From positions 1-64,000 of IMG/VR virus record IMGVR_UViG_3300046096_000928: a DNA stretch of 64,000 bases, one strand, 5' to 3'. Source of the DNA: a virus. Within the stretch, counting starts at the first letter, position 1, and every line of letters begins with the position of its first letter. The translations under genes were made by a program, and so were the position numbers. Shown in pieces: positions 1 through 64,000 of this stretch. The notes below the pieces were generated by a model. That model worked only from the letters and a program-made list of their open reading frames with translations. It ran no database searches and had not been told where the DNA came from.

Positions 1-437
1 GTAGGATCGTTTAATACAGTGCCTGTTAAATCTTTTGCATCTAATAAACCACAATGTCCATGACTGGTATATTCACAAAGACAAGTGTCATTAATAACGA
101 TTAGATTAGGTACGGCTTCTTTAACTGCACTGGTAGCTTTCTGCACAATACCACAATCATGCCATGCCCCTGTCGCTACTAAATCTTTACTTTCTGGTAT
201 ACCAAATAAGATTATCGCTGGTATTCCTAAATCGTAAATGTCTTTTGCTTCTTCAACTATCTGATCTACCGATAATTGATAAATATTAGGCATTGATTTG
301 ATTTCATTCTTTATTGCGTGTCCTGTGACTACAAACAAGGGATAAATTAAATCTTTAACTGTTAAGACATTTTCTGAAAGCATCGATCTTATTTGAAGAT
401 TTTTACGCAATCTTCTAGCTCTATTTATTGGAAACAT
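1..437 (-). CDS. hemB: Porphobilinogen synthase (ALA dehydratase), 5' part, runs off the window edge
   Basis: Own translation from ATG at 437: MFPINRARRLRKN...LIYPLFV...SMPNIYQLS...DTCLCEYTSHGHCG (Zn-binding motif of HemB). Not in the ORF track. Confidence 0.93.
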   Translation of the reverse strand, partial: MFPINRARRLRKNLQIRSMLSENVLTVKDLIYPLFVVTGHAIKNEIKSMPNIYQLSVDQIVEEAKDIYDLGIPAIILFGIPESKDLVATGAWHDCGIVQKATSAVKEAVPNLIVINDTCLCEYTSHGHCGLLDAKDLTGTVLNDP

Positions 438-542
438 TTTTTTATTTATTCTTTTCTTTCAAATTTTATTCTTTTTACGCTTTTTTAATTACTAACTTTT
501 GTTACTTTTTTGACTATATAGTTTTAACTATAGTAAACACAA

Positions 543-860
543 TTACGATAGAGAAAAGCCAATTGACGAGTTCCTGTTAACAGGTTACCTGATATTAGGT
601 TACCTGTTAACAGGAACTCGATATACATAATTAAGATCAATAAACTCATAATTAAAAAAATAAAGATCAAGTTAATTATGCAGAAAAATTATTTTTTCTT
701 TTCCCGTTTAAGAAAAGAAGCCATTAAACAAATAACTAATTATTCTCTGTATTGCTGATTATTTAGCTAAACAAGGCGAATGAAGTAAGTAAAAGATTAA
801 TCGTACTTGAAAAGAACCGAAGAGGGTAAAATTAATGATTAGGAATTGATGATCTAAAAT
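543..860 (+). repeat. Dispersed ~300-bp element copy A, with 3 CCT-N6-AGG units in a 54-bp palindrome (567-620)
   Basis: Near-identical to 34064-34398 and to the reverse complement of 10150-10440. Confidence 0.9.
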
Positions 861-1029
861 GAAATTAATTAAAGTTAGGAGTAAAAAAAATGTTAGAAAA
901 GAAACAATCTTTTCAATCAATGATTGTTGGTAGGTGAGTGGATAAAATTAGGTGAAATTTATTGCCGTAAATCGTAAACATAAAAAAGCCTTCCCCTCAT
1001 GGAAGGCTAAAAAGATTATTCAGATTAAA

Positions 1030-1809
1030 TTATTCGCCGAGAACTCGTTGTCTATTTTTATTTTGAAAGTAGGCTTCTCTGATCACTCTCACATTTTCAG
1101 TAAGGATATAATCAGCTTGTACTGCTCTTAAACCTTGACAGACTAGATGCTGGAGATTATATTGTTTCAACCATTTTTCTAATTGAACACCAGTTTTAAA
1201 TCCTAATTCTTTGGCTAATTGTGCCGTTGATTTACCCTCAAAGCTAACATTACTACTCCCTTTACAAACGATAGTTTCAGTTACTTTTTCGATTACTTCA
1301 ACTACTGCTTCGGGATCGCCAACTAGAAAAGCAAAGGTTTGGATTCCATGTAAGGAAACGATGGCTTCGGTGCGGTTAAGATAATTAGTTTTTAATCTTA
1401 AATTACTATTCTCTAATTTGAGATTTTCATTTTGTAGTGTCAAGATTTGGATAGTTTCACTTTGTTGGGGTATAACTTCTTTGATTATTCTTTTGGCTTT
1501 AGAAAATGAATCAACTAAAGCTAATTTTAATTCCACAACTCGGTCAGTATTTCTTGAAAATGTCATCAAGGTAGTTGCTTGATTTTCATTTAACCATGCA
1601 AATTTCTCAGGGCGACCACCCTGGCTACTTTCAGAGGGTTTATACGTTTCAAACGTAATAACCCCAAACTTACCTTCTAGCTTGTCTTGATGCTTTTTGA
1701 TTGTTTCAAGTAAATTTTTATGTTGAATACCCAACTCCGACGCAATCAATCTTGAATCAACAACATTTTGATCGTTTAACTTTTCAATTTTCAATAAATC
1801 TGTTACCAT
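1030..1809 (-). CDS. Rha-family phage regulator/antirepressor
   Basis: VDSRLIASELGIQHKNL...GGRP...LNENQATTLMT...LKLALVDSF is a Rha N-terminal domain. Confidence 0.8.
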   Translation of the reverse strand: MVTDLLKIEKLNDQNVVDSRLIASELGIQHKNLLETIKKHQDKLEGKFGVITFETYKPSESSQGGRPEKFAWLNENQATTLMTFSRNTDRVVELKLALVDSFSKAKRIIKEVIPQQSETIQILTLQNENLKLENSNLRLKTNYLNRTEAIVSLHGIQTFAFLVGDPEAVVEVIEKVTETIVCKGSSNVSFEGKSTAQLAKELGFKTGVQLEKWLKQYNLQHLVCQGLRAVQADYILTENVRVIREAYFQNKNRQRVLGE

Positions 1810-1926
1810 GAATATATCTCCTAGTTTATTTAAATGGTTTAGGATTCACTAGATGATATAAAGCAATTCATAATTTACGTTGTGGATTGCTTTTCTAGTC
1901 TTTACTTTCCTTTTTTTATTGTAACA
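1810..1926 (-). ncRNA. Structured antirepressor leader, copy 1, including extended -10 TGTTACAAT
   Basis: Stems CTAGA/TCTAG and AAAGCAAT/ATTGCTTT, plus CCTA/TAGG over the SD; homologous to four other copies. Confidence 0.65.
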
Positions 1927-1959
1927 TTTTTAAGCTATTTTTTAAGGTTTTACTTAATT

Positions 1960-2829
1960 TTAATTACCCGTAAACAAATCTTTTTGATTATTTTCTTCAT
2001 GCCATTTAGCTATTCTATTTTTGCCAACTTCGTAATATTCTTTATCCTTTTCAATACAAGTGTATTTGCGATTTAATTCTAAACAGGCTAGTGAAGTAGT
2101 AAAACTACCAGCGAAAGGATCAAGTATTAAATCACCCTCTTTTGTTGTTAATTCAATTAATTGTTTAAAGAGTTTGACTGGTTTTTGTGTAGGGTGTTGG
2201 AAGTGATAATGCTCTCTATTTACTGGCATAATACTTTTGAATAAACAGCCTCTCTGATGAATCTGATAAGTAGAAAAGGCTACGTCAAGCCCCTTCTTAC
2301 ACTGTCCCATTATTTTATGCTTTTCTTCTCTATTGATCTTTTTTCTTGTCCAAAATATAAAATCTTCATAAGATTTTATATTTTTTATCCCCGCTAGGAT
2401 TCGTTTATAGTCAAAAACGATCCCGTTGGGATTTATAGCTTCATCAAACTCTAATTTATCAATATAAATTCTATTCAGTTTACTTTTTTTTTTGCCAAAT
2501 AGACTAGCTAATTCATGTAACCTACCTACTGGATGACAAGGATTAGATAAATTCTTTTTATACCAAATCAACTCCTCCTTGAAAATAAAACCCAAATCAT
2601 CACATATTATATTCCATTTTGATAACGGCACACCACGACCAAAGAATAATAAAAAACCTGTATCTTTTAATACTCTAAAACATTCGCTAAACAATAATTG
2701 AGCATCGAAAGGACAGTCTAATTTGTGTTTGAGATAACCATAAGGTGGATCAGTAATAACGGCATCAACTGAATTGTCAGGAATAGTTTTTAGAATATCA
2801 AAACAGTCGGCATGAAAAATTTTATTCAT
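1960..2829 (-). CDS. N4/N6 DNA methyltransferase (beta class), intact
   Basis: DPPY, HPTQKP and DPFAGS motifs. Confidence 0.9.
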   Translation of the reverse strand: MNKIFHADCFDILKTIPDNSVDAVITDPPYGYLKHKLDCPFDAQLLFSECFRVLKDTGFLLFFGRGVPLSKWNIICDDLGFIFKEELIWYKKNLSNPCHPVGRLHELASLFGKKKSKLNRIYIDKLEFDEAINPNGIVFDYKRILAGIKNIKSYEDFIFWTRKKINREEKHKIMGQCKKGLDVAFSTYQIHQRGCLFKSIMPVNREHYHFQHPTQKPVKLFKQLIELTTKEGDLILDPFAGSFTTSLACLELNRKYTCIEKDKEYYEVGKNRIAKWHEENNQKDLFTGN

Positions 2830-2912
2830 AGTAAGAAAAGTAAATGTAGTTTAATTGTAAGCAAAAATAAGACAAAAATGTTAAAATAGAGAAAACGATA
2901 CAGTCAAAACAA

Positions 2913-3929
2913 ATGAAAATATTTAATGCTTTAGGCAGTGACGAGATTAAAGATCGCAGTATTTTTAATGGGAATAGTACCAATATAAATAATTTGAATA
3001 ATGTTAAATATTTATGGGGTATTCAATTATATAACCAAATGAGGGCGAACTTTTGGTTGCCACAAAAAGTAGATGTTGTGGGGGATATAAATTCTTATAA
3101 TGAGTTAAGCATTCAAGAACGGACAGCTTATGACGGAATTTTAAGTTACTTAATTTTTTTAGATTCAATTCAAACAGCAAACATCCCTTTTCTAGTTGGT
3201 AAAATCACCGCACCTGAGATAAGATTATGTTTACTTGAACAAGCGTCTCAAGAAGCTATGCACTCTGCTAGTTATCAATATTTAATCGAAACAATAATTC
3301 CCGTAGAGAAAAGAAATTATCTTTACAATTATTGGAGGAAGGATCAGGTTTTAGCAAAACGTTGTGAGGCGATCGCCAATTATTATCAAAATTTCATAAA
3401 TACTAATTCAGATAATGATTTTATTTTATCGTTAGTTGCTAATTACTTTTTAGAAGGGATTTATTTTTATAACGGATTTATGTTTTTCTATAACTTAGCG
3501 GTAAGAAGTTTAATGTGTAATACAGCGGACATGATTAAATTAATACACCGGGATGAGTTAAATCATGTGAGATTGTACCAAAAGATTTTAGAAGAAAGTT
3601 TACAGCAAAATAAAATAGATGAAGAATCGATTTACACTTTGTGTGAAAGTACGGTACAACAAGAGATAACATGGTCAGCTCATATTATAGGGAATGAAGT
3701 CTTAGGTATTACTGAAAATTCGAGTAAAAATTATACTCGTTACTTAGCTAATATGCGATTAAAAGCAATAGGATTAAATGCCATGTACGATACAGATTGC
3801 GAGAATCCTTATAAACATTTAGAGAATATTGCTGACGTTTCTAAAGAGGCGAGTTCCAAAACTAACTTTTTCGAGAGTAGTGTTACTTCTTATAACATGG
3901 CGACTAATGTGAGTGGTTGGGATTTTTAA
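2913..3929 (+). CDS. nrdB: Class I ribonucleotide reductase small subunit
   Basis: ANFWLP, QEAMH, LEGIYFYNGF, RDELNH diiron ligands; C-terminal NFFESSVTSY. Confidence 0.92.
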   Translation: MKIFNALGSDEIKDRSIFNGNSTNINNLNNVKYLWGIQLYNQMRANFWLPQKVDVVGDINSYNELSIQERTAYDGILSYLIFLDSIQTANIPFLVGKITAPEIRLCLLEQASQEAMHSASYQYLIETIIPVEKRNYLYNYWRKDQVLAKRCEAIANYYQNFINTNSDNDFILSLVANYFLEGIYFYNGFMFFYNLAVRSLMCNTADMIKLIHRDELNHVRLYQKILEESLQQNKIDEESIYTLCESTVQQEITWSAHIIGNEVLGITENSSKNYTRYLANMRLKAIGLNAMYDTDCENPYKHLENIADVSKEASSKTNFFESSVTSYNMATNVSGWDF

Positions 3930-4366
3930 CTTTTTATCTTTACTTTGGGGCGAAAGTATTGAGAACCTTTAGATACTTCCTCCGCTTTACTTAGAAAATC
4001 GGAGATAAAACATTCTTCTACCGACGAATAAATAGGAAAAGGATGATCCTCATCGTCGCTTCTAACAAATCCACTTTTCTTATCTTCATTCAAAAAGAGT
4101 ATTTCGTTTTTAGATGTTTTATCCACGTTATGATTTTCAGAAGTGATGAATAGACAATTCTCTTGAGGTTTTTCTTTATCAAAGTCATAAGGATATAGCG
4201 ATCCAATACATTCTGAAAAAAGAGATAAATTCTGGCAATGTATTTCTTCTATTTTATATGGGATAACTTTTTCAAAAAATTCTTTACTACAAGTATTAGG
4301 GTGACAATCGATATAAATATAAATAGGTTTTATTCTTATCAAATCACCTGATTTTAATAGTTTCAT
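3926..4366 (-). CDS. Hypothetical protein
   Basis: 146-aa ORF overlapping the nrdB stop convergently. Confidence 0.5.
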   Translation of the reverse strand: MKLLKSGDLIRIKPIYIYIDCHPNTCSKEFFEKVIPYKIEEIHCQNLSLFSECIGSLYPYDFDKEKPQENCLFITSENHNVDKTSKNEILFLNEDKKSGFVRSDDEDHPFPIYSSVEECFISDFLSKAEEVSKGSQYFRPKVKIKS

Positions 4367-4481
4367 TTTGTATTACTTATTTTATTTGTATTACTTTCAT
4401 CATACATGAATTTGATGTTAACGACTGAGATTTTAACATTTAACATTTTGTTAAGATAAAGATAGTGTATTACAGAATGTA

Positions 4482-4781
4482 ATGAATGGATTACCGCATT
4501 ATTTTTTAATTGGACTAATAATCTCTTATGTTTATTTGTTATTACTAGGAAGCCAAGTAATGGAATTAAATAAAGGTTTCATGGAAATAACAGGAGCTTA
4601 TCTCGGTTGGTTAACATCAGAGACAGCCAAAAGTAAAGAAATGGCATTTGTAATTGTTGTTTTGGTAGCAAGTCTTTTTATTGTAATGGTAATTCAGCCT
4701 GATAATTTACCTAGTATTGTTGGGCTTATTACTTTTATTTCAGTTGGTTGGTTCGGTTCATTAACAAATCGTATAAATTAA
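4482..4781 (+). CDS. Small multi-pass membrane protein (possible holin)
   Basis: 99 aa, 3-4 hydrophobic segments. Confidence 0.45.
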   Translation: MNGLPHYFLIGLIISYVYLLLLGSQVMELNKGFMEITGAYLGWLTSETAKSKEMAFVIVVLVASLFIVMVIQPDNLPSIVGLITFISVGWFGSLTNRIN

Positions 4782-4785
4782 AATT

Positions 4786-6402
4786 ATGGACGCTATAAAT
4801 CCACTCATTATCTCAAATCTTCTCACTACAGAAAACAGCTTATTAAATTTAGGACAAACTCTTACTATACAATCTTTTAAAACTAATGATGATTTAATTA
4901 CTACTGCTCGTAATACAAGTATAGTATTTAATCCTTTAGAAAATGATGAAGGATTATCATGGTTAAGATCATATACTTCGCCAAAGAATGGAACAATTAC
5001 CAGAGGGGGAAATAATAGTTTAACCTATATCCCAAATATGGGTTTTATGGGTGTCGAAAACTTAGTATATAAAGGACAATTAGATCAATTAATAGCAAAA
5101 GGGAATATAACGATTAACGTAGTTGATAGCGAACGACTACCCATCGAAATAAATAAGTCACCTATAGCTAAAGATGATTTATTCAATACAACAAATGACA
5201 GATCAATTAACTTTAATCCTTTGTCGAACGATACAGACCCTGAAAATAAACCATTAACAATTAGTAATATTACAACTCCGCTAAATGGTAGCTTGATTAA
5301 AAACGGGAATGAATATATATTCGCCCCTAACAATAATTTTGTTGGGAGAGAATATATTGACTATGAAGTTTCAGATGGTATTAATACATCAATAGCCAAA
5401 GTAATAATTGAGGTGACACAATCAACTATCGAACCCACACCGATTCTACCACCGTCGATACCCGAAAAGCCATTATTAAATTTAGGGAGAAAAGAGTTTA
5501 ATTTAAATACGGGTTATGGATTAATTAATGCTAATGAGTTAGTAAATATTGCATTAGGAAATAGCTCTTTATTTGATAATGTACCTAATTATGAAGGGGT
5601 AAATGGGAATTATTTAAATTTAATAAATGTACCCGAAGTTTGGATAAAAGGCTATACCGGTAAAGGGGTAACAGTAGCCGTGATAGATCAAGCTATAAAT
5701 ATTCAACATACTGATCTTAAAAATAATATTTGGGTAAATAAAAACGAAATAGCAGACGACGGATTAGATAACGATAGTAATGGGTTTGTAGATGATCTTA
5801 ACGGCTGGAATTTCAGAACAAATAATAATAATTTAATAACTAATGGTGGACATGGAACTCATGTTATGGGTTTGGTTAGTGCAGAGAATAATTCTATTGG
5901 TAATACTGGCGTTGCTTTCAATTCTTCTCTTATGCCTATCGAAGGGTTAATCACATGGGATACTGTCGAGAAAAGTATTTATTATGCCGTCAATAATGGT
6001 GCTAATATTATTAATTTATCTTTAGGTGGGGGTCAAGTTAATTCTATAAGAACAGCTTTACAATATGCAAAAAATAAAGGTATTGTAGTAGTAGCATCTG
6101 CTGGTAATGATAGCAGTGAATCACCCATTTATCCAGCCGCTTTTGCTAAAGAAGGATTGGCGATCGCCGTTGGAGCTTATAATGAAAATTTCAGTAATAA
6201 AGCTGGTAATGATAACAATATGCTTTATGTCACAGCTGGAGGAGAAGGTATTAGTACAGTAGGATTTGATGATTTTGGGAATAAAAGAGGTACTTCCATG
6301 TCTTCTCCTTATGTCGCTGGTGTAGTTGCTTTAATGTTAGAGGCAAACCCTAATCTCACACCTGCTCAAGTTTATAATATTTTCACTCAGAAATATGTTT
6401 AA
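4786..6402 (+). CDS. S8 subtilisin-like protease with two N-terminal cadherin/Ig-like domains
   Basis: Catalytic motifs VAVID, HGTHVMG, GTSMSSP; NDTDPEN...YEVSDG Ig-like repeat. Confidence 0.88.
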   Translation: MDAINPLIISNLLTTENSLLNLGQTLTIQSFKTNDDLITTARNTSIVFNPLENDEGLSWLRSYTSPKNGTITRGGNNSLTYIPNMGFMGVENLVYKGQLDQLIAKGNITINVVDSERLPIEINKSPIAKDDLFNTTNDRSINFNPLSNDTDPENKPLTISNITTPLNGSLIKNGNEYIFAPNNNFVGREYIDYEVSDGINTSIAKVIIEVTQSTIEPTPILPPSIPEKPLLNLGRKEFNLNTGYGLINANELVNIALGNSSLFDNVPNYEGVNGNYLNLINVPEVWIKGYTGKGVTVAVIDQAINIQHTDLKNNIWVNKNEIADDGLDNDSNGFVDDLNGWNFRTNNNNLITNGGHGTHVMGLVSAENNSIGNTGVAFNSSLMPIEGLITWDTVEKSIYYAVNNGANIINLSLGGGQVNSIRTALQYAKNKGIVVVASAGNDSSESPIYPAAFAKEGLAIAVGAYNENFSNKAGNDNNMLYVTAGGEGISTVGFDDFGNKRGTSMSSPYVAGVVALMLEANPNLTPAQVYNIFTQKYV

Positions 6403-6408
6403 GATTAA

Positions 6409-6480
6409 TCCATGATGCAGGAGTTGAACCTGCCTAACACAAATTATGAGTTTGCTGTCTAACCGCTCGACCATACATGG
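6409..6480 (-). tRNA. tRNA with CAT anticodon (Met or Ile2)
   Basis: Reverse complement CCATGTATGGTCGAGCGGTTAGACAGCAAA-CTCATAA-TTTGTGTTAGGCAGG-TTCAACT-CCTGCATCATGGA. Cloverleaf; acceptor pairs 6 and 7 mismatched; no encoded CCA. Confidence 0.85.
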
Positions 6481-6681
6481 TTAAATTATTTATTTATTTT
6501 AACTTATTTAGTCTTCTTCGTCAATAATATAATGTCATATTATTGACGAAACGTTCCAGTTATAAAAATCATTTTTATTCTTTTTCTGGATGTCTTAGTA
6601 AGTGATCATACCACAAATATATCTAAAAAGTAATATATTTGTGGTATGATTAAAGTATAAATCTACAAAAAAAATGTACTT

Positions 6682-7551
6682 ATGGCAAGACAAAAACTGC
6701 CCACTAGCACGACTAAAAGACGAAGAGGCTTGACAGTGGGGGAAGAGATAGCTGATTACAAAAAGGATTATCATCAAACAGCTAGACAAGAAATAAAATT
6801 TTTAATTCCAAACGAAGAGCAGAAAAAGTTAGTTTATAGTATCCGCAATAATAGTATTTCATTAGTAACAGGCAACGCTGGTACGGGGAAAACTCTTTTT
6901 TGTATTCAAACTCTTTATCAAATGTTAAAAGCCCGTACCATTAATGAAATATTGATTATTCGATTAGTTGCTGGTAATAAAGATGAAGATTTAGGGTCAT
7001 TACCGGGCGAAGTTAAAGATAAAACGTCACCATTTTGGGAAGCTATCAGAGATAACCTTGAATTGTTTGTTCCCGAAGGTGAGATTAATTATCTCTTTGA
7101 TAAAGATAAAATCAAAGTCTTACCCATGAGTTTTGTAAGAGGTCGTACTTTTCACAATAAAGGGATCATTATCGAAGAAGCTCAAAACCTTAATCGCTTA
7201 GAAATTTTAACTATACTTACTCGTATTGGTAAAAATTCTAAAATGGTCTTTAATGGTGACGATGCTCAATGTGATCGCTATAATACCGATGGTTACGGAA
7301 TGCATTATCTTAAACGATTACTTACTGGTATTAATGATATTGGGATTGTAGATTTTAAACAGAAAATCAATGAACGTCACCCATTAATTACTGATATACT
7401 ACAAAGAGTGGTTGAGTTGAAAGTACAAGATGAAAAAAGAAAAGAATCGACGGAACATTCCAAAGAAAAAGAAAAATATTTTTCAGTTAGAGCAAATTTA
7501 GATTGTGGCAGAATTGAGAAAAAAGAAAATTTTAAGCACGGATTCATCTGA
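6682..7551 (+). CDS. phoH: PhoH-family ATPase
   Basis: GNAGTGKT, LGSLPG, RGRTF, EEAQN, TRIG, GDDAQCD. Confidence 0.9.
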   Translation: MARQKLPTSTTKRRRGLTVGEEIADYKKDYHQTARQEIKFLIPNEEQKKLVYSIRNNSISLVTGNAGTGKTLFCIQTLYQMLKARTINEILIIRLVAGNKDEDLGSLPGEVKDKTSPFWEAIRDNLELFVPEGEINYLFDKDKIKVLPMSFVRGRTFHNKGIIIEEAQNLNRLEILTILTRIGKNSKMVFNGDDAQCDRYNTDGYGMHYLKRLLTGINDIGIVDFKQKINERHPLITDILQRVVELKVQDEKRKESTEHSKEKEKYFSVRANLDCGRIEKKENFKHGFI

Positions 7552-7731
7552 TTGTAGAGGATAAAGTTGTTTATTCTGGGAAACTTTTAGCCTCTACAAA
7601 GGTTCCAGATACGGTGATTGATCCTAGTTTCGATAAATCTATTTATCGTTTTGGTAATAAAAATTTACCTTTTATTAAACCTATTGAATTTTTTTTTGTA
7701 ATATATAAGTAATCTTTTAATACATTATTCA

Positions 7732-8070
7732 ATGTTCACTTACTCAAAATTTAACAAAGACTTTTGGCTGGTAAAAACACATTATCTATATCCTGACAAT
7801 GATATTATCGATATTTTTGTCAAAGAAGAAAAAGGAGGATTACTATTAACTGATTTAGGGGAAACAATACGTTGGCTTTTAAATCAGTTAATTTCTGATT
7901 CTCTGAACGATCAGTTTATTGCAAAGACTTTGGATATTTATAATATTCAAAGAGATAAAGGATTGTTAATAAAAAAAGTTGACGATTCCCAATCTTTATC
8001 TACTCTTTTTAGTGCAATTAATGAATTCTGTAAAGCTATTATTCATATCACGACTTATTACCCTACTTGA
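7732..8070 (+). CDS. DUF1828-like protein
   Basis: YLYPDNDIIDIFV...LTDLGET pattern. Confidence 0.65.
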   Translation: MFTYSKFNKDFWLVKTHYLYPDNDIIDIFVKEEKGGLLLTDLGETIRWLLNQLISDSLNDQFIAKTLDIYNIQRDKGLLIKKVDDSQSLSTLFSAINEFCKAIIHITTYYPT

Positions 8071-8076
8071 ATAAAA

Positions 8077-8943
8077 ATGAAAAATTTATTAATTTCATTT
8101 TCAGGCGGAGAAACTTCCGCCTTCATGGCACAATGGATAAAGAAACATTTGAAAAGTAATTATGAAAAGGTTGCCTATGTTTTTGCTAACACTGGTTTAG
8201 AAAATGAACAAACACTAGAATTTATCCAAAAATGTGATGACTATTGGGATTTTAATATTCAATGGGTTGAGGCCAATGTAAATCATGGGCAAAGAAAATG
8301 TACGGGGTATTCTCTAACTAATTTTGAAAAGGCAAAAAGAAAAGGCGAACCGTTTGAAGAAATAATCAGGAAATATGGAATTCCTAACCAAGCGTTTCCT
8401 ATCTGTACAAGAGAGTTAAAACTATCCCCTATTCGGGCATTCGGGAAACACTGGTTTAATGGAGAAAAGTATGATACAGCCATAGGTATTAGAAATGATG
8501 AAATAGATAGAATAAATGAAAAAGCCAAAGAACAAAAGTTGATTTATCCTTTGATCGATATGATTTCAGTAAATAAACCAATGATCAATACTTTTTGGGA
8601 TCGAATGCCTTTTAGGCTTCTATTAAAAGGGTATCAGGGGAATTGTGTTACTTGCTGGAAAAAAGCCGATAAAAAACTATTTCAAATATATAAAGAGAAT
8701 CCTCAAGCATTTGATTTTATGGCTGAAATGGAATCTAAATATCCTAGAGTAGGTGCTGAGTTTACAAAATATTTAAACGCAAAAAATAGAGTATTTTTCA
8801 GAAATAATCGCAGTGTTACAGACATAATACACCAAGCTCAAAGTTGGCAAGGAACAGTTAAAAATGACGCTGATGATTATACTTATCAAATTGATTTATT
8901 AGGCGGGGATAGTTGTGAAATATTTTCAGAATGTCACTCTTAG
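8077..8943 (+). CDS. PAPS-reductase-family (PP-loop) protein, phage type
   Basis: SFSGGETS, FANTGLE, CTRELK, GNCVTCWKK, C-terminal SCEIF. Confidence 0.8.
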   Translation: MKNLLISFSGGETSAFMAQWIKKHLKSNYEKVAYVFANTGLENEQTLEFIQKCDDYWDFNIQWVEANVNHGQRKCTGYSLTNFEKAKRKGEPFEEIIRKYGIPNQAFPICTRELKLSPIRAFGKHWFNGEKYDTAIGIRNDEIDRINEKAKEQKLIYPLIDMISVNKPMINTFWDRMPFRLLLKGYQGNCVTCWKKADKKLFQIYKENPQAFDFMAEMESKYPRVGAEFTKYLNAKNRVFFRNNRSVTDIIHQAQSWQGTVKNDADDYTYQIDLLGGDSCEIFSECHS

Positions 8944-8991
8944 ACGAATCCATACTATAATAGAAGTACAAACAAAAAACAAAGTAGAAAT

Positions 8992-9540
8992 ATGAATAAA
9001 GTATTAAGTTTTCAAGATATTCCTCAGCTTGAGTATGGGAGTTATAGTATAACTGTGAGTTTTGAGTATCTAAATAAACAATTAGAAACCTATAAAAAAG
9101 AATATAGTTTAGATTTAGACCCTGAATTCCAAAGAATTTATAAATGGACTGAATTACAAAAAGAAAAATATGTAGAATTTCTTTTAAAAGGGGGAAGGAG
9201 TGCAAGAGATATTTATTTTAATTGCCCTCACTTTGAAAAAGGAGGCAACTTCGTAAATATCGATCCTATTTTAAATCGAATGGTAATAGTAGATGGGAAG
9301 CAAAGATTATCTGCTGTTTCGAAGTTTATGCAAAATGAAGTTAGAGCATTTGGATATTTCTATAAAGATTTTGACGGGGTAATAAGAGATTCTATAACGA
9401 AATTGACATTTAATATAAATCAATTAAGAACAAGACAAGATATTTTAAATTGGTATCTTGATTTTAACTCAGGTGGGACTATTCACACTGAAGAAGAGTT
9501 AAATAAAGTAAGGCAGTTAATAGCTAAAACACAGGAATAG
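8992..9540 (+). CDS. Stand-alone DUF262 (ParB-like) protein
   Basis: PEFQRIYKW, VDGKQRL, FNSGGT. Confidence 0.8.
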   Translation: MNKVLSFQDIPQLEYGSYSITVSFEYLNKQLETYKKEYSLDLDPEFQRIYKWTELQKEKYVEFLLKGGRSARDIYFNCPHFEKGGNFVNIDPILNRMVIVDGKQRLSAVSKFMQNEVRAFGYFYKDFDGVIRDSITKLTFNINQLRTRQDILNWYLDFNSGGTIHTEEELNKVRQLIAKTQE

Positions 9541-10096
9541 CTCTAATTAAAACTTTCTTAGATATTACAATCTCATTACTCACCAATTCCAACCCGTTAG
9601 CATCTAAATGCAGACGGGCTTTTTTATCTCTTCCTTCAGGCACTAATGAGATATGATTACCCCTTCTTTTCGTTTGATTATATTCATTACCTTTTATATT
9701 TTCTTTATCTACTTCATAACCCATTGATAAATCTGTAATTGATTTTGATAATACTGATTCTATCGCTTGGCGATCATTTATCGCAATTTCACCATCTAAA
9801 CATTTCTCTTTTTTATTACACACTACATTAATCAAAGTCCCAACTGTTAACTCACGATAATTCACTGGTGTTACAGGATCATCGGGGTGAAATAAAGTTA
9901 ATGGCATACCATAAAGTGAATCTACATAATTTTTATCAAACAGAGTTGTTAAGGGGACAAATTGTAATTCAATTGTCCCATCAATATTTTTATACTCTAA
10001 CCAACCACTAGATGCTAATGTCCCTTTTAATCTGATACCACCACCAGCTACTTGTTTTATTGAATTTTTATTAATATTTATAAAATCGTATTGCAT
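9524..10096 (-). CDS. DUF2213-type prohead protease domain
   Basis: GMPLTLFHP, DLSMGY, GNHISLVPEGR. Confidence 0.8.
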   Translation of the reverse strand: MQYDFININKNSIKQVAGGGIRLKGTLASSGWLEYKNIDGTIELQFVPLTTLFDKNYVDSLYGMPLTLFHPDDPVTPVNYRELTVGTLINVVCNKKEKCLDGEIAINDRQAIESVLSKSITDLSMGYEVDKENIKGNEYNQTKRRGNHISLVPEGRDKKARLHLDANGLELVSNEIVISKKVLIRAIPVF

Positions 10097-10149
10097 CTTT
10101 TTATCCTTACTCTTTATTTCAATTATACTACATACTAAATAAGCCTTAT

Positions 10150-10440
10150 AAAATTCTTTTAGGTACGATTAATCCTTTCCTTACTTCATTCGCCTTGTTT
10201 AGCTAAATAATCAGCAATACAAAGAATAATTAGTTATTTGTTTAATGGCTCTTTTTCTTAAACAGAAAAAAGAAAAAATAATTTTTTTTGCATAATTAAC
10301 TTGATCTTTATTTTTTTAATTATGAGTTTATTGATCTTAATTATGTATATCGAAAACCTGTTAACAGGTAACCTAATGACAGGAAACCTAATATCAGGCA
10401 ACCTGTTGATAGGAACTCGTCAATTGGCTTTTTTCTATGG
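10150..10440 (-). repeat. Dispersed element copy B (4 CCT-N6-AGG units), inverted
   Basis: Reverse complement matches copies A and C. Confidence 0.9.
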
Positions 10441-10654
10441 GAAAGTCATATCCTATAGATATATCTCTATGCGTTGTCAATTAGGTGAAGCAGGAAGGAA
10501 ACAGCAAGCCTATACAACATCAAAAAATGACTACTGTATAGGTTTGCGTAGGTTTTTCAGAGCGAAAACTATAAATAATTAAATGAGCATAGAGAATTTA
10601 TGATCAAAATGTACTTAAAAAGTTACAATCAAATTACAACTATTTTTATTTTCT

Positions 10655-11527
10655 ATGAATCAAGTTTTTCATGCCGACTGTTTTGATATTTTAAAAACTA
10701 TTTCTGACAATTCAGTAGATGCTGTTATTACTGATCCACCTTATGGTTATCTCAAACACAAATTAGACTGTCTTTTCGATGCGCAATTACTCTTTACTGA
10801 ATGTTTCAGAGTGTTAAAAGATACAGGTTTTTTATTATTCTTTGGTCGTGGTTTTGAGTTTGCTAAATGGAATGTAATATGTAGTGAATTAGGTTTTGTG
10901 TTTAAAGAAGAATTAATCTGGTATAAAAAGAGAGCGAGTAGCCCGTATTCAATAGTTGGTAGAATCCACGAATCTATAAGTTTGTTGGCAAAGAAAAATA
11001 GTAAATTAAATAAAGTTTATGTGGATAAAATAGAATTTGATGAGGCTATGAATCCTAAAATAATTAATCAAGATTATAAAAGAATATTATCTGACATCCA
11101 TAAAATAAAATCGTCATAAGATTTTATTTTATGGTCAAATGAATTAACTGAACATAAAAATAAACACAGTATAACTACAGGTGAAACTAAGAAAGATTAT
11201 GCTCGTAGTTATTCTACTTATAAAGCACATCAAAAAGGGGTTGGTTTAAGAAGTATAGTCCCGATGCAAACAGAGCATTATCACTTCCAACACCCTACAC
11301 AAAAACCCGTTAAACTCTTTAAGCAATTAATTGAATTAACCACAAAAGAAGATGATTTAGTAATTGATCCTTTCGCTGGAAGTGGTACAACGGCGATCGC
11401 CTGTTTAGAATTGAATCGCAATTATATCTGTATAGAAAAGGATCAGGAATATTTTGAAGTGATAGAAAATAGGATTACTAAATGGCATGAAGATAATAAA
11501 CAAAAAGACTTGTTTACGTGTAATTAA
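10655..11527 (+). pseudogene. DNA methyltransferase, paralog of 1960-2829, with a single in-frame TAA at 11117-11119
   Basis: The two track ORFs are in the same frame; the paralog reads IKSYEDF where this reads IKSS*DF. Confidence 0.88.
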
Positions 11528-11560
11528 TTTTAAGTAAAACTGTAATTTAATAGTTAAAAA

Positions 11561-11680
11561 TGTTACAATAAACAAAGGTATGATGAAACGAGAAAAGCAA
11601 CTCACAATCTTACCAATTATGAATTGCCTATATATCATCTCGTTCCCCTAAAGGAATTTAAACAAGTAGGAGATAAACTT
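11561..11680 (+). ncRNA. Structured antirepressor leader, copy 2
   Basis: AACGAGA/TCTCGTT, GCAA/TTGC, CCTA/TAGG. Confidence 0.65.
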
Positions 11681-12433
11681 ATGGTAACAGATTTCAATTT
11701 AAGTTTGCAAGGTACGGTTTCACCATTCGATAGATTAAGACGTATTGATGAAAATGGTAAAGAATATTGGTCAGCTCGTGAGTTAATGCCGTTATTAGGT
11801 TATTCAAAATGGCAAAATTTCTTTTCTGCAATAGAGAATGCTATTGAGAATCTTGAAACCGTTACTGAGAATGTCGATAACCACTTTTTACTTCTAGAAG
11901 TAAAAAGTCTAGGACGACCATCTGTCGATTATAAATTAACAAGATTAGCTAGTTATCATGTAGCTATGGCTTGTGATTCACGAGGTAACGAACAAGTAAA
12001 AATGGCAAAACATTATTTTGTTGTCAAAACTCGTCAAGCTGAACTTCAACAAGCACCCGTACAACCTAAATTACCAAGTCGTGTAGTAGCACTTGAAACA
12101 GCAGAATGTATCAGTGGTATTTATAAACATATTGGTGAGGATAATCCACGATTAGCACAATTTTTAATTGACCATGCTATCAGTGATTTAATGCCAAGTA
12201 GTAATAATCTTTTAGTAGGGGAAGAATTAAAAGGAGTTGTTGAGATTGCAGAAGAAATGGGTTTGCCAGTCAACATTAAAAATCGTAGTCAACTCGGTAA
12301 ATTTGTTAAAAGTTCATGCGGACATTTAGCAATTCAAGAAAAACGATTAGTTAATGGACGTATGCAACCAGTCGCTTGTTATCCATGCTACAGTGAAGAA
12401 GTTAAAGAAGCTATACAACAATTCTTTGCTTAA
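11681..12433 (+). CDS. Bro/DinD-like antirepressor; probable start is ATG 11681 after AGGAG
   Basis: EYWSARELMPLLGYSKWQNF...DYKLTR; C-terminal domain shared with 49560-50285. Confidence 0.78.
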   Translation: MVTDFNLSLQGTVSPFDRLRRIDENGKEYWSARELMPLLGYSKWQNFFSAIENAIENLETVTENVDNHFLLLEVKSLGRPSVDYKLTRLASYHVAMACDSRGNEQVKMAKHYFVVKTRQAELQQAPVQPKLPSRVVALETAECISGIYKHIGEDNPRLAQFLIDHAISDLMPSSNNLLVGEELKGVVEIAEEMGLPVNIKNRSQLGKFVKSSCGHLAIQEKRLVNGRMQPVACYPCYSEEVKEAIQQFFA

Positions 12434-12445
12434 CTGCTAAATTAA

Positions 12446-12493
12446 ATACAATAAAAAATCTCTATAAAGTATTATAGAGATTTTTTATTGTAT
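12446..12493. terminator. Long inverted repeat (22-bp arms), bidirectional terminator-like
   Basis: atacaataaaaaatctctataa-agta-ttatagagattttttattgtat. Confidence 0.7.
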
Positions 12494-12588
12494 AGAGATA
12501 TATCTATAATATTTGTTTATATTTTGTATTTTTAGAAAAAATATGGTAAGAATTAGATAACAATGATAATGGAAATAAAAAAAGAGAA

Positions 12589-12903
12589 ATGACCAAAATG
12601 AGATTACTCACTATGCCTAAAAAAGATACAGGCAACGAAGATCGTTTTATGATACCCCTTGAATTGGCGAACTCTTTTCTCTGGAGTAAATCACGAGGAT
12701 TGAAGATAGAAAATAAAAGACTAGAGAAAAAATTATCAAGGGCAGAAGTCTCGAAAAGAATAAAAGAAAAACACCATATTAATGATTGTGGCAATAGTTA
12801 TGTTCGGAACGTAGAAAAAGGAATAGCTAAAAGCGTAAGAACTGATATTTTATTAGCTTTAATCGACCTTTTAGATATGGATATACAAGATTTTCTAATT
12901 TAA
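12589..12903 (+). CDS. XRE-family HTH regulator
   Basis: LSRAEVS...SYVRNVEKG...ILLALIDLL; paralog of 32175 and 47596. Confidence 0.72.
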   Translation: MTKMRLLTMPKKDTGNEDRFMIPLELANSFLWSKSRGLKIENKRLEKKLSRAEVSKRIKEKHHINDCGNSYVRNVEKGIAKSVRTDILLALIDLLDMDIQDFLI

Positions 12904-12915
12904 TTCTTTTTTTAC

Positions 12916-12990
12916 TTGACATTTGCATTTAGAGTGCAATATAATAATTAGTGTGAGTTGAAAAAACGATTCTATGTAGCACCTAGACAA
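12916..12990 (+). promoter_or_regulatory. Sigma70 promoter (TTGACA...TATAAT) followed by boxA-like GCACCTAGACAA
   Basis: Consensus hexamers; a parallel arrangement is at 47891-47957. Confidence 0.6.
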
Positions 12991-13012
12991 TTGCATAATA
13001 AAAAAAGAAGAG

Positions 13013-13480
13013 ATGCTTACAGTAGAATTAATAAATCAATTAAAAATTACTTTATCTGATTCTACTAAATCAGATAAAGTAATGATCGAGACTATGTTGA
13101 AAGTTCTAAATGAATTTAAAACAATAGAGATGGAAGTCAGAGAATTACAGAAATTAATAAGACGACTAATACAAACAAAACAAATAGATAAATACATTGA
13201 ATTAAATGGAAAAATTTACTGTTTAGAGACATTAGAAGAATTTGAATTAATTACTGCTGATAATGATGATTTAAAAAATATTGTAATAATCGAAAGAGAA
13301 ATAAATCAACATAATTTAGATTTAGAGATAATTATTGAAACGAGTGATCATACTTTTAATAGTTTATATGACAAAAGAAGAGAGTTATTGGAAAAACTTT
13401 TTTCAGATGTTAAAAATAAAGCGGTAAAGAATGATGAAGTTTTAATATTAAATGACAATATAATCTTCTTAGAAGATTGA
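13013..13480 (+). CDS. Hypothetical protein, paralog of the pseudogene at 47990
   Basis: Aligns by eye: YIELNGKIYCLE vs YIELDDWLYHIE. Confidence 0.65.
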   Translation: MLTVELINQLKITLSDSTKSDKVMIETMLKVLNEFKTIEMEVRELQKLIRRLIQTKQIDKYIELNGKIYCLETLEEFELITADNDDLKNIVIIEREINQHNLDLEIIIETSDHTFNSLYDKRRELLEKLFSDVKNKAVKNDEVLILNDNIIFLED

Positions 13481-13639
13481 GGAAAACATGTAAAACCGTC
13501 TTAAATATATTTAAGACGGTTTTACATACAAACATACAGAATTGAGAAAAATGAACTCTTTGAAAAGAATTGCATCGATTTATATCTTATCTAATTTTTT
13601 AAAATTTTGCAACTGTAATAATTATCAAACGGGGGAATA

Positions 13640-14392
13640 ATGGGTATAAAAATAATGGGGATGAATAAAACTGAAGTGATGGAGAGATTTCCAATCTTAA
13701 AACAATATCAAAAAGAAAATGATTTTGTGACGACAGCATATCGTGTATTAATCGATAAAATTATTGAAGGATTAAATATCGAGGATTGTAAGATATTAGC
13801 CAGAGAAAGATTAGATTTTAGTTTGCTCACTGCTTTATCTCTAGTTGAAGATTTTAAAAAAGGAGCATTAAAAGCAAATTATAGATTAGATGAAGCTATT
13901 CGAGTTTTAGATTATGCATTAAAAGAATTAAAGAAATTTTTTTATACTCCTAAAACCTATCACCGAATTTCAAGAAATCCAATGCTTATAGCAGACAGAA
14001 CAGGAGTTTCTAAAGTTATTTGGTTAATGACAAGATTTTATGTTTATCCTCATTTATGGACGCATTTAGTTAATGAGATAATTGAGGATAAAATAGTGTA
14101 TGTGATTTTTTATTATACCGAGCATGGATCAAATCGTTTTGTGCGAGTAAATTTGCATGACTATAAAATTTATAAGAAACAACTTTTAAACCTCAAAATC
14201 GTTAATGAGAACCAAGAAAAAGAGATTATTAATATTGTTAATAGTCATTTTGGGACTTTTAAAATTAGCTCTGTTTTTGCGACTGAAGAGATCGGCGATC
14301 GCTTGATAATTTATCCGACTCGTAACAGACAGGAAAAAGTAGAAATGAACTTATTTACTTTTGAAGATCAACAAAAAAGACGAGGAGAGTAA
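13640..14392 (+). CDS. Hypothetical phage protein
   Basis: 250-aa ORF in the run upstream of dnaG. Confidence 0.6.
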   Translation: MGIKIMGMNKTEVMERFPILKQYQKENDFVTTAYRVLIDKIIEGLNIEDCKILARERLDFSLLTALSLVEDFKKGALKANYRLDEAIRVLDYALKELKKFFYTPKTYHRISRNPMLIADRTGVSKVIWLMTRFYVYPHLWTHLVNEIIEDKIVYVIFYYTEHGSNRFVRVNLHDYKIYKKQLLNLKIVNENQEKEIINIVNSHFGTFKISSVFATEEIGDRLIIYPTRNRQEKVEMNLFTFEDQQKRRGE

Positions 14393-14395
14393 AAA

Positions 14396-14608
14396 ATGGA
14401 TTTTCAAAATCTCACTGAACAAAATAAAACAGATATTAAAGATGTTGTTAATGCTTATTGCGGAGTAAAAAGAGTTACTTCAGTCTATGGTGCAAATTTG
14501 AAAAACTCAACTTTAACTATTTATTTACATACAGATGAAAACAATTTTTTCGAAATGGATTACGGCGAGTTTAGAAGAACATTTAATGAATTAATATTAG
14601 GAGCATAG
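14396..14608 (+). CDS. Hypothetical protein
   Basis: SD AGGAG, tightly packed with neighbours. Confidence 0.6.
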   Translation: MDFQNLTEQNKTDIKDVVNAYCGVKRVTSVYGANLKNSTLTIYLHTDENNFFEMDYGEFRRTFNELILGA

Positions 14609-14611
14609 AAA

Positions 14612-14959
14612 ATGAACGCAACACAAACAATTACTGATTTATCAGTATGTACAAGAGAAGTACATCTTCTTGAGGTAAATAAACCTTATTTACAATTATC
14701 TGTGTATAGTATTTTGACTTATGCCGATGATTATGGTTATGAAGAATATAGCGAAATACTAGAAATAAAAGGATTAGACACTCCAGATATGACAGAATTT
14801 GGTTATGAAGAGGAATTAATCAAAAAAGAAGATTGCACTGAAGCCTTACAGCAAATATTAGAAGGCAAAGATTTGTATTATCATTTTAATACGGAAGTTT
14901 TCTTAGCTTTAATGAATGGAGAATTATTATTAGAGGATTATTACTTAAACGATTATTAA
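14612..14959 (+). CDS. Hypothetical acidic protein
   Basis: SD AGGAG; D/E-rich. Confidence 0.6.
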   Translation: MNATQTITDLSVCTREVHLLEVNKPYLQLSVYSILTYADDYGYEEYSEILEIKGLDTPDMTEFGYEEELIKKEDCTEALQQILEGKDLYYHFNTEVFLALMNGELLLEDYYLNDY

Positions 14960-15003
14960 CTATTAACAGACCCCTTTAGGCAACTAAAGGGGTTAAATTT
15001 ATT

Positions 15004-16335
15004 ATGATAAAGAATTTAGATGTTTTAAAAGGAAAAATTTCATTACTGGATTTAGTAAACGAGAATATAATAACTAAAAGAAATGGTACCAATCATGTAG
15101 GCTTATGTCCATTCCACAAAGAAAATACTCCTAGTTTTTCAGTTAATTCAGAACAAAATGTATTTTATTGTTTTGGTTGCCAAGAAGGTGGAGATGCTAT
15201 TCACTATTTTCAGCAGTTAAATAATTTAGATTTTTTAGAAGCGGTTACTCAATTAGCCGATAAATATGAAATAACTTTAGACAAGGATCAAACTGAAAAA
15301 CAAAAACAGTTTATCTCAAAACAAGAAAAGGCTTATAAATTAGTAAGTGAGGTTAATCGACAATTTCAATCCCAATTAAACCAAAATATTAAAGATTATT
15401 TAATTAAAAGAGGACTCAAAGAAAATACGATTAAAACTTTTGGCATAGGTTATGGAAGCTTAGTAAAGATTGAGGACAAAGAAATAGCTAGAGAATTAGG
15501 GATATTAAAAGGCGATAAATTTGTTTATCAAAATAGATTAATAGTTCCTATCCGAGATAAAAAAGGGTTGACAGTTGCTTTCAATGCGAGAACATTGACG
15601 AATCAAGAGCCTAAATATATTCATTCCCCAAATAGTTATTTATGGCAAAAAAAAGAGATTTTATTTGGATTATCAGAATCAATTCCATTGATAAAAAAAC
15701 AAGATAAAGTTTATATAGTAGAAGGTTGTTTTGATGTTTTCATGGCATGGCAAAATAATATTCCAGCTGTTGCTTGTTTAGGGTCAACAATTAGTAAAAA
15801 ACAGTTAACTGAACTACTTAAGTTAACTGATAATATTATATTTTGTTTAGACGAAGATAAAGCTGGACAACAAGCTATTTATAGATTAATAGAATCGGTA
15901 GAAACAGAAGTATTAGCGGGAGTATTTTATCCTAAGATTTTGATGTTATCAAATAAAGATATAGCTGATTATTTTTTAAAAAATGAGATTGGAGATTTTT
16001 TATTTTTAATACCTCTTGACTGGGTACAATGGCTGTTTGAATATTATAAAAAGACAGAAGAAAACCCTATTTACTCGGTAATAAAACTAATCTCTAAATT
16101 TAATTTACTAGGAGAAAAACAAAAATATATAAGATTAGCTAGTGAAGTATTACAAGGAGATCAAAGGTATTTAGAGAAAGAACTTTCAAGGGCATTGCTT
16201 ATGCCTTTAGTAAAGAAACCCAAAAAGATAATAATAGAATCTAAGCCAAAATTATCGCTTAGTGAAATGCAAGAAATTTTTAAACAAAGAAAAGAAAAAA
16301 GGGAATTATGTTTACAGAAAATGAAATCAGGTTAG
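15004..16335 (+). CDS. dnaG: DNA primase
   Basis: CHC2 finger CPFHKENTPSF...CFGC; KYIHSP; TOPRIM VEGCFDV, DEDKAG. Confidence 0.93.
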   Translation: MIKNLDVLKGKISLLDLVNENIITKRNGTNHVGLCPFHKENTPSFSVNSEQNVFYCFGCQEGGDAIHYFQQLNNLDFLEAVTQLADKYEITLDKDQTEKQKQFISKQEKAYKLVSEVNRQFQSQLNQNIKDYLIKRGLKENTIKTFGIGYGSLVKIEDKEIARELGILKGDKFVYQNRLIVPIRDKKGLTVAFNARTLTNQEPKYIHSPNSYLWQKKEILFGLSESIPLIKKQDKVYIVEGCFDVFMAWQNNIPAVACLGSTISKKQLTELLKLTDNIIFCLDEDKAGQQAIYRLIESVETEVLAGVFYPKILMLSNKDIADYFLKNEIGDFLFLIPLDWVQWLFEYYKKTEENPIYSVIKLISKFNLLGEKQKYIRLASEVLQGDQRYLEKELSRALLMPLVKKPKKIIIESKPKLSLSEMQEIFKQRKEKRELCLQKMKSG

Positions 16336-16760
16336 TCCTTGAAAAAACGATCTCACAAAAAAAACGATTAGAAGAAATCGATATTCACAAAAAAGAATTA
16401 GAATCTGAAAGAAAAAAACTAGAAGGACAGATGGGCTGGAATACTACAAAAATAATTCAATATTTAGAAGACAATAATCTTAAAAAAATTTTATTTGATA
16501 AATATAGTTTTTTAGTAAAGAAACTGCCTAGCCGTGTTAGTAAACTTTTGAAAAATATTGACGATTTTCCCGATAAATATAAAACTCCACAAAAGATTAA
16601 TAAAACTGCTCTTTTGATAGACTATCAAAGAAAAAAAGATTTAAAAGATTTAGTAGAAATTACGACTGGAAAGAAAATTTTTATAAAAGAAACAGAAAAT
16701 GCAACAGTTAATTATACCAAACAAAAAGGAATTAAGAGATTATCAAAAGAACGTAATTAA
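16308..16760 (+). CDS. Siphovirus Gp157-like protein
   Basis: N-terminal coiled coil then DDFPDKYK...INKTAL. Confidence 0.55.
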   Translation: MFTENEIRLVLEKTISQKKRLEEIDIHKKELESERKKLEGQMGWNTTKIIQYLEDNNLKKILFDKYSFLVKKLPSRVSKLLKNIDDFPDKYKTPQKINKTALLIDYQRKKDLKDLVEITTGKKIFIKETENATVNYTKQKGIKRLSKERN

Positions 16761-18339
16761 TGCGTATTTTGATAAAATAAATTTAGGTTATAAAAGTATT
16801 TTATTATTTGCTCCTACTGGTGCAGGTAAGACTTTAATAAGTGCCAATATTATTGCTGATTATTTAAAAGAAGGCAAAACTGTTTTATTTTTAGTGCATC
16901 GAATACCTCTTATTGAACAAACTTTAAATACTCTCTATGACTTATTAGGGGGTATTTTACGTATAACTATTTATCAAGGAGTAAACACTGTTATAAATAA
17001 CAATGCTCAAATAATGGTAGGCACTGTTCAAAGTGTAAAGGAAAATAAATTACCTGATCATGTTGATTTAGTAGTTTTTGATGAGGTTCATATGACTATT
17101 GGATTTAACCTTATCAGAACTATTCAGAAAAAATACCAACCAATTACAGCTTTAGCTAAAACCCATTTTTTAGGATTAACTGCGACACCTTATCGTGGCA
17201 AAAAAAAAGAAGGATTTTGCTGGTTATTTCAAGATATGGTTAAAGCTCCTCTCATGGCAGATTTAGTTAGATTAGGCTATTTGACCCCTTTCACTATGTA
17301 TGGCTATGGATTTATCGATGATTCTAAATTGAAGACCGTAGATGGTGAATTTACCGCTAAATCTGTAAGTATTTATTGCAATGAAAACTTAAATAATGAT
17401 GTAGTACAAAAATATTTAGATAAAGTAAAGGGGAAAAAATTTATTGCTTTTTGTTCATCAGTAAAACAAGCTCAACATTTATTAATAAGATTTCAAGAAA
17501 AAGGTATTGCTTCTGCTTTATGGGTAGGCGATACAAAATCTATGTCAAGAATTTCGATCCAACGGCAATTGAAAAGCGGTGAAATATTAGGTATCGTTTC
17601 AGTTAATTGTCTTAGTGAAGGGTTTGATGAACCTTCGGTAGAAGTTGCTTTAATTGCTACTATAACCCGTGTAGTTTCTAAATTTATTCAGATGACGGGC
17701 AGAGTTTTAAGATTATCCGAAGGAAAAACAGACGCTATATTATTTGATTTTGGCGATCATTATTCAAGATTCAAAAATGAAACACCGCTTGATATAGGTA
17801 CAGAAAATAGTAAATACCCTTTATCTTTATGCCCACCAATTAAAAAAAACATTGAAGGGGAAGCCTTAACTAAAAAATGTCCTGAGTGTGAAGCGATCAT
17901 TTATGCTATCTATAAAAAATGTCCTCATTGTGGTCATGTGTTTCCTCTAAAAGAAACTGAACATATAAAACCACCTAGTGAATTTAAGTTAATTTTATCA
18001 AAAGAAGAAAAACAACAAAGAAAATTTTTACATCAGAAAATACGAGCGATTTATTTATTGTTAGAAGATTATTATTTAACTAAACAAAAAAAAGAAAATA
18101 ATTTATTGAATCCTATTGAATTAAATCCCGTATTGGCAAAAAGGTTATTTAAAAGGAAATATGATTTTTTTCCTAAAAAAGAATGGTATCGCAATGCTAT
18201 TTTTAAAGAGGATAATCAAGAGAATAAAAGTAAATATGCCAAATACTTACTTTGGGCTTATCCTCAGTTTAAAGCAATTGATATTATTACTATCTTATCT
18301 TATGAATTCGGGGAGAAAAATGAACAAGACAGAGCTTGA
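16699..18339 (+). CDS. SF2 DEAD/DEAH helicase with zinc ribbon
   Basis: LRDYQ, APTGAGKT, DEVH, TATP, QMTGRVLR, CPEC...CPHC. Confidence 0.92.
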   Translation: MQQLIIPNKKELRDYQKNVINAYFDKINLGYKSILLFAPTGAGKTLISANIIADYLKEGKTVLFLVHRIPLIEQTLNTLYDLLGGILRITIYQGVNTVINNNAQIMVGTVQSVKENKLPDHVDLVVFDEVHMTIGFNLIRTIQKKYQPITALAKTHFLGLTATPYRGKKKEGFCWLFQDMVKAPLMADLVRLGYLTPFTMYGYGFIDDSKLKTVDGEFTAKSVSIYCNENLNNDVVQKYLDKVKGKKFIAFCSSVKQAQHLLIRFQEKGIASALWVGDTKSMSRISIQRQLKSGEILGIVSVNCLSEGFDEPSVEVALIATITRVVSKFIQMTGRVLRLSEGKTDAILFDFGDHYSRFKNETPLDIGTENSKYPLSLCPPIKKNIEGEALTKKCPECEAIIYAIYKKCPHCGHVFPLKETEHIKPPSEFKLILSKEEKQQRKFLHQKIRAIYLLLEDYYLTKQKKENNLLNPIELNPVLAKRLFKRKYDFFPKKEWYRNAIFKEDNQENKSKYAKYLLWAYPQFKAIDIITILSYEFGEKNEQDRA

Positions 18340-18613
18340 ACAAAAAATAAAAGACTTGATAGATGAGTATTTATTTTCTGAAACGGGGATATCCCATGAC
18401 GAATACGAAACTATATTAAATACCGAGATTAATACATCGAATTTCAATAGAATACAAACGAAACTTTATAAATGTGAAAAAACTCTTAAAGAAATATGCA
18501 AGTTATTAGATACCCTAGATTTTTCTTACTCAATAGACCAGGCTCATTATGAGAAATTGAGAGAAATAACAGCAATAAGAGATTACTCTAAATGTCATAA
18601 ATCTCATTCATAA
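18320..18613 (+). CDS. Hypothetical protein (start MNKTELE)
   Basis: SD GGAG and overlap with the helicase stop. Confidence 0.5.
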   Translation: MNKTELEQKIKDLIDEYLFSETGISHDEYETILNTEINTSNFNRIQTKLYKCEKTLKEICKLLDTLDFSYSIDQAHYEKLREITAIRDYSKCHKSHS

Positions 18614-18899
18614 AACTGGTATCAACTGGACAAGCATTAACATTAATAACTGGAAACGGGGTAAAATATATCTCATCCATAAAACTGGTATCAACTGGAC
18701 AAGCATTAACATTAATAACTGGAAACGGGGTAAAATATATCTCATCCATAAAACTGGTATCAACTGGACAAGCATTAACATTAATAACTGGAAACGGGGT
18801 AAAATATATCTCATCCATAAAACTGGTATCAACTGGACAAGCATTGATCCCAGTTGAATTATTAATTTGAGCTAAAACTCCTATAAAAAAATTAGGCAT
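18588..18899 (-). CDS. Small tail-operon protein built from a 23-aa repeat
   Basis: Abuts 18900-19814; repeat NACPVDTSFMDEIYFTPFPVINV. Confidence 0.5.
   Translation of the reverse strand: MPNFFIGVLAQINNSTGINACPVDTSFMDEIYFTPFPVINVNACPVDTSFMDEIYFTPFPVINVNACPVDTSFMDEIYFTPFPVINVNACPVDTSFMNEIYDI
18600..18846. repeat. Near-perfect 69-bp tandem repeat, ~3.5 copies
   Basis: aaaactggtatc recurs at 18612, 18681, 18750, 18819. Confidence 0.95.
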
Positions 18900-19814
18900 T
18901 TAAACACTCCAAACATTTACAAGTACAAAACGATTATTTAAATTATTCCAATTTCCCACACATAACCATTTATTGTTCCCAGCGAAAAGGTTAGTGTTGA
19001 ATTGATAAATACGACCGATGATCCAGCTTGTACCTATTCCTATTGCCATATTAGGGACTGTGCCAATCCTTGAATATTTACTACTTACTCCATTATTTCT
19101 TAATGTATTATCGAAAACGTGTAACTTTGTTGCCCATAAATCAGTTCCTGCGGTTTGTCCATCGTTACATGTAATACCATAAACTGCATCATTCGTTAAT
19201 AAAATAGGTTTATTACTTGTGTTTGTCTGCTCGACTCTATGTTGTCCAGAAGTTGCAGTGAGACTGTTTTTATGAAATAAAAGTAATTTATTTTTATAGA
19301 ATGAACTATAGTAAGGAGTTGCACTATTATTAGGGATTGTGGTATTGACATCTATTAATTCAGTTAGACACATAACTTTATAATCAGGAACAGTAAAAAT
19401 CGTTGTATTATGAGTTATTAATATTATCCCATTTTGATTGATTGTATAACTATGATTATTTGCGGCATTTTGAGAAATACTTATGATTGTGGCAGAACCA
19501 TTATCATCGAAATGAAAGGAGCCGTTTGCGAGATCAGCTACATTTATTCTGCTTCGTCCTACTAATGTAGTAATGGGGTCATTTGCTGTTTTCCAAGCAA
19601 TATTATTTGTTGAGTTCATTGCTGTTCCGTTTGTCCACGTTCCAGCAAAACTAGAAAATCGATAATTTAAGAATCCGAATACTGCAGTCAGATCAGTTTG
19701 TAATGTCCCTGCTGAATTGTTAATTATAAGATCAGAAGTATTATAACTATAATTTATTTGAGAGGAAAACTTCCCACAATAATAATTCCCGTTCCCGTCT
19801 GTATAATATGCCAT
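18900..19814 (-). CDS. Putative tail-associated structural protein
   Basis: N/T/S-rich; immediately downstream of the tail-tip gene. Confidence 0.55.
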   Translation of the reverse strand: MAYYTDGNGNYYCGKFSSQINYSYNTSDLIINNSAGTLQTDLTAVFGFLNYRFSSFAGTWTNGTAMNSTNNIAWKTANDPITTLVGRSRINVADLANGSFHFDDNGSATIISISQNAANNHSYTINQNGIILITHNTTIFTVPDYKVMCLTELIDVNTTIPNNSATPYYSSFYKNKLLLFHKNSLTATSGQHRVEQTNTSNKPILLTNDAVYGITCNDGQTAGTDLWATKLHVFDNTLRNNGVSSKYSRIGTVPNMAIGIGTSWIIGRIYQFNTNLFAGNNKWLCVGNWNNLNNRFVLVNVWSV

Positions 19815-19815
19815 A

Positions 19816-22800
19816 TTAAGTTAATTTTCCTACTATTGTCCATAAATTACTACCAAGATGTATTACTTGAGCTGTATCATATTTTGCTACTAAAGTACTT
19901 CCTCCAGAGTCTAATGTACCGATCGCCACAAAAGTAATTATATTAGTACCAGCGTTTTGAACAGTACAAGTAAACCCAGTAGTTAAACCATTGGGTAATG
20001 TAATTGTGATTGCATTACTTGCCCGGATAAAAGAATTATAATCTGATTCAGCTAACGTTGTATTAGTTGTGATTACTCTTATCCCTATGGTAGTAATTGG
20101 TTTGTTACTTAAATCATTATAGCTTATCTGTAAATTGCCCGAACCTAAAAGACTATTATTATTAATGCTTTTTAGATTGGTCTGATTAACCAAAGTTGCT
20201 TGTTTGGCATTAAGAGCATTTTGTAAATCCGTCTGATTACTTAACGTACCAGTCAACAAACCCCAAGCGATTCCAGAACTGGTCAAAGAAACACTTGCAG
20301 TATTACCTCCTAAGTTAGTGATTGTAGCGTTACTAAAAATGATTGTAGCAATATTAGGATAATTACTAACACCATCATTTAAAGTAATATCACTAGATGG
20401 TAAATTATAAAATCCTTTAGTTCCAAGTGCATTACTACCATAATATTGATTAGTGCTAACTGTACCACTTATGTTAGCTGCCAAATCTACGATCCCATCA
20501 TTATTAGTATCATAAATCGACTTATTCATATCACCAATACCGCTACCAATAGGGAAGCCATAAAACCCTTTAACACCACTAGCATTAGTACCGTAATATT
20601 GATTAATACTTGGTGAACCAGCGATATTAGTAGCAATATCGGCAGAGTTTACAACACCATCATTGTTACTGTCATAAGTTGATACCTCCATATCACCCGT
20701 AGCGATAGGCAAATCGTAAAATCCTTTAATATTACTTGCATTAGTACCATAGTAATAATTAGCTAAAGTTGATCCATTTATTGATTCAGCACTATCTACA
20801 ATCCCGTTATTGGTAGTGTCATAAACCGAAGTAAGCATATCTCCGATCCCATTACCAATAGGGAAGTTATAAAAGCCTTTAATATTACTTGCATTAGTTC
20901 CGTAATATTGAGTGGACGAAGGTGAACCAACAATATTGGTAGCAAGATCAGCTAATTCAGCAATATCAACTTTGCCGTTATTGGTAGTATCATAAGTCGA
21001 TTTAAGCATATCGCCACCTAATGGCAAAGCATAAAATCCTTTACTATTACTTGCATTAGTACCATAGTAATAATTAGCTAAAGTTGATCCATTTATTGAT
21101 TCAGCACTATCTACAATCCCATTATTGGTAGTATCATAAACAGATTTAACCATATCCCCACCGGATGGAGGTAAATCGTAAAACCCTTTAATGTTACTTG
21201 CATTAGTACCATAATATTGATTTATAGATGTACTTCCGCTTACTGCTGTAGAAAAATCTACAATTCCATTATTGTTAGTATCGTAAGTTGATTTGAGCAT
21301 ATCGCCCGTACCAATACCAGTAGGGAAAGTATAAAAACCTTTAAATCCGTTACTATCTGTACCATAATATTTATTGGCTGGAATAATACCTGCTAAATCT
21401 TGGGCTAAATTTACAACACCATCGTTATTAGTATCATAAATCGATTTAAGCATGTCTCCCGTCACCGAGATATTAATAGTAGCAATACCGCTACCACTAT
21501 TGGTTATACTTGCACCGTTAAAATTTAGTTGACTTACATCATTTATAGTTGTAATACCATCAGTGACTGAATCTAATTGACCACCAGTCGAATCAATGGT
21601 TAAAGTATTGAGAAAATCATTATAGGTCAAATTAACATTATTACCAGCAATCAATAAAGAAGCTACTCTATCATCAACACCCTCATTAAAATTAGGGATT
21701 GTAGTAGGATCAATTATTAAATTCCCCGCACCTAACAACGTAGTATTGTTAATACTTTTGATATTAGTTTGATTGACTAGCAAAGGTTGTAACGCATCTA
21801 AAGCTGTTTGTAACCCACTAATTGTTACGATCGCCTGTGTACCTGTGTGATTAGTCCTATCTAAATAAAATTCAGGTAATTCACCACCTAATGTGTCCGC
21901 ATCAATATTACCAGTAATGCCTGTTATCGGTGTAGGGTTTGTAATAGTAGCTTCTCCCGCATAACCACGACCTACTATAGAACTTACCCTATACACCTTG
22001 ACATCAAAAGGCAACGTTATACCGTCTGTTATTTGATCAACATTAAAATAAGTAATATTTTGTGCATTGGTAGAAAAAGTACGCACCACGCTATTACTTG
22101 TATTTAAAATATCAATTTCATAAGTAATTATTTCAGTACCATTTTGAAAAGGAGAGTTATTTATATAAGGATAATCCCATGTAATTGTTATATTGTCAGC
22201 ATCATCTATCTGGCTTTCGATATTAGTAGGGGCTAAAGGAATATAATTATTGCCTACTGTGTTGACTGTATTAGTAGGGGTTGCATTCAAATCTTGCCAA
22301 GGGGCTATAACTGGTTGGTAAGTAATTGATTGACCTACATTGAGAGTATTGGCATAAAAAGAATAATAAGCCCCATCACCTTTTAATAAAAAGAATTTAT
22401 CGCCAACGTTGTTATTGCTATTAAAATTTTGCGTATTGAAAATACTTCTTTGCAGGTAATTTATAGTATATCTATCATTCCCTAAAGGTAAAACATCTCT
22501 AAATTGTATTAATTCACCTTCCCATACACCATTATTTTGACGAGCTATTAATGCCAAATTAGAACCCGTATTAAATTGACTTGCACTAATTGACGATAAA
22601 CTGCCACTAAATAATTGTACATTCAAAGTATTAACAGTATCTAAACCAGTTGCTGATGGTAATGCGGTTTCACATTCACCAATCGTAGAAGTAGCTGTGT
22701 GATTGACGGAGGCGATATAACTATTACCTCCGTCAAAACTGATATTTACAGTAGTCGGTGCGTCCGCACAGATATAAAGAGTATTCGGTGGATTATTAGG

Positions 22801-24171
22801 ATTGATAACAGGAATATCAAGAAAATAAACATCAGGAATGCCATTGTCTAAAGGATCAATTAAAGAGGGGAATGAATTACTGTTAGGTGGGTTTGTTGAG
22901 GTGTAAAGGAATGCCCCAAATCCGATATAGCGTCTTGCTGATACTTCAATCGTATAGTCTGGATTTAAAGTTATTTTTTCTATCTGTACAATTTCCCCGT
23001 TTGGTAATTCTACTATTCCTAAAAGTTCTAAATAAGGATAGTACGGAGCTGGCAACTTAAATGTATAACTGAAACGCTGTCTAGTAGTTACTAATTTTAA
23101 TATTTTTCTAGCTTGTTGCCTTGCTTCATAAGGATTTGTAGAAATTTGAGTTTCTATTCTAAAATCATTTTCTTGAGTATATTCTTCAAAATGTTCTACA
23201 ATCTCATCAACATCATATTTTTGATTGTTATTATAAAATTTTAGACTAGCTTTATTTGGTAATTGGCTTTTGGCTGTTCTAGTTACTTCAAATATTCTAT
23301 TTTCATTTACAGCCAAGTAATGATTAGTAGGAAAAATATTTGGCGTAAGAATACCCCGATCAAAAGATTTGAACATTATTACTCCTTCCCCAGATTCCAC
23401 TGCGGTAAAAAGGTAAAACTGCATCAAATCTTCTAATACTTTCCTTGATGATTCTCCATTCTGACTGACTAGCAACCCCTCATTTAAAACATATTTACCA
23501 GCTATATCAGTTACATCTATACGATCAGAAGGCACTCCTGCACTTTCACATATATCACGAACTACTAAAGAAACATCGGGATTAGCCCCAAACTTTTCGC
23601 CTAATAAAACAGCTCCTATTTGTGTAGGTATTTGATTACCATATACTTCTAAAGGAACATCTTTAAAACCTATATAACAAACGCCTTTGTACGCAATTTC
23701 TGCCTCGTCCCCCGTTTCAATGGTTTGCATCGCTGACCATGGCTGAGTTTGCGTACCATCAAAAAAAGTACAATATTCTTGAAAAAAAGAATGATCCGTT
23801 GTAAATTCTTGCCCATTCACAATTACCCTTTCTAGGCTTACATCACCCTCACAAAATAAAACAGCCCATGTCCCATAAACTTTCTCAGTTTCATTTTGTT
23901 GCCCCCCTTTTCCACCTCCTCCGCCACCTTTACCACCTTGAGATGTAGTTTCAGTCTCAATGCGATACATTTTCTCAATCGTATCAGGCCAAAATTTGTT
24001 GCCTTCTAATCTGATCTTGCCATATATTTTGGGTATGGGTGAATCGTACTCTGATTTTGGAACTCTTAAACTTGTTTCTTGTTTTTGTTTTTTTTGTGGT
24101 GTTGTAAATAAAGGAGATATTGCACTGACGGCTAAAGATATTCCTAAACCAATTATTGGATCAAATCCCAT
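19816..24171 (-). CDS. Tail tip/host-specificity protein (RcGTA g15-like) with fibre repeats
   Basis: SEYDSPIPKIYGKIRL, AYKGVCYIGF, GELIQFRD...YLQR; C-terminal 7 x ~50-aa repeats. Confidence 0.85.
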   Translation of the reverse strand: MGFDPIIGLGISLAVSAISPLFTTPQKKQKQETSLRVPKSEYDSPIPKIYGKIRLEGNKFWPDTIEKMYRIETETTSQGGKGGGGGGKGGQQNETEKVYGTWAVLFCEGDVSLERVIVNGQEFTTDHSFFQEYCTFFDGTQTQPWSAMQTIETGDEAEIAYKGVCYIGFKDVPLEVYGNQIPTQIGAVLLGEKFGANPDVSLVVRDICESAGVPSDRIDVTDIAGKYVLNEGLLVSQNGESSRKVLEDLMQFYLFTAVESGEGVIMFKSFDRGILTPNIFPTNHYLAVNENRIFEVTRTAKSQLPNKASLKFYNNNQKYDVDEIVEHFEEYTQENDFRIETQISTNPYEARQQARKILKLVTTRQRFSYTFKLPAPYYPYLELLGIVELPNGEIVQIEKITLNPDYTIEVSARRYIGFGAFLYTSTNPPNSNSFPSLIDPLDNGIPDVYFLDIPVINPNNPPNTLYICADAPTTVNISFDGGNSYIASVNHTATSTIGECETALPSATGLDTVNTLNVQLFSGSLSSISASQFNTGSNLALIARQNNGVWEGELIQFRDVLPLGNDRYTINYLQRSIFNTQNFNSNNNVGDKFFLLKGDGAYYSFYANTLNVGQSITYQPVIAPWQDLNATPTNTVNTVGNNYIPLAPTNIESQIDDADNITITWDYPYINNSPFQNGTEIITYEIDILNTSNSVVRTFSTNAQNITYFNVDQITDGITLPFDVKVYRVSSIVGRGYAGEATITNPTPITGITGNIDADTLGGELPEFYLDRTNHTGTQAIVTISGLQTALDALQPLLVNQTNIKSINNTTLLGAGNLIIDPTTIPNFNEGVDDRVASLLIAGNNVNLTYNDFLNTLTIDSTGGQLDSVTDGITTINDVSQLNFNGASITNSGSGIATINISVTGDMLKSIYDTNNDGVVNLAQDLAGIIPANKYYGTDSNGFKGFYTFPTGIGTGDMLKSTYDTNNNGIVDFSTAVSGSTSINQYYGTNASNIKGFYDLPPSGGDMVKSVYDTTNNGIVDSAESINGSTLANYYYGTNASNSKGFYALPLGGDMLKSTYDTTNNGKVDIAELADLATNIVGSPSSTQYYGTNASNIKGFYNFPIGNGIGDMLTSVYDTTNNGIVDSAESINGSTLANYYYGTNASNIKGFYDLPIATGDMEVSTYDSNNDGVVNSADIATNIAGSPSINQYYGTNASGVKGFYGFPIGSGIGDMNKSIYDTNNDGIVDLAANISGTVSTNQYYGSNALGTKGFYNLPSSDITLNDGVSNYPNIATIIFSNATITNLGGNTASVSLTSSGIAWGLLTGTLSNQTDLQNALNAKQATLVNQTNLKSINNNSLLGSGNLQISYNDLSNKPITTIGIRVITTNTTLAESDYNSFIRASNAITITLPNGLTTGFTCTVQNAGTNIITFVAIGTLDSGGSTLVAKYDTAQVIHLGSNLWTIVGKLT

Positions 24172-24596
24172 TATCTAAACCTCCAGATACTGTGGAGTTT
24201 ACGCAACCAAACACCATCAAGATTATGTTCGATAACTTTGCCAACTCTGTTTTCGGAATGAATAATAGTATAAGGGGCTGTAATGATACCTACATGGGTC
24301 GAATAACCACTTACTTTAAATATAGCTATATCCGTACTATCCATAAGATTCAAATCACCCTGATCTTTGCTGTAAAGTATCTGGAAATTATCAGCTATAT
24401 AATCAACAATTTCATTATTGCGTGAGATACGATTATAATTTTTAGGGATAAGTGGTAAATCACAACCGTATTCTATAGCTACCGCCATTAAGAAATTTAC
24501 ACAGTCAACACCAACTCCTTTTATTTGTTGATCATGTTGCCATTTAGTGCCTAACCAACTTCTCGCTATTTTTATAAACTTTTCTTTATCTATCAT
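24171..24596 (-). CDS. NlpC/P60 tail peptidase (RcGTA g14-like)
   Basis: ARSWLGT, GVDC, HVGI, IIHS. Confidence 0.88.
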   Translation of the reverse strand: MIDKEKFIKIARSWLGTKWQHDQQIKGVGVDCVNFLMAVAIEYGCDLPLIPKNYNRISRNNEIVDYIADNFQILYSKDQGDLNLMDSTDIAIFKVSGYSTHVGIITAPYTIIHSENRVGKVIEHNLDGVWLRKLHSIWRFR

Positions 24597-24637
24597 AGAT
24601 CACCATAACACCTTATGTAATCCATTATATTACATAG

Positions 24638-26497
24638 CTAAAAGCCAGTAGTAGGATTACTAGCAACAATGTCGATACCAGGTAATTTAGGAAAAGCTCC
24701 ATAGTTAGGTAAGTTATCATAATCACGACAAGCAGCAAGGGATTTATCACAGTGACGAGTTAAAATGACATCACAACCAATATCGGGAGAGTAAGGTAAA
24801 TTTTCACTTATGGTAATATTTAAACCTTGAGCCTCTTCTATATAAAAAGCTCGTTGGCTAAAATTCCCGTTGGCGAATTTTAATTCTCCATATTTATACC
24901 CTGACCAATTATCCAAACCGAAGCCGACTTGTAAAACATGAGTATTTATAACACCTGTCAAGACTGCTGAAACTCTCACATTACTATCAATTACCCGATT
25001 ACAAGCATGACCTGATGTACCCTGACTTAAGAATTGATGACGGCACAATGAGGTAGTTTTTTTAGAAACGGAATTATTTAATTTTTCAGTTGAGCCTATT
25101 GTTTGAAATTGGTAAGTACGACTGCCAGTAGGTAAATAGCCCAAAACATAATCTCCGAAATAGCCATTAAATGATTGGCTAACAATAGTGTCACTTAGCC
25201 AATCATAAAGATAAATATCCACAATTGCATCATCATATAAACCTCGTCTTATATCAGTTTCATCTACATAAAAATCATTAGTAATACTTTTTGTCTCAAT
25301 ATTATCTACGTTTAACTCTGCTGTTTTCGTGGTAGAGGTTGATTCAAAAGCTATCGTGGGTGTACAATTTACCCCATTTATTGTTAATTGACGATCATGG
25401 TTTGTAAATCCTAACTTGAAATTATCACTCCTCGTAATGATCCAACATCTACAAAAAGTAGATTTTAAAAACTGGTTTTCTTCTATGAATTTTAAATTAT
25501 TTATTTTTGACATCTGTACTTCCCCGTCTTCTGCATAAACTAAAGTTTGGAAAGACGGGACTTCTGAAAATCTAAATATAGAATCGATACTAGCTTCTAT
25601 ATCTTGTATTTGAAAATTTGACCAAGTACCTATTCCTAATCGCAATAAAATTAAAAGATATTCTTTGATTTCTTTGTGAACAGTTAATTCGGGAAACTCA
25701 AATTTCCTACGAGCTGAATTTAAACTTTGTCTTGATTCAAAACCAGATTCAGATTGGAAAATATCCGTTTTTGTCATCAAAGGTATTTGTGTTTGTAATT
25801 CTAAAGGAATTGATAAGTAATGGTTATATGTTTGCGTCAAGTTATTAGTTGCTTTTAATGATTCTGTTTTTACTTCCAGTATTCTTAAATCTGGTATAGA
25901 ATACACTTGTTGTTGAATTTCTTTATCATATGTTTGTATGCCAATAGGTAGTATATCATTTTCAAAACGGCATAATAGACTGAAAGTTCCTGTCCAAGTT
26001 AAGTTGGCATTAGCACCATTGGTTATTTTGCCATCAGAGCCAAAAGTCAATGTATTTGTAACATCTGTATTCCCATTAAATACTTGGATACTGGAAAGGT
26101 CAGGATAATTAATAGGTCTGATAATACTGAACGTCCCTATATTATATTTTTTGCCAAATTGATATTCGCCTTCGTACTCATAAACAATTCCTTGACTATA
26201 AACTAATGCACCTAACACACCAAACCCCGTATAGAAAGGTTGAGCTGTTGCTATGTAGTCAATAGGGTCATAAAAATTGAATTGTCCCTCACTACCTTTT
26301 ATTGTTGTAAAAAAATTTCTAACGTATTCATAGATAACCTGAGGTAATACTGAATTTGTAAAAGAAAAAACGCCTAATGGATATATCCATTGAGCGTTCA
26401 TATAATCAATTCCACCTACAGTTTCTTGTAGTGTTGTTTTCTGATATTCATAAGTCACTGTCAAACCCATGTCAGGCTCTAATTCTAATATCGGCAT
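24638..26497 (-). CDS. Fusion of DUF2460-like distal tail domain and DUF2163/BR0599 hub
   Basis: GQFNFYDPID...CRFEND, then CRCWIITRSD...GFTNHDR and CDKSLAACR...NYGAFP. Confidence 0.8.
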   Translation of the reverse strand: MPILELEPDMGLTVTYEYQKTTLQETVGGIDYMNAQWIYPLGVFSFTNSVLPQVIYEYVRNFFTTIKGSEGQFNFYDPIDYIATAQPFYTGFGVLGALVYSQGIVYEYEGEYQFGKKYNIGTFSIIRPINYPDLSSIQVFNGNTDVTNTLTFGSDGKITNGANANLTWTGTFSLLCRFENDILPIGIQTYDKEIQQQVYSIPDLRILEVKTESLKATNNLTQTYNHYLSIPLELQTQIPLMTKTDIFQSESGFESRQSLNSARRKFEFPELTVHKEIKEYLLILLRLGIGTWSNFQIQDIEASIDSIFRFSEVPSFQTLVYAEDGEVQMSKINNLKFIEENQFLKSTFCRCWIITRSDNFKLGFTNHDRQLTINGVNCTPTIAFESTSTTKTAELNVDNIETKSITNDFYVDETDIRRGLYDDAIVDIYLYDWLSDTIVSQSFNGYFGDYVLGYLPTGSRTYQFQTIGSTEKLNNSVSKKTTSLCRHQFLSQGTSGHACNRVIDSNVRVSAVLTGVINTHVLQVGFGLDNWSGYKYGELKFANGNFSQRAFYIEEAQGLNITISENLPYSPDIGCDVILTRHCDKSLAACRDYDNLPNYGAFPKLPGIDIVASNPTTGF

Positions 26498-26521
26498 TTA
26501 TCTATGTAGTATCTTTAACTA

Positions 26522-27448
26522 CTATGATAACACGGGAGTATTTTTTTCTGTATAAACGATCTCACCATCAAAAGATTTCTTTAATCTAGTAACTAAATCT
26601 AAAATATCGCTACCTACCGTAAAAGGTTCAGCAACGTTATCAAATAATTCTTTAGCTTCTTTAATCAACTTTTTATTGATTATTTGTTGCCTTAATTCCA
26701 GTCTTACTTTTAAGAGATATTGAGTTTTTTTGATTGCTTTATCCTTATCTGATAAGTTGCCTAATTGTGTATCTATTTTCCGATCAATTGTTTCTTCTGT
26801 TATGGTTTCCCCAAATAATAATTTATAAGCGGAGGTTACATCAAAAATATTATTTGTCATCAATATTTTTTTATCTTTAATTAATTGCAAAGTTTTTTCC
26901 GCTTTATAAAATACATTCACCTTGCCATTAACAAATAATTTATGAATGTTATCTAAAGGTATCTTTTTTGTATCTATGACATGACAATATTTTTCTGAGG
27001 CAATTATTAGATAGTTTTCATACTCACCAATGGCGATCGCCTGTTCATCATTAAATAATCGAAAAGTGTTGTCTAATTGATAATCTTCTTTTATCTCCAG
27101 ATAATCTACAACGGCACAAATTTTGTCTAACTTTAGTTTTAGATTACTTTCTAATTGTTCAATTGCTTTTTCCACAAGAAAAGAATAAGAGATTTTTGCA
27201 TAATTAGCCATAAATTCTTTTACTTCTTCATCGCTACCAATATTTAGTAAAGTTTCTAAATACCATTTATGGGCTTTTACCCCTTCTTTAAATTCTTCTG
27301 TGCTGTAATTCTCTATATCTGACCAATACTCAATGGTTTCCGACTCAACTGTTTTTTTAGATTTAATCGCTAAAGTGAATGGTTTTGTACCAAATGTCTT
27401 CTTTTCTGTTTTTAGTATCATCTTTATTTTTTGTGTATGTTTTTTCAT
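26522..27448 (-). CDS. Protein with a degenerate PolA-type 3'-5' exonuclease-like C-terminal domain
   Basis: LIIAS...HVID, FYKAEK, IFDVTSAYKLL resemble the exonuclease fold; catalytic acidic residues not evident. Confidence 0.4.
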   Translation of the reverse strand: MKKHTQKIKMILKTEKKTFGTKPFTLAIKSKKTVESETIEYWSDIENYSTEEFKEGVKAHKWYLETLLNIGSDEEVKEFMANYAKISYSFLVEKAIEQLESNLKLKLDKICAVVDYLEIKEDYQLDNTFRLFNDEQAIAIGEYENYLIIASEKYCHVIDTKKIPLDNIHKLFVNGKVNVFYKAEKTLQLIKDKKILMTNNIFDVTSAYKLLFGETITEETIDRKIDTQLGNLSDKDKAIKKTQYLLKVRLELRQQIINKKLIKEAKELFDNVAEPFTVGSDILDLVTRLKKSFDGEIVYTEKNTPVLS

Positions 27449-27553
27449 ATTTTACAGCAAAAAAGTACTTTTTTGTTTATCAGAAAAAAATTTTTAGAGT
27501 GATTCAAGATAAAATATAAATTATCAAAAAGAAAAGAAAGAAGAAATAATCAA

Positions 27554-27904
27554 ATGAATGAGATAATTTTAGTAAAACAAATGAAACAGATTACTAGAAG
27601 GATTTATCTTCAAGTAATTAATAGAAAAGGGGAATATAAAATTACAGAGCAAAATTATCTAAATATTTTTGCTCTGTGTGATGATTTTTTCAAGATTATT
27701 TTCAGCCAAATAGATACTTATAAAATAGATAAATCTTTGTTTCTTGATTTTATGAACTTTCAAATGCAACTTAATTATTGTTTTGAAATGATGATCGAGA
27801 ATGAAATGACAACAAAAGAAATACATGATTTAATGGATAAAGAAAAAGAATATCTTAATTTTATTTTTCAGTCTATAACTAACCTTGACATTTCAGATTT
27901 GTAA
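27554..27904 (+). CDS. Hypothetical protein
   Basis: 116-aa ORF followed by a long hairpin. Confidence 0.5.
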   Translation: MNEIILVKQMKQITRRIYLQVINRKGEYKITEQNYLNIFALCDDFFKIIFSQIDTYKIDKSLFLDFMNFQMQLNYCFEMMIENEMTTKEIHDLMDKEKEYLNFIFQSITNLDISDL

Positions 27905-28164
27905 AAATCCGCTGAACTATCCACTTTCAAAAATATCTTTTATTAAAAAAACTTTGGCACAACTATTTAAAGTTGTGCCAAAGTTTTTTTAATAATTCTT
28001 TTCTTTTTTTGTTAATGATATTAACAAAAATTTTTGCTAAAGAGGAAACCTTAGTCTATATCTACCTCATTTGTTTTACCGCTATATTTTTCTTTATCAT
28101 AACTTTGAAATAATCAAAATTTCAACTATGTTACACTAAATATAGTTGATAGTTAATAAAAAAA

Positions 28165-28920
28165 ATGACAATAATAACTATGGGGAAAGATAGGACTTAC
28201 TCTTTCCAAACCGATGACGATAATCAAGCGGCTTTATTTGCCAACTTAAAAAAAGACTACGAAAATTTAGAAACGCAAGTAAAGCAATTAAATTTACAAA
28301 AAGACGAGAATTTTACTTGTAAATTAGGTGAGGAAGAAGTTGAATATCCTATGGACGGCAAAGGATTTGCTAAATTCAAAAAGGATATGGACAAATTCTA
28401 TAAAGATAAGGCAAAGTGCGATGCGGAAAAGGCAAAATGCGATGCTGAACTTGCAATGGAAGATGCTAAAAAAAATTGGGCTGAACAATTTAAAACTAAG
28501 CAAGATTCAATAGATTCAGAAATTGAAGTATTAAAAGCTGAACTCTCTAATCGTGACAGTATTAATACCCAATCGATCATTGCAGAAAAGGCTAAAGAAT
28601 TATCGTTATTAGTAAATAAGGCTACCACTATTCTAAATGTAGATAGTGATAGCCTTTTTACTAAATCAGCAGTTGAGATAAAAAAAGATGTGATTTCAAA
28701 AATTTATCCAACTCTCAATCTTGATGACAAAACCGAAGTGGCGATCGATGCAATGTTTGAAACTTGTGAATTATATAAAAATGATAGTAAGAGAATCATT
28801 GAAGAGCAAAAACAACTTATTAATAATGCCGTCACGGTAAACAATCTTGATACTCAAGATACTACCACTGAAATGACTGCGAGAATGAAATCAATCACTA
28901 CCGCTTGGGAGAATAAATAA
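28165..28920 (+). CDS. Capsid scaffolding protein
   Basis: Acidic coiled coil; LDDKTEVAIDAMFE resembles the C-terminal half of DUF2213 proteins; precedes cement and capsid genes. Confidence 0.65.
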   Translation: MTIITMGKDRTYSFQTDDDNQAALFANLKKDYENLETQVKQLNLQKDENFTCKLGEEEVEYPMDGKGFAKFKKDMDKFYKDKAKCDAEKAKCDAELAMEDAKKNWAEQFKTKQDSIDSEIEVLKAELSNRDSINTQSIIAEKAKELSLLVNKATTILNVDSDSLFTKSAVEIKKDVISKIYPTLNLDDKTEVAIDAMFETCELYKNDSKRIIEEQKQLINNAVTVNNLDTQDTTTEMTARMKSITTAWENK

Positions 28921-29420
28921 TGACAAGTTTATTGAGCAATTATGATTATATGTCACAGCGTCCTAGACTGACTGGACAAATCAATAGCCTTAAATTATCT
29001 AGTAGAGATTCAGCCGTCAATGTTACTCAAGCTATCCCTTTCGGGTGCGTAGTGAAATTTGATACTACAAACTCATTCAGTGAACCTAGCACGGGGAAAG
29101 TTGTTCTTATTCCTAATGCTACCACTGACAAAATTGCTGGAATTTCTATTCTTGAGTATATCTATGAAGGGAGTGAATATCCTCTTAATTCAGCGTTTCC
29201 TTTTGCTACTCTGTGTGACGTTTTAGTATTTAGTGAAACTGCTAATACTATTGGCGACCCTGTTTTCCTCCGTGTTGTCTCTGGTGCAGGTGGCACAAAA
29301 GTCGGGTATGGCTTCCGCAATGTGGCTGTATCTGGGGAAACAATTGCTTTACCTAACTGTTATTGGACTGAAACCAATACAGGTACTAACGAAATATCTG
29401 AAATTCATTTTGAACGATAG
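28920..29420 (+). CDS. Capsid cement/decoration protein
   Basis: AIPFGCVV...GDPVFLRV; lies between scaffold and major capsid genes. Confidence 0.7.
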   Translation: MTSLLSNYDYMSQRPRLTGQINSLKLSSRDSAVNVTQAIPFGCVVKFDTTNSFSEPSTGKVVLIPNATTDKIAGISILEYIYEGSEYPLNSAFPFATLCDVLVFSETANTIGDPVFLRVVSGAGGTKVGYGFRNVAVSGETIALPNCYWTETNTGTNEISEIHFER

Positions 29421-29433
29421 GAGTAAAAGAAAA

Positions 29434-30456
29434 ATGACAACTGCACAATACACAAACGGATTAGTAAAACATTATCTTGAGAATAGACAGTCTATTCATG
29501 GAAGTCTTAACTTAGATGATAATGCAATCGCCTTTTTTCAACGACAGTTAGAAAAAGATTTAGGAAAAGTCTTTGAATCCTTAAAGCCTACTTTGACAGT
29601 TGAACAGGATATAGTCACCCAAGCTGGTTTACCTTACGGGACTAAATCGGTATTTTATACTGAAGTAGATACAAGAGGAATGGCTAGTATTATCGCTGGT
29701 GGTAGTGATGATATTAAACAAGTTAGTATGCTCGGTCAAGAAGTCTCTTATAAAAGAGCCAGATTGGCGATCGGTTATTCTTACTCTCAAGAAGAGTTAG
29801 ACACCATGTTTGAAGATACTCTTTATAGAAAACCTTTAAATGTCAATGAATACAAATTGAAAGGTTGTATTTATGCCTTAGATGATTTATCTGAAAAGTT
29901 AGGCTATTATGGGGATTCAAGTCATGGTATCGTAGGATTATTGACTGATCCAGCTTTAACTCCCGTTATTGACACCTTCAAACCTTATTTGACTACTCAG
30001 ACTGCGGAGGCTTTATATAATTGGTTTGTAAGAAGTTATTACTATATCGTTCAACAAACTAGACAAAGATTCGCCCCTAATACTTGTTTAATTCCCTTAA
30101 AATTGATGATTCGGTTACAATCGGTGCGTTCTCTTTCAGCTAACAATGAAACTGCTTGGGATATGGTCACTAATTTAATGTCACAAATGGGAGTTACTCT
30201 TATGAATAGAGAATCTCTAAGACAATCTGAATTAGAATCAAATGGAGTTACTAATGTAGGTGACAACCAAGAGATTATGGTGTTCTATCATAAGTCTCCC
30301 GATACTATTTTCAGAATGATCAATGACATCAGAACCCAACCATTCGAGCGTAGAAATCTTAATTTTAGTACGATCATGTATTACGATGTTACAAGCACTA
30401 TCATTCCCTATAAAGAAGTAGTAAGTATTATTAAATATCCTATTGCAACAACCTAA
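29434..30456 (+). CDS. Major capsid protein (DUF2184/encapsulin-like HK97 fold); start ATG 29434
   Basis: AFFQRQLE, IGYSYSQEEL, YYGDSSHGIVGLL; SD AGGAG upstream. Confidence 0.85.
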   Translation: MTTAQYTNGLVKHYLENRQSIHGSLNLDDNAIAFFQRQLEKDLGKVFESLKPTLTVEQDIVTQAGLPYGTKSVFYTEVDTRGMASIIAGGSDDIKQVSMLGQEVSYKRARLAIGYSYSQEELDTMFEDTLYRKPLNVNEYKLKGCIYALDDLSEKLGYYGDSSHGIVGLLTDPALTPVIDTFKPYLTTQTAEALYNWFVRSYYYIVQQTRQRFAPNTCLIPLKLMIRLQSVRSLSANNETAWDMVTNLMSQMGVTLMNRESLRQSELESNGVTNVGDNQEIMVFYHKSPDTIFRMINDIRTQPFERRNLNFSTIMYYDVTSTIIPYKEVVSIIKYPIATT

Positions 30457-30869
30457 TGAAAACAAAAATTGAATTTCACCCAGAAAGACTCTCGCCGCCA
30501 AGACAGGGTGGTTATGTCCTAAGAACAGAAGACTTTGAAACTCTCGCTTTGAAACAGGGTGAGAATATTTTTGAAGTAAGTCTTGTTGATCGATTTAGAA
30601 CACATCCTAGTTTTATTGAGGCTATTAAAACCAGTGCTATCGTCGTGGTTTGTGAAGAAGTAGAAGAAACTAAAGAGAAAAATATCGGTGACTTCAAAAA
30701 CGTAAATGATGCAAAAAGAGCGGTCGAGAATAGCTATGATAAACTCAAATTAGAAACTTGGTTAGATCAGGAAACTAAAGGACAAAATAGAAATACTGTC
30801 ATCAGTGCTATTAAAATAGCAATAGATAAAATAGAAACGGCTAAATTATCTACTGCTTCTATTTCTTAA
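30456..30869 (+). CDS. Post-capsid head protein
   Basis: Translationally coupled to the capsid gene. Confidence 0.6.
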   Translation: MKTKIEFHPERLSPPRQGGYVLRTEDFETLALKQGENIFEVSLVDRFRTHPSFIEAIKTSAIVVVCEEVEETKEKNIGDFKNVNDAKRAVENSYDKLKLETWLDQETKGQNRNTVISAIKIAIDKIETAKLSTASIS

Positions 30870-30880
30870 TCTTTTAAAAA

Positions 30881-30922
30881 AATAAAAAAAGATGATCTGT
30901 ATACAGATCATCTTTTTTTATT
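30881..30922. terminator. Perfect 42-bp palindrome between convergent genes
   Basis: aataaaaaaagatgatctgta|tacagatcatctttttttatt. Confidence 0.75.
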
Positions 30923-30927
30923 GCCGA

Positions 30928-31635
30928 CTAATCTATTCTAAGAAGTTTTTTAAATTTTTTCTTGGCATCGGCATTATCAAAAATACCGTTATTAATAAGA
31001 TCAATTTGATTAAATATGGCATCAGTAAGATCAGCATGACTAAAATTAGCACCGTTAAATTCAGCATCGATAAAATCAGCTTTTTTCAATGAACAATAAC
31101 TAAAATTAGTAACTTTGAGATCAGAGGATAATCCTATTTTCGATCTCAAGAAAATAATTTTATTCAAATAAGAACCATTAAATTGGACTCCTTTTAAATT
31201 AGATTTATAAAAATCTGATTTACCTCTAAAGTAGCTACCGTAAAATAGTGAGTTTTCTAAATTGACGTTCTCAAACTCGCTATTTTCAGTTTTCAATCGA
31301 TTAAAGATAGAACCACTTAAAACAGAATCGGTAAAACTCACTAAATCCCAATTACTATCAGTTGCATTTATTCCTGCTAAATGGCAACCTTCAAAGAATA
31401 CATTCGCCATTTGTGAATCAGCTAAATTACTCCCACGAAAACTACAATTTCTAAATAGACAATCACAAAAAGTAGCTTTGCTCAAATCTACATCTTCAAA
31501 AAAGCAGTCCTCTATTTGAGAACGATCTATTCTAAGCCCAGTCAAATCTTCCCCACTAAGAATCAAGTCTTTTAAATCTTCTTTCGATACCTTTGTAAAT
31601 GACTTATATTCTGCTAAAAATTCTTCTCTATTCAT
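30928..31635 (-). CDS. Pentapeptide repeat protein
   Basis: ADFID AEFNG ANFSH ADLTD AIFNQ repeats. Confidence 0.88.
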   Translation of the reverse strand: MNREEFLAEYKSFTKVSKEDLKDLILSGEDLTGLRIDRSQIEDCFFEDVDLSKATFCDCLFRNCSFRGSNLADSQMANVFFEGCHLAGINATDSNWDLVSFTDSVLSGSIFNRLKTENSEFENVNLENSLFYGSYFRGKSDFYKSNLKGVQFNGSYLNKIIFLRSKIGLSSDLKVTNFSYCSLKKADFIDAEFNGANFSHADLTDAIFNQIDLINNGIFDNADAKKKFKKLLRID

Positions 31636-31961
31636 TTTTTTTTACTCCTATTTTCATTTATTAAATCTAATTCAACCTGTATAGCTGGAATCAAAACAAT
31701 CAACTGATTTTTTAGGCTTTTTCTTCTTAAGGAATTAGCTAAATAAAAGTCATCGGGATGGGTATAATTTTCTATTCCAAACTCTCTCAAATATTCTTCG
31801 GCTTCCTTATCATTCACAAAATCAAAACTATGTAAAAAAGGAAACAACCCATCTATTACAGATTTTGCTTGTATAAAAGCTAATAAGGGCTCTATATACG
31901 ATGCTTCTAAAGGAATCACCGACTGAACTATCTCAACTATTTTCTGTTTATATTTATTCAT
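31632..31961 (-). CDS. Hypothetical protein
   Basis: ATGA-coupled to the pentapeptide gene. Confidence 0.55.
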   Translation of the reverse strand: MNKYKQKIVEIVQSVIPLEASYIEPLLAFIQAKSVIDGLFPFLHSFDFVNDKEAEEYLREFGIENYTHPDDFYLANSLRRKSLKNQLIVLIPAIQVELDLINENRSKKK

Positions 31962-32174
31962 TTTTCAATCCAAACAATATTCTACTGTTTTTACATTAGT
32001 TAATACTTTTGTTTCCCAAAACTTCTTACATTTTTCTTCTCGTAAGTCATCGTAGGTCAAAGACAATATTTTATCATCTTTGAAAATATCAACACCATCT
32101 CTAAATATCTGTAGTTTAAACATATCTCTTTTTATCAAGTACACTTTTGATTATACAGAAATATCTTAAGAGTG

Positions 32175-32471
32175 TTAATCTATTTTAATGATCTTTATTT
32201 CTACTACGGGGTAAATTTCTATTATATCTACTCCTAACGCAATGGCGATAAGGTTTAGGTTATCTTTAGCTATCGTCGGCACTAATCCTGTTTCTATTTT
32301 CTCTAACAAGCCATTACTAATGCCTGTTAAGTCTGCTAATCCTTTTCTAGTTACATTTCTAGTTTTTCTTAAGTTACTTAAATTCACTCCTAACGATTTA
32401 TCCCATCTTAAAAAAATAGCGTTTTCTAAATGTACGGTAATCATAACATTATATTTAATTATTTTCTGCAT
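32175..32471 (-). CDS. XRE-family HTH regulator
   Basis: LRKTRNVTRKGLADLTGIS...LEKIETG. Confidence 0.8.
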   Translation of the reverse strand: MQKIIKYNVMITVHLENAIFLRWDKSLGVNLSNLRKTRNVTRKGLADLTGISNGLLEKIETGLVPTIAKDNLNLIAIALGVDIIEIYPVVEIKIIKID

Positions 32472-32517
32472 TTTAGTTTAACATAGTTTTATAAACAATT
32501 TCATTTTAAGGAAAAGA

Positions 32518-33561
32518 ATGGATTTACAATTAGGATTTTTGGCAGAGGAAAATGAAATCATAGAGACTGAGGTTAAAGTAGAAAAAATAGAACAGCTCGT
32601 ATTAACTCAAGGAATAATTGAACCTAGAAAAGCAAAAGAAGATAGTACAGCTTTAAATTATTGGAAGTCATGGAAGCCTAAAGATAGAAGTAAGTTAGGG
32701 AAAGCTGATCACACTTACAAATTAACTCATGGTTGGTTAATGCCTTATTTAGTTGGCATTGACGAGTTCACAAATAAACGTTGGGAATATTGGGCAAAAG
32801 TACAAAGATTATCGCCCGTTGCCTATTATGAATATTTAACTAAAGGTGTAACTGATAAGTTTGTAGCGGAAGCTATACACTGTCACGATTACCCTGAAAT
32901 AAGTTTTTCTGAAGATACTACTACTTTAAATTATCTTAATTCTGTTATTGATTTAATTTGTGGCGATCGCTCAATTAGCGGAATAGATGCTTTTGAATTT
33001 CTATTAGATTGGTTATTATTTGGGTTCGGGCATGAAGATTTTACAGAATTACCAGAATCCCCTTCTCGTGACAAGGCAATAAATAAGAAACTGTATGAAT
33101 ATTTTGATTTATTCCCTTTGTTAATAAATCCTTATGATTATTTTGGGCTTATGTTACCTGAGTTATTTAATCAAGGGCGTAATCAAAAAGTTGGTTTTTT
33201 CCCAACTCCTATGACTATCTGTATCGCTATGACTGAAATGATTAGCGGGAATGATAAACCTACTATTCAAAGATTTCAAGAATCGTCAGCTGGTACTGGA
33301 AGTCTTGTTTTAGCATGGTCAAAAAAAGGATTATGTGCAAGTATCACAGAATTATCTAATACTTGCACTAAGGCTATTTTGGTTAATTGTTATCTTTACG
33401 CCCCACAATACGCACGTCCTTTATTTTATTTAGCAGAACAAAGTACTTTTATTTGTGGGAATGCTCTCAGTAATGAGATATTCCACGATTACCACGCTAA
33501 ATATAAAAAAATAATTGCTGATGATTTCCGAAATCATTTTGCTGTTTTAACTAAAAAATAA
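32518..33561 (+). CDS. N6-methyltransferase-like protein lacking an NPPF/Y motif
   Basis: GFFPTP and ESSAGTGS SAM-binding motifs, ending soon after GNALS. Confidence 0.6.
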   Translation: MDLQLGFLAEENEIIETEVKVEKIEQLVLTQGIIEPRKAKEDSTALNYWKSWKPKDRSKLGKADHTYKLTHGWLMPYLVGIDEFTNKRWEYWAKVQRLSPVAYYEYLTKGVTDKFVAEAIHCHDYPEISFSEDTTTLNYLNSVIDLICGDRSISGIDAFEFLLDWLLFGFGHEDFTELPESPSRDKAINKKLYEYFDLFPLLINPYDYFGLMLPELFNQGRNQKVGFFPTPMTICIAMTEMISGNDKPTIQRFQESSAGTGSLVLAWSKKGLCASITELSNTCTKAILVNCYLYAPQYARPLFYLAEQSTFICGNALSNEIFHDYHAKYKKIIADDFRNHFAVLTKK

Positions 33562-33981
33562 ATCAAGCTCTGCTTTTCTACGACGGTCAAGTCCTGCGGA
33601 GGGCTTCCCGTTTATTTTATTCCACCTTTTTAATTCTGTCTCAGCACTTTGATAATCTTTTCGATTTATTTTTTTTCGAAGAGTTGATTCTTTAAAAGCA
33701 TTTAGTCCTACATTAAAAGCAAAACTTGTTAAAGCTCCTAATTGTTGTTTAGTTAACGGCACTGTTACCAAATCCTCTATTTGTTTTGATAACTTTTCTA
33801 ACTCAAGATAAAGCATCCCTTCCGCTTTCACTCTATTCATAGTGTCACTCATTTTTACTGATTTCCCATTTACTCTTGTAAACCCATAACCAATCGTAGG
33901 CACTCCCGCAGGACATAAATATGCCTTCTCCCTAAAACTTTCAAACTCCTTCACTAAATCAAATGCTTTTTTCTCTATCAT
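33547..33981 (-). CDS. GH24 lysozyme (endolysin)
   Basis: FESFREKAYLCPAGVPTIGYG, SFAFNVG, GLDRRRKAE. Confidence 0.93.
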   Translation of the reverse strand: MIEKKAFDLVKEFESFREKAYLCPAGVPTIGYGFTRVNGKSVKMSDTMNRVKAEGMLYLELEKLSKQIEDLVTVPLTKQQLGALTSFAFNVGLNAFKESTLRKKINRKDYQSAETELKRWNKINGKPSAGLDRRRKAELDLFFS

Positions 33982-34063
33982 TTTTAATACTAATTGTAGT
34001 AAGGCATATTACAATTCTATTTTACATCTATTTTCCATAGGCTTTTTTCTATGCTTATTGTAT

Positions 34064-34398
34064 TTACGATAGAGAAAAGCCAATTGACGAGTTCCTATCA
34101 ACAGGTTACCTGATATTAGGTTTCCTGTTATTAGGTTACCTGTTAACAGGTTTTCGATATACATAATTAAGATCAATAAACTCATAATTAAAAAAATAAA
34201 GATCAAGTTAATTATGCAAAAAATTTATTTTTTCTTTTTTTCTGTTTAAGAAAAGAAGCCATTGAAAAATAACTAATTATTCTCTGTATTGCTGATTATT
34301 TAGCTAAATAAGGCTAATGAGGTAAGTAAAGGATTAATCATACTTAAAGAAACTTTAAAAGAGTAAAATAATGAAATAAAGCAATGATCAAATAAAGA
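34064..34398 (+). repeat. Dispersed element copy C (4 CCT-N6-AGG units)
   Basis: Direct match to copy A. Confidence 0.9.
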
Positions 34399-34677
34399 AT
34401 GAGAAAAGAGCAAAGACATCCGTTAGCACATATTGACAGGCAAATAGTCAAAAGTTTTTTTGTGGAAGGAATGAGTGATTTCAATTTGACTGAATTAGCT
34501 CGGTTAAAAATCCATCACTATAATTTTTCAGGTGCAACCGATATACGATTCGATCTCGATAGCATTATGAATCAATGGGAATTAACTGAAGATTAACTTT
34601 ACGAAAAAACTAAAGTAATTTATGCGAAAGAGATTTTTCTAATTTCGATTCTGAGAGTGAAGAAGATTGGAGTTAAT
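34399..34677 (+). pseudogene. DUF3288-family cyanobacterial gene with an internal stop
   Basis: QRHPLAHIDRQIV...FNLTELARL...QWELTED*LYEKTK. Confidence 0.7.
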
Positions 34678-34790
34678 AAAAAACCTCCTCTGATCGGGAG
34701 GTAAAATAATTTAATTAATAGGTTATAATGGAAACAACAAAACCCGACACAGCTCTGCTAAGTATCTGCAAAGAATCGGGTTACTCAATT

Positions 34791-35513
34791 TTAGGCTTTG
34801 GCTAGTGCACCGTATTTTTTATCTAAATAAACTGGCATTTTAAGGGGGACATATATTGTCTCCAAACATTGTGCAAAATATCCTAATTCACAGAAGTCAT
34901 AGGCTTTTATAACCCGTGTCCCACGATGATTGTCAAGATGATAGATAGCCGTACTACTTTCAACTGCCCATTCTTTACTACTGCGATACGAACTCCAATG
35001 AATACCAACCGACCCATCGAGTAAATCAAATATATCTATTGGATAACCTAGCTTTTCTACTCGCAACATCAAATAGTTTGCTTTTTCTGCGATGCACCAA
35101 GTATTAGGTTGCTTAACTAGATTTTTCTCTAAATCCATAATGCGATCTGAGTAAACGGTAATTGCTTTTTTAGGTTGCTCAACTGAATAACTACCAGTTT
35201 GTCTAATACTTGGTAAGATTTCCTCAAATACCCATTTTTGAAATTGTTTAGCTGTTTCTAAACGAGATTTAAAGATTAGTTGATAAATACCAGCCTCTTT
35301 AGTAATTATCAATACCTTCTCAATTCTTGGCTTGTTTTCCCCATATCTGATGGTGGGCATTTGATGTAATGTCAAATAATCTGGATCGATTAAGTCTTTT
35401 ATCGCTGTTTTGGGAGTAGCATAACCTAATGCTTTTGCTACATCGATCGCCACTGGATTACCATCTACAAAACGAATATCTTGACTATCAAACTGAAATC
35501 GTGTTAAATTCAT
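34791..35513 (-). CDS. Bro-N antirepressor
   Basis: DVAKALGY, EAGIYQLIFKSR, FQKWVFEEILPSIRQTGSY. Confidence 0.88.
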   Translation of the reverse strand: MNLTRFQFDSQDIRFVDGNPVAIDVAKALGYATPKTAIKDLIDPDYLTLHQMPTIRYGENKPRIEKVLIITKEAGIYQLIFKSRLETAKQFQKWVFEEILPSIRQTGSYSVEQPKKAITVYSDRIMDLEKNLVKQPNTWCIAEKANYLMLRVEKLGYPIDIFDLLDGSVGIHWSSYRSSKEWAVESSTAIYHLDNHRGTRVIKAYDFCELGYFAQCLETIYVPLKMPVYLDKKYGALAKA

Positions 35514-35625
35514 ATTAACTCCTAGTTGCTTAACTACTTTTAGGGGTTACGGAATGATATACAGCAATTCATAATTAACAGTTATGGGTTGCTTTTCCGT
35601 TTCTATAACTATTTATATATAAGTC
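35514..35625 (-). ncRNA. Structured antirepressor leader, copy 3
   Basis: ACGGAA/TTCCGT, AGCAA/TTGCT, CATAA/TTATG, CCTA/TAGG. Confidence 0.65.
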
Positions 35626-35662
35626 TTTGAAGATTTTAAATCTACTTAATTAGTCTGTAATT

Positions 35663-36950
35663 CTAACTGTTCAATTTTATTTTGGTTGCTGATATTCTTT
35701 GATTAATTATGTTTAAATATTCTTCTTCTTTTTCGATTAGAACATAATTAAAACCTGTTTCTATTGCACTTACTGCCGTTGTACCACTGCCTCCAAAAGG
35801 ATCAAGTACAATTCCATTAGGGGGAGTAATTAACTCGATGAAATATGCCATTAAATGCCGTGATTTAACTGTCGGATGATCATTATTGACTAATCCTTTA
35901 CAATTCCTATCAGTTGTGGATGCTTTGGCTTTGTAGTATATGCTATTGACTGTATCTGTATCAAAAGGTAAGTTTTTAAAATATCTCGCCGCCGTTCCTT
36001 TATCCTCAAAATAAACACCGCTTTTATACGGATTACTTTTAAATTTTACTGAATTATCCTTCGTGTATGTATCGTAATTATAGTCACTTGCTCTACTGAC
36101 AGATTCCCCACTTTGATCGCCAATAACATTAACAGGACAATCTTTAGCGTGATTATTTTCTTGGCAGTTAATACCACATGATAAAATTAAATTAGCTGGA
36201 TAAAGACCGATGTTAGGATTGTGACCATCTTCTGATCCTGTTTCTTTTCCTAGCCCACTGTGATAAATATTAGTCTTCTCTTTTTTTTGAAAAACCACAA
36301 GGCACTCTTTTATTAGTACCAATCCTACCTGCATCAATATTTAATCCGCCCGTACCGTGTTTAAGAATATTTCTAACAATACTAGATTCTGAACATTTTT
36401 TCTGCCCCAACCACCAACCTTCGATCGCAGGTTTCAACGCAGGAGTTTTCCAACCATCCCATCGCTTTGCTAATTCACTTGATGATTTTGTGATTTTAGG
36501 GTTATCTTGCCATGAACCACCAAGTGCATTCGTACCATCCTTACATCCCCTTGCGGATGTAAGGATGCCTATAACCTCTCTTTCTTCTCCTAACATCCGA
36601 TCAATCTGCTTACTCACATCTTGCCCTTTTTGAAATCCGCCGCCATTTGCATGGTGTACAATGTCAATAATTCTAAAACCAGCTAATTCTAAAGCCATAC
36701 CAGTCCAGTGAGAGGTTCTAGGAATACTCCATACTAAACCAATTGCACCAGGCTTCATGGTACGCATGGCTTCGTTCATTACCTCTGATAACCAATTAAT
36801 CCAATTAAGCATACCACCCTTGTTATCATCCCATTTCATGGACATAAAGCTGATCGAAGAAGGTGGATCAGTAATTAAAGAATCAAAATAATTATCGGGG
36901 AATGTTTTTAATACTTTTAAACAATCACCATGCAAAACTTGGTTAATCAT
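35663..36950 (-). pseudogene. DNA methyltransferase split by a frameshift in an A8 run (36281-36288)
   Basis: DPP motif (DPPS) in the first ORF; HPTVK and DPFGGSG in the second; deleting one A fuses them. Confidence 0.82.
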
Positions 36951-37087
36951 AGATAAAAAACAATTTTAATACTCTTGTAATACAATAGATTACAAGAGTA
37001 TTAAAATTGTGAGAATTAGGTTAGGCTATTCTACTGTTTGAGAATATTTAATTTGCCCGACAGGATCAGAATTATAAAAAAGATCAA

Positions 37088-37333
37088 TCAGAATAGTAGT
37101 TTTTTTTTTGTTTTGATTGGTTGCACTTTAAAGGAGATCATTGATTTATTAGAAGCTGTTTTTGTATTATTCCCTTTTATTAGGAAATCTGAAGATGATA
37201 TAGAAACTTTGAATATATCTTGCATCTTACAAAATAATTCAATCTTCAAAACATATAATTTATCTTTCTGTATAGGGGATAAATACCAATCTTCCCCATC
37301 TTCTCTTAATAATAATTCTATATTTTTTATCAT
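37088..37333 (-). CDS. Hypothetical protein
   Basis: 81-aa ORF co-oriented with neighbours. Confidence 0.4.
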   Translation of the reverse strand: MIKNIELLLREDGEDWYLSPIQKDKLYVLKIELFCKMQDIFKVSISSSDFLIKGNNTKTASNKSMISFKVQPIKTKKKLLF

Positions 37334-37359
37334 AGTTGTGTAGTTGTTTTTAAGTTAGG

Positions 37360-38060
37360 TTAAAGTGATTTTTCTATTAGTTGCCAAATATTTTTATGAA
37401 CATAAATAGCCCGTTGTTTGCATTCAAGAAGTAAATTTTTAACGTAAGGATTTTTAGAGTCAAAATAATAAGCGGCGATCATAGTTAGAAAATTATCGGT
37501 TTTCATCTTTAACATCTCAACAAGAAATAGGAAAATATTAAAGTAACGAGGATCATCGATATGATCTAAAACTGATTTTTCGATAAGATCATTTTCATAG
37601 ATATATTTAGCAGTGAGAAATTCTTGTAAAAAGACATGAGAGAAAAAATAAACATCATCTTCTTTAGACAAGATTCCTTGCTCACAAAAAGTCTTTACTA
37701 ATTCTATCACGTCAATATCGGACATCCCGAGGCAATCATCAATATAACCTTGAGCAGTCAATAATAATTTATATTCTTTAAAAGTTGCTTATTAGTAGAG
37801 AAAAATTTATAAGCAACTTTTGAAAGTAAAGCAAACTCTCTTTCAAATTCTGGATAGCAACGATCCCCGTCTAAAAGTACTTTAAATATATCTTCATAAG
37901 TACGTGTCAAAGAAGAAGATGTTGTCAATCCATCGTAGGGATTTTTAGCTTCTCTGAATATAGGATTATCAGCTAAATGTTTTAATGAGTATCTGTCTAA
38001 ACTTTTTAGAAATTGTGCAATGTCTTTTTTGATTTCTTTCTCTTTTAACAAATTTTTCAT
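37360..38060 (-). CDS. Two coupled ORFs resembling NACHT-associated helical/winged-helix segments, no P-loop
   Basis: LADNP...YEDIFKVLL...LLSKVAY; GIL...YFFSHVFLQEFLTAKYI...DPRYFNIFLFL. Confidence 0.6.
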
Positions 38061-38146
38061 TTTTTCTGTTAGTTGTATGTTTTATAAAATAAGTTGGTAA
38101 TACAATATTGTATTACCAACTTATAAAGATTAGGTTAGGGTAGCAA

Positions 38147-39013
38147 TTAAAAATCAATACCAGCTTCGGATAAAGTAGCCATATCTTCAGCAGTTAGATT
38201 AACTACCCCATTCTCATCAACTGGGGGGTGTGCATAACTTTTTAACTGAGGTAAAAAACTATGCGCGTGAGATAAAGTAGAGTGATTGTTAGGCAAAACT
38301 AAACTACTGAAATTAGCTTCGGTTATTTTCTCATAACCTTTAACCACAGTAGCTTCAGAAGTTAAACCATTATTATCACCAGATAACTCTCCTTCTATCA
38401 GAGTAGGACAGAAGATAAAGCGAGATGTGAATTTACAAGTCGGTGTTTGTTTTGGCAAAATTTTACCAGTAATTTGTTCAAACTGTTTAAGACTATCATT
38501 AATATATTCAGTATATGCAGTCTTGATCAATGAGTGGGCTTTCCCTTTAGTGCGAAATACTAAAGGAGTGTCTGATAATAAATTGTTATCTTTATCTACA
38601 AATAAGACAACTAAAACACTATACATTTCAAAGTCAGTCTTATTAAAATCATTTTTTTTGTAGTAACTTACTTTTTTCGTTTCTTTCCCTTGCATTAATA
38701 AAGGAGCTGCTACAACCTTAATCTCGTTACTTACTAAAGCGTCTTGATAACCATTTAAAATAATCATACGGGGGGTACGACTGAACCACATCTTACCCGT
38801 AAATTTCTTTTTATCTTTATCTTTTAGTTTTACATCTTCTAAAGCCCAATTTTCATCTGGTTTAAAATCTATCGCTTTCGCTATATCTTGATTAATTGCA
38901 ATCCCATGATTATCACTTTGTGGATTAAATAATTGACAGTGTGGATAGCCTTTTTGACTTGAAACGAACTCACTTACATCTACACCATAATCGGCAACAT
39001 TTATTTTAGTCAT
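38147..39013 (-). CDS. DUF5895-like protein, possible ssDNA-binding protein
   Basis: PHCQLFNP...GIAI, TPRMIIL, LFVDKDNNLL; acidic-aromatic tail EAGIDF. Confidence 0.55.
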   Translation of the reverse strand: MTKINVADYGVDVSEFVSSQKGYPHCQLFNPQSDNHGIAINQDIAKAIDFKPDENWALEDVKLKDKDKKKFTGKMWFSRTPRMIILNGYQDALVSNEIKVVAAPLLMQGKETKKVSYYKKNDFNKTDFEMYSVLVVLFVDKDNNLLSDTPLVFRTKGKAHSLIKTAYTEYINDSLKQFEQITGKILPKQTPTCKFTSRFIFCPTLIEGELSGDNNGLTSEATVVKGYEKITEANFSSLVLPNNHSTLSHAHSFLPQLKSYAHPPVDENGVVNLTAEDMATLSEAGIDF

Positions 39014-39195
39014 TTTTACTTTTTTGTTAAGAGTTGTTATAACTTCAATTATAACAAAAAGCCTTGAAAATAGCAAAGGGAAAAGACATTTTTCTTTAGA
39101 AAATATAGAAAAAAGATTAATGCTACCAAAGCTAGGTTGTTTTAAAATTCTATGATTGTTATAATTCTAGTTATAATAAATGATAAGGTTAGGTT

Positions 39196-39486
39196 ATGGC
39201 AAAAAGAATAATACCAATTGAATTAATGGAGAGGGCAAAACAAAATAATATTCCAGCAATTACAGTTTACAAAAGAGTACAATCTGGTATCTCTATGAAT
39301 GATGCTGTAACAGTTAAAGATATTAGAAAATATTTTAAAGAGCAAAATACTAATTTAATATCTTTTCATTATGAAAACAAGAAAAAATTAGTCTCAAAAA
39401 TTAAAACATCCGAAAAAACAGCCTCAGAGTTTATATCCGAAGCCATTAATTTTTATTTACAATATTTAGAAAACAATGAACAATAA
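39196..39486 (+). CDS. Small DNA-binding protein
   Basis: TVYKRVQSG...DAVT; C-terminal ribbon-helix-helix-like SEFISEAI. Confidence 0.5.
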   Translation: MAKRIIPIELMERAKQNNIPAITVYKRVQSGISMNDAVTVKDIRKYFKEQNTNLISFHYENKKKLVSKIKTSEKTASEFISEAINFYLQYLENNEQ

Positions 39487-39646
39487 AATTGCAATTCACC
39501 CAACTTTACAGAAGTTTAGAGAAGATACTTACAAGGCTATTATCAGAAACGAAGCCTTAGCTAAATTAAAACAAAAAAAAATAATTCCCTTTAAACCTAA
39601 AGAAGATTAACTATAAAACCTAGCATTTAGCTAGGTCTTTCTCTTT

Positions 39647-40099
39647 TTAATAATTTATGCCTTCTATATTTTCTACTTGGTGATCGTATAGTTGAGCATA
39701 TTCGATTAAGTTATTTACCCCCAAAATATTGAGATATTTATAGACGTGTTTACAAGCTACTTTGTTTGTTTTGTAAGCAATCTCTAAAAAAAGATAATCG
39801 TTACATTCACATTCAATATGATTTTGCATCGGTACTAAAATATAACTATTAACATTTTCTTTATTATGTGCGATATACTCATTATTCCCGAAGCAATGAA
39901 TCTCAACTTCATTTACTCTTGCTTTTCTGTTTTTTATAATGACTTTTTTTATTTGTTTTTTAGTAACCAAAGAAATTTCATCATTTTTTAAAATCACAAT
40001 ACCGACATCACTCGCATCATAAGCAATTTTTCTTATTTCACTTTCTTTGATTTCTAAATACTGCGATACATTTTTTTTGTTGAAGACTATTTGTGACAT
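39647..40099 (-). CDS. SWIM zinc-finger protein
   Basis: CECND...CKHV. Confidence 0.7.
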   Translation of the reverse strand: MSQIVFNKKNVSQYLEIKESEIRKIAYDASDVGIVILKNDEISLVTKKQIKKVIIKNRKARVNEVEIHCFGNNEYIAHNKENVNSYILVPMQNHIECECNDYLFLEIAYKTNKVACKHVYKYLNILGVNNLIEYAQLYDHQVENIEGINY

Positions 40100-40189
40100 T
40101 TTTCTTATTTACTCTATATTTGTTACCTCTTATTATAACATATATATAATAAAAAGACAATGTAAAAAAACAGGGATTTTAAAAAAAAG

Positions 40190-40534
40190 TTAGGCAACAA
40201 AAATAGAAGTACCAATAACAAGTTTTAATAAATTCCAGTAACTCATGCCATAAACAGTTTGTTTGTAATAATCAAGATTTCGTTCAAGTAATTTTAAATC
40301 TATACTCCTGCCCTCTTCAATAGCTCTTAACGCACCACCTAAAGTTAGGTTTTCCATTCTTTCTAACTCCAATCGGTGAGCGGTTAAAAAGCCTTGTGCT
40401 ATCGTTTTCTGTATCTCGACTGTCCAGATTCTACTTGTTAATAAGGATTCACTCAAGAGTAATTCAGATGCTACTATTTCATCATCTACATCATTGAATA
40501 CTGTAAATCTTGTTTTAAATTCAGTTACATTCAT
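40190..40534 (-). CDS. DUF4054-like head-tail adaptor
   Basis: FKTRFTVF, LTAHRL, YKQTVYGMSYW. Confidence 0.72.
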   Translation of the reverse strand: MNVTEFKTRFTVFNDVDDEIVASELLLSESLLTSRIWTVEIQKTIAQGFLTAHRLELERMENLTLGGALRAIEEGRSIDLKLLERNLDYYKQTVYGMSYWNLLKLVIGTSIFVA

Positions 40535-40743
40535 TTTTTTTGTTTTGGCGATCGCTTTCTATTTTGATTTGTTCATTAATTAAATTCCCAACGGCTAACC
40601 AATAACTCCTTATAGCTTCGGTTGTGCTTTTTTCTTTATACTTTTTATATTTGAACATATACTTTTTATCTTTAAATATTTATCTATTTTAACAAACAGT
40701 AAAAAGGCTTCTGGAGTAAATCAGAAGCCTTTTTACTGTTTGA

Positions 40744-41469
40744 TTATTTAATAATTGTTAAGGTTGTAGTTTCTGGTAGTTTCACGTTAGGATATGCAAA
40801 ACGCCAAGCATCATGAGGATAAAGTAGTTGATAAGCATATCTTGCGGACGGTACTTTTTTGATTTCTAAATTCATCTTTTCAGAAACCGCTTTTAATCTC
40901 CGCCAACTAAAGTTTTTCTCACTTATGTTATTAAATTTGGCTATACGGATAATTGAGGAATAATCAAAGAGTTCATCAATTACTTCCGCTTGACGTTCTA
41001 AGTCTTTTTCTTGATCCTCAATGATAGATTGTTTAAGCTCATTCTCTAAAGCTAATCGTTCTTTTTCTTCTTCTTGTGCTATTAAAGCAAGTAAAGCTTC
41101 TTTGTAGGTTTTAGGCATTAGTGAAGAAACCTCTTTTAATGCTTTTTCTGCTTCGATAAAATATTTACGAGTATTTTTCCCTATCGCTGAGCGGGATAAC
41201 ATACAGAGTTCTTTCAAAGCATCACAAGTTAAATTAATTACTTCAGAACCACGACCACCAGTGCTTTTCAACATTTTGTTAAAAAGATAATCGGTTTCCT
41301 TTTCTAAGTAATTATCTATAGCTCTTTTTGCACTTGCTTTTGTAGCATATCCTGCTACTTCCCATGCCTCATCAAGATCAACAGGATATTTATTCCCCTC
41401 TTTCTCTTTCCTCAACCATTCATCTACAATATTTGAGTAGGACTTGGAATTTAAACTTGAATCTGCCAT
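40744..41469 (-). CDS. AntA-like antirepressor
   Basis: YPVDLDEAWEVAGY, GGR, RKYFIEAEK, PKTYKEALLAL. Confidence 0.78.
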   Translation of the reverse strand: MADSSLNSKSYSNIVDEWLRKEKEGNKYPVDLDEAWEVAGYATKASAKRAIDNYLEKETDYLFNKMLKSTGGRGSEVINLTCDALKELCMLSRSAIGKNTRKYFIEAEKALKEVSSLMPKTYKEALLALIAQEEEKERLALENELKQSIIEDQEKDLERQAEVIDELFDYSSIIRIAKFNNISEKNFSWRRLKAVSEKMNLEIKKVPSARYAYQLLYPHDAWRFAYPNVKLPETTTLTIIK

Positions 41470-41587
41470 AATAGATATATCTCCTAAGTTACTTAATTAT
41501 GTTTAGGTGGTACAGACGTTATTAAAAGCGGATTCTTAATCAAAGCTAAGAGTTCGCTTGTCTGTTTTTCCTTTGTTTATTGTAACA
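41470..41587 (-). ncRNA. Structured antirepressor leader, copy 4 (most diverged)
   Basis: ACAGAC/GTCTGT, AAGCG/CGCTT, TCTTA/TAAGA, CCTAA/TTAGG; TGTTACAAT upstream. Confidence 0.62.
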
Positions 41588-41640
41588 GTTTTAGGCTATA
41601 ATTTACGGTTTTATTGAAAAAAGATTACACGAAAACAGGG

Positions 41641-41746
41641 TTGACATTTTTAAAGAAGCGGATTATAACGAAGGGTATGTTTCCGAATTTATTTAGTGTA
41701 TGTTTTGGGAAGCTCTGACTATACATCGGGCTTCCCCTTTTTTTTT
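41641..41746 (+). ncRNA. Candidate ~70-nt sRNA with its own promoter and intrinsic terminator
   Basis: TTGACA-17-TATAAC at 41641-41669; GGGAAGCTC...GGGCTTCCC followed by a T run. Confidence 0.55.
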
Positions 41747-42035
41747 ATGGTAAACTTTCTTCTTCTACAATCTCACTTAATGGCAGTTGACGATCAGGAT
41801 CAAAAGCGTTATAAGTATTGGCTAAATAAGTTAAAGTTTTGCCTATGTCGGGGATTGACTCTCTTACTTCTTTACCTGTTATTGTTACTATTCTAGTCTC
41901 TAATACATTAAAACTAGCACTATATTTAATAAATGTTAAAGTTGCTATTGAGTTGTCATTATCTTGATTGTTTATTTCAAGATTGAAATTAGTCATTAAG
42001 GAAATAGATAATAATTGTTTTTCTATATATGGCAT
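41745..42035 (-). CDS. Hypothetical protein, end of a structural operon
   Basis: 2-bp gap to the upstream gene. Confidence 0.55.
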   Translation of the reverse strand: MPYIEKQLLSISLMTNFNLEINNQDNDNSIATLTFIKYSASFNVLETRIVTITGKEVRESIPDIGKTLTYLANTYNAFDPDRQLPLSEIVEEESLP

Positions 42036-42037
42036 AA

Positions 42038-42871
42038 TTAATCTGCTACTATTAGTATTGTAAATGAAGCATCACAGCGAGGAGTTCCATTAGTTGCACC
42101 TGGTATCGCTGATACTTTTATTGTTGATCCAGCTTTATATTTCAGATAATTCAAGTTACTCGAATAATTCTGTCCTATTGCTAGGAATATCCTTTCCTGA
42201 AATAAATATCTTGGATTATTATCTCTAGTTAATGTTTTTGTGGTCGCCCTTAATCTCACGTCCATTGTGGCTACGAGTGCAGCTACATTCCAATCTAAGA
42301 GATAACCTGTATAGCCAACGGGAACAGTAAATCTAGCTGATAGAGACTTATTCCCATTAGCTACTATTTGTTCATAAATGATGGTAGGAGTGCCTGTTTT
42401 TCTTAGATTAATAGTACCAGCCGATACTTCTAAAGAACCCCCCTCAACGGCTTCCATCCATTGAATGGCTGTTGCTGTAATACCAGTTGCTACAGGAGTA
42501 GTTCCATTTAAGTTAATATCAGGCGATTCTACTAATTCACCTAAAGAGTTTAAATAAGTTATTCTTACCTTACGAGTGCCAGTGCCTAGTAAAGTATCGT
42601 TAGCAGAGGTACTAACAACTTCAAGGGCATCTGAAGTTGTTACAGGGGTAAAGTTTTGTTGCCCAACCGCATTTGTTAAAAATTCACAAACATCATGAAG
42701 TTGAGTAGTATTAACAAAAACAGTTCGGTTTCCTAAAATAGCAAAAATATAGGCTTGTTTTGTATTTAAGAAACTAGTCGATTGGACTATGTAAGGATCA
42801 GCTATTCCTATTGTCTCAATCGGATTTATAGCTACTTGTTGACCGCCAGTTAAAGTAATAATTCTACTCAT
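42038..42871 (-). CDS. Putative virion structural protein
   Basis: VVSTSANDTLLGTGTRKV, LNGTTPV, FTVPVGYTGYL. Confidence 0.6.
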   Translation of the reverse strand: MSRIITLTGGQQVAINPIETIGIADPYIVQSTSFLNTKQAYIFAILGNRTVFVNTTQLHDVCEFLTNAVGQQNFTPVTTSDALEVVSTSANDTLLGTGTRKVRITYLNSLGELVESPDINLNGTTPVATGITATAIQWMEAVEGGSLEVSAGTINLRKTGTPTIIYEQIVANGNKSLSARFTVPVGYTGYLLDWNVAALVATMDVRLRATTKTLTRDNNPRYLFQERIFLAIGQNYSSNLNYLKYKAGSTIKVSAIPGATNGTPRCDASFTILIVAD

Positions 42872-42874
42872 TTA

Positions 42875-43390
42875 TTACCCAAAATAAATAGGTGCATCAA
42901 ACTCAAATAAAACTCCGCTTGGTACTCCCACCCCTAATGTTTGCTGAAAATTGCCTACGGTCTGAGCTGGTGCAGTGGTAGTTGCCAATCCTGCTGTCGT
43001 CGCACTTAAAAAGTAAACCGCATCCACATCAGCAGTTATAGAGGTGTTTACTCCTTTTGTATAAATTGTAACGGTATCACCTATCAAAAAATTAGCTAAG
43101 ACAAAACCTTTAACCAATTTATTGACATCATTCGCTATTCCTTTTCTCACCGAAGGAGTTCCGCCGTTATCATAAATATTAACAAAATTACCATCAGTTA
43201 AATCTTCAGTAGCGATCGCCGTTTCTACTTGTATTTCAACTCCAGTAGGCATAAAACTAGAATGTATTTTTCCATTAGAATCAGTAGCAATAATTTTATT
43301 AGCATCCCCTGATCCTAATGAAGTCGTGATAGCTGAGACTAATCTTGTAGCACCAGTAGTTAAAACTGTCAAAAACTTTAAAGCACTCAT
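42875..43390 (-). CDS. Putative fibre/decoration protein
   Basis: ANKIIATDSNGKI, ATEDL...GFV, YFLSATTAG. Confidence 0.6.
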   Translation of the reverse strand: MSALKFLTVLTTGATRLVSAITTSLGSGDANKIIATDSNGKIHSSFMPTGVEIQVETAIATEDLTDGNFVNIYDNGGTPSVRKGIANDVNKLVKGFVLANFLIGDTVTIYTKGVNTSITADVDAVYFLSATTAGLATTTAPAQTVGNFQQTLGVGVPSGVLFEFDAPIYFG

Positions 43391-43863
43391 AATAAAATTG
43401 GATTATTTTGTAGTATAAAAATGGATTTATCAGTAATAGGTTTAGCTATGTGCAATAAAAACACAATTCCGTTATCGATTTCTTGAGTTAAATCACCATT
43501 GACACCTAAAAAGATAGGCTTATTTAATTCCCAATTCCAATTATCATTTTCAACAAGTCCATAATTTCTTATGGTTGCTGTTAAATTTATTGGTACAGAA
43601 AATAAATTAAGTCCTAAGAAACTATCGCTATGAGTTAGGTTACTTGCCTTCGCTACTTCTAATTGTTTTTGTGCATTAAGAATTACTGGACAATTCAAAG
43701 GTAAATTTTCTGCTGCCAAATAAAAGACATCGCTATTGCCAGCTAAATTGAATGTATAATTACCATTTTGTAAAACCTTAATCTCATTCTGAATAGGTTT
43801 TACAATAACTGGTTCAATTTCATTCTTAACAATTACATTAATAGTTTCTGAAGTAGTAAACAT
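43387..43863 (-). CDS. Putative virion protein
   Basis: WNWELNKPIFLGVNGDLTQ. Confidence 0.55.
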   Translation of the reverse strand: MFTTSETINVIVKNEIEPVIVKPIQNEIKVLQNGNYTFNLAGNSDVFYLAAENLPLNCPVILNAQKQLEVAKASNLTHSDSFLGLNLFSVPINLTATIRNYGLVENDNWNWELNKPIFLGVNGDLTQEIDNGIVFLLHIAKPITDKSIFILQNNPILL

Positions 43864-44259
43864 TTAAGTTACCTCTGGTATAACTTGCACATAACCCCAA
43901 GTAGTCCCTACTACTACCCCGTCAGGTGATTCTAATTCTAAATCCCAGACAAAAGTTTTAGAAACAATTAAATCATCTTCATCCCCTTGATACTTTGTAG
44001 GCTGTAGTAATGATGTTTGACTAGCTGTTAATTGCAAAGTTATTAATGTATAAGGATTATTTAGTTCGTCTAATTCAGGAAAAGTCAAAGGCAAGAAAGT
44101 AAAAGATGCTAATTCTATTCCCCCTCTAGATAAAAATGTATTCCTAATTTTTGCACGGGGATTATATGTTGAAACATCATTAGACCACCATATTGGTAAG
44201 GTGTATGTCTTACCTTGTATAATTGCTAAGTTTTCAATAAGGTTGATTGCACTTGCCAT
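43864..44259 (-). CDS. BppU-N-like fibre attachment protein
   Basis: IIQGKTY...LTASQTS...VWDLELESPDG...GYVQVIPEVT. Confidence 0.6.
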   Translation of the reverse strand: MASAINLIENLAIIQGKTYTLPIWWSNDVSTYNPRAKIRNTFLSRGGIELASFTFLPLTFPELDELNNPYTLITLQLTASQTSLLQPTKYQGDEDDLIVSKTFVWDLELESPDGVVVGTTWGYVQVIPEVT

Positions 44260-44309
44260 AACTAAATTTGTATTACTTTTTGTAGTCTAACATATCGACA
44301 AAATCGTAC

Positions 44310-44338
44310 TTGCTAGAATAAATCAAATAAGATATAGT
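44310..44338 (+). promoter_or_regulatory. Conserved-spacer promoter, variant copy
   Basis: TTGCTA-GAATAAATCAAATAAGA-TATAGT. Confidence 0.65.
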
Positions 44339-44366
44339 CAAAAATGAGACTTAAAGAGTAAAAAAT

Positions 44367-44609
44367 ATGAAAATAAATAGAGTTTGTGAAAAGTGCGGGG
44401 GTATTCATATAGTAAAGGCTGGACGTAGTAAATCGAATTATCAGCTTTATCAATGTCAGGATTGCCGTCATAAATTTAGTGAAACAGGACTAAAAATAGG
44501 CAGACAAAAAATTAATTTTAATTGTACTCAATGCGGGACAAAAGCTATTGCTAAAGGATTATGCAGAAAATGTTACACTAAATCACTCAATAAAAATAAA
44601 TTAATTTAG
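44367..44609 (+). CDS. Multi-zinc-ribbon protein (InsA-like N-terminus)
   Basis: CEKC, CQDC, CTQC, CRKC. Confidence 0.65.
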   Translation: MKINRVCEKCGGIHIVKAGRSKSNYQLYQCQDCRHKFSETGLKIGRQKINFNCTQCGTKAIAKGLCRKCYTKSLNKNKLI

Positions 44610-44617
44610 AATGTACC

Positions 44618-44646
44618 TTGACAAAATAAATCAAATAAGAGACAAT
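44618..44646 (+). promoter_or_regulatory. Conserved-spacer promoter
   Basis: TTGACA-AAATAAATCAAATAAGA-GACAAT. Confidence 0.75.
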
Positions 44647-44688
44647 GACAATATAAACAAAAAAACAAGTACACAGAGGTTAAAAATT

Positions 44689-45216
44689 ATGAATAACTAC
44701 GAATTAAAGTTGAACATCGATATAGCTACTATGAGTTACAGAAAACTACAAAAAGAGTTGAGACGTTTAAAAGAAACATACGGAGTGACAAACATTAAAT
44801 TAAATTCAAAAAGAACAGTTTTAGCCGCCGAATATAAAAGACTAATGATGATAGGGCATGAAGAAAAAGAATCTCCAAAACCAACCTTTAACGATCAAGT
44901 AGAAATCGTTGCAGAATTAGTAGGGACTAAAGCTACTAACATTTATCAATTAATGCGTGATCCTATCTCTTTAAAAGAAGCGATTGAGATTATGTCTTGC
45001 GATTTAGACATTGAACCTTATCAATTTGGCATTCTAATTGAAGATACTTTCAACATTTGTGATTTAGATTCCTATCTTAATGCAGAGAATGTTGATTTAC
45101 ATTGTTTTCTAAGAGAGATGGCACAAATGACAGAAAAAGAGGTAACAGCAGAATGTGAAGCTAGAAATGCAATTACTTATGCAGAAATAGCAAGAGCTTA
45201 CGGGATCGCTGCTTAA
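44689..45216 (+). CDS. Early protein with a shared YxxLQ...KLN...AEY N-terminal module (start moved downstream of the promoter)
   Basis: SD GAGG before ATG 44689; similarity to 45693. Confidence 0.6.
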   Translation: MNNYELKLNIDIATMSYRKLQKELRRLKETYGVTNIKLNSKRTVLAAEYKRLMMIGHEEKESPKPTFNDQVEIVAELVGTKATNIYQLMRDPISLKEAIEIMSCDLDIEPYQFGILIEDTFNICDLDSYLNAENVDLHCFLREMAQMTEKEVTAECEARNAITYAEIARAYGIAA

Positions 45217-45248
45217 AATACGAAAACAAATAATACGGAGTAATAACA

Positions 45249-45581
45249 TTGATTGATAAAGCTATTAATAGCTTTATCAATCAATGTGAAAAATTTACTT
45301 CCTTTGTTAAAAAAACAAAAGAGCAAGTAATAGAAATGGCAAGTAATGATAGTACTATGGAATCTATTTTTGAATTAGTATCTAATGAACAAGGAATCAC
45401 ACAAAAAGAACAAATTAAATCTTTAACTGCTCAGTTTTCTCTTAAAGATTATCAATCAATCTTATTTGAGATTTTGCCAAACTATACCTTATTTCAATTC
45501 TTATTAGATCGGACGGATTTAACTGATGAAGAAGCTTTATCAGAATTAGATTGTTATCACCAATTACAACCTCCTATTTAG
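45249..45581 (+). CDS. Hypothetical protein
   Basis: SD GGAG. Confidence 0.5.
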   Translation: MIDKAINSFINQCEKFTSFVKKTKEQVIEMASNDSTMESIFELVSNEQGITQKEQIKSLTAQFSLKDYQSILFEILPNYTLFQFLLDRTDLTDEEALSELDCYHQLQPPI

Positions 45582-45597
45582 ACATAGCTTTAATTAA

Positions 45598-45660
45598 GAT
45601 TTATTTTGTCAAAAAAATATTTTGAAATACCTTGACAAAATAAATCAAATAAGAGATAAT
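45598..45660 (+). promoter_or_regulatory. Conserved-spacer promoter with an upstream inverted copy
   Basis: GATTTATTTTGTCAA (45598-45612) is the reverse complement of TTGACAAAATAAATC (45632-45646); -10 GATAAT. Confidence 0.78.
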
Positions 45661-45692
45661 AGTAATATACAAACAAAACAAAAGAAAAGATT

Positions 45693-46511
45693 ATGACTTA
45701 TAAAGAATTGCAACAAGCATTAAAACAGTTCAAAGTGGAAGGTTTAACATCAGTTAAGTTAAATGCAAGTCAAGAAGTATTACAGGCTGAATACACTCAA
45801 GTAATCGAACAAATAGAAATTGACAAGCAACAACAAACAAAAGATGGTTTATTAGCAGTTGATCGTTTTATTGAGATTGTAGAAAAAACTTTAACTGTTA
45901 ACCTTTATTGTGACTATAAGATAAATTGCTCAATGATTTTGGAAAATAAAGAGATAACATTTAATGAATTAATTTCAAAAATAGCCAAAGATGCGGACGT
46001 AAACAGAATAGATTTACTTTTAGCAGTAGAGCAAAACATGGAATATGATTTTAGTTTTAATCTGACTGATTATCGTTATAATTCAATTGAGTACTTTTTA
46101 GAAGTCTTTATTTTTCATGTAGTAACAATCGAAAAAAGATTAAAAGAAATAACTCCCCCCGTTTTAGAAATAGTAACTCCAGAAAATGATCCTTCTTTAG
46201 ATACGGCTATTAAATCTTTTACAAAGGCTATTAATCATGTATTTAAACGATTTGGTAGCAATAATTTTACTACTGAGGAATCTTTAAGATTATCAATGGG
46301 TAATGAGGTGACAGTCAATGATTTTATTAAATTTCTTAATCTAAACACTGGTTTTGATCTTACTGAATTTATGGAATACTTAGAATATCATCTTGAGGAT
46401 CAATACCAATATTTGATACAATATTCAAGTATTGATTATGGTAAATATCCGCTTAAAATGATTTTACAAGATTTTGCTTATTCTATTGATGTTTATCAGT
46501 TAATTGCCTAA
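45693..46511 (+). CDS. Early protein with the shared N-terminal module
   Basis: MTYKELQQALKQFK...KLNASQEVLQAEY. Confidence 0.65.
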   Translation: MTYKELQQALKQFKVEGLTSVKLNASQEVLQAEYTQVIEQIEIDKQQQTKDGLLAVDRFIEIVEKTLTVNLYCDYKINCSMILENKEITFNELISKIAKDADVNRIDLLLAVEQNMEYDFSFNLTDYRYNSIEYFLEVFIFHVVTIEKRLKEITPPVLEIVTPENDPSLDTAIKSFTKAINHVFKRFGSNNFTTEESLRLSMGNEVTVNDFIKFLNLNTGFDLTEFMEYLEYHLEDQYQYLIQYSSIDYGKYPLKMILQDFAYSIDVYQLIA

Positions 46512-46592
46512 TCATTTAAAAGTTACTTAGAAATTTCTAAGTAACTTTTAAATCTGCCAAAGAAATAGTAATTAAAAATAAAAGAGTTAAAA

Positions 46593-46940
46593 ATGATTGA
46601 TTTATTATTTGAAGAAGTTAATAAATTTTGTAAAGTAGATAAGGAACAAATTACTAAGCTATATAGACATAAAGATTTGAGAGAATTTCTAAATGAGTTA
46701 ATCTTAACTACTGATTTTGACTTAACAGACGATTTACAGGCTATTGATTATTTAAGAAGCAATGATCCTACTTTTAAAAAATCGATTCAAATAGCCAATG
46801 AATTAGGTATTTATCCAAAAGAGTATAGTTCCGTATTATTAGCCTCTATTTTAAAACGTTTCAATATATCTCAAGCAATACTCAGGCATTTTGAACAATT
46901 CCATAACGCTTATAAAAAATCAAAATTAGAAAATAAATAA
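46593..46940 (+). CDS. Hypothetical phage protein
   Basis: 115-aa ORF. Confidence 0.55.
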   Translation: MIDLLFEEVNKFCKVDKEQITKLYRHKDLREFLNELILTTDFDLTDDLQAIDYLRSNDPTFKKSIQIANELGIYPKEYSSVLLASILKRFNISQAILRHFEQFHNAYKKSKLENK

Positions 46941-46947
46941 ATAAAAC

Positions 46948-47520
46948 ATGATTATTACTCGTGATTTAAAGGATAACATCGATATATTAAATGACTGTGT
47001 TTATTGGCTACAAAATCATAATGAAAATAACCTTGAATATAACCGACCTGTTTTAATTAGTGGCTGTCGTTTTATAGCCTATCGTTTCCCTAATAATAAT
47101 GGACAATTGGCGATCGCCAAAGTCTCAACTGGTAATCCTATTATTAATTCCGCCATAAATATTGTTAATCCGTTTGTGATCGATTTTTATCTTGACTTTG
47201 AAAAGGATTACATCATAAACTTCGATCAAGATTTCTCACAAGATTCGATCTACCAATCTATCTATAACCTAACAGTTGAGAAAATTAAAAATTTAAAATC
47301 AATACTTATTGGTTTTAAATTACAAAATAGAAAAGCCTTAGAATATGCCAACGATTTTCTCGGTCGTACATACGCACCTTTATTTCAATTAACTGATTTT
47401 CTCGGCAAAAGTTTAGATAAAAATGAGCTGTTAGACATCTTTAATCAGCAATTGTCAGATGATGATTACCAACTTACGATTAATCATTTAAAAGCTTTTG
47501 AAACACCTAAAACTCTATAG
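46948..47520 (+). CDS. Hypothetical protein
   Basis: 190-aa ORF containing a HIP1 site. Confidence 0.55.
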   Translation: MIITRDLKDNIDILNDCVYWLQNHNENNLEYNRPVLISGCRFIAYRFPNNNGQLAIAKVSTGNPIINSAINIVNPFVIDFYLDFEKDYIINFDQDFSQDSIYQSIYNLTVEKIKNLKSILIGFKLQNRKALEYANDFLGRTYAPLFQLTDFLGKSLDKNELLDIFNQQLSDDDYQLTINHLKAFETPKTL

Positions 47521-47596
47521 TTTAAAATGCCTTAAATAATATAAACTAAATTTAGGATAAAATATAATGTTTTGCATTATTACTTTAATTAATGTT

Positions 47597-47872
47597 ATGG
47601 ACACTCAAAACAACCCACAATTTAGCATCGAAGATATTGCCTATTTTAAATGGGATAAATCAAAAGGGCTTATTTTGAGAAAATTACGCACCGAAAAGAA
47701 TTTAACCATGAAACAATTATCTCAAAAAATATCTTTACTTGGTGTTGAGTGCAGTGTAGATTATCTTGGTACTTTAGAACACGGCAGAGTTGAAAGTCTC
47801 AAAGTGGATAAATTGTTAGCAATAGTACATTGTTTAAATGCTTCCTTTGGTTATTTTTCTTCTAAATCATGA
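47597..47872 (+). CDS. XRE-family HTH regulator
   Basis: LRKLRTEKNLTMKQLS...YLGTLEHG. Confidence 0.75.
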   Translation: MDTQNNPQFSIEDIAYFKWDKSKGLILRKLRTEKNLTMKQLSQKISLLGVECSVDYLGTLEHGRVESLKVDKLLAIVHCLNASFGYFSSKS

Positions 47873-47989
47873 ATCTTTTTTTATTTTCCCTTGACATCGT
47901 TTTTAAAACACGGCAAGATATTAATATGAGTTAATCAACTCTAAAGAACCTTGACATAATCACAAATAATTAAATAAGGAAAGGGCAAG

Positions 47990-48474
47990 ATGATGTCTTT
48001 AGAATTGATTACTAAATACCTTTCAGTTTTGGATAACAACCAATTAGGCAAAGCTGAAATAAAAACGTTGGTGAATCTCTTAAAAGAATTTGAAAAAATA
48101 CCTTCTGAAATTGAGCGGTTTCAATTAAAAATTATAGAACTTATTGATGACAAGGCGATAAGTGGCTACATCGAGTTAGATGATTGGCTTTATCACATTG
48201 AAAGAAATAAACTCTATAAAATAATCTCTATCGATCCTGCCACTCAAAAGAGTTTATCGAATTAGAAAAAGAGATTGAAGACAGTCGAGATAAGCTAAAT
48301 GACTATATACGGACTGAAAATGAACAAATATAGAAGTTATGCTTAAAAATGCAGGAACTTTATGATCGTTTAGCTTCAGCAGTTGAAAACCAAACAGCTA
48401 TTAATTCAGACGGCTTTGTCTTTGTTAATAAAAACAATAATTTTTATCACACAGTAAACAATAAAGAGAAATAA
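47990..48474 (+). pseudogene. Frameshifted and stop-interrupted paralog of 13013-13480
   Basis: Similarity continues in another frame (FIELEKEIED...I*KLC...AVENQ). Confidence 0.6.
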
Positions 48475-48476
48475 AA

Positions 48477-48836
48477 ATGCACATCCCAAACAGTCTTTTA
48501 AAAGACTTGAATATCGGAATAGTAACTTATCACGGTTATCAAATAACTTACCGTATCAAAGATGGTTATGTCAATGCTACACAGATAGCACAACTCTTTA
48601 ATAAGATAGTTTGGGAGTGATTACGTTATAACTTAACTCAAGAGTGTATCAATACTTTAGAGATTGAATTAAGTACGGATAAATTAACCGAAATTGGTTT
48701 AGGCTCACCCAAAAATGGGGGAGGTCTTTGGATTCACCCTAGTTTAATTATTTCTTTAGCAAAATGGATAAAAAATGAAGAGTTTATTTATTGGTGTGAA
48801 AGTGAGTTCACTAATAAAAGAAAATTAGTAGCTTAG
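48477..48836 (+). pseudogene. KilA-N gene with an in-frame TGA at 48618
   Basis: DGYVNATQIA...WE*LR...GLWIHP...LAKWI. Confidence 0.75.
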
Positions 48837-48844
48837 AACGATTG

Positions 48845-48935
48845 CCACAGCGTAAGTCACTAAATACCGCTACAAAAAGATAGTCTCAACTGAAACTTGA
48901 GACTATCAATAATTAACCTTTCACAGGAGTGAATA
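48845..48935 (+). promoter_or_regulatory. Hairpin leader of KilA-N gene, copy a
   Basis: AGCG/CGCT and GATAGTCTCAA/TTGAGACTATC; duplicated at 49471. Confidence 0.55.
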
Positions 48936-49461
48936 ATGATTTTAACATACAAAGACAGTGAAATTCAGCAACGAGATCAAGATAGTTATGTAAATTTAAC
49001 TCAAATGGCAAAAGCGAACAATGTCAGAGTTTCTAACTGGTTGCAGTTAGAAAGTTCAAAAGCCTATATTCAGGCACTTGAAGCCGATACGAATATAATC
49101 GCATCGGAACTTTTGATCATAAAGAAAGGTTGTAGCTTTAAATTTTGAACAATGGATAATGCAAAAACAGCGAAGAGGAAAAAAGATAATCGGAGATATA
49201 TATATTTTCCTTGACAACGGGAATAATGCCTACAAAATCGGATTTACTACTAACTTGAAGGAAAGAGAAAAGCAACATAAAACAAGCAATCCTTTTCTTG
49301 AATTAATTAAAGTTTATTCTTCTCAACGAATAGAGAATGAACAACTGTTACATCAAAAATTAAGAGATTATCAAATCAAAGGAACTACTGAATGGTATGT
49401 AAAAAAGCCACAAGTTTTGAGAATTAAATTAACTATTCTCAAAACACCCCAAATAGATTAG
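48936..49461 (+). pseudogene. Broken KilA-N plus GIY-YIG/T5orf172 gene
   Basis: YVNLTQMAK fragment, then IYIF...YKIGFT...EWY. Confidence 0.7.
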
Positions 49462-49470
49462 ATAAATTGA

Positions 49471-49559
49471 CCACAGCGTAAGTCATTAAATATCGCTAAA
49501 AGATAGTCTCAAATATCAGTTGAGACTATCACTAATTAACTTTAATAGGAGAGTAGATT
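49471..49559 (+). promoter_or_regulatory. Hairpin leader of KilA-N gene, copy b
   Basis: Same stems as copy a, different loops. Confidence 0.55.
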
Positions 49560-50285
49560 ATGATCTTAACATACAAAGACCAAGAAATTCAGCAACGGGA
49601 TCGAGATGGCTATGTGAATTTAACTCAAATGGCAAAAGCTAACGAAGTAGAAGTAAGTAATTGGTTGAGACTAGATAGCTCAAAAGCCTATATAGAAGCG
49701 TTAGAAGCCGACCTTCAGATATGCAGATCGAACCTTTTGATCGTGAATAAAGGGGGAATTGCTAATCAACAAGGTACATGGGCGCATCCTTTAGTAGCGA
49801 TCGCCTTTGCACAATGGATAAGCCCACAATTTCATATCTGGTGTAATAAATGTATCAAAATAATTTTTGAAACTGGTAGTTATTCTGTTTCAAACGTGAA
49901 ATCCGAACCTATACAACAACCAATAATCCCTGTTCATGTTGTTGCTTTAGAAAAATCACGAGCGATTACTGAAATTGATAATTCATTATCTAATAAACAC
50001 CCAAGACTTGCCCAACTTTTAATTGATCATATTGTTTCTGACCTTATAGGAAGTGAAAAGTTATTAAATGGCGATCGTCTTCGTGGTGTTGTAGAAATTG
50101 CAGAAGCAATGGGTTTTAAAAATGCAACTATCAAACGTTGTAATTTAGGCAAGTACGTTAAACGATTATGTGGACATTTAGCTAGTCAAGAGGAACGATT
50201 AGTACACGGCACAATGAGAGCGGTTGCGTGTTACCCAGAAAATAATGAAGAAGTAAAAACTGCTATCTTTAAATTCTTTAATTAA
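49560..50285 (+). CDS. KilA-N domain antirepressor
   Basis: DGYVNLTQMAK, GTWAHPLVAIAFAQWISPQF. Confidence 0.88.
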   Translation: MILTYKDQEIQQRDRDGYVNLTQMAKANEVEVSNWLRLDSSKAYIEALEADLQICRSNLLIVNKGGIANQQGTWAHPLVAIAFAQWISPQFHIWCNKCIKIIFETGSYSVSNVKSEPIQQPIIPVHVVALEKSRAITEIDNSLSNKHPRLAQLLIDHIVSDLIGSEKLLNGDRLRGVVEIAEAMGFKNATIKRCNLGKYVKRLCGHLASQEERLVHGTMRAVACYPENNEEVKTAIFKFFN

Positions 50286-50348
50286 TTACATATTAAAATT
50301 TCTGATAATACAATCAACTATTTATTAGAAATTTTAATTAAAAGTATA

Positions 50349-50377
50349 TTGACAAAATAAATCAAATAAGAGATAAT
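50349..50377 (+). promoter_or_regulatory. Conserved-spacer promoter
   Basis: TTGACA-AAATAAATCAAATAAGA-GATAAT. Confidence 0.78.
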
Positions 50378-50408
50378 AGTATTATATAAACAAAACAAGA
50401 ATAGAATC

Positions 50409-50609
50409 ATGAACAACCCAACTATCGAAACAAAAACTAAAAAAGAGTTAGTCAATGAGTATATAGGCAAACAAGCTAATTTATACTTCCGTACTTATAA
50501 AGCAGTTAAAGCAGAAGCAGAGTTAGAAAATATCGAATTATCAACTGAGGACTTACGCACAATCTCAACAAGTATTTTTATAAGCACTCAAAGAAAATTC
50601 AATCTTTAA
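50409..50609 (+). CDS. Small early protein
   Basis: Directly after the promoter; hairpin follows. Confidence 0.6.
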   Translation: MNNPTIETKTKKELVNEYIGKQANLYFRTYKAVKAEAELENIELSTEDLRTISTSIFISTQRKFNL

Positions 50610-50667
50610 TCACTCAAAGGAAGTTTTTATGACTTCCTAAAAAACCAAAAATAATAACAATAAAAAA

Positions 50668-50901
50668 ATGACTAAAATTAAATTAATCAAATCTTTATTG
50701 CATACATTCAAAAAAATTGATGGCGTAAGGATTAGTAATGCGGATACATTTTTCTTTATCCGATTTAAAGATAGATTACTTATAATCAAAGCTAAATCTG
50801 ATAGTTTCCAACAACTAAGAGCAGGTTATACTTTACTCACTCAAATCCTTACTAAATTAGTTAATCCAAAATTAACCAGCCTTATTGAAAGTCATTATTG
50901 A
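50668..50901 (+). CDS. Small hypothetical protein
   Basis: 77-aa ORF. Confidence 0.5.
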   Translation: MTKIKLIKSLLHTFKKIDGVRISNADTFFFIRFKDRLLIIKAKSDSFQQLRAGYTLLTQILTKLVNPKLTSLIESHY

Positions 50902-51039
50902 TTCCAACTAAAATTAATTAATTAAATAACTAAGCTATTTTGGAAAGATAAACTTAGTTATTTAATTAATAATGAATAAGGCTAAAACAAGGCTATTAAT
51001 AGCCAAATAAATATCGAAAAAACTAATTTCAGAAATAAC

Positions 51040-51068
51040 TTGACAAAATAAATCAAATAAGAGACAGT
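51040..51068 (+). promoter_or_regulatory. Conserved-spacer promoter
   Basis: TTGACA-AAATAAATCAAATAAGA-GACAGT. Confidence 0.72.
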
Positions 51069-51111
51069 AGTAATATAAGAACAAAAAACAAACACAGCGA
51101 GACTAAATTAA

Positions 51112-51372
51112 ATGAAAGATAAACTTGTAAAATCTATTCTAAACCTACCAGATGAGGATCGAAAAGTTGTAATAAAAAAAACGGCAGATATGTTAGCAGA
51201 ACTTTTTCCAAAACGAAACGAAAAACCCACTTATAGTTTAGGATTTCAGAAATACGAAAAACTAAACAAAAAACAAAGAATGGCATTACAGACCAAGTTT
51301 TGGGGGAGACCTTTTAAAGATATTACAGAGGCTCTGGAAACTCAAACTATTAAGGAAATTTTAGCTAACTAA
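51112..51372 (+). CDS. Small early protein
   Basis: Between the promoter and a hairpin; flanked by a 31-bp direct repeat. Confidence 0.58.
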   Translation: MKDKLVKSILNLPDEDRKVVIKKTADMLAELFPKRNEKPTYSLGFQKYEKLNKKQRMALQTKFWGRPFKDITEALETQTIKEILAN

Positions 51373-51495
51373 AAACAAAAATAATAACTAGGTTTATTCT
51401 CTCAAGATAACCTAGTTATTATTTTTATAGGTTTCTCATCAGTTAAGCTAAAACAAAGCCATTAATAGCCAAATAAACAGCTATAGAGAGAAGAA

Positions 51496-52403
51496 TTAAA
51501 TTGAGGTAGATTGTATTACTTTTAAATTCTCTTTTAATTCTTCAATGTAATCTTTGTTTAATTTGATCGCCACATAATTTTTATTTTGTCTAATAGCCTC
51601 TTTTGCCACCGTACCAATACCAGCAAAAGAATCAAACACTACACCACCGACTGGACAACCAGCTTTTAAAAAACTCTAATCAAAGTATCTGGAAAACTGG
51701 CAAAATGATTAGAGTTTTTTGTTGGCTTCGTATTGACAATCCATACGGTTCTTTTTCTTCTAAAACCGTCGTTAATAAAATCGTTTAAATTATTTGGCTT
51801 TGAGATTTGACTTTCGATATTTCAAATTAGTGTGAACAGTTCTACTCGCAGATTCTTTAATCAATTTACAATCAAAATAATATTTTGATTGTTTAGGAAG
51901 TAAAAATATATACTCATGGCTTTTCGTGCATCTATCTTTAACTGATTCTGGCATTGCGTTAGGTTTATGCCAAATAATATCTTGTCTCAAATACCAGCCA
52001 TCATCTTGTAAAGCAAAAGCAACACGCCACGGTAAACCTATTAAATCTTTAGCTTTTAAATTTAAAGAAATTTCTCTTTTTATATTTTCTTGGCAACCAT
52101 CTTTATATTTTTATGTGATCCCACATTCTCATTAAGATTATCTGTTTTGCCTTTTAGTGAACTCATAGCATAGGTATCACCGAGATTTAACCATAATGTA
52201 CCTTCCTCTTTTAAAACCCGTTTAATTTCACGAAAAACCTTAACTAAATTCTCTACATATTCAGAAGGTTTTTTTTCTAAGCCTAATTGATTTTCGTGTC
52301 CATAATTCCTTAATCTAAAATATGGCGGCGAGGTAACACAACAATCTAGTGATTTATCAGCTAACGACTTCAAAACTTCCCTACAATCACCTTCTAAAAT
52401 CAT
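51496..52403 (-). pseudogene. Degraded N4/N6 DNA methyltransferase
   Basis: TSPPY, LWLNLGD, QDIIWHKPNAMPESVKDR, HFASFPD, DSFAG fragments spread over several frames. Confidence 0.82.
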
Positions 52404-52580
52404 CTTATTTTAATTACAACTATAAACAATCATACTACATACAAAGAAAAATTAACTAGGGATCAATATTTAATTGGATTTACCTTCTTTATTTTCTTTA
52501 TGAATAAATCATTGTTCCCAACTAGAAAAACTTTAATCCGTCCCATAATCATCAACAGAGAAAATAATTGTCCATCTCCT

Positions 52581-52775
52581 CAACGGCTTCTTTTCTTTAA
52601 AAAAAAAGAAAAATCATTTTTACATAATTAACTTGATCTTTGTTTCTTTGATCAATAAGTGGATTTATTATTATTATGTGTATCAAAAACCTGTTATCAC
52701 GAATCCTAATAACACGATTTCTGTTATCACGAATCCTAATGATAGGAACTCGTCATCAGGATTATTTTGCTATGA
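52581..52775 (-). repeat. Dispersed element copy D, diverged
   Basis: cataattaacttgatcttt and gataggaactcgtca shared with copy B; four 15-bp units. Confidence 0.75.
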
Positions 52776-53016
52776 CTACTGGGTAAATCAAATAAATGTC
52801 TATCAATACCTAAACAACATTTTAAAGGGAAAGAAACCGATTTAAACGGCAATAGAGATAACGATCAGTTTAATAAGTAACGATAAAATCAAAAAAAGGA
52901 GAAAAAGATAAGATTCTGTATTTTAATCGGATTTTGACTAAAAAAAGGCGATCGCCTAATTAAAAAAGATATAATTAGAGAAAAGATAAAATTAGAGAAA
53001 AGATAAAATAAAAAAG

Positions 53017-54489
53017 ATGAAAATAATTAAATTAAATGAAGATAGCCTATATAATCCTCATAGTGGATTAGGGACAGAATATAGCTCGTTAAAAAATACT
53101 TTTTTTAATCTCAGCTTACCAACTAACCCTGAGGATAGAGATAGTTTCTCTTTGTTGTATCGGACTTTATGGCAAGTAGAAAAAGTAGTAGATTACTTTC
53201 CTAGTGAGATGACAAAAGAATGGGGGAAATTAACTTTAAAACAAAATAGAAAAATAGAAAATGAGATAGATCAGATTACAGATAAATTAAGAGATATTTT
53301 TAGAGATGGTCAAAGATTAGCGAATCTTTATGGTTCAGCAATGGCAATTATCTATGTAGAAGATGGAGGAAAATTGTACGAGCCGATTAATTTCAATAAA
53401 ATAAAATCTTTTCAAGGTTACTCAAGAATATTTGATAGATGGGAATTAACAATCGCCCCAAACAGTTATTCAAATAATGAACCTTATGATCCTGAGTATT
53501 ATACTTTATTGACTTATTCAAATAATCAAAAAGTGCCAAATAATACATTAATTCACAAAGATAGAATATTAAGATTTAGGGGGCGAAAATTACCACCCTA
53601 TGAACAAATATTAAATCAAGGTTGGGAAGATTCGGTCTTACAGCCTTTCTTAAATCCATTAAAAAATTATTTAGCTGGTTATCAATATGTAACAGAAGCT
53701 CTAAGAGATTTTGAGATAATGATTGTTAAAATACAAGATTTAAACGAAAAATTGGCAGCGAGTGAACAAGGGTATAGAGCGATAAAACAAAGAGCAAAAG
53801 AAGTAAGTATTGATGCAAGTAGTCAACGTGGTTTGTGGATGGATAAAGAAACAGAAGAAGTACAGATATTAAGTAGGAATTTTAGTAATGTAGAAAAAAT
53901 AGTTGATATTTCATTAAGGGAAATGATCGCCTCCTCTGGTATTGATGCAGGTGAATTTTATAAAGAAAAGGATCAAATAAAAGCTAACAGTAAAGAGGAA
54001 AGATTAGCAACAGCTAATCGTATTAAATCATTACAAGAGGAAAAATGGAGTAACTTAATTGAATCACAATTAGAGTTAATTTTAGCTACATACAATATAA
54101 AAAAAAATAATAGAAAGTGGGAATGGATAAGTACATATTCACCGACGGAAACCGAAAAATTAGAAATGGACGATAAAGAATCAATTACTTTAGATAGATA
54201 TATCTCTAATGGTGTTTTAACGGCTGAAGAAGTTAGAACCTCAGTTTTTGATAATCCCGACACAAAAATAATGTTAAATGAAGTCGATAAAAAAAATGTA
54301 TTAAAAGAACCTGAAAATATAAAAGAAATCTTATTAAATGAAACTACAGAAGAAAAAGAAAAAAAAGAAAATAAAAAAGATGATCAAAATGAGATACAGA
54401 AATTTGTAGTGAAAGAAAATTCAGAATTATTACCAAATAGTTATTATGATATAGATTTAGACGAATTAGAAACTATAGAAGAAGATTAA
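53017..54489 (+). CDS. DUF1073-type portal protein
   Basis: VVDYFPSEMTKEW, ANLYGSA, IHKDRILRFRG, GWEDSVL. Confidence 0.82.
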   Translation: MKIIKLNEDSLYNPHSGLGTEYSSLKNTFFNLSLPTNPEDRDSFSLLYRTLWQVEKVVDYFPSEMTKEWGKLTLKQNRKIENEIDQITDKLRDIFRDGQRLANLYGSAMAIIYVEDGGKLYEPINFNKIKSFQGYSRIFDRWELTIAPNSYSNNEPYDPEYYTLLTYSNNQKVPNNTLIHKDRILRFRGRKLPPYEQILNQGWEDSVLQPFLNPLKNYLAGYQYVTEALRDFEIMIVKIQDLNEKLAASEQGYRAIKQRAKEVSIDASSQRGLWMDKETEEVQILSRNFSNVEKIVDISLREMIASSGIDAGEFYKEKDQIKANSKEERLATANRIKSLQEEKWSNLIESQLELILATYNIKKNNRKWEWISTYSPTETEKLEMDDKESITLDRYISNGVLTAEEVRTSVFDNPDTKIMLNEVDKKNVLKEPENIKEILLNETTEEKEKKENKKDDQNEIQKFVVKENSELLPNSYYDIDLDELETIEED

Positions 54490-54800
54490 TCTTTATTTCG
54501 AGAATTATGAGTATCTCCGTTTGAAGGGCTAAATCCGTTTAGTTTTTCAAGATAGCGTTCAATTCTATCAATTCGTTTCTCGAAGGAACTAAACATATAA
54601 TTCATTTCTGCTCTTACCGCTTTTATATTAGCGGCATTCTCTCCTATATTATCCCTAATTTTATTAGTTTTGGATTCTAAACTGCTAGTAATATCGTTTT
54701 TGATAATTGTCTGTTTACTGAAATTAAGATAATTAATAAAGGGAACAAATATCGCCGTTACTAAGATTAGTGCAACTGAGATAATTTCAAAAGGGGTCAT
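54486..54800 (-). CDS. Single-TM coiled-coil protein (holin-like)
   Basis: N-terminal TM segment plus coiled coil. Confidence 0.45.
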   Translation of the reverse strand: MTPFEIISVALILVTAIFVPFINYLNFSKQTIIKNDITSSLESKTNKIRDNIGENAANIKAVRAEMNYMFSSFEKRIDRIERYLEKLNGFSPSNGDTHNSRNKD

Positions 54801-54847
54801 TTATTTAGATTATAAAAAGAATAAGTTCATTTTATATGTTAACAAAA

Positions 54848-55084
54848 CTAAATAATTGTCTTTTTAACTTTTTTTTGTTCCCAATTTTTTTGGAGATAAT
54901 TTTTTATTTGTTTAGCTTCGATTCTAGTCTGATTATATTCTTGAATCACTTTTAATAAATTAAAAGTGAGAAATAGAATAGCTATAAAAACTAAGAAAGG
55001 GTGACTTTTTAATCCTATTAATCCGAGTAGAAAGAAAAAAGTGAAGATTAGATTTCTTTTACATTTAGAATGTAATTTTAGCAT
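54848..55084 (-). CDS. Small membrane protein
   Basis: Two hydrophobic segments. Confidence 0.45.
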   Translation of the reverse strand: MLKLHSKCKRNLIFTFFFLLGLIGLKSHPFLVFIAILFLTFNLLKVIQEYNQTRIEAKQIKNYLQKNWEQKKVKKTII

Positions 55085-55090
55085 ATTAAT

Positions 55091-55627
55091 TTAAAATTTA
55101 TTGATTTTGGTTATTAATAATGCTATCAGATATTGATTATCTTTATCTATTTTTTGTCTTATCGCATTTTCTAAAGATTTCGTCAATCGCTCATTAATTC
55201 TAGTTATCTTTTTTTTTATAAAAAAATCTAACATGTTGCGTTCGCTTTCTACTATGTTGTAAAATAAACAGAATCTATCAAATTGACTATCAGAAAAAGG
55301 GTATTTATCCTCTTCTAAAAAAATCACTTCATCTATTCGATCATAAATAAATTTGGCAGGTACGAATGGTTCAATCTTAGGAAAAACTAACTCATAATTT
55401 AGATAATCTTTTTGTAATTTCACAATACTATTTAATTTGATTAATAATGCCGTTAAATTAGAGTTATACCATTTCCCCGTATTTTTTCTGACTTGGGGAA
55501 TTAAATAGCCATCATTCCTTTTATTAAAGCCCGTCAATAACTTTTTCTTTGAGATATAGACGGGCGTATCATAACTTACTTTTTCGCTCAGTAAATTCAA
55601 TTCTTTTCTTACTAAATATAACTTCAT
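55091..55627 (-). CDS. Hypothetical protein
   Basis: 178 aa, coupled to the upstream ORF. Confidence 0.55.
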   Translation of the reverse strand: MKLYLVRKELNLLSEKVSYDTPVYISKKKLLTGFNKRNDGYLIPQVRKNTGKWYNSNLTALLIKLNSIVKLQKDYLNYELVFPKIEPFVPAKFIYDRIDEVIFLEEDKYPFSDSQFDRFCLFYNIVESERNMLDFFIKKKITRINERLTKSLENAIRQKIDKDNQYLIALLITKINKF

Positions 55628-56326
55628 TTTAAGTAATCTTTTAATACTTCTAAAATATCGTTTACGTTTACCTCACTTAAATCTTTTAATTGCATACATA
55701 AAGTTAAAACCCCGTCTTTATCTTCTTTTGATTCAATCGTGGCAAACTCTGTTTTTACAGAGTGTTTACTTGCTTCGATATTGTTTACGCCTTTCCCTTC
55801 TAATAGTTGCTTTAAGTCCATTGTTTTATTTTTTCGATTATTTATTAATTGTTCTAGCTGATTTGATTACTGGTTTTATTTACGAAAACTTTAAGAAGTC
55901 TCAAAATAAACTTAATTTTTTGCTCATCCACGTCTTTAACTTCAATGAGTAATCGGGGAAATCTTTATTTTCTTTTATTTCTACTGTTACGTAATCTGTT
56001 TCTACATAGTTTGTTGATTCTACTATGCCCGTTACTCCGTAATCTAATAATTCCTGTTTTAAGTCCATTATCTAAAATCCTTTATTATTTATTTAATTTT
56101 GCTCCCGCAAAAAGGCTTTTAATGATTATTTGATCATATCTTTAAGTGTTTTTAAAATCTCTTTTATTTGGGATTCTGTGACTTTCTTAAATCCTATCTC
56201 TAATTTAAAGTGATCCTCGTTCTCTTCTTTTATCACTACGAAGTATAAATCATCGTTACTTACTGATTGAGTTACTTCGTATGGATCAGCAAGCCCTAAA
56301 GTTTCTAATTCTTTTTGTAAATCCAT
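55624..56326 (-). CDS. Three tandem ~65-aa paralogs (55624-55821; 55854-56068 frameshifted; 56126-56326)
   Basis: MDLKQLLE / MDLKQELL / MDLQKELE starts and similar C-termini. Confidence 0.6.
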
Positions 56327-56601
56327 TATATGAAGTCCTTTTCTATATTTTCTATTAACGAATCTTGGCAACTCAAACCCACTTCGGTGATTATTTGATT
56401 TACTGTAATCTGTGTTGTTTCAATTATACTACTAAAATTATGAATTAGGGAAAATATATTAGAAATAGTTATCAACAATAAAACTTTTTGATGATGCTCA
56501 ATCAAAAAATCGTAATCTTCTTTTTCTAACTCCCATTCTATATTTGACTTCATTACTAAAAATGTATCTAACTTTTGGGTGAAAATATCTGTATTCATCA
56601 T
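56326..56601 (-). CDS. Hypothetical protein
   Basis: 91-aa ORF. Confidence 0.45.
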   Translation of the reverse strand: MMNTDIFTQKLDTFLVMKSNIEWELEKEDYDFLIEHHQKVLLLITISNIFSLIHNFSSIIETTQITVNQIITEVGLSCQDSLIENIEKDFI

Positions 56602-56662
56602 ATTTGTTTTATACTTGTAATAGTTATATATTACATTAAAATGAGAATAAAAAATAAAAATA

Positions 56663-57123
56663 ATGACAATTTCATATCAAGGGTTACTGACCGAATTAAA
56701 AAGTATAAGCAAGGGGTTAAAAGGAGTAACTGGGATTCAATACAACGCACTGTTTACCTTTAAAGAAGGTATGGGTAATATTGTTATTGATGAAACCACA
56801 GGCAACTATAATTTAGAGACTGAAATGATGAGAACAGTAAAAGCTAAATTGATAAAAAGAAAAGACGGCACAGTAGAGAGTGAAGGAGGATTAAATTACT
56901 CAAGGGTATATTGTGAAGGTTGGTTAGTTACGCCCGTTGAATATAACGGACGGATACCTAATGTAGTTGATTGTAGTTTTATTCAAAATAACTTATCTTA
57001 TGAAGGTAAATTTTATTTCACGGACGCTATGACAACACCTGTTACTGAATCAATGGATTTGGCGATTGCCATTGGTCAAGCTATACAAGGTTATTTTGAA
57101 TTGAAAGGAGATAACGGATTATA
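56663..57123 (+). CDS. Putative head-closure/neck protein
   Basis: DETTGN...CEGWLVTP; coupled to the gp10-like gene. Confidence 0.5.
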
Positions 57124-57498
57124 ATGAAATTTACTTTTGATGAAAAGAAATTCTTAAAAGAGGCTGAGAGAATAGCTGTCAAAGGATTTGGTAAAGTAGC
57201 GGATGTAATGCAAGAACAAATAACTGAAGAAAAAAGAGAATACCCTAACCTTACGGTGCGGAGGTATGGAGAGGGTAAAACTGGACGTATTGCTACAAGC
57301 CCTAGAGACGTGGTAGATAGTGCTGATTTAAGAGATAGTTTTATGAACGCTAGTAGAATAGAAGGGAATACTATTATTTTTAATGCTACATGGGATGCGG
57401 ATCATGCTAGTTTAGTTTATTTAGGGACTTCTAAAATTCCTAGCTATACGTGGGTTGATAATGTAGTACAAACAATTAATTGGCAAACTATTATTTGA
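57124..57498 (+). CDS. HK97 gp10-like tail completion protein
   Basis: SPRDVVDSADLRDS...HASLVYLGT. Confidence 0.65.
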   Translation: MKFTFDEKKFLKEAERIAVKGFGKVADVMQEQITEEKREYPNLTVRRYGEGKTGRIATSPRDVVDSADLRDSFMNASRIEGNTIIFNATWDADHASLVYLGTSKIPSYTWVDNVVQTINWQTII

Positions 57499-57979
57499 TC
57501 GTAATTAGATTGATTTCTTCTAATAAATTTTCTTGCTGTTTTAACATTTCTACTAGACTTTGATCGTCAGGGTGATTCCATCCTAAGAGATGTAAGAAGC
57601 CATGAGAAGCTAACCAAGTTAACTCAATCTTTAAAGCGTGTTGTTGAGTTATAGCTTGTCTCTTAGCTGTTTCTACTGAAATGATTATGTCTCCCAAATA
57701 AATAGGTTCATCTAAATCATCAATCAATATTTCATTTTCTAAGGAGGCAAAACTTAAAACATCGGTTGTTTTATCTATGTTACGAAATTGATTATTTAAT
57801 GCTTTTATTTCTTCATCATTAGTTAATCTTAGAGTTAGTTCATAATGATCATTTTGGGGAGTATCTGGACTTAATAAATTTAACCATTGTTGAAACCAAT
57901 CTTGCCAAATGTCTGACAAAATTGGTTTATCTTGGCTATTGGAATATAAATCTTCAAAGAAAAGAGTGATAGTAGCCAT
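57491..57979 (-). CDS. ybeY: rRNA maturation endoribonuclease
   Basis: LNNQFRNIDKTTDVLSF, LGDIIIS, HGFLHLLGWNH. Confidence 0.95.
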   Translation of the reverse strand: MATITLFFEDLYSNSQDKPILSDIWQDWFQQWLNLLSPDTPQNDHYELTLRLTNDEEIKALNNQFRNIDKTTDVLSFASLENEILIDDLDEPIYLGDIIISVETAKRQAITQQHALKIELTWLASHGFLHLLGWNHPDDQSLVEMLKQQENLLEEINLITIK

Positions 57980-57983
57980 AGGT

Positions 57984-58154
57984 TTAACGTGTTAAGTAAG
58001 ACATTGCAATTAAAAAAGTAAATAATCCTAAAGTAGTTAAGAAAAAATGCCATAAAGAAATTCCTTTTTTAGCAACCATATTACGCATCGCTGATTTAAC
58101 AAAACTATCTTTTATCTCCTTATTGGCGATCGCCTTTGTTTCTTCTTCATTCAT
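57984..58154 (-). CDS. DUF3285-family small membrane protein
   Basis: Own translation SFVKSAMRNMVAKKGISLWHFFLTTLGL...YLTR; the usual neighbour of cyanobacterial ybeY. Confidence 0.8.
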   Translation of the reverse strand: MNEEETKAIANKEIKDSFVKSAMRNMVAKKGISLWHFFLTTLGLFTFLIAMSYLTR

Positions 58155-58160
58155 ATTTTA

Positions 58161-58394
58161 TCAGTAAAAATTTATTTGTTTTTTTTCATAATAATCTAAT
58201 TTTGTCTTTAAGATAACTAATTCTTTTTCTAAATCGGTTATTTTTTCATTTTGTTGGTCAATTCTTTTGTCTAATTGCTTTTCTACTTTATTAAGTCTAT
58301 TCTCACTTATCATACCAAATAATAGACTTAGTAAAGTATAGCCACCTGTTATTGTAAATAAGACTTGCTGATAATGTTCTAATAAAAAAATCAT
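58161..58394 (-). CDS. TM plus coiled-coil protein (holin-like)
   Basis: One TM segment, then heptad repeats. Confidence 0.45.
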   Translation of the reverse strand: MIFLLEHYQQVLFTITGGYTLLSLLFGMISENRLNKVEKQLDKRIDQQNEKITDLEKELVILKTKLDYYEKKQINFY

Positions 58395-58441
58395 CTTTTT
58401 TCTTCTCAGTCTATACTTTAATTGTATTAAAAGTATATTAA

Positions 58442-58678
58442 TTAAGATTTTATCCCACGCTTTTTAGCTTCTTCGGCATATTTTGAATATTCCATTAATT
58501 CCATAGCTTTTCCCCCAAAAACTAATACTTGCTCATAGGGTACATAACGATCAATGCCATACATTGCATCTACACCCTCTACAGATTCTTTTTCGATGTA
58601 CTCTATCACAGCTAAAAGTTCATCATCTTTTAACTCCACAACTTCATAATCATTTATTAATACGACTGGAGGTTTCAT
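58442..58678 (-). CDS. Hypothetical protein
   Basis: 78-aa ORF. Confidence 0.5.
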   Translation of the reverse strand: MKPPVVLINDYEVVELKDDELLAVIEYIEKESVEGVDAMYGIDRYVPYEQVLVFGGKAMELMEYSKYAEEAKKRGIKS

Positions 58679-58728
58679 TTTTTCTTACTCTAAACTATAA
58701 TTTAATCATACTTCATTCGCATTACAAT

Positions 58729-59120
58729 ATAAATCAAATTATTCACGCTGATTGTTTTGATATTCTTAAAGATTTACCTGATAATTCTATCGATGCAATC
58801 GTTACTGATCCGCCGTATTTCAAGGTAAAAAAGAACAATGGGATAATCCTGGACATTCCCAACGGTATCATTTTATAAAGGTAAGCATCCTTGTGAAAAG
58901 CTCTTAGAATTAATAAAACATATAGTAAAAGCATCAACTACAGAGAATCAAGTAATATTAGATTGCGATCGCTGGTAATTTCACAACAGCGATCGCCTGT
59001 TTAGAATTAAATAGAAAATATATCTGTATTGAGAAGGATAAAGATTATTTTGAGATTGGCAAAGAGAGGATTGCCCGTTGGCATGAGAATAAACAAACTG
59101 ACTTGTTTGCGGGTAATTAA
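58729..59120 (+). pseudogene. Internally deleted DNA methyltransferase
   Basis: HADCFDILK...DPPY, HPCEK, TAIACLELNR...WHENKQTDLFAGN*. Confidence 0.82.
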
Positions 59121-59153
59121 TCTTAAGTAAATCTGTTATTTATGACTTAAAAA

Positions 59154-59272
59154 TGTTACAATAAATAAAGGAAGTGAATACTAGAAAAGCAACCCATAAA
59201 TTGCGTTATGAATTGCTTATTATCATCTAGCATCCCCTAAACCATTTAACCTAAATAGGAGATATATTTATT
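59154..59272 (+). ncRNA. Structured antirepressor leader, copy 5
   Basis: CTAGA/TCTAG, AAGCAA/TTGCTT, CATAA/TTATG, CCTA/TAGG. Confidence 0.65.
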
Positions 59273-60013
59273 ATGGCAGAAAAAGCAGTAATTGCGTCAG
59301 TAGATTTTGGATACACAAAGATAGAAGGATTGATGTTGCCTGATGGGAGCTATCGAATGGGTGTTAGTCAAATAGCCGTACTTTTACAGTTCAACACAAG
59401 TCAAGCATCGAGATACATAAGAAATTTACTCGGGAATGATCGCCAATTAGTAAAGATAGAATCTGATCTGAATAATAAACCGATCAATACTGTAACATTA
59501 GAACAATTTGAAGAGATTGTGCATAAAGCCACTCTAAAAGGAAATACACAAGCAATCGAACTATGGAATCAGAAAAACCCTACTTTAACGATACAAAAGA
59601 AAAAACGAGATATAAAAAAGAAGACTGGGTATGTTTATTTATTAGAAGGTGTTGATGTTTTAAAAGTAGGGTTTTCCACCAACATAAAAAATAGAATAAA
59701 AACATTACAGCGATGGGGCGGGGAGTTAAGTCTTTTAATGCAAATAAAAGGGGATATTCCTTTAGAAAGAAGACTACATTCAGAATTACATAAAACAGGT
59801 AAATATTTTGGTGATGAATGGTATCCGTTATCTCGCAGAAAAGAAATAATCGATTTAATGGCAGTCCAACATTTTAAATGTAATCGTGACAATATGACAA
59901 CTGATCAGCAAGAAATGATCACTGATTTTGAACGAACTGTTAAACGTTTTGCTTTAAAATATGATCATGCTACCCCGATGGAATTAATTGATAAAGCATT
60001 GGAGACATTTTAA
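59273..60013 (+). CDS. Phage DNA-binding N-domain plus GIY-YIG/T5orf172 domain
   Basis: IEGLMLPDGSY; GYVYLL...KVGFS...GDEWY. Confidence 0.7.
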   Translation: MAEKAVIASVDFGYTKIEGLMLPDGSYRMGVSQIAVLLQFNTSQASRYIRNLLGNDRQLVKIESDLNNKPINTVTLEQFEEIVHKATLKGNTQAIELWNQKNPTLTIQKKKRDIKKKTGYVYLLEGVDVLKVGFSTNIKNRIKTLQRWGGELSLLMQIKGDIPLERRLHSELHKTGKYFGDEWYPLSRRKEIIDLMAVQHFKCNRDNMTTDQQEMITDFERTVKRFALKYDHATPMELIDKALETF

Positions 60014-60244
60014 ACTTAATCGCAAACCAAAATTAGAGCAATAGATAAAATAACTTTTCTTGATTAAATTATCTATTGCTTTTTCTTTATTCTCTTTAGT
60101 TGCTGACATGGTTTGAGTGAACAGATAGATATATTGGAAGTTTTTATAATATCTTTATCTGTAAAACATTTAATTCTAAGGTTGTTAAATTGTTTTTAGG
60201 CATGATTAATTATATAGTAAATTTATAGCTATGATCCTTTTCAG

Positions 60245-60997
60245 CTATGATGACAGATTCTCCAACTCTACTAACTGATCGAATAATTCATTACTTTTGG
60301 CTAACTGATTATTTAGATAATTATTATCCGAAGGTAATCCGTCGACTATTGGTAATTTATGAATTATACCGTCTTCAATTAATTCATAAATACTGACATC
60401 TTCTATCTTTAAACAAGAATTTTTTGGCACAATATTTTGATTTTTTATTCCTTTCGCTTTTATCGCTAAGGTTAAAGCATTTAAAATATAAGGGCTATCA
60501 GTAGTAAAAATAAAAAGATTATCACTATTATTAACCTCTTCTAATTTCTGATATAATTTTTTTACTTGCTCTTTTACTGACAATCCTTCTTCTATATTTA
60601 TAGCTATGATTTTTCCATCAAATACTTTATTCTGATCTATTAAACTAATAAATTTAGATTTTTCTGTGAGTGATCTTAATTTAAGTTGTCTATCTATAAA
60701 TTCAAATTTAAAATTATTCATTATGGCTATTAGCTCAGTAGTCTCAGAACAAGGAGTGCAATCTATTAAATACCAATTATCGAAATTAGGTAAAATAATA
60801 TCTGTCTTTTCATTTTGTCGATAGCGATAATCTAAAAATAGGAATTTCAAAATTAATTTATAGATTTCTTTATTGCCATGTTGCCCAGTGAATAAAGTTA
60901 CTTTTGTGATCTCCATAAAACCATCATTTTCTTGATAGCCTGATTTGATATTCCCTAAGTTTTTTACCTTGATTTTTAGCATTTTATTTATTCCCAA
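60245..60997 (-). CDS. Degenerate AAA_15/ABC-type ATPase
   Basis: KNLGNIK...TLFTG (no GKS), IEEG, TTDSPYILN. Confidence 0.55.
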   Translation of the reverse strand: MGINKMLKIKVKNLGNIKSGYQENDGFMEITKVTLFTGQHGNKEIYKLILKFLFLDYRYRQNEKTDIILPNFDNWYLIDCTPCSETTELIAIMNNFKFEFIDRQLKLRSLTEKSKFISLIDQNKVFDGKIIAINIEEGLSVKEQVKKLYQKLEEVNNSDNLFIFTTDSPYILNALTLAIKAKGIKNQNIVPKNSCLKIEDVSIYELIEDGIIHKLPIVDGLPSDNNYLNNQLAKSNELFDQLVELENLSS

Positions 60998-61295
60998 TAA
61001 TAGTTACCATTTGATAAGTCGCAAAATGTTCTTTAATCACTCCTATTAATTGTGTATGCTTTTTATCTCCGTAAATCTCAAGATATTTTTCGCCCTTAGA
61101 AATAAAATACCAATGATCAGGTACAGCAGTAACAAGATAATCACCATCTTCTGCTATTATCTCACAACCTAATTCAATTAATTCCTTATGAACAAGGTTT
61201 TTAGGTTGTTTGCTCCAATGCTTGTAAGCGGGGAAATTGATAATCATTTTCTCATGTTGTATAAATGCCGTTAATTCTAATTGTTCATTTTTCAT
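60984..61295 (-). CDS. Hypothetical protein
   Basis: Overlaps neighbours in the operon. Confidence 0.5.
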   Translation of the reverse strand: MKNEQLELTAFIQHEKMIINFPAYKHWSKQPKNLVHKELIELGCEIIAEDGDYLVTAVPDHWYFISKGEKYLEIYGDKKHTQLIGVIKEHFATYQMVTIIGNK

Positions 61296-61647
61296 AATTC
61301 ACTACGATTACTCTAATATTTTTCTCTTTAGCTATATTAATCATGTGTTGAGTACCTTTGCTTACACCATTCCAAAAGGCAATTAGCCCGTCTGCTATTT
61401 CAGCCATTTGTTGATTTCTTTTATACCCAGCTGACTTACCATAACGATCCCAGTCTGCTGGATATTTTAATATTTCAAATCCATTCTCAATAGCGTATTT
61501 TTCTCCTAAACTATCCGCTCCTTTAGCACGACCACTAATCACTGTGATACCGTTATTTTTCTGGTTAATAAGTAGCTGATCGCACTTAGTTTTTAATAAA
61601 TCATAATCAGAAAAATAACGAGTGCCACAAATAATTACTTTAAACAT
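61285..61647 (-). CDS. YspA/SLOG-family (DUF2493) protein
   Basis: CGTRYF, SGRAKGAD, ADWDRYGKSAG...RN, AFWNGVSKGT. Confidence 0.85.
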   Translation of the reverse strand: MFKVIICGTRYFSDYDLLKTKCDQLLINQKNNGITVISGRAKGADSLGEKYAIENGFEILKYPADWDRYGKSAGYKRNQQMAEIADGLIAFWNGVSKGTQHMINIAKEKNIRVIVVNYEK

Positions 61648-63160
61648 CTTGTTTATAATTTTCTTTTTGTTGTGATACTTTTTCTAATTCTAAACCTAGA
61701 TAACCGATATGTAAAGGATCAATACTTGGGTTATCTTTGGCGATCTCTCGTATTAAAATTAATGGATTTTGTCCGTAATATTCTTTTATCAAATTATCCT
61801 GTTTGTCAAGATGTAATACTTTAATTTTTTCTTTATATTTTATTTCCTGATCATATTCAATAATAAAATTACCAACAGGATCGGCATAAGTTATTTTTTT
61901 ATTCCCATAATATTGAGTTTCAATTAAACTATCGGCATTTTCAAAACAATCATCATAAATGTGTGCCGATTGACTAATTGTTATTAATGGTGCTAACTCA
62001 AGTTTACTATCTACATTGTCTCTAATGTGTACTTGTAATGCCCTTAATCCCATCGCATTAGCTACCCAAGCACTAAACATATCATTACTACGAAAAGTAG
62101 CCGTCATGCTTAATTTATTATCGATTATACGCACCCATATATGATTAAGACAAGGTGACCCCCCATGTTCATGGTCACTATCACCAGCATTACGTCCATA
62201 ACGTGCTAATTCAAAAGGCAATGATTCAGGCATACCACAATCATCAATTACTTTAATTGTATTACGTTCACAACCGCTACCAGAATCCCATAAATTCATA
62301 ACGGCACTAGCCGAATCAGTTTCTTTTTTTAATTTGTCGATTACTTCTTTAATTTGATCCTTGCCAAACCATGAACGTAATCTTTGACCATAAGTATATT
62401 TAACACCTTCTTTATACGGAGCATCTTCTAACATTTGTGGTAGATAATTAGTAATATAGTTTTGATCGACAGGTAAATAATTGGGAGTTGGGAAATAAAA
62501 ATCGCTAGGTTCATCTGTAATTATTGCTTTTAAATCAATTAATTCTTGCCATTTACCATCATATCCAGTTGGTCTTATTGTGCCATTAGTTCTTATTCTA
62601 TGAATAATTTTTACCCATGTATCGGCAATAGTTTTACCTGTTACTGTATGGGAATAAATATTACTTGGGTTTATTGCTGTTTTACTTTCTTTTATTTCAA
62701 ATTCGTAATATTTACGTTTCTTACGTTTGGCAAACTGTTTCTCATATATCCCCATAGGCTCTTGATACGTCACCGTAATCGAATTTCTTAATTCTTCTAA
62801 GGCTTTTTTAGTTATCTCTATATCTAAGTATCCTTTAATCTTTGAATTAATCTCCCATTTATTGTTTTCTTGCGTAATACCGTACTTGAAAAAATCAAAT
62901 AGACATTTACAACTACCACTATTTTGATCTTCTCTAGTGGTGCTTAGAACCCTCAATTGTGTAATCTGAGGATTTAATAATAAATTCCTAATTAGAAAAT
63001 TTATTCCTCTTGAAGGGCTGTAAAGATTCCCTATTGCCGCATATTCTTTAGATGCTAACTTTTTGGCGATCGCCTCTTTAGGTGTCCAGCCAGTGACAAT
63101 AACTAGATCATCGCCTGTCCCATAAATTAATTGATTCGGTTTATGAATTGCTTTATACAT
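61640..63160 (-). CDS. thyA: Cyanobacterial-type thymidylate synthase with MtrA-like N-terminus and DUF4346 C-terminus
   Basis: YTYGQRL, SPCL, FRSND, SAHIY; DPVGNF...HIGYLGLEL. Confidence 0.85.
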   Translation of the reverse strand: MYKAIHKPNQLIYGTGDDLVIVTGWTPKEAIAKKLASKEYAAIGNLYSPSRGINFLIRNLLLNPQITQLRVLSTTREDQNSGSCKCLFDFFKYGITQENNKWEINSKIKGYLDIEITKKALEELRNSITVTYQEPMGIYEKQFAKRKKRKYYEFEIKESKTAINPSNIYSHTVTGKTIADTWVKIIHRIRTNGTIRPTGYDGKWQELIDLKAIITDEPSDFYFPTPNYLPVDQNYITNYLPQMLEDAPYKEGVKYTYGQRLRSWFGKDQIKEVIDKLKKETDSASAVMNLWDSGSGCERNTIKVIDDCGMPESLPFELARYGRNAGDSDHEHGGSPCLNHIWVRIIDNKLSMTATFRSNDMFSAWVANAMGLRALQVHIRDNVDSKLELAPLITISQSAHIYDDCFENADSLIETQYYGNKKITYADPVGNFIIEYDQEIKYKEKIKVLHLDKQDNLIKEYYGQNPLILIREIAKDNPSIDPLHIGYLGLELEKVSQQKENYKQDV

Positions 63161-63409
63161 CTTTTTCTTTTAAAATTTTGTTAAAATATGAGAAATTACA
63201 AACAAGCTACAAAATGAACAATAAAAAAAATTTACCACATTTCGACTTTGAATTAAAATTAGAGCAAGAGTTTAGAATAAGAGAAGCTAAACTCTTGGTT
63301 TCTCTTATAAGTAGGGAAGAGTTAGAACAACTTTTTATTAGTATTTTTACCCATAAATTGAGGCAGGATAATCAATTAACATTGATGTATAAAAAATCTT
63401 TTCTTTGAT

Positions 63410-63640
63410 TTATGGTAATCCTTTTACATTAAAGCAATGAGTTATAAAACGCTGATACTTTAAATAAAATTCTCTGAGTTTCCCATCAAGAAATCTGCCC
63501 CTATTCATTTCTGGTTTATTTAAAATGATATGAGAAATAGAAAGTAAGCTATTTAATTCAGTAATTAATTCATGCTTATTTGCCCTTTCTATTTCCAATA
63601 TTTCCATCATAATAGGAGTCACTTTTTTATCCATCGCCAA
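63410..63640 (-). CDS. Hypothetical protein
   Basis: 76-aa ORF. Confidence 0.4.
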   Translation of the reverse strand: MAMDKKVTPIMMEILEIERANKHELITELNSLLSISHIILNKPEMNRGRFLDGKLREFYLKYQRFITHCFNVKGLP

Positions 63641-64000
63641 TATGTTTAATATCTATTTTTCTTTAGTTGAATCATTAGTTTCGAGATATTTAATGGCTTC
63701 TAAATCCATGATTACTCCTATTTTGTTTCTCAATCTTCACAATAATGTTCTAAAAGAAATTCTATACATTTTCTGTAGTCATTATCGGATTCCATCTTTT
63801 TTGCTAACCAGCTATAGCACTCTTCAGAAGGTTCGATTTTATCTATATTTTTATTAGGCAATTGCTCTTTATCTTTATCCATCATTTTTTACTCCTATTT
63901 TGTTTGTTTTTCTTTTAATTCTTTAAGTCGATTAGTCTTATCTAATGCCTCGAAATAATCATCATAATAATTTACATTAGTAGTGCCTTCTCTACATTTT

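Follow-up and report, generated by a model that had tools for sequence, protein, structure and literature searches.

The sar RNA of Salmonella phage P22 (Rfam RF00262) is an RNA of 68–69 nt from the immI region, and the c4 RNA of phages P1 and P7 (~77 nt), encoded upstream and in the same orientation, acts via short loop complementarities. The small sar RNA runs backwards across the ribosome-binding site (RBS) and start of the antirepressor gene and represses translation by pairing; an anti-Shine-Dalgarno (anti-SD) sequence lies close to the 5′ end, and the hairpin is terminal (PMC12197685, PMC13397905, PMC2629481). In the P22 region as printed, the ant start codon stands first, as its complement, and CUCC follows (PMC13397905). 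The P1/P7 c4 RNA blocks ant expression around the RBS (PMC12197685). The PeSLs of T4-type phages are repeated units of a promoter, stem-loop, SD and start codon that stand before unrelated accessory genes and mark the borders of gene replacements (PMC2839356, PMC4122927). The PeSL stem-loop is located upstream of the promoter, where it is the terminator of the preceding gene (layout in PMC4122927).

The DNA examined here is a window of 64,000 nt, positions 1 to 64,000 of IMG/VR record IMGVR_UViG_3300046096_000928, a freshwater cyanophage-like virus genome of 92,553 bp with 30.6% GC. The genome includes a cyanobacterial signature, and the phage is apparently a cyanophage; no tyrosine integrase was found in this record, which at 92.5 kb is ~80% complete. 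Five elements reported in an initial annotation (1810–1926, −; 11561–11680, +; 35514–35625, −; 41470–41587, −; 59154–59272, +) were all recovered by nhmmer (E 1e-20 to 1.5e-27), which found no sixth copy in the 92,553-bp genome, and by covariance model R1, which scored them at 61–120 bits. The conserved unit, a cassette of ~200 bp, was found to be longer than first described; its ends lie in the final codons of a methylase gene and in codons 2–4 of the gene that follows (the cargo gene). The order of parts in the cassette is sense −10, hairpin, SD and start codon, and four of the five cassettes follow an intact or wrecked DNA methylase gene. The five genes that follow are unrelated antirepressor-type genes. 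No mutual similarity between the products of cargo genes 1–5 was detected using blastp, and Pfam assigned them Rha, Bro-N, Bro-N, weak AntA and T5orf172 domains, respectively. PHROGs labelled four of the five as anti-repressor/Rha, in agreement with their annotation as different antirepressor-family types.

The element had been described as a structured leader in the sense strand, with a long three-segment hairpin, and all of the sequence variants listed for it are present. These are outer stems CTAGA/TCTAG, AACGAGA/TCTCGTT, ACGGAA/TTCCGT and ACAGAC/GTCTGT, middle stems GCAA/TTGC versus AAGCG/CGCTT, inner stems CATAA/TTATG versus TCTTAG/TTAAGA, and a CCTA...TAGG hairpin overlapping AGGAG. The strand of that first reading was probably wrong. 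The antisense strand folds with a minimum free energy (MFE) of −26.5 to −30.2 kcal/mol (z −2.33 to −5.00), whereas the sense strand of the same spans gave −16 to −19.6 kcal/mol, which is no better than shuffled sequence (z −0.46 to −2.30). The comparison was extended to a set of ten distinct copies, five from this genome and five from three related IMG/VR phage records. The hairpin was 4.9–12.9 kcal/mol more stable in antisense than in sense in all ten copies, and RNAalifold applied to the identical ten spans gave −16.32 kcal/mol for antisense and one third of that value, −5.45 kcal/mol, for sense. In alignment A5, 93.8% of the main hairpin cells were paired in antisense, falling to 78% when mirrored onto the sense strand. 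The main hairpin includes 36 G.U cells in antisense and 3 in sense (roughly 10 to 2 when counted by column instead of by cell), as expected if the antisense strand is the one transcribed. The main stem is not in three segments but is one continuous helix of 12–15 bp, and every internal ‘loop’ of the sense strand is a C.A mismatch that becomes a U.G pair in antisense.

When read in antisense, alignment A5 contains eight pairs altered on both sides. No covariation score as high as the observed one came from 500 shuffles, and slid controls paired in 35–54% of cells. For the whole predicted RNA, consisting of a stem-loop (SL1), an outer helix and the main stem, 90.1% of cells were paired and ten pairs were double-changed, which was matched by none of 500 shuffles, and slid controls gave no more than three double-changed pairs. 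Pairing in SL1 is kept across differing sequences, namely AUCUCCUA/UAGGGGAU, UCCUA/UAGGA, GCCUCUA/UAGA.GGU and GCC.CUAG/UUAG.GGU. The earlier view of a repeated, structured and covarying element is therefore borne out, as pairing and double-sided changes in the ten copies exceed both shuffled and slid controls, though few independent compensatory events are represented, because the ~10 distinct copies are all from one narrow phage group.

An extended −10 motif in antisense orientation was found to overlap the gene start in five of five cassette genes and in 14 of 124 other ORFs, in a test devised after the motif had been seen. This motif is kept in two ways. Where the gene start reads ATT-ATG-NCA, the opposite strand carries TGNCATAAT, and where the ATT is missing an extra GTA codon yields TGTTACCAT. 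Codon 2 is GCA in cassette 5 and TCA in the L100 ortholog, and the antisense TG is kept in both. The position 7 nt past the antisense −10, at which SL1 begins, is a purine in all ten copies. The prediction tool called a full antisense promoter at one cassette, cassette 4; in cassette 5 and L053 the −35 on that strand is weak or lacking. With 6–7 U in 10, the U-rich tails are modest, and only two of the five window copies, cassettes 1 and 4, passed the terminator rule on the antisense strand. On the sense strand, the extended −10 previously noted in four copies, TGTTACAAT, was found four times in the window, solely at cassettes 1, 2, 4 and 5.

Cassette 1 is located between the gene for a Rha-type regulator of 259 aa (cargo 1; 1030..1809, −; Pfam PF09669, E 2.5e-15; PHROG Rha/anti-repressor) and a gene for an N6_N4 DNA methylase of 289 aa (1960..2829, −; Pfam PF01555, E 1.3e-36), the only intact methylase gene upstream of any cassette. 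The putative sense extended −10 for the cargo mRNA, TGTTACAAT, is at 1918..1926 (−), and the antisense extended −10, TGTTACCAT (1801..1809, +), is the reverse complement of ATG-GTA-ACA, codons 1–3 of the cargo gene. The predicted antisense RNA (1816..1901, +; 86 nt; model R2 91.1 bits; fold −26.3 kcal/mol) is complementary to the Rha 5′ UTR and would include SL1 with the anti-SD and the bulged hairpin with its U-rich tail (1848–1899, +). The span 1804–1917 (+) gave z −5.0 against shuffles, and a terminator-like site was flagged at 1860–1893 (+).

Cassette 2 precedes the gene for a Bro-N protein of 250 aa (cargo 2; 11681..12433, +; Pfam PF02498; PHROG anti-repressor Ant), and carries TGTTACAAT as its sense extended −10 (11561..11569, +) and TGTTACCAT over ATG-GTA-ACA in antisense (11681..11689, −), with an antisense −35, TTGCAA, 18 nt upstream of the latter. 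Its predicted antisense RNA of 89 nt (11586..11674, −; R2 79.8 bits; fold −27.8 kcal/mol; z −3.66) includes the hairpin at 11588–11643 (−). Cassette 3 is followed by the gene for a second Bro-N protein (cargo 3; 34791..35513, −; 240 aa; Pfam PF02498, E 3.6e-18; PHROG 130 and 6287), the C-terminal half of which resembles BstA. The antisense extended −10 of this cassette, TGTTAAATT (35502..35510, +), lies over codons 2–4, with a −35, TTGACT, 18 nt upstream, and the predicted RNA of 86 nt (35517..35602, +; R2 79.0 bits; fold −26.1 kcal/mol; z −4.48) includes a hairpin at 35549–35600 (+).

Upstream of cassette 4 the methylase gene is reduced to ~17 nt of its 3′ part (repeat D20). The cassette precedes the gene for an Ant-like protein of 241 aa (cargo 4; 40744..41469, −; PHROG 63 anti-repressor Ant, E 2.4e-17; Pfam AntA weak). 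The sense extended −10, TGTTACAAT, is at 41579..41587 (−), and the predicted antisense promoter, TTGGAA-17-CATAAT with TG (41444..41472, +; promoter scan), overlaps the start codon. The predicted RNA of 89 nt (41479..41567, +; R2 67.7 bits; fold −26.5 kcal/mol; z −4.67) includes a hairpin of a second type, type B, followed by UUUUU (41512–41565, +), and a terminator-like site was flagged at 41526–41559 (+). Cassette 5 carries TGTTACAAT in sense (59154..59162, +) and TGCCATAAT, the reverse complement of ATT-ATG-GCA, in antisense (59270..59278, −). Its predicted RNA of 86 nt (59178..59263, −; R2 93.4 bits; fold −25.2 kcal/mol; z −2.33) includes the hairpin at 59180–59231 (−). The gene that follows encodes a T5orf172-containing protein of 246 aa (cargo 5; 59273..60013, +; Pfam PF10544). 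The cargo 5 ortholog in L100 is without the T5orf172 insert.

The same cassette parts are found with other cargo. The type-B hairpin, located ahead of the Ant-like gene here, is ahead of a Rha gene in L122, and in metagenome contigs other cargo is joined to the cassette 3 hairpin at 35536 and to the cassette 4 hairpin at 41507. A truncated cassette copy is carried by L097. As with PeSLs, the repeats stand before unrelated ORFs at borders of replacement or deletion, as seen in L122, in L097 and at the joints in the contigs.

What the sequence shows is a set of repeats, a structure that differs between the strands and has compensatory changes, −10 motifs in antisense and swaps of cargo. These features are consistent with a sar-like cassette that has convergent promoters and encodes a cis-antisense RNA, shuffled among cargo genes, a reading that we favour with a little better than even confidence. 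The production of an antisense RNA, its start and stop points and translational repression by it are what we infer from these features. Each cassette would consist of two convergent extended −10 promoters ~115 bp apart, with the sense promoter, TGTTACAAT, directing the mRNA of the antirepressor-type gene and the opposite-strand promoter, placed across the start codon and codons 2–4, directing a cis-antisense RNA of 77–89 nt. The 5′ end of this RNA would be the complement of the SD, its 5′ part would form SL1, in which the anti-SD CUCCUA is paired with UAGGGG or UAGGA, and its 3′ part would form the long bulged hairpin before the U-rich tail. Pairing with the entire 5′ UTR would block ribosome binding and/or trigger decay, and convergent transcription may contribute interference, as in the control of ant by sar RNA in phage P22. 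The cassette would have been copied, at first with the methylase gene, and then recombined onto differing cargo genes.

If no antisense RNA is involved, the long hairpin of the mRNA and the CCUA/UAGG hairpin would sequester the SD until opened by a protein, a ligand, temperature or a 5′ AAAGG switch. The helices are possible in sense in the 78% of cells noted above, together with the SD-sequestering hairpin, and are seen in the sense MFE folds of cassettes 3, 4 and 5, with AGG paired with CCU in cassettes 4 and 5. CCU or CCAC is also found upstream of the SD in all ten copies, with changes that preserve pairing. The leader of PaV-LD ORF095L, similar in layout, shows strong structure both in sense (z −5.1) and in antisense (z −6.6), and gives no strand signal. 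However, the sense structure beyond chance and best pairing in sense expected of an SD-sequestering leader were not found in the cassettes, the G.U cells and RNAalifold energies favour the other strand, and a sense leader gives no reason for the conservation of codons 2–4 in unrelated genes. The AAAGG/CCT switch proposed in the initial annotation is not conserved, because AAAGG, though present in four copies, is missing from cassette 3, L120 and L121. We consider a sense-strand leader unlikely; control of antirepressor gene translation by the element is plausible.

It is quite improbable that the hairpin is a mere terminator or insulator of the antisense strand, keeping stray backward transcription out of the promoter and methylase gene, with coincidental −10 motifs at the start codons and no dedicated regulatory RNA. 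The antisense strand does have a stable stem and U-rich tail, with two copies flagged as terminator-like, and, as cyanobacteria are not known to have Rho, the cyanobacterial signature would leave intrinsic terminators as the chief means of stopping transcription. However, the covarying SL1 over the SD, the enrichment of the antisense −10 and the two alternative ways of keeping it would be left unexplained, and cassettes 1–4 have no antisense-strand gene upstream as a transcript source. A DNA-level element, either a PeSL-like mobile cassette or a hairpin recombination site, in which conservation reflects recent duplication and recombination and not RNA structure, would account for cargo-swap breakpoints in the SL1 loop and hairpin loop (L122 versus cassette 4, the truncated L097 copy, and the contig joints at 35536, 41507 and 35576–35626). 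Cassettes 1 and 2 are also about as alike as their flanking methylase remnants (79%, repeat I1), and the PeSLs of T4-type phages are a precedent (PMC4122927). Against this, type-B and type-A hairpins have almost no stem sequence in common and keep the architecture and bulge side, double-sided changes are above control levels, and the G.U strand asymmetry has no cause in duplex DNA. A single operator-binding protein would not tolerate such differing stems, as all five copies share one genome. No suitable recombinase was identified, and an explanation at the DNA level is very unlikely.

A cmscan of the whole window against Rfam found only a tRNA at gathering scores, and a permissive scan (E≤10) of the cassette 4 and 5 regions found no sar and no C4, in line with the element being absent from Rfam. 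A look-up of the cassette in a sequence index returned no look-alike. By covariance model, the element matches neither the P22 sar (RF00262) nor the P1/P7 C4 family. Like P22 sar, the cis-antisense RNA predicted from each cassette would run backwards over the RBS and start of an antirepressor gene, with a 5′ anti-SD and a terminal hairpin. Unlike sar, the cassette has no sequence or model similarity to RF00262, is present in five copies per genome with five unrelated cargo genes, comes with a fixed sense promoter and the remnant of a methylase gene, has no arc or mnt partner genes that were noticed, and is carried by an apparent cyanophage with no integrase found in the record, its RNA being predicted from sequence. 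The candidate RNA also differs from c4, to which it has no Rfam match, in being cis-encoded and fully complementary. Like the PeSLs, the cassette is a repeated composite unit ahead of unrelated genes. However, the order of PeSL parts is not found, as the cassette stem-loop follows the −10, lies within the 5′ UTR and forms better on the opposite strand, and, whereas no antisense promoter has been described for PeSLs, the cassette carries an antisense −10 motif.

The five repeated elements of ~200 bp (cassettes 1-5) were found to align with one another (nhmmer E-values of 1e-20 to 1.5e-27), as claimed in the initial annotation, and scored 61-120 bits with the covariance model. A sixth copy was not found by nhmmer in the whole 92,553-bp genome. 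The genes downstream (cargo 1-5) had been described as having unrelated N-termini, and no kinship was detected among their five products, which contain Rha, Bro-N, Bro-N, weak AntA and T5orf172 domains, respectively; comparison with PHROGs returned anti-repressor/Rha for four of the five proteins. The element itself is present but had been drawn too short, as the conserved unit starts within the final codons of a gene for an N6_N4 DNA methylase and ends at codons 2-4 of the cargo gene. The only intact copy of the methylase gene is located at 1960-2829; the gene upstream of cassettes 2, 3 and 5 is truncated, split or fragmented, and ~17 nt are left at cassette 4. The broken methylases (window 10655-11527, 35663-36950 and 58728-59117) represent three of four cassette-upstream genes, while the adjoining cassettes and cargo genes are intact, and the damage is of three kinds, namely an N-terminal plus a C-terminal remnant, two overlapping frames, and scattered fragments.

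The main result of the analysis is that the structure is probably carried by the antisense strand, opposite to that of the cargo gene. A structured leader on the sense strand, as originally proposed, was not borne out, as the five sense folds (-16 to -19.6 kcal/mol; z -0.46 to -2.30) were no better than those of shuffled sequences. The reverse complements of the identical five spans folded at -26.5 to -30.2 kcal/mol (z -2.33 to -5.00). The antisense hairpin is a single unbroken stem of 12-15 bp, the sense hairpin consists of three short segments with C.A mismatches between them, and the former was more stable by 4.9 to 12.9 kcal/mol in all ten copies available. These ten copies come from one narrow lineage, and in their alignment 93.8% of cells are paired on the antisense strand, with eight pairs changed on both sides; the observed covariation score was reached by none of 500 shuffles, 35-54% of cells were paired in slid controls, and 78% were paired in the sense mirror of the same alignment. 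G.U cells number 36 on the antisense strand against 3 on the sense strand, an asymmetry that is ~10 to 2 at the level of alignment columns and that holds separately in type-A hairpins, in the type seen in L053 (a copy from a related phage record) and in the type-B hairpins, the class found in cassette 4. For the same spans, RNAalifold gave -16.32 kcal/mol antisense against -5.45 sense. The lesson from these comparisons is that covariation alone does not reveal the strand on which a structure resides.

An alternative sense pairing offered by RNAalifold, of the bulge UAUAUCAUCU with GGAGAUAUA, was rejected as it shows no covariation; it is weakened in L053 by a change of TATC to AACA and is absent from cassette 4. 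The proposed switch, in which AAAGG would pair with CCU, was likewise discarded as a conserved feature. The weaker helices of the sense strand may still have a role, for example as the target structure of the antisense RNA.

An extended -10 on the antisense strand spans the start codon in every copy. In cassettes 4 and 5 and in the related copies L053, L100 and L120-L122, the sequence ATT-ATG-NCA reads TGNCATAAT in reverse. Cassettes 1 and 2 are without the ATT, and an extra GTA codon gives TGTTACCAT, one base off the sense promoter TGTTACAAT, while in cassette 3 the antisense -10 is TGTTAAATT, across codons 2-4. Such a motif was found at the start of 5/5 cassette genes and of 14/124 other ORFs, in a test designed after the motif had been seen, and a promoter scan made an independent call of TTGGAA-17-CATAAT with TG at cassette 4. 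The predicted RNA start, 7 nt past the antisense -10, is a purine in all ten copies, and from there the predicted RNA extends for 77-89 nt. Its minimum-energy fold comprises a 5' stem-loop (SL1) and the long bulged hairpin in nine copies; SL1 does not appear in that of L122, although a manual drawing allows the same pairing. SL1 pairs the anti-SD, and the variants AUCUCCUA/UAGGGGAU, UCCUA/UAGGA and GCCUCUA/UAGA.GGU keep this pairing. The long hairpin is followed by a U-rich tail; these terminator tails are modest, and cassettes 1 and 4 each have an antisense-strand site that was flagged as terminator-like. A covariance model of the predicted antisense RNA aligned 10/10 copies with 90.1% of cells paired and 10 pairs with double changes, a number that was reached in 0/500 shuffles, with no more than 3 in slid controls. 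A small antisense ORF (25 aa; 59156-59233) was rejected as not conserved, the same frame in cassette 1 stopping after two codons.

Further copies were sought by pattern scans of IMG/VR and then by covariance-model searches, and the element was found only in a few related IMG/VR contigs, namely a 67-kb record, a 49.6-kb record and a pair of fragments (15.2 and 20.6 kb) that overlap each other; together they added five distinct copies (L053, L100, L120, L121 and L122). The related 67-kb phage also carries a truncated cassette (L097; 4895-5010) after an intact methylase gene; this copy retains the promoter and the hairpin's 5' arm, beyond which come an unrelated hairpin accompanied by a T-run and then another gene. 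None of the five loci returned by a promoter-anchored pattern scan of metagenome contigs, or of the 25 returned by a hairpin pattern scan of species-genome contigs, was real, and an upstream-anchored pattern recovered only the known relatives among IMG/VR viral contigs. One other candidate (L160) was rejected as a chance match, and blastn of the leader against GenBank phages gave chance fragments only. On these sequence searches, the cassette family appears to be new.

The window covers positions 1 to 64,000 of one virus record of 92,553 bp (30.6% G+C; completeness ~80% by CheckV), in which a tyrosine integrase was not found. Among cultured phages, Aphanizomenon phage vB_AphaS-CL131 and Planktothrix phage PaV-LD are its nearest relatives, and this only by their proteins; a search of both with model R1 gave no match, and a 13 kb megablast query matched nothing among GenBank phages and PLSDB plasmids. 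All 14 sequencing runs listed as containing the DNA were freshwater DNA metagenomes. The cyanobacterial HIP1 palindrome GCGATCGC occurs at 21 sites in the whole genome (for example at window 3369, 6160, 11393, 58965 and 58989), against an expectation of 0.14 from base composition, and GGCGATCGCC accounts for 13 of them. A cyanobacterial host is supported by this excess and, together with the relatives and the restriction of the DNA to freshwater metagenomes, it makes it likely that the virus is a cyanophage.

Several other repeats were seen in the genome. A repeat of ~300 bp is present in four copies (window 516-832, 10145-10471, 34036-34369 and 52545-52767, the second and fourth inverted) and contains an A/T-rich tract as well as CCTGTTAACAGG palindromes spaced ~15 bp apart. 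Three of the four adjoin methylase-cassette-cargo modules: one is located upstream of the methylase remnant of cassette 2, the others downstream of cargo 1 and of cargo 3. The repeats could serve as arrays of the operator or origin type at the borders of larger duplicated modules. The genome has another repeated regulatory unit, distinct from the cassette, which is a near-consensus promoter in five copies (window 44309-44343, 44617-44651, 45631-45665, 50348-50382 and 51039-51073), consisting of TTGACA, the also conserved spacer AAATAAATCAAATAAGA and GATAAT, with short ORFs downstream. Divergent from cassette 4, a TTGACA-17-TATAAC promoter (window 41641-41746, + strand) precedes ~70 nt in which GTATGTTT occurs twice, and these are followed by a GC-rich hairpin and T9. 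This stretch could encode an independent small RNA or act as a bidirectional terminator for the convergent operon; as a loop partner of cassette 4 this candidate was rejected, as the complementarity is of 7 nt only and probably due to chance. Three overlapping 111-nt copies (98% identical) of a tandem 69-nt repeat lie at window 18597-18845 within an ORF (18588-18899), and diverged repeats of ~150 and 309 nt lie at window 20399-21499 within a 1451-aa ORF (19816-24171).

The cassettes are found with more than one cargo. The type-B hairpin is located before the Ant-like gene in the window but in L122 precedes an ortholog of cargo 1, a Rha gene, and the break in this leader/cargo switch is in the SL1 loop. 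In metagenome contigs, other cargo sequences are joined to the hairpins of cassettes 3 and 4 at 35536 and 41507, and 35576-35626 is exchanged for 111 other letters. In the C-terminal half of cargo 3 (window 34791-35100), residues 103-234 match PHROG 6287 (E 2.6e-8), which is annotated as the BstA abortive-infection replication inhibitor, and conflict between phages, rather than classical antirepression, may be the function of some cargo genes. Cargo 5 (window 59273-60013) and its L100 ortholog (832-1503) have their N- and C-terminal parts in common, and the T5orf172 (GIY-YIG-like) middle segment, present only in the window gene, looks like a domain insertion.

The element is best read as a cassette with convergent promoters that encodes a cis-antisense RNA resembling sar, the antisense RNA of phage P22, a reading that we consider somewhat probable on sequence grounds. 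That the cassettes make up a family of partly orthogonal antisense locks with one joint release signal, cis specificity and, in addition, a recombination handle is a tentative extension and rather unlikely as a whole. Each cassette would then produce its own small RNA silencing one Ant/Bro/Rha-type gene. As the 5' anti-SD (AUCUCCUA in four of the five predicted RNAs of the window) and the promoter type are common, one signal could release the whole set, while the diverged hairpins (50-78% identity between these RNAs) would retain cis specificity. The cassette would also serve in the capture and exchange of such genes among these cyanophages and thus combine a regulatory with a mobility module, a unit of which no description was found in the literature searched.

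Antisense control of an antirepressor is a textbook case in P22, and in enteric temperate phages it is known as a single locus. If the antisense reading is true, this mode of control also arose, with no similarity in sequence, in phages bearing a cyanobacterial signature, the unit is portable and includes the two promoters together with the RBS and the initial codons, and one genome can deploy it five times on unrelated Bro/Rha/Ant/T5orf172 genes, the roles of which in large phages are, to our knowledge, poorly understood. A practical rule for the annotation of such genes also follows, namely to look for a backward extended -10 over a start codon together with a hairpin that folds better on the other strand.

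No Rfam family matches the element, even at E<=10, and by model it is a member of neither sar nor C4. In PaV-LD, a cultured and growable system, the region upstream of ORF095L (L131 2520-2626, record 70003-70153) has the same layout as the cassette, with TGGTGTATAAT followed by a long hairpin, GAGAAAAGC...GCTTTTCTC, and then an SD hairpin, and with antisense TGCTAAACT over codons 3-5; ORF095L itself is homologous to cargo 1 in the C-terminal half of the latter. This leader occurs once in that genome and is strongly structured on both strands (z -5.1 and -6.6), without a strand signal. MAFFT gave no convincing alignment of it with the cassettes, and it is possibly a distant analogue only. The PeSL cassettes of T4-type phages differ from the element in layout (PMC4122927) but are alike in being a shuffled composite regulatory unit.
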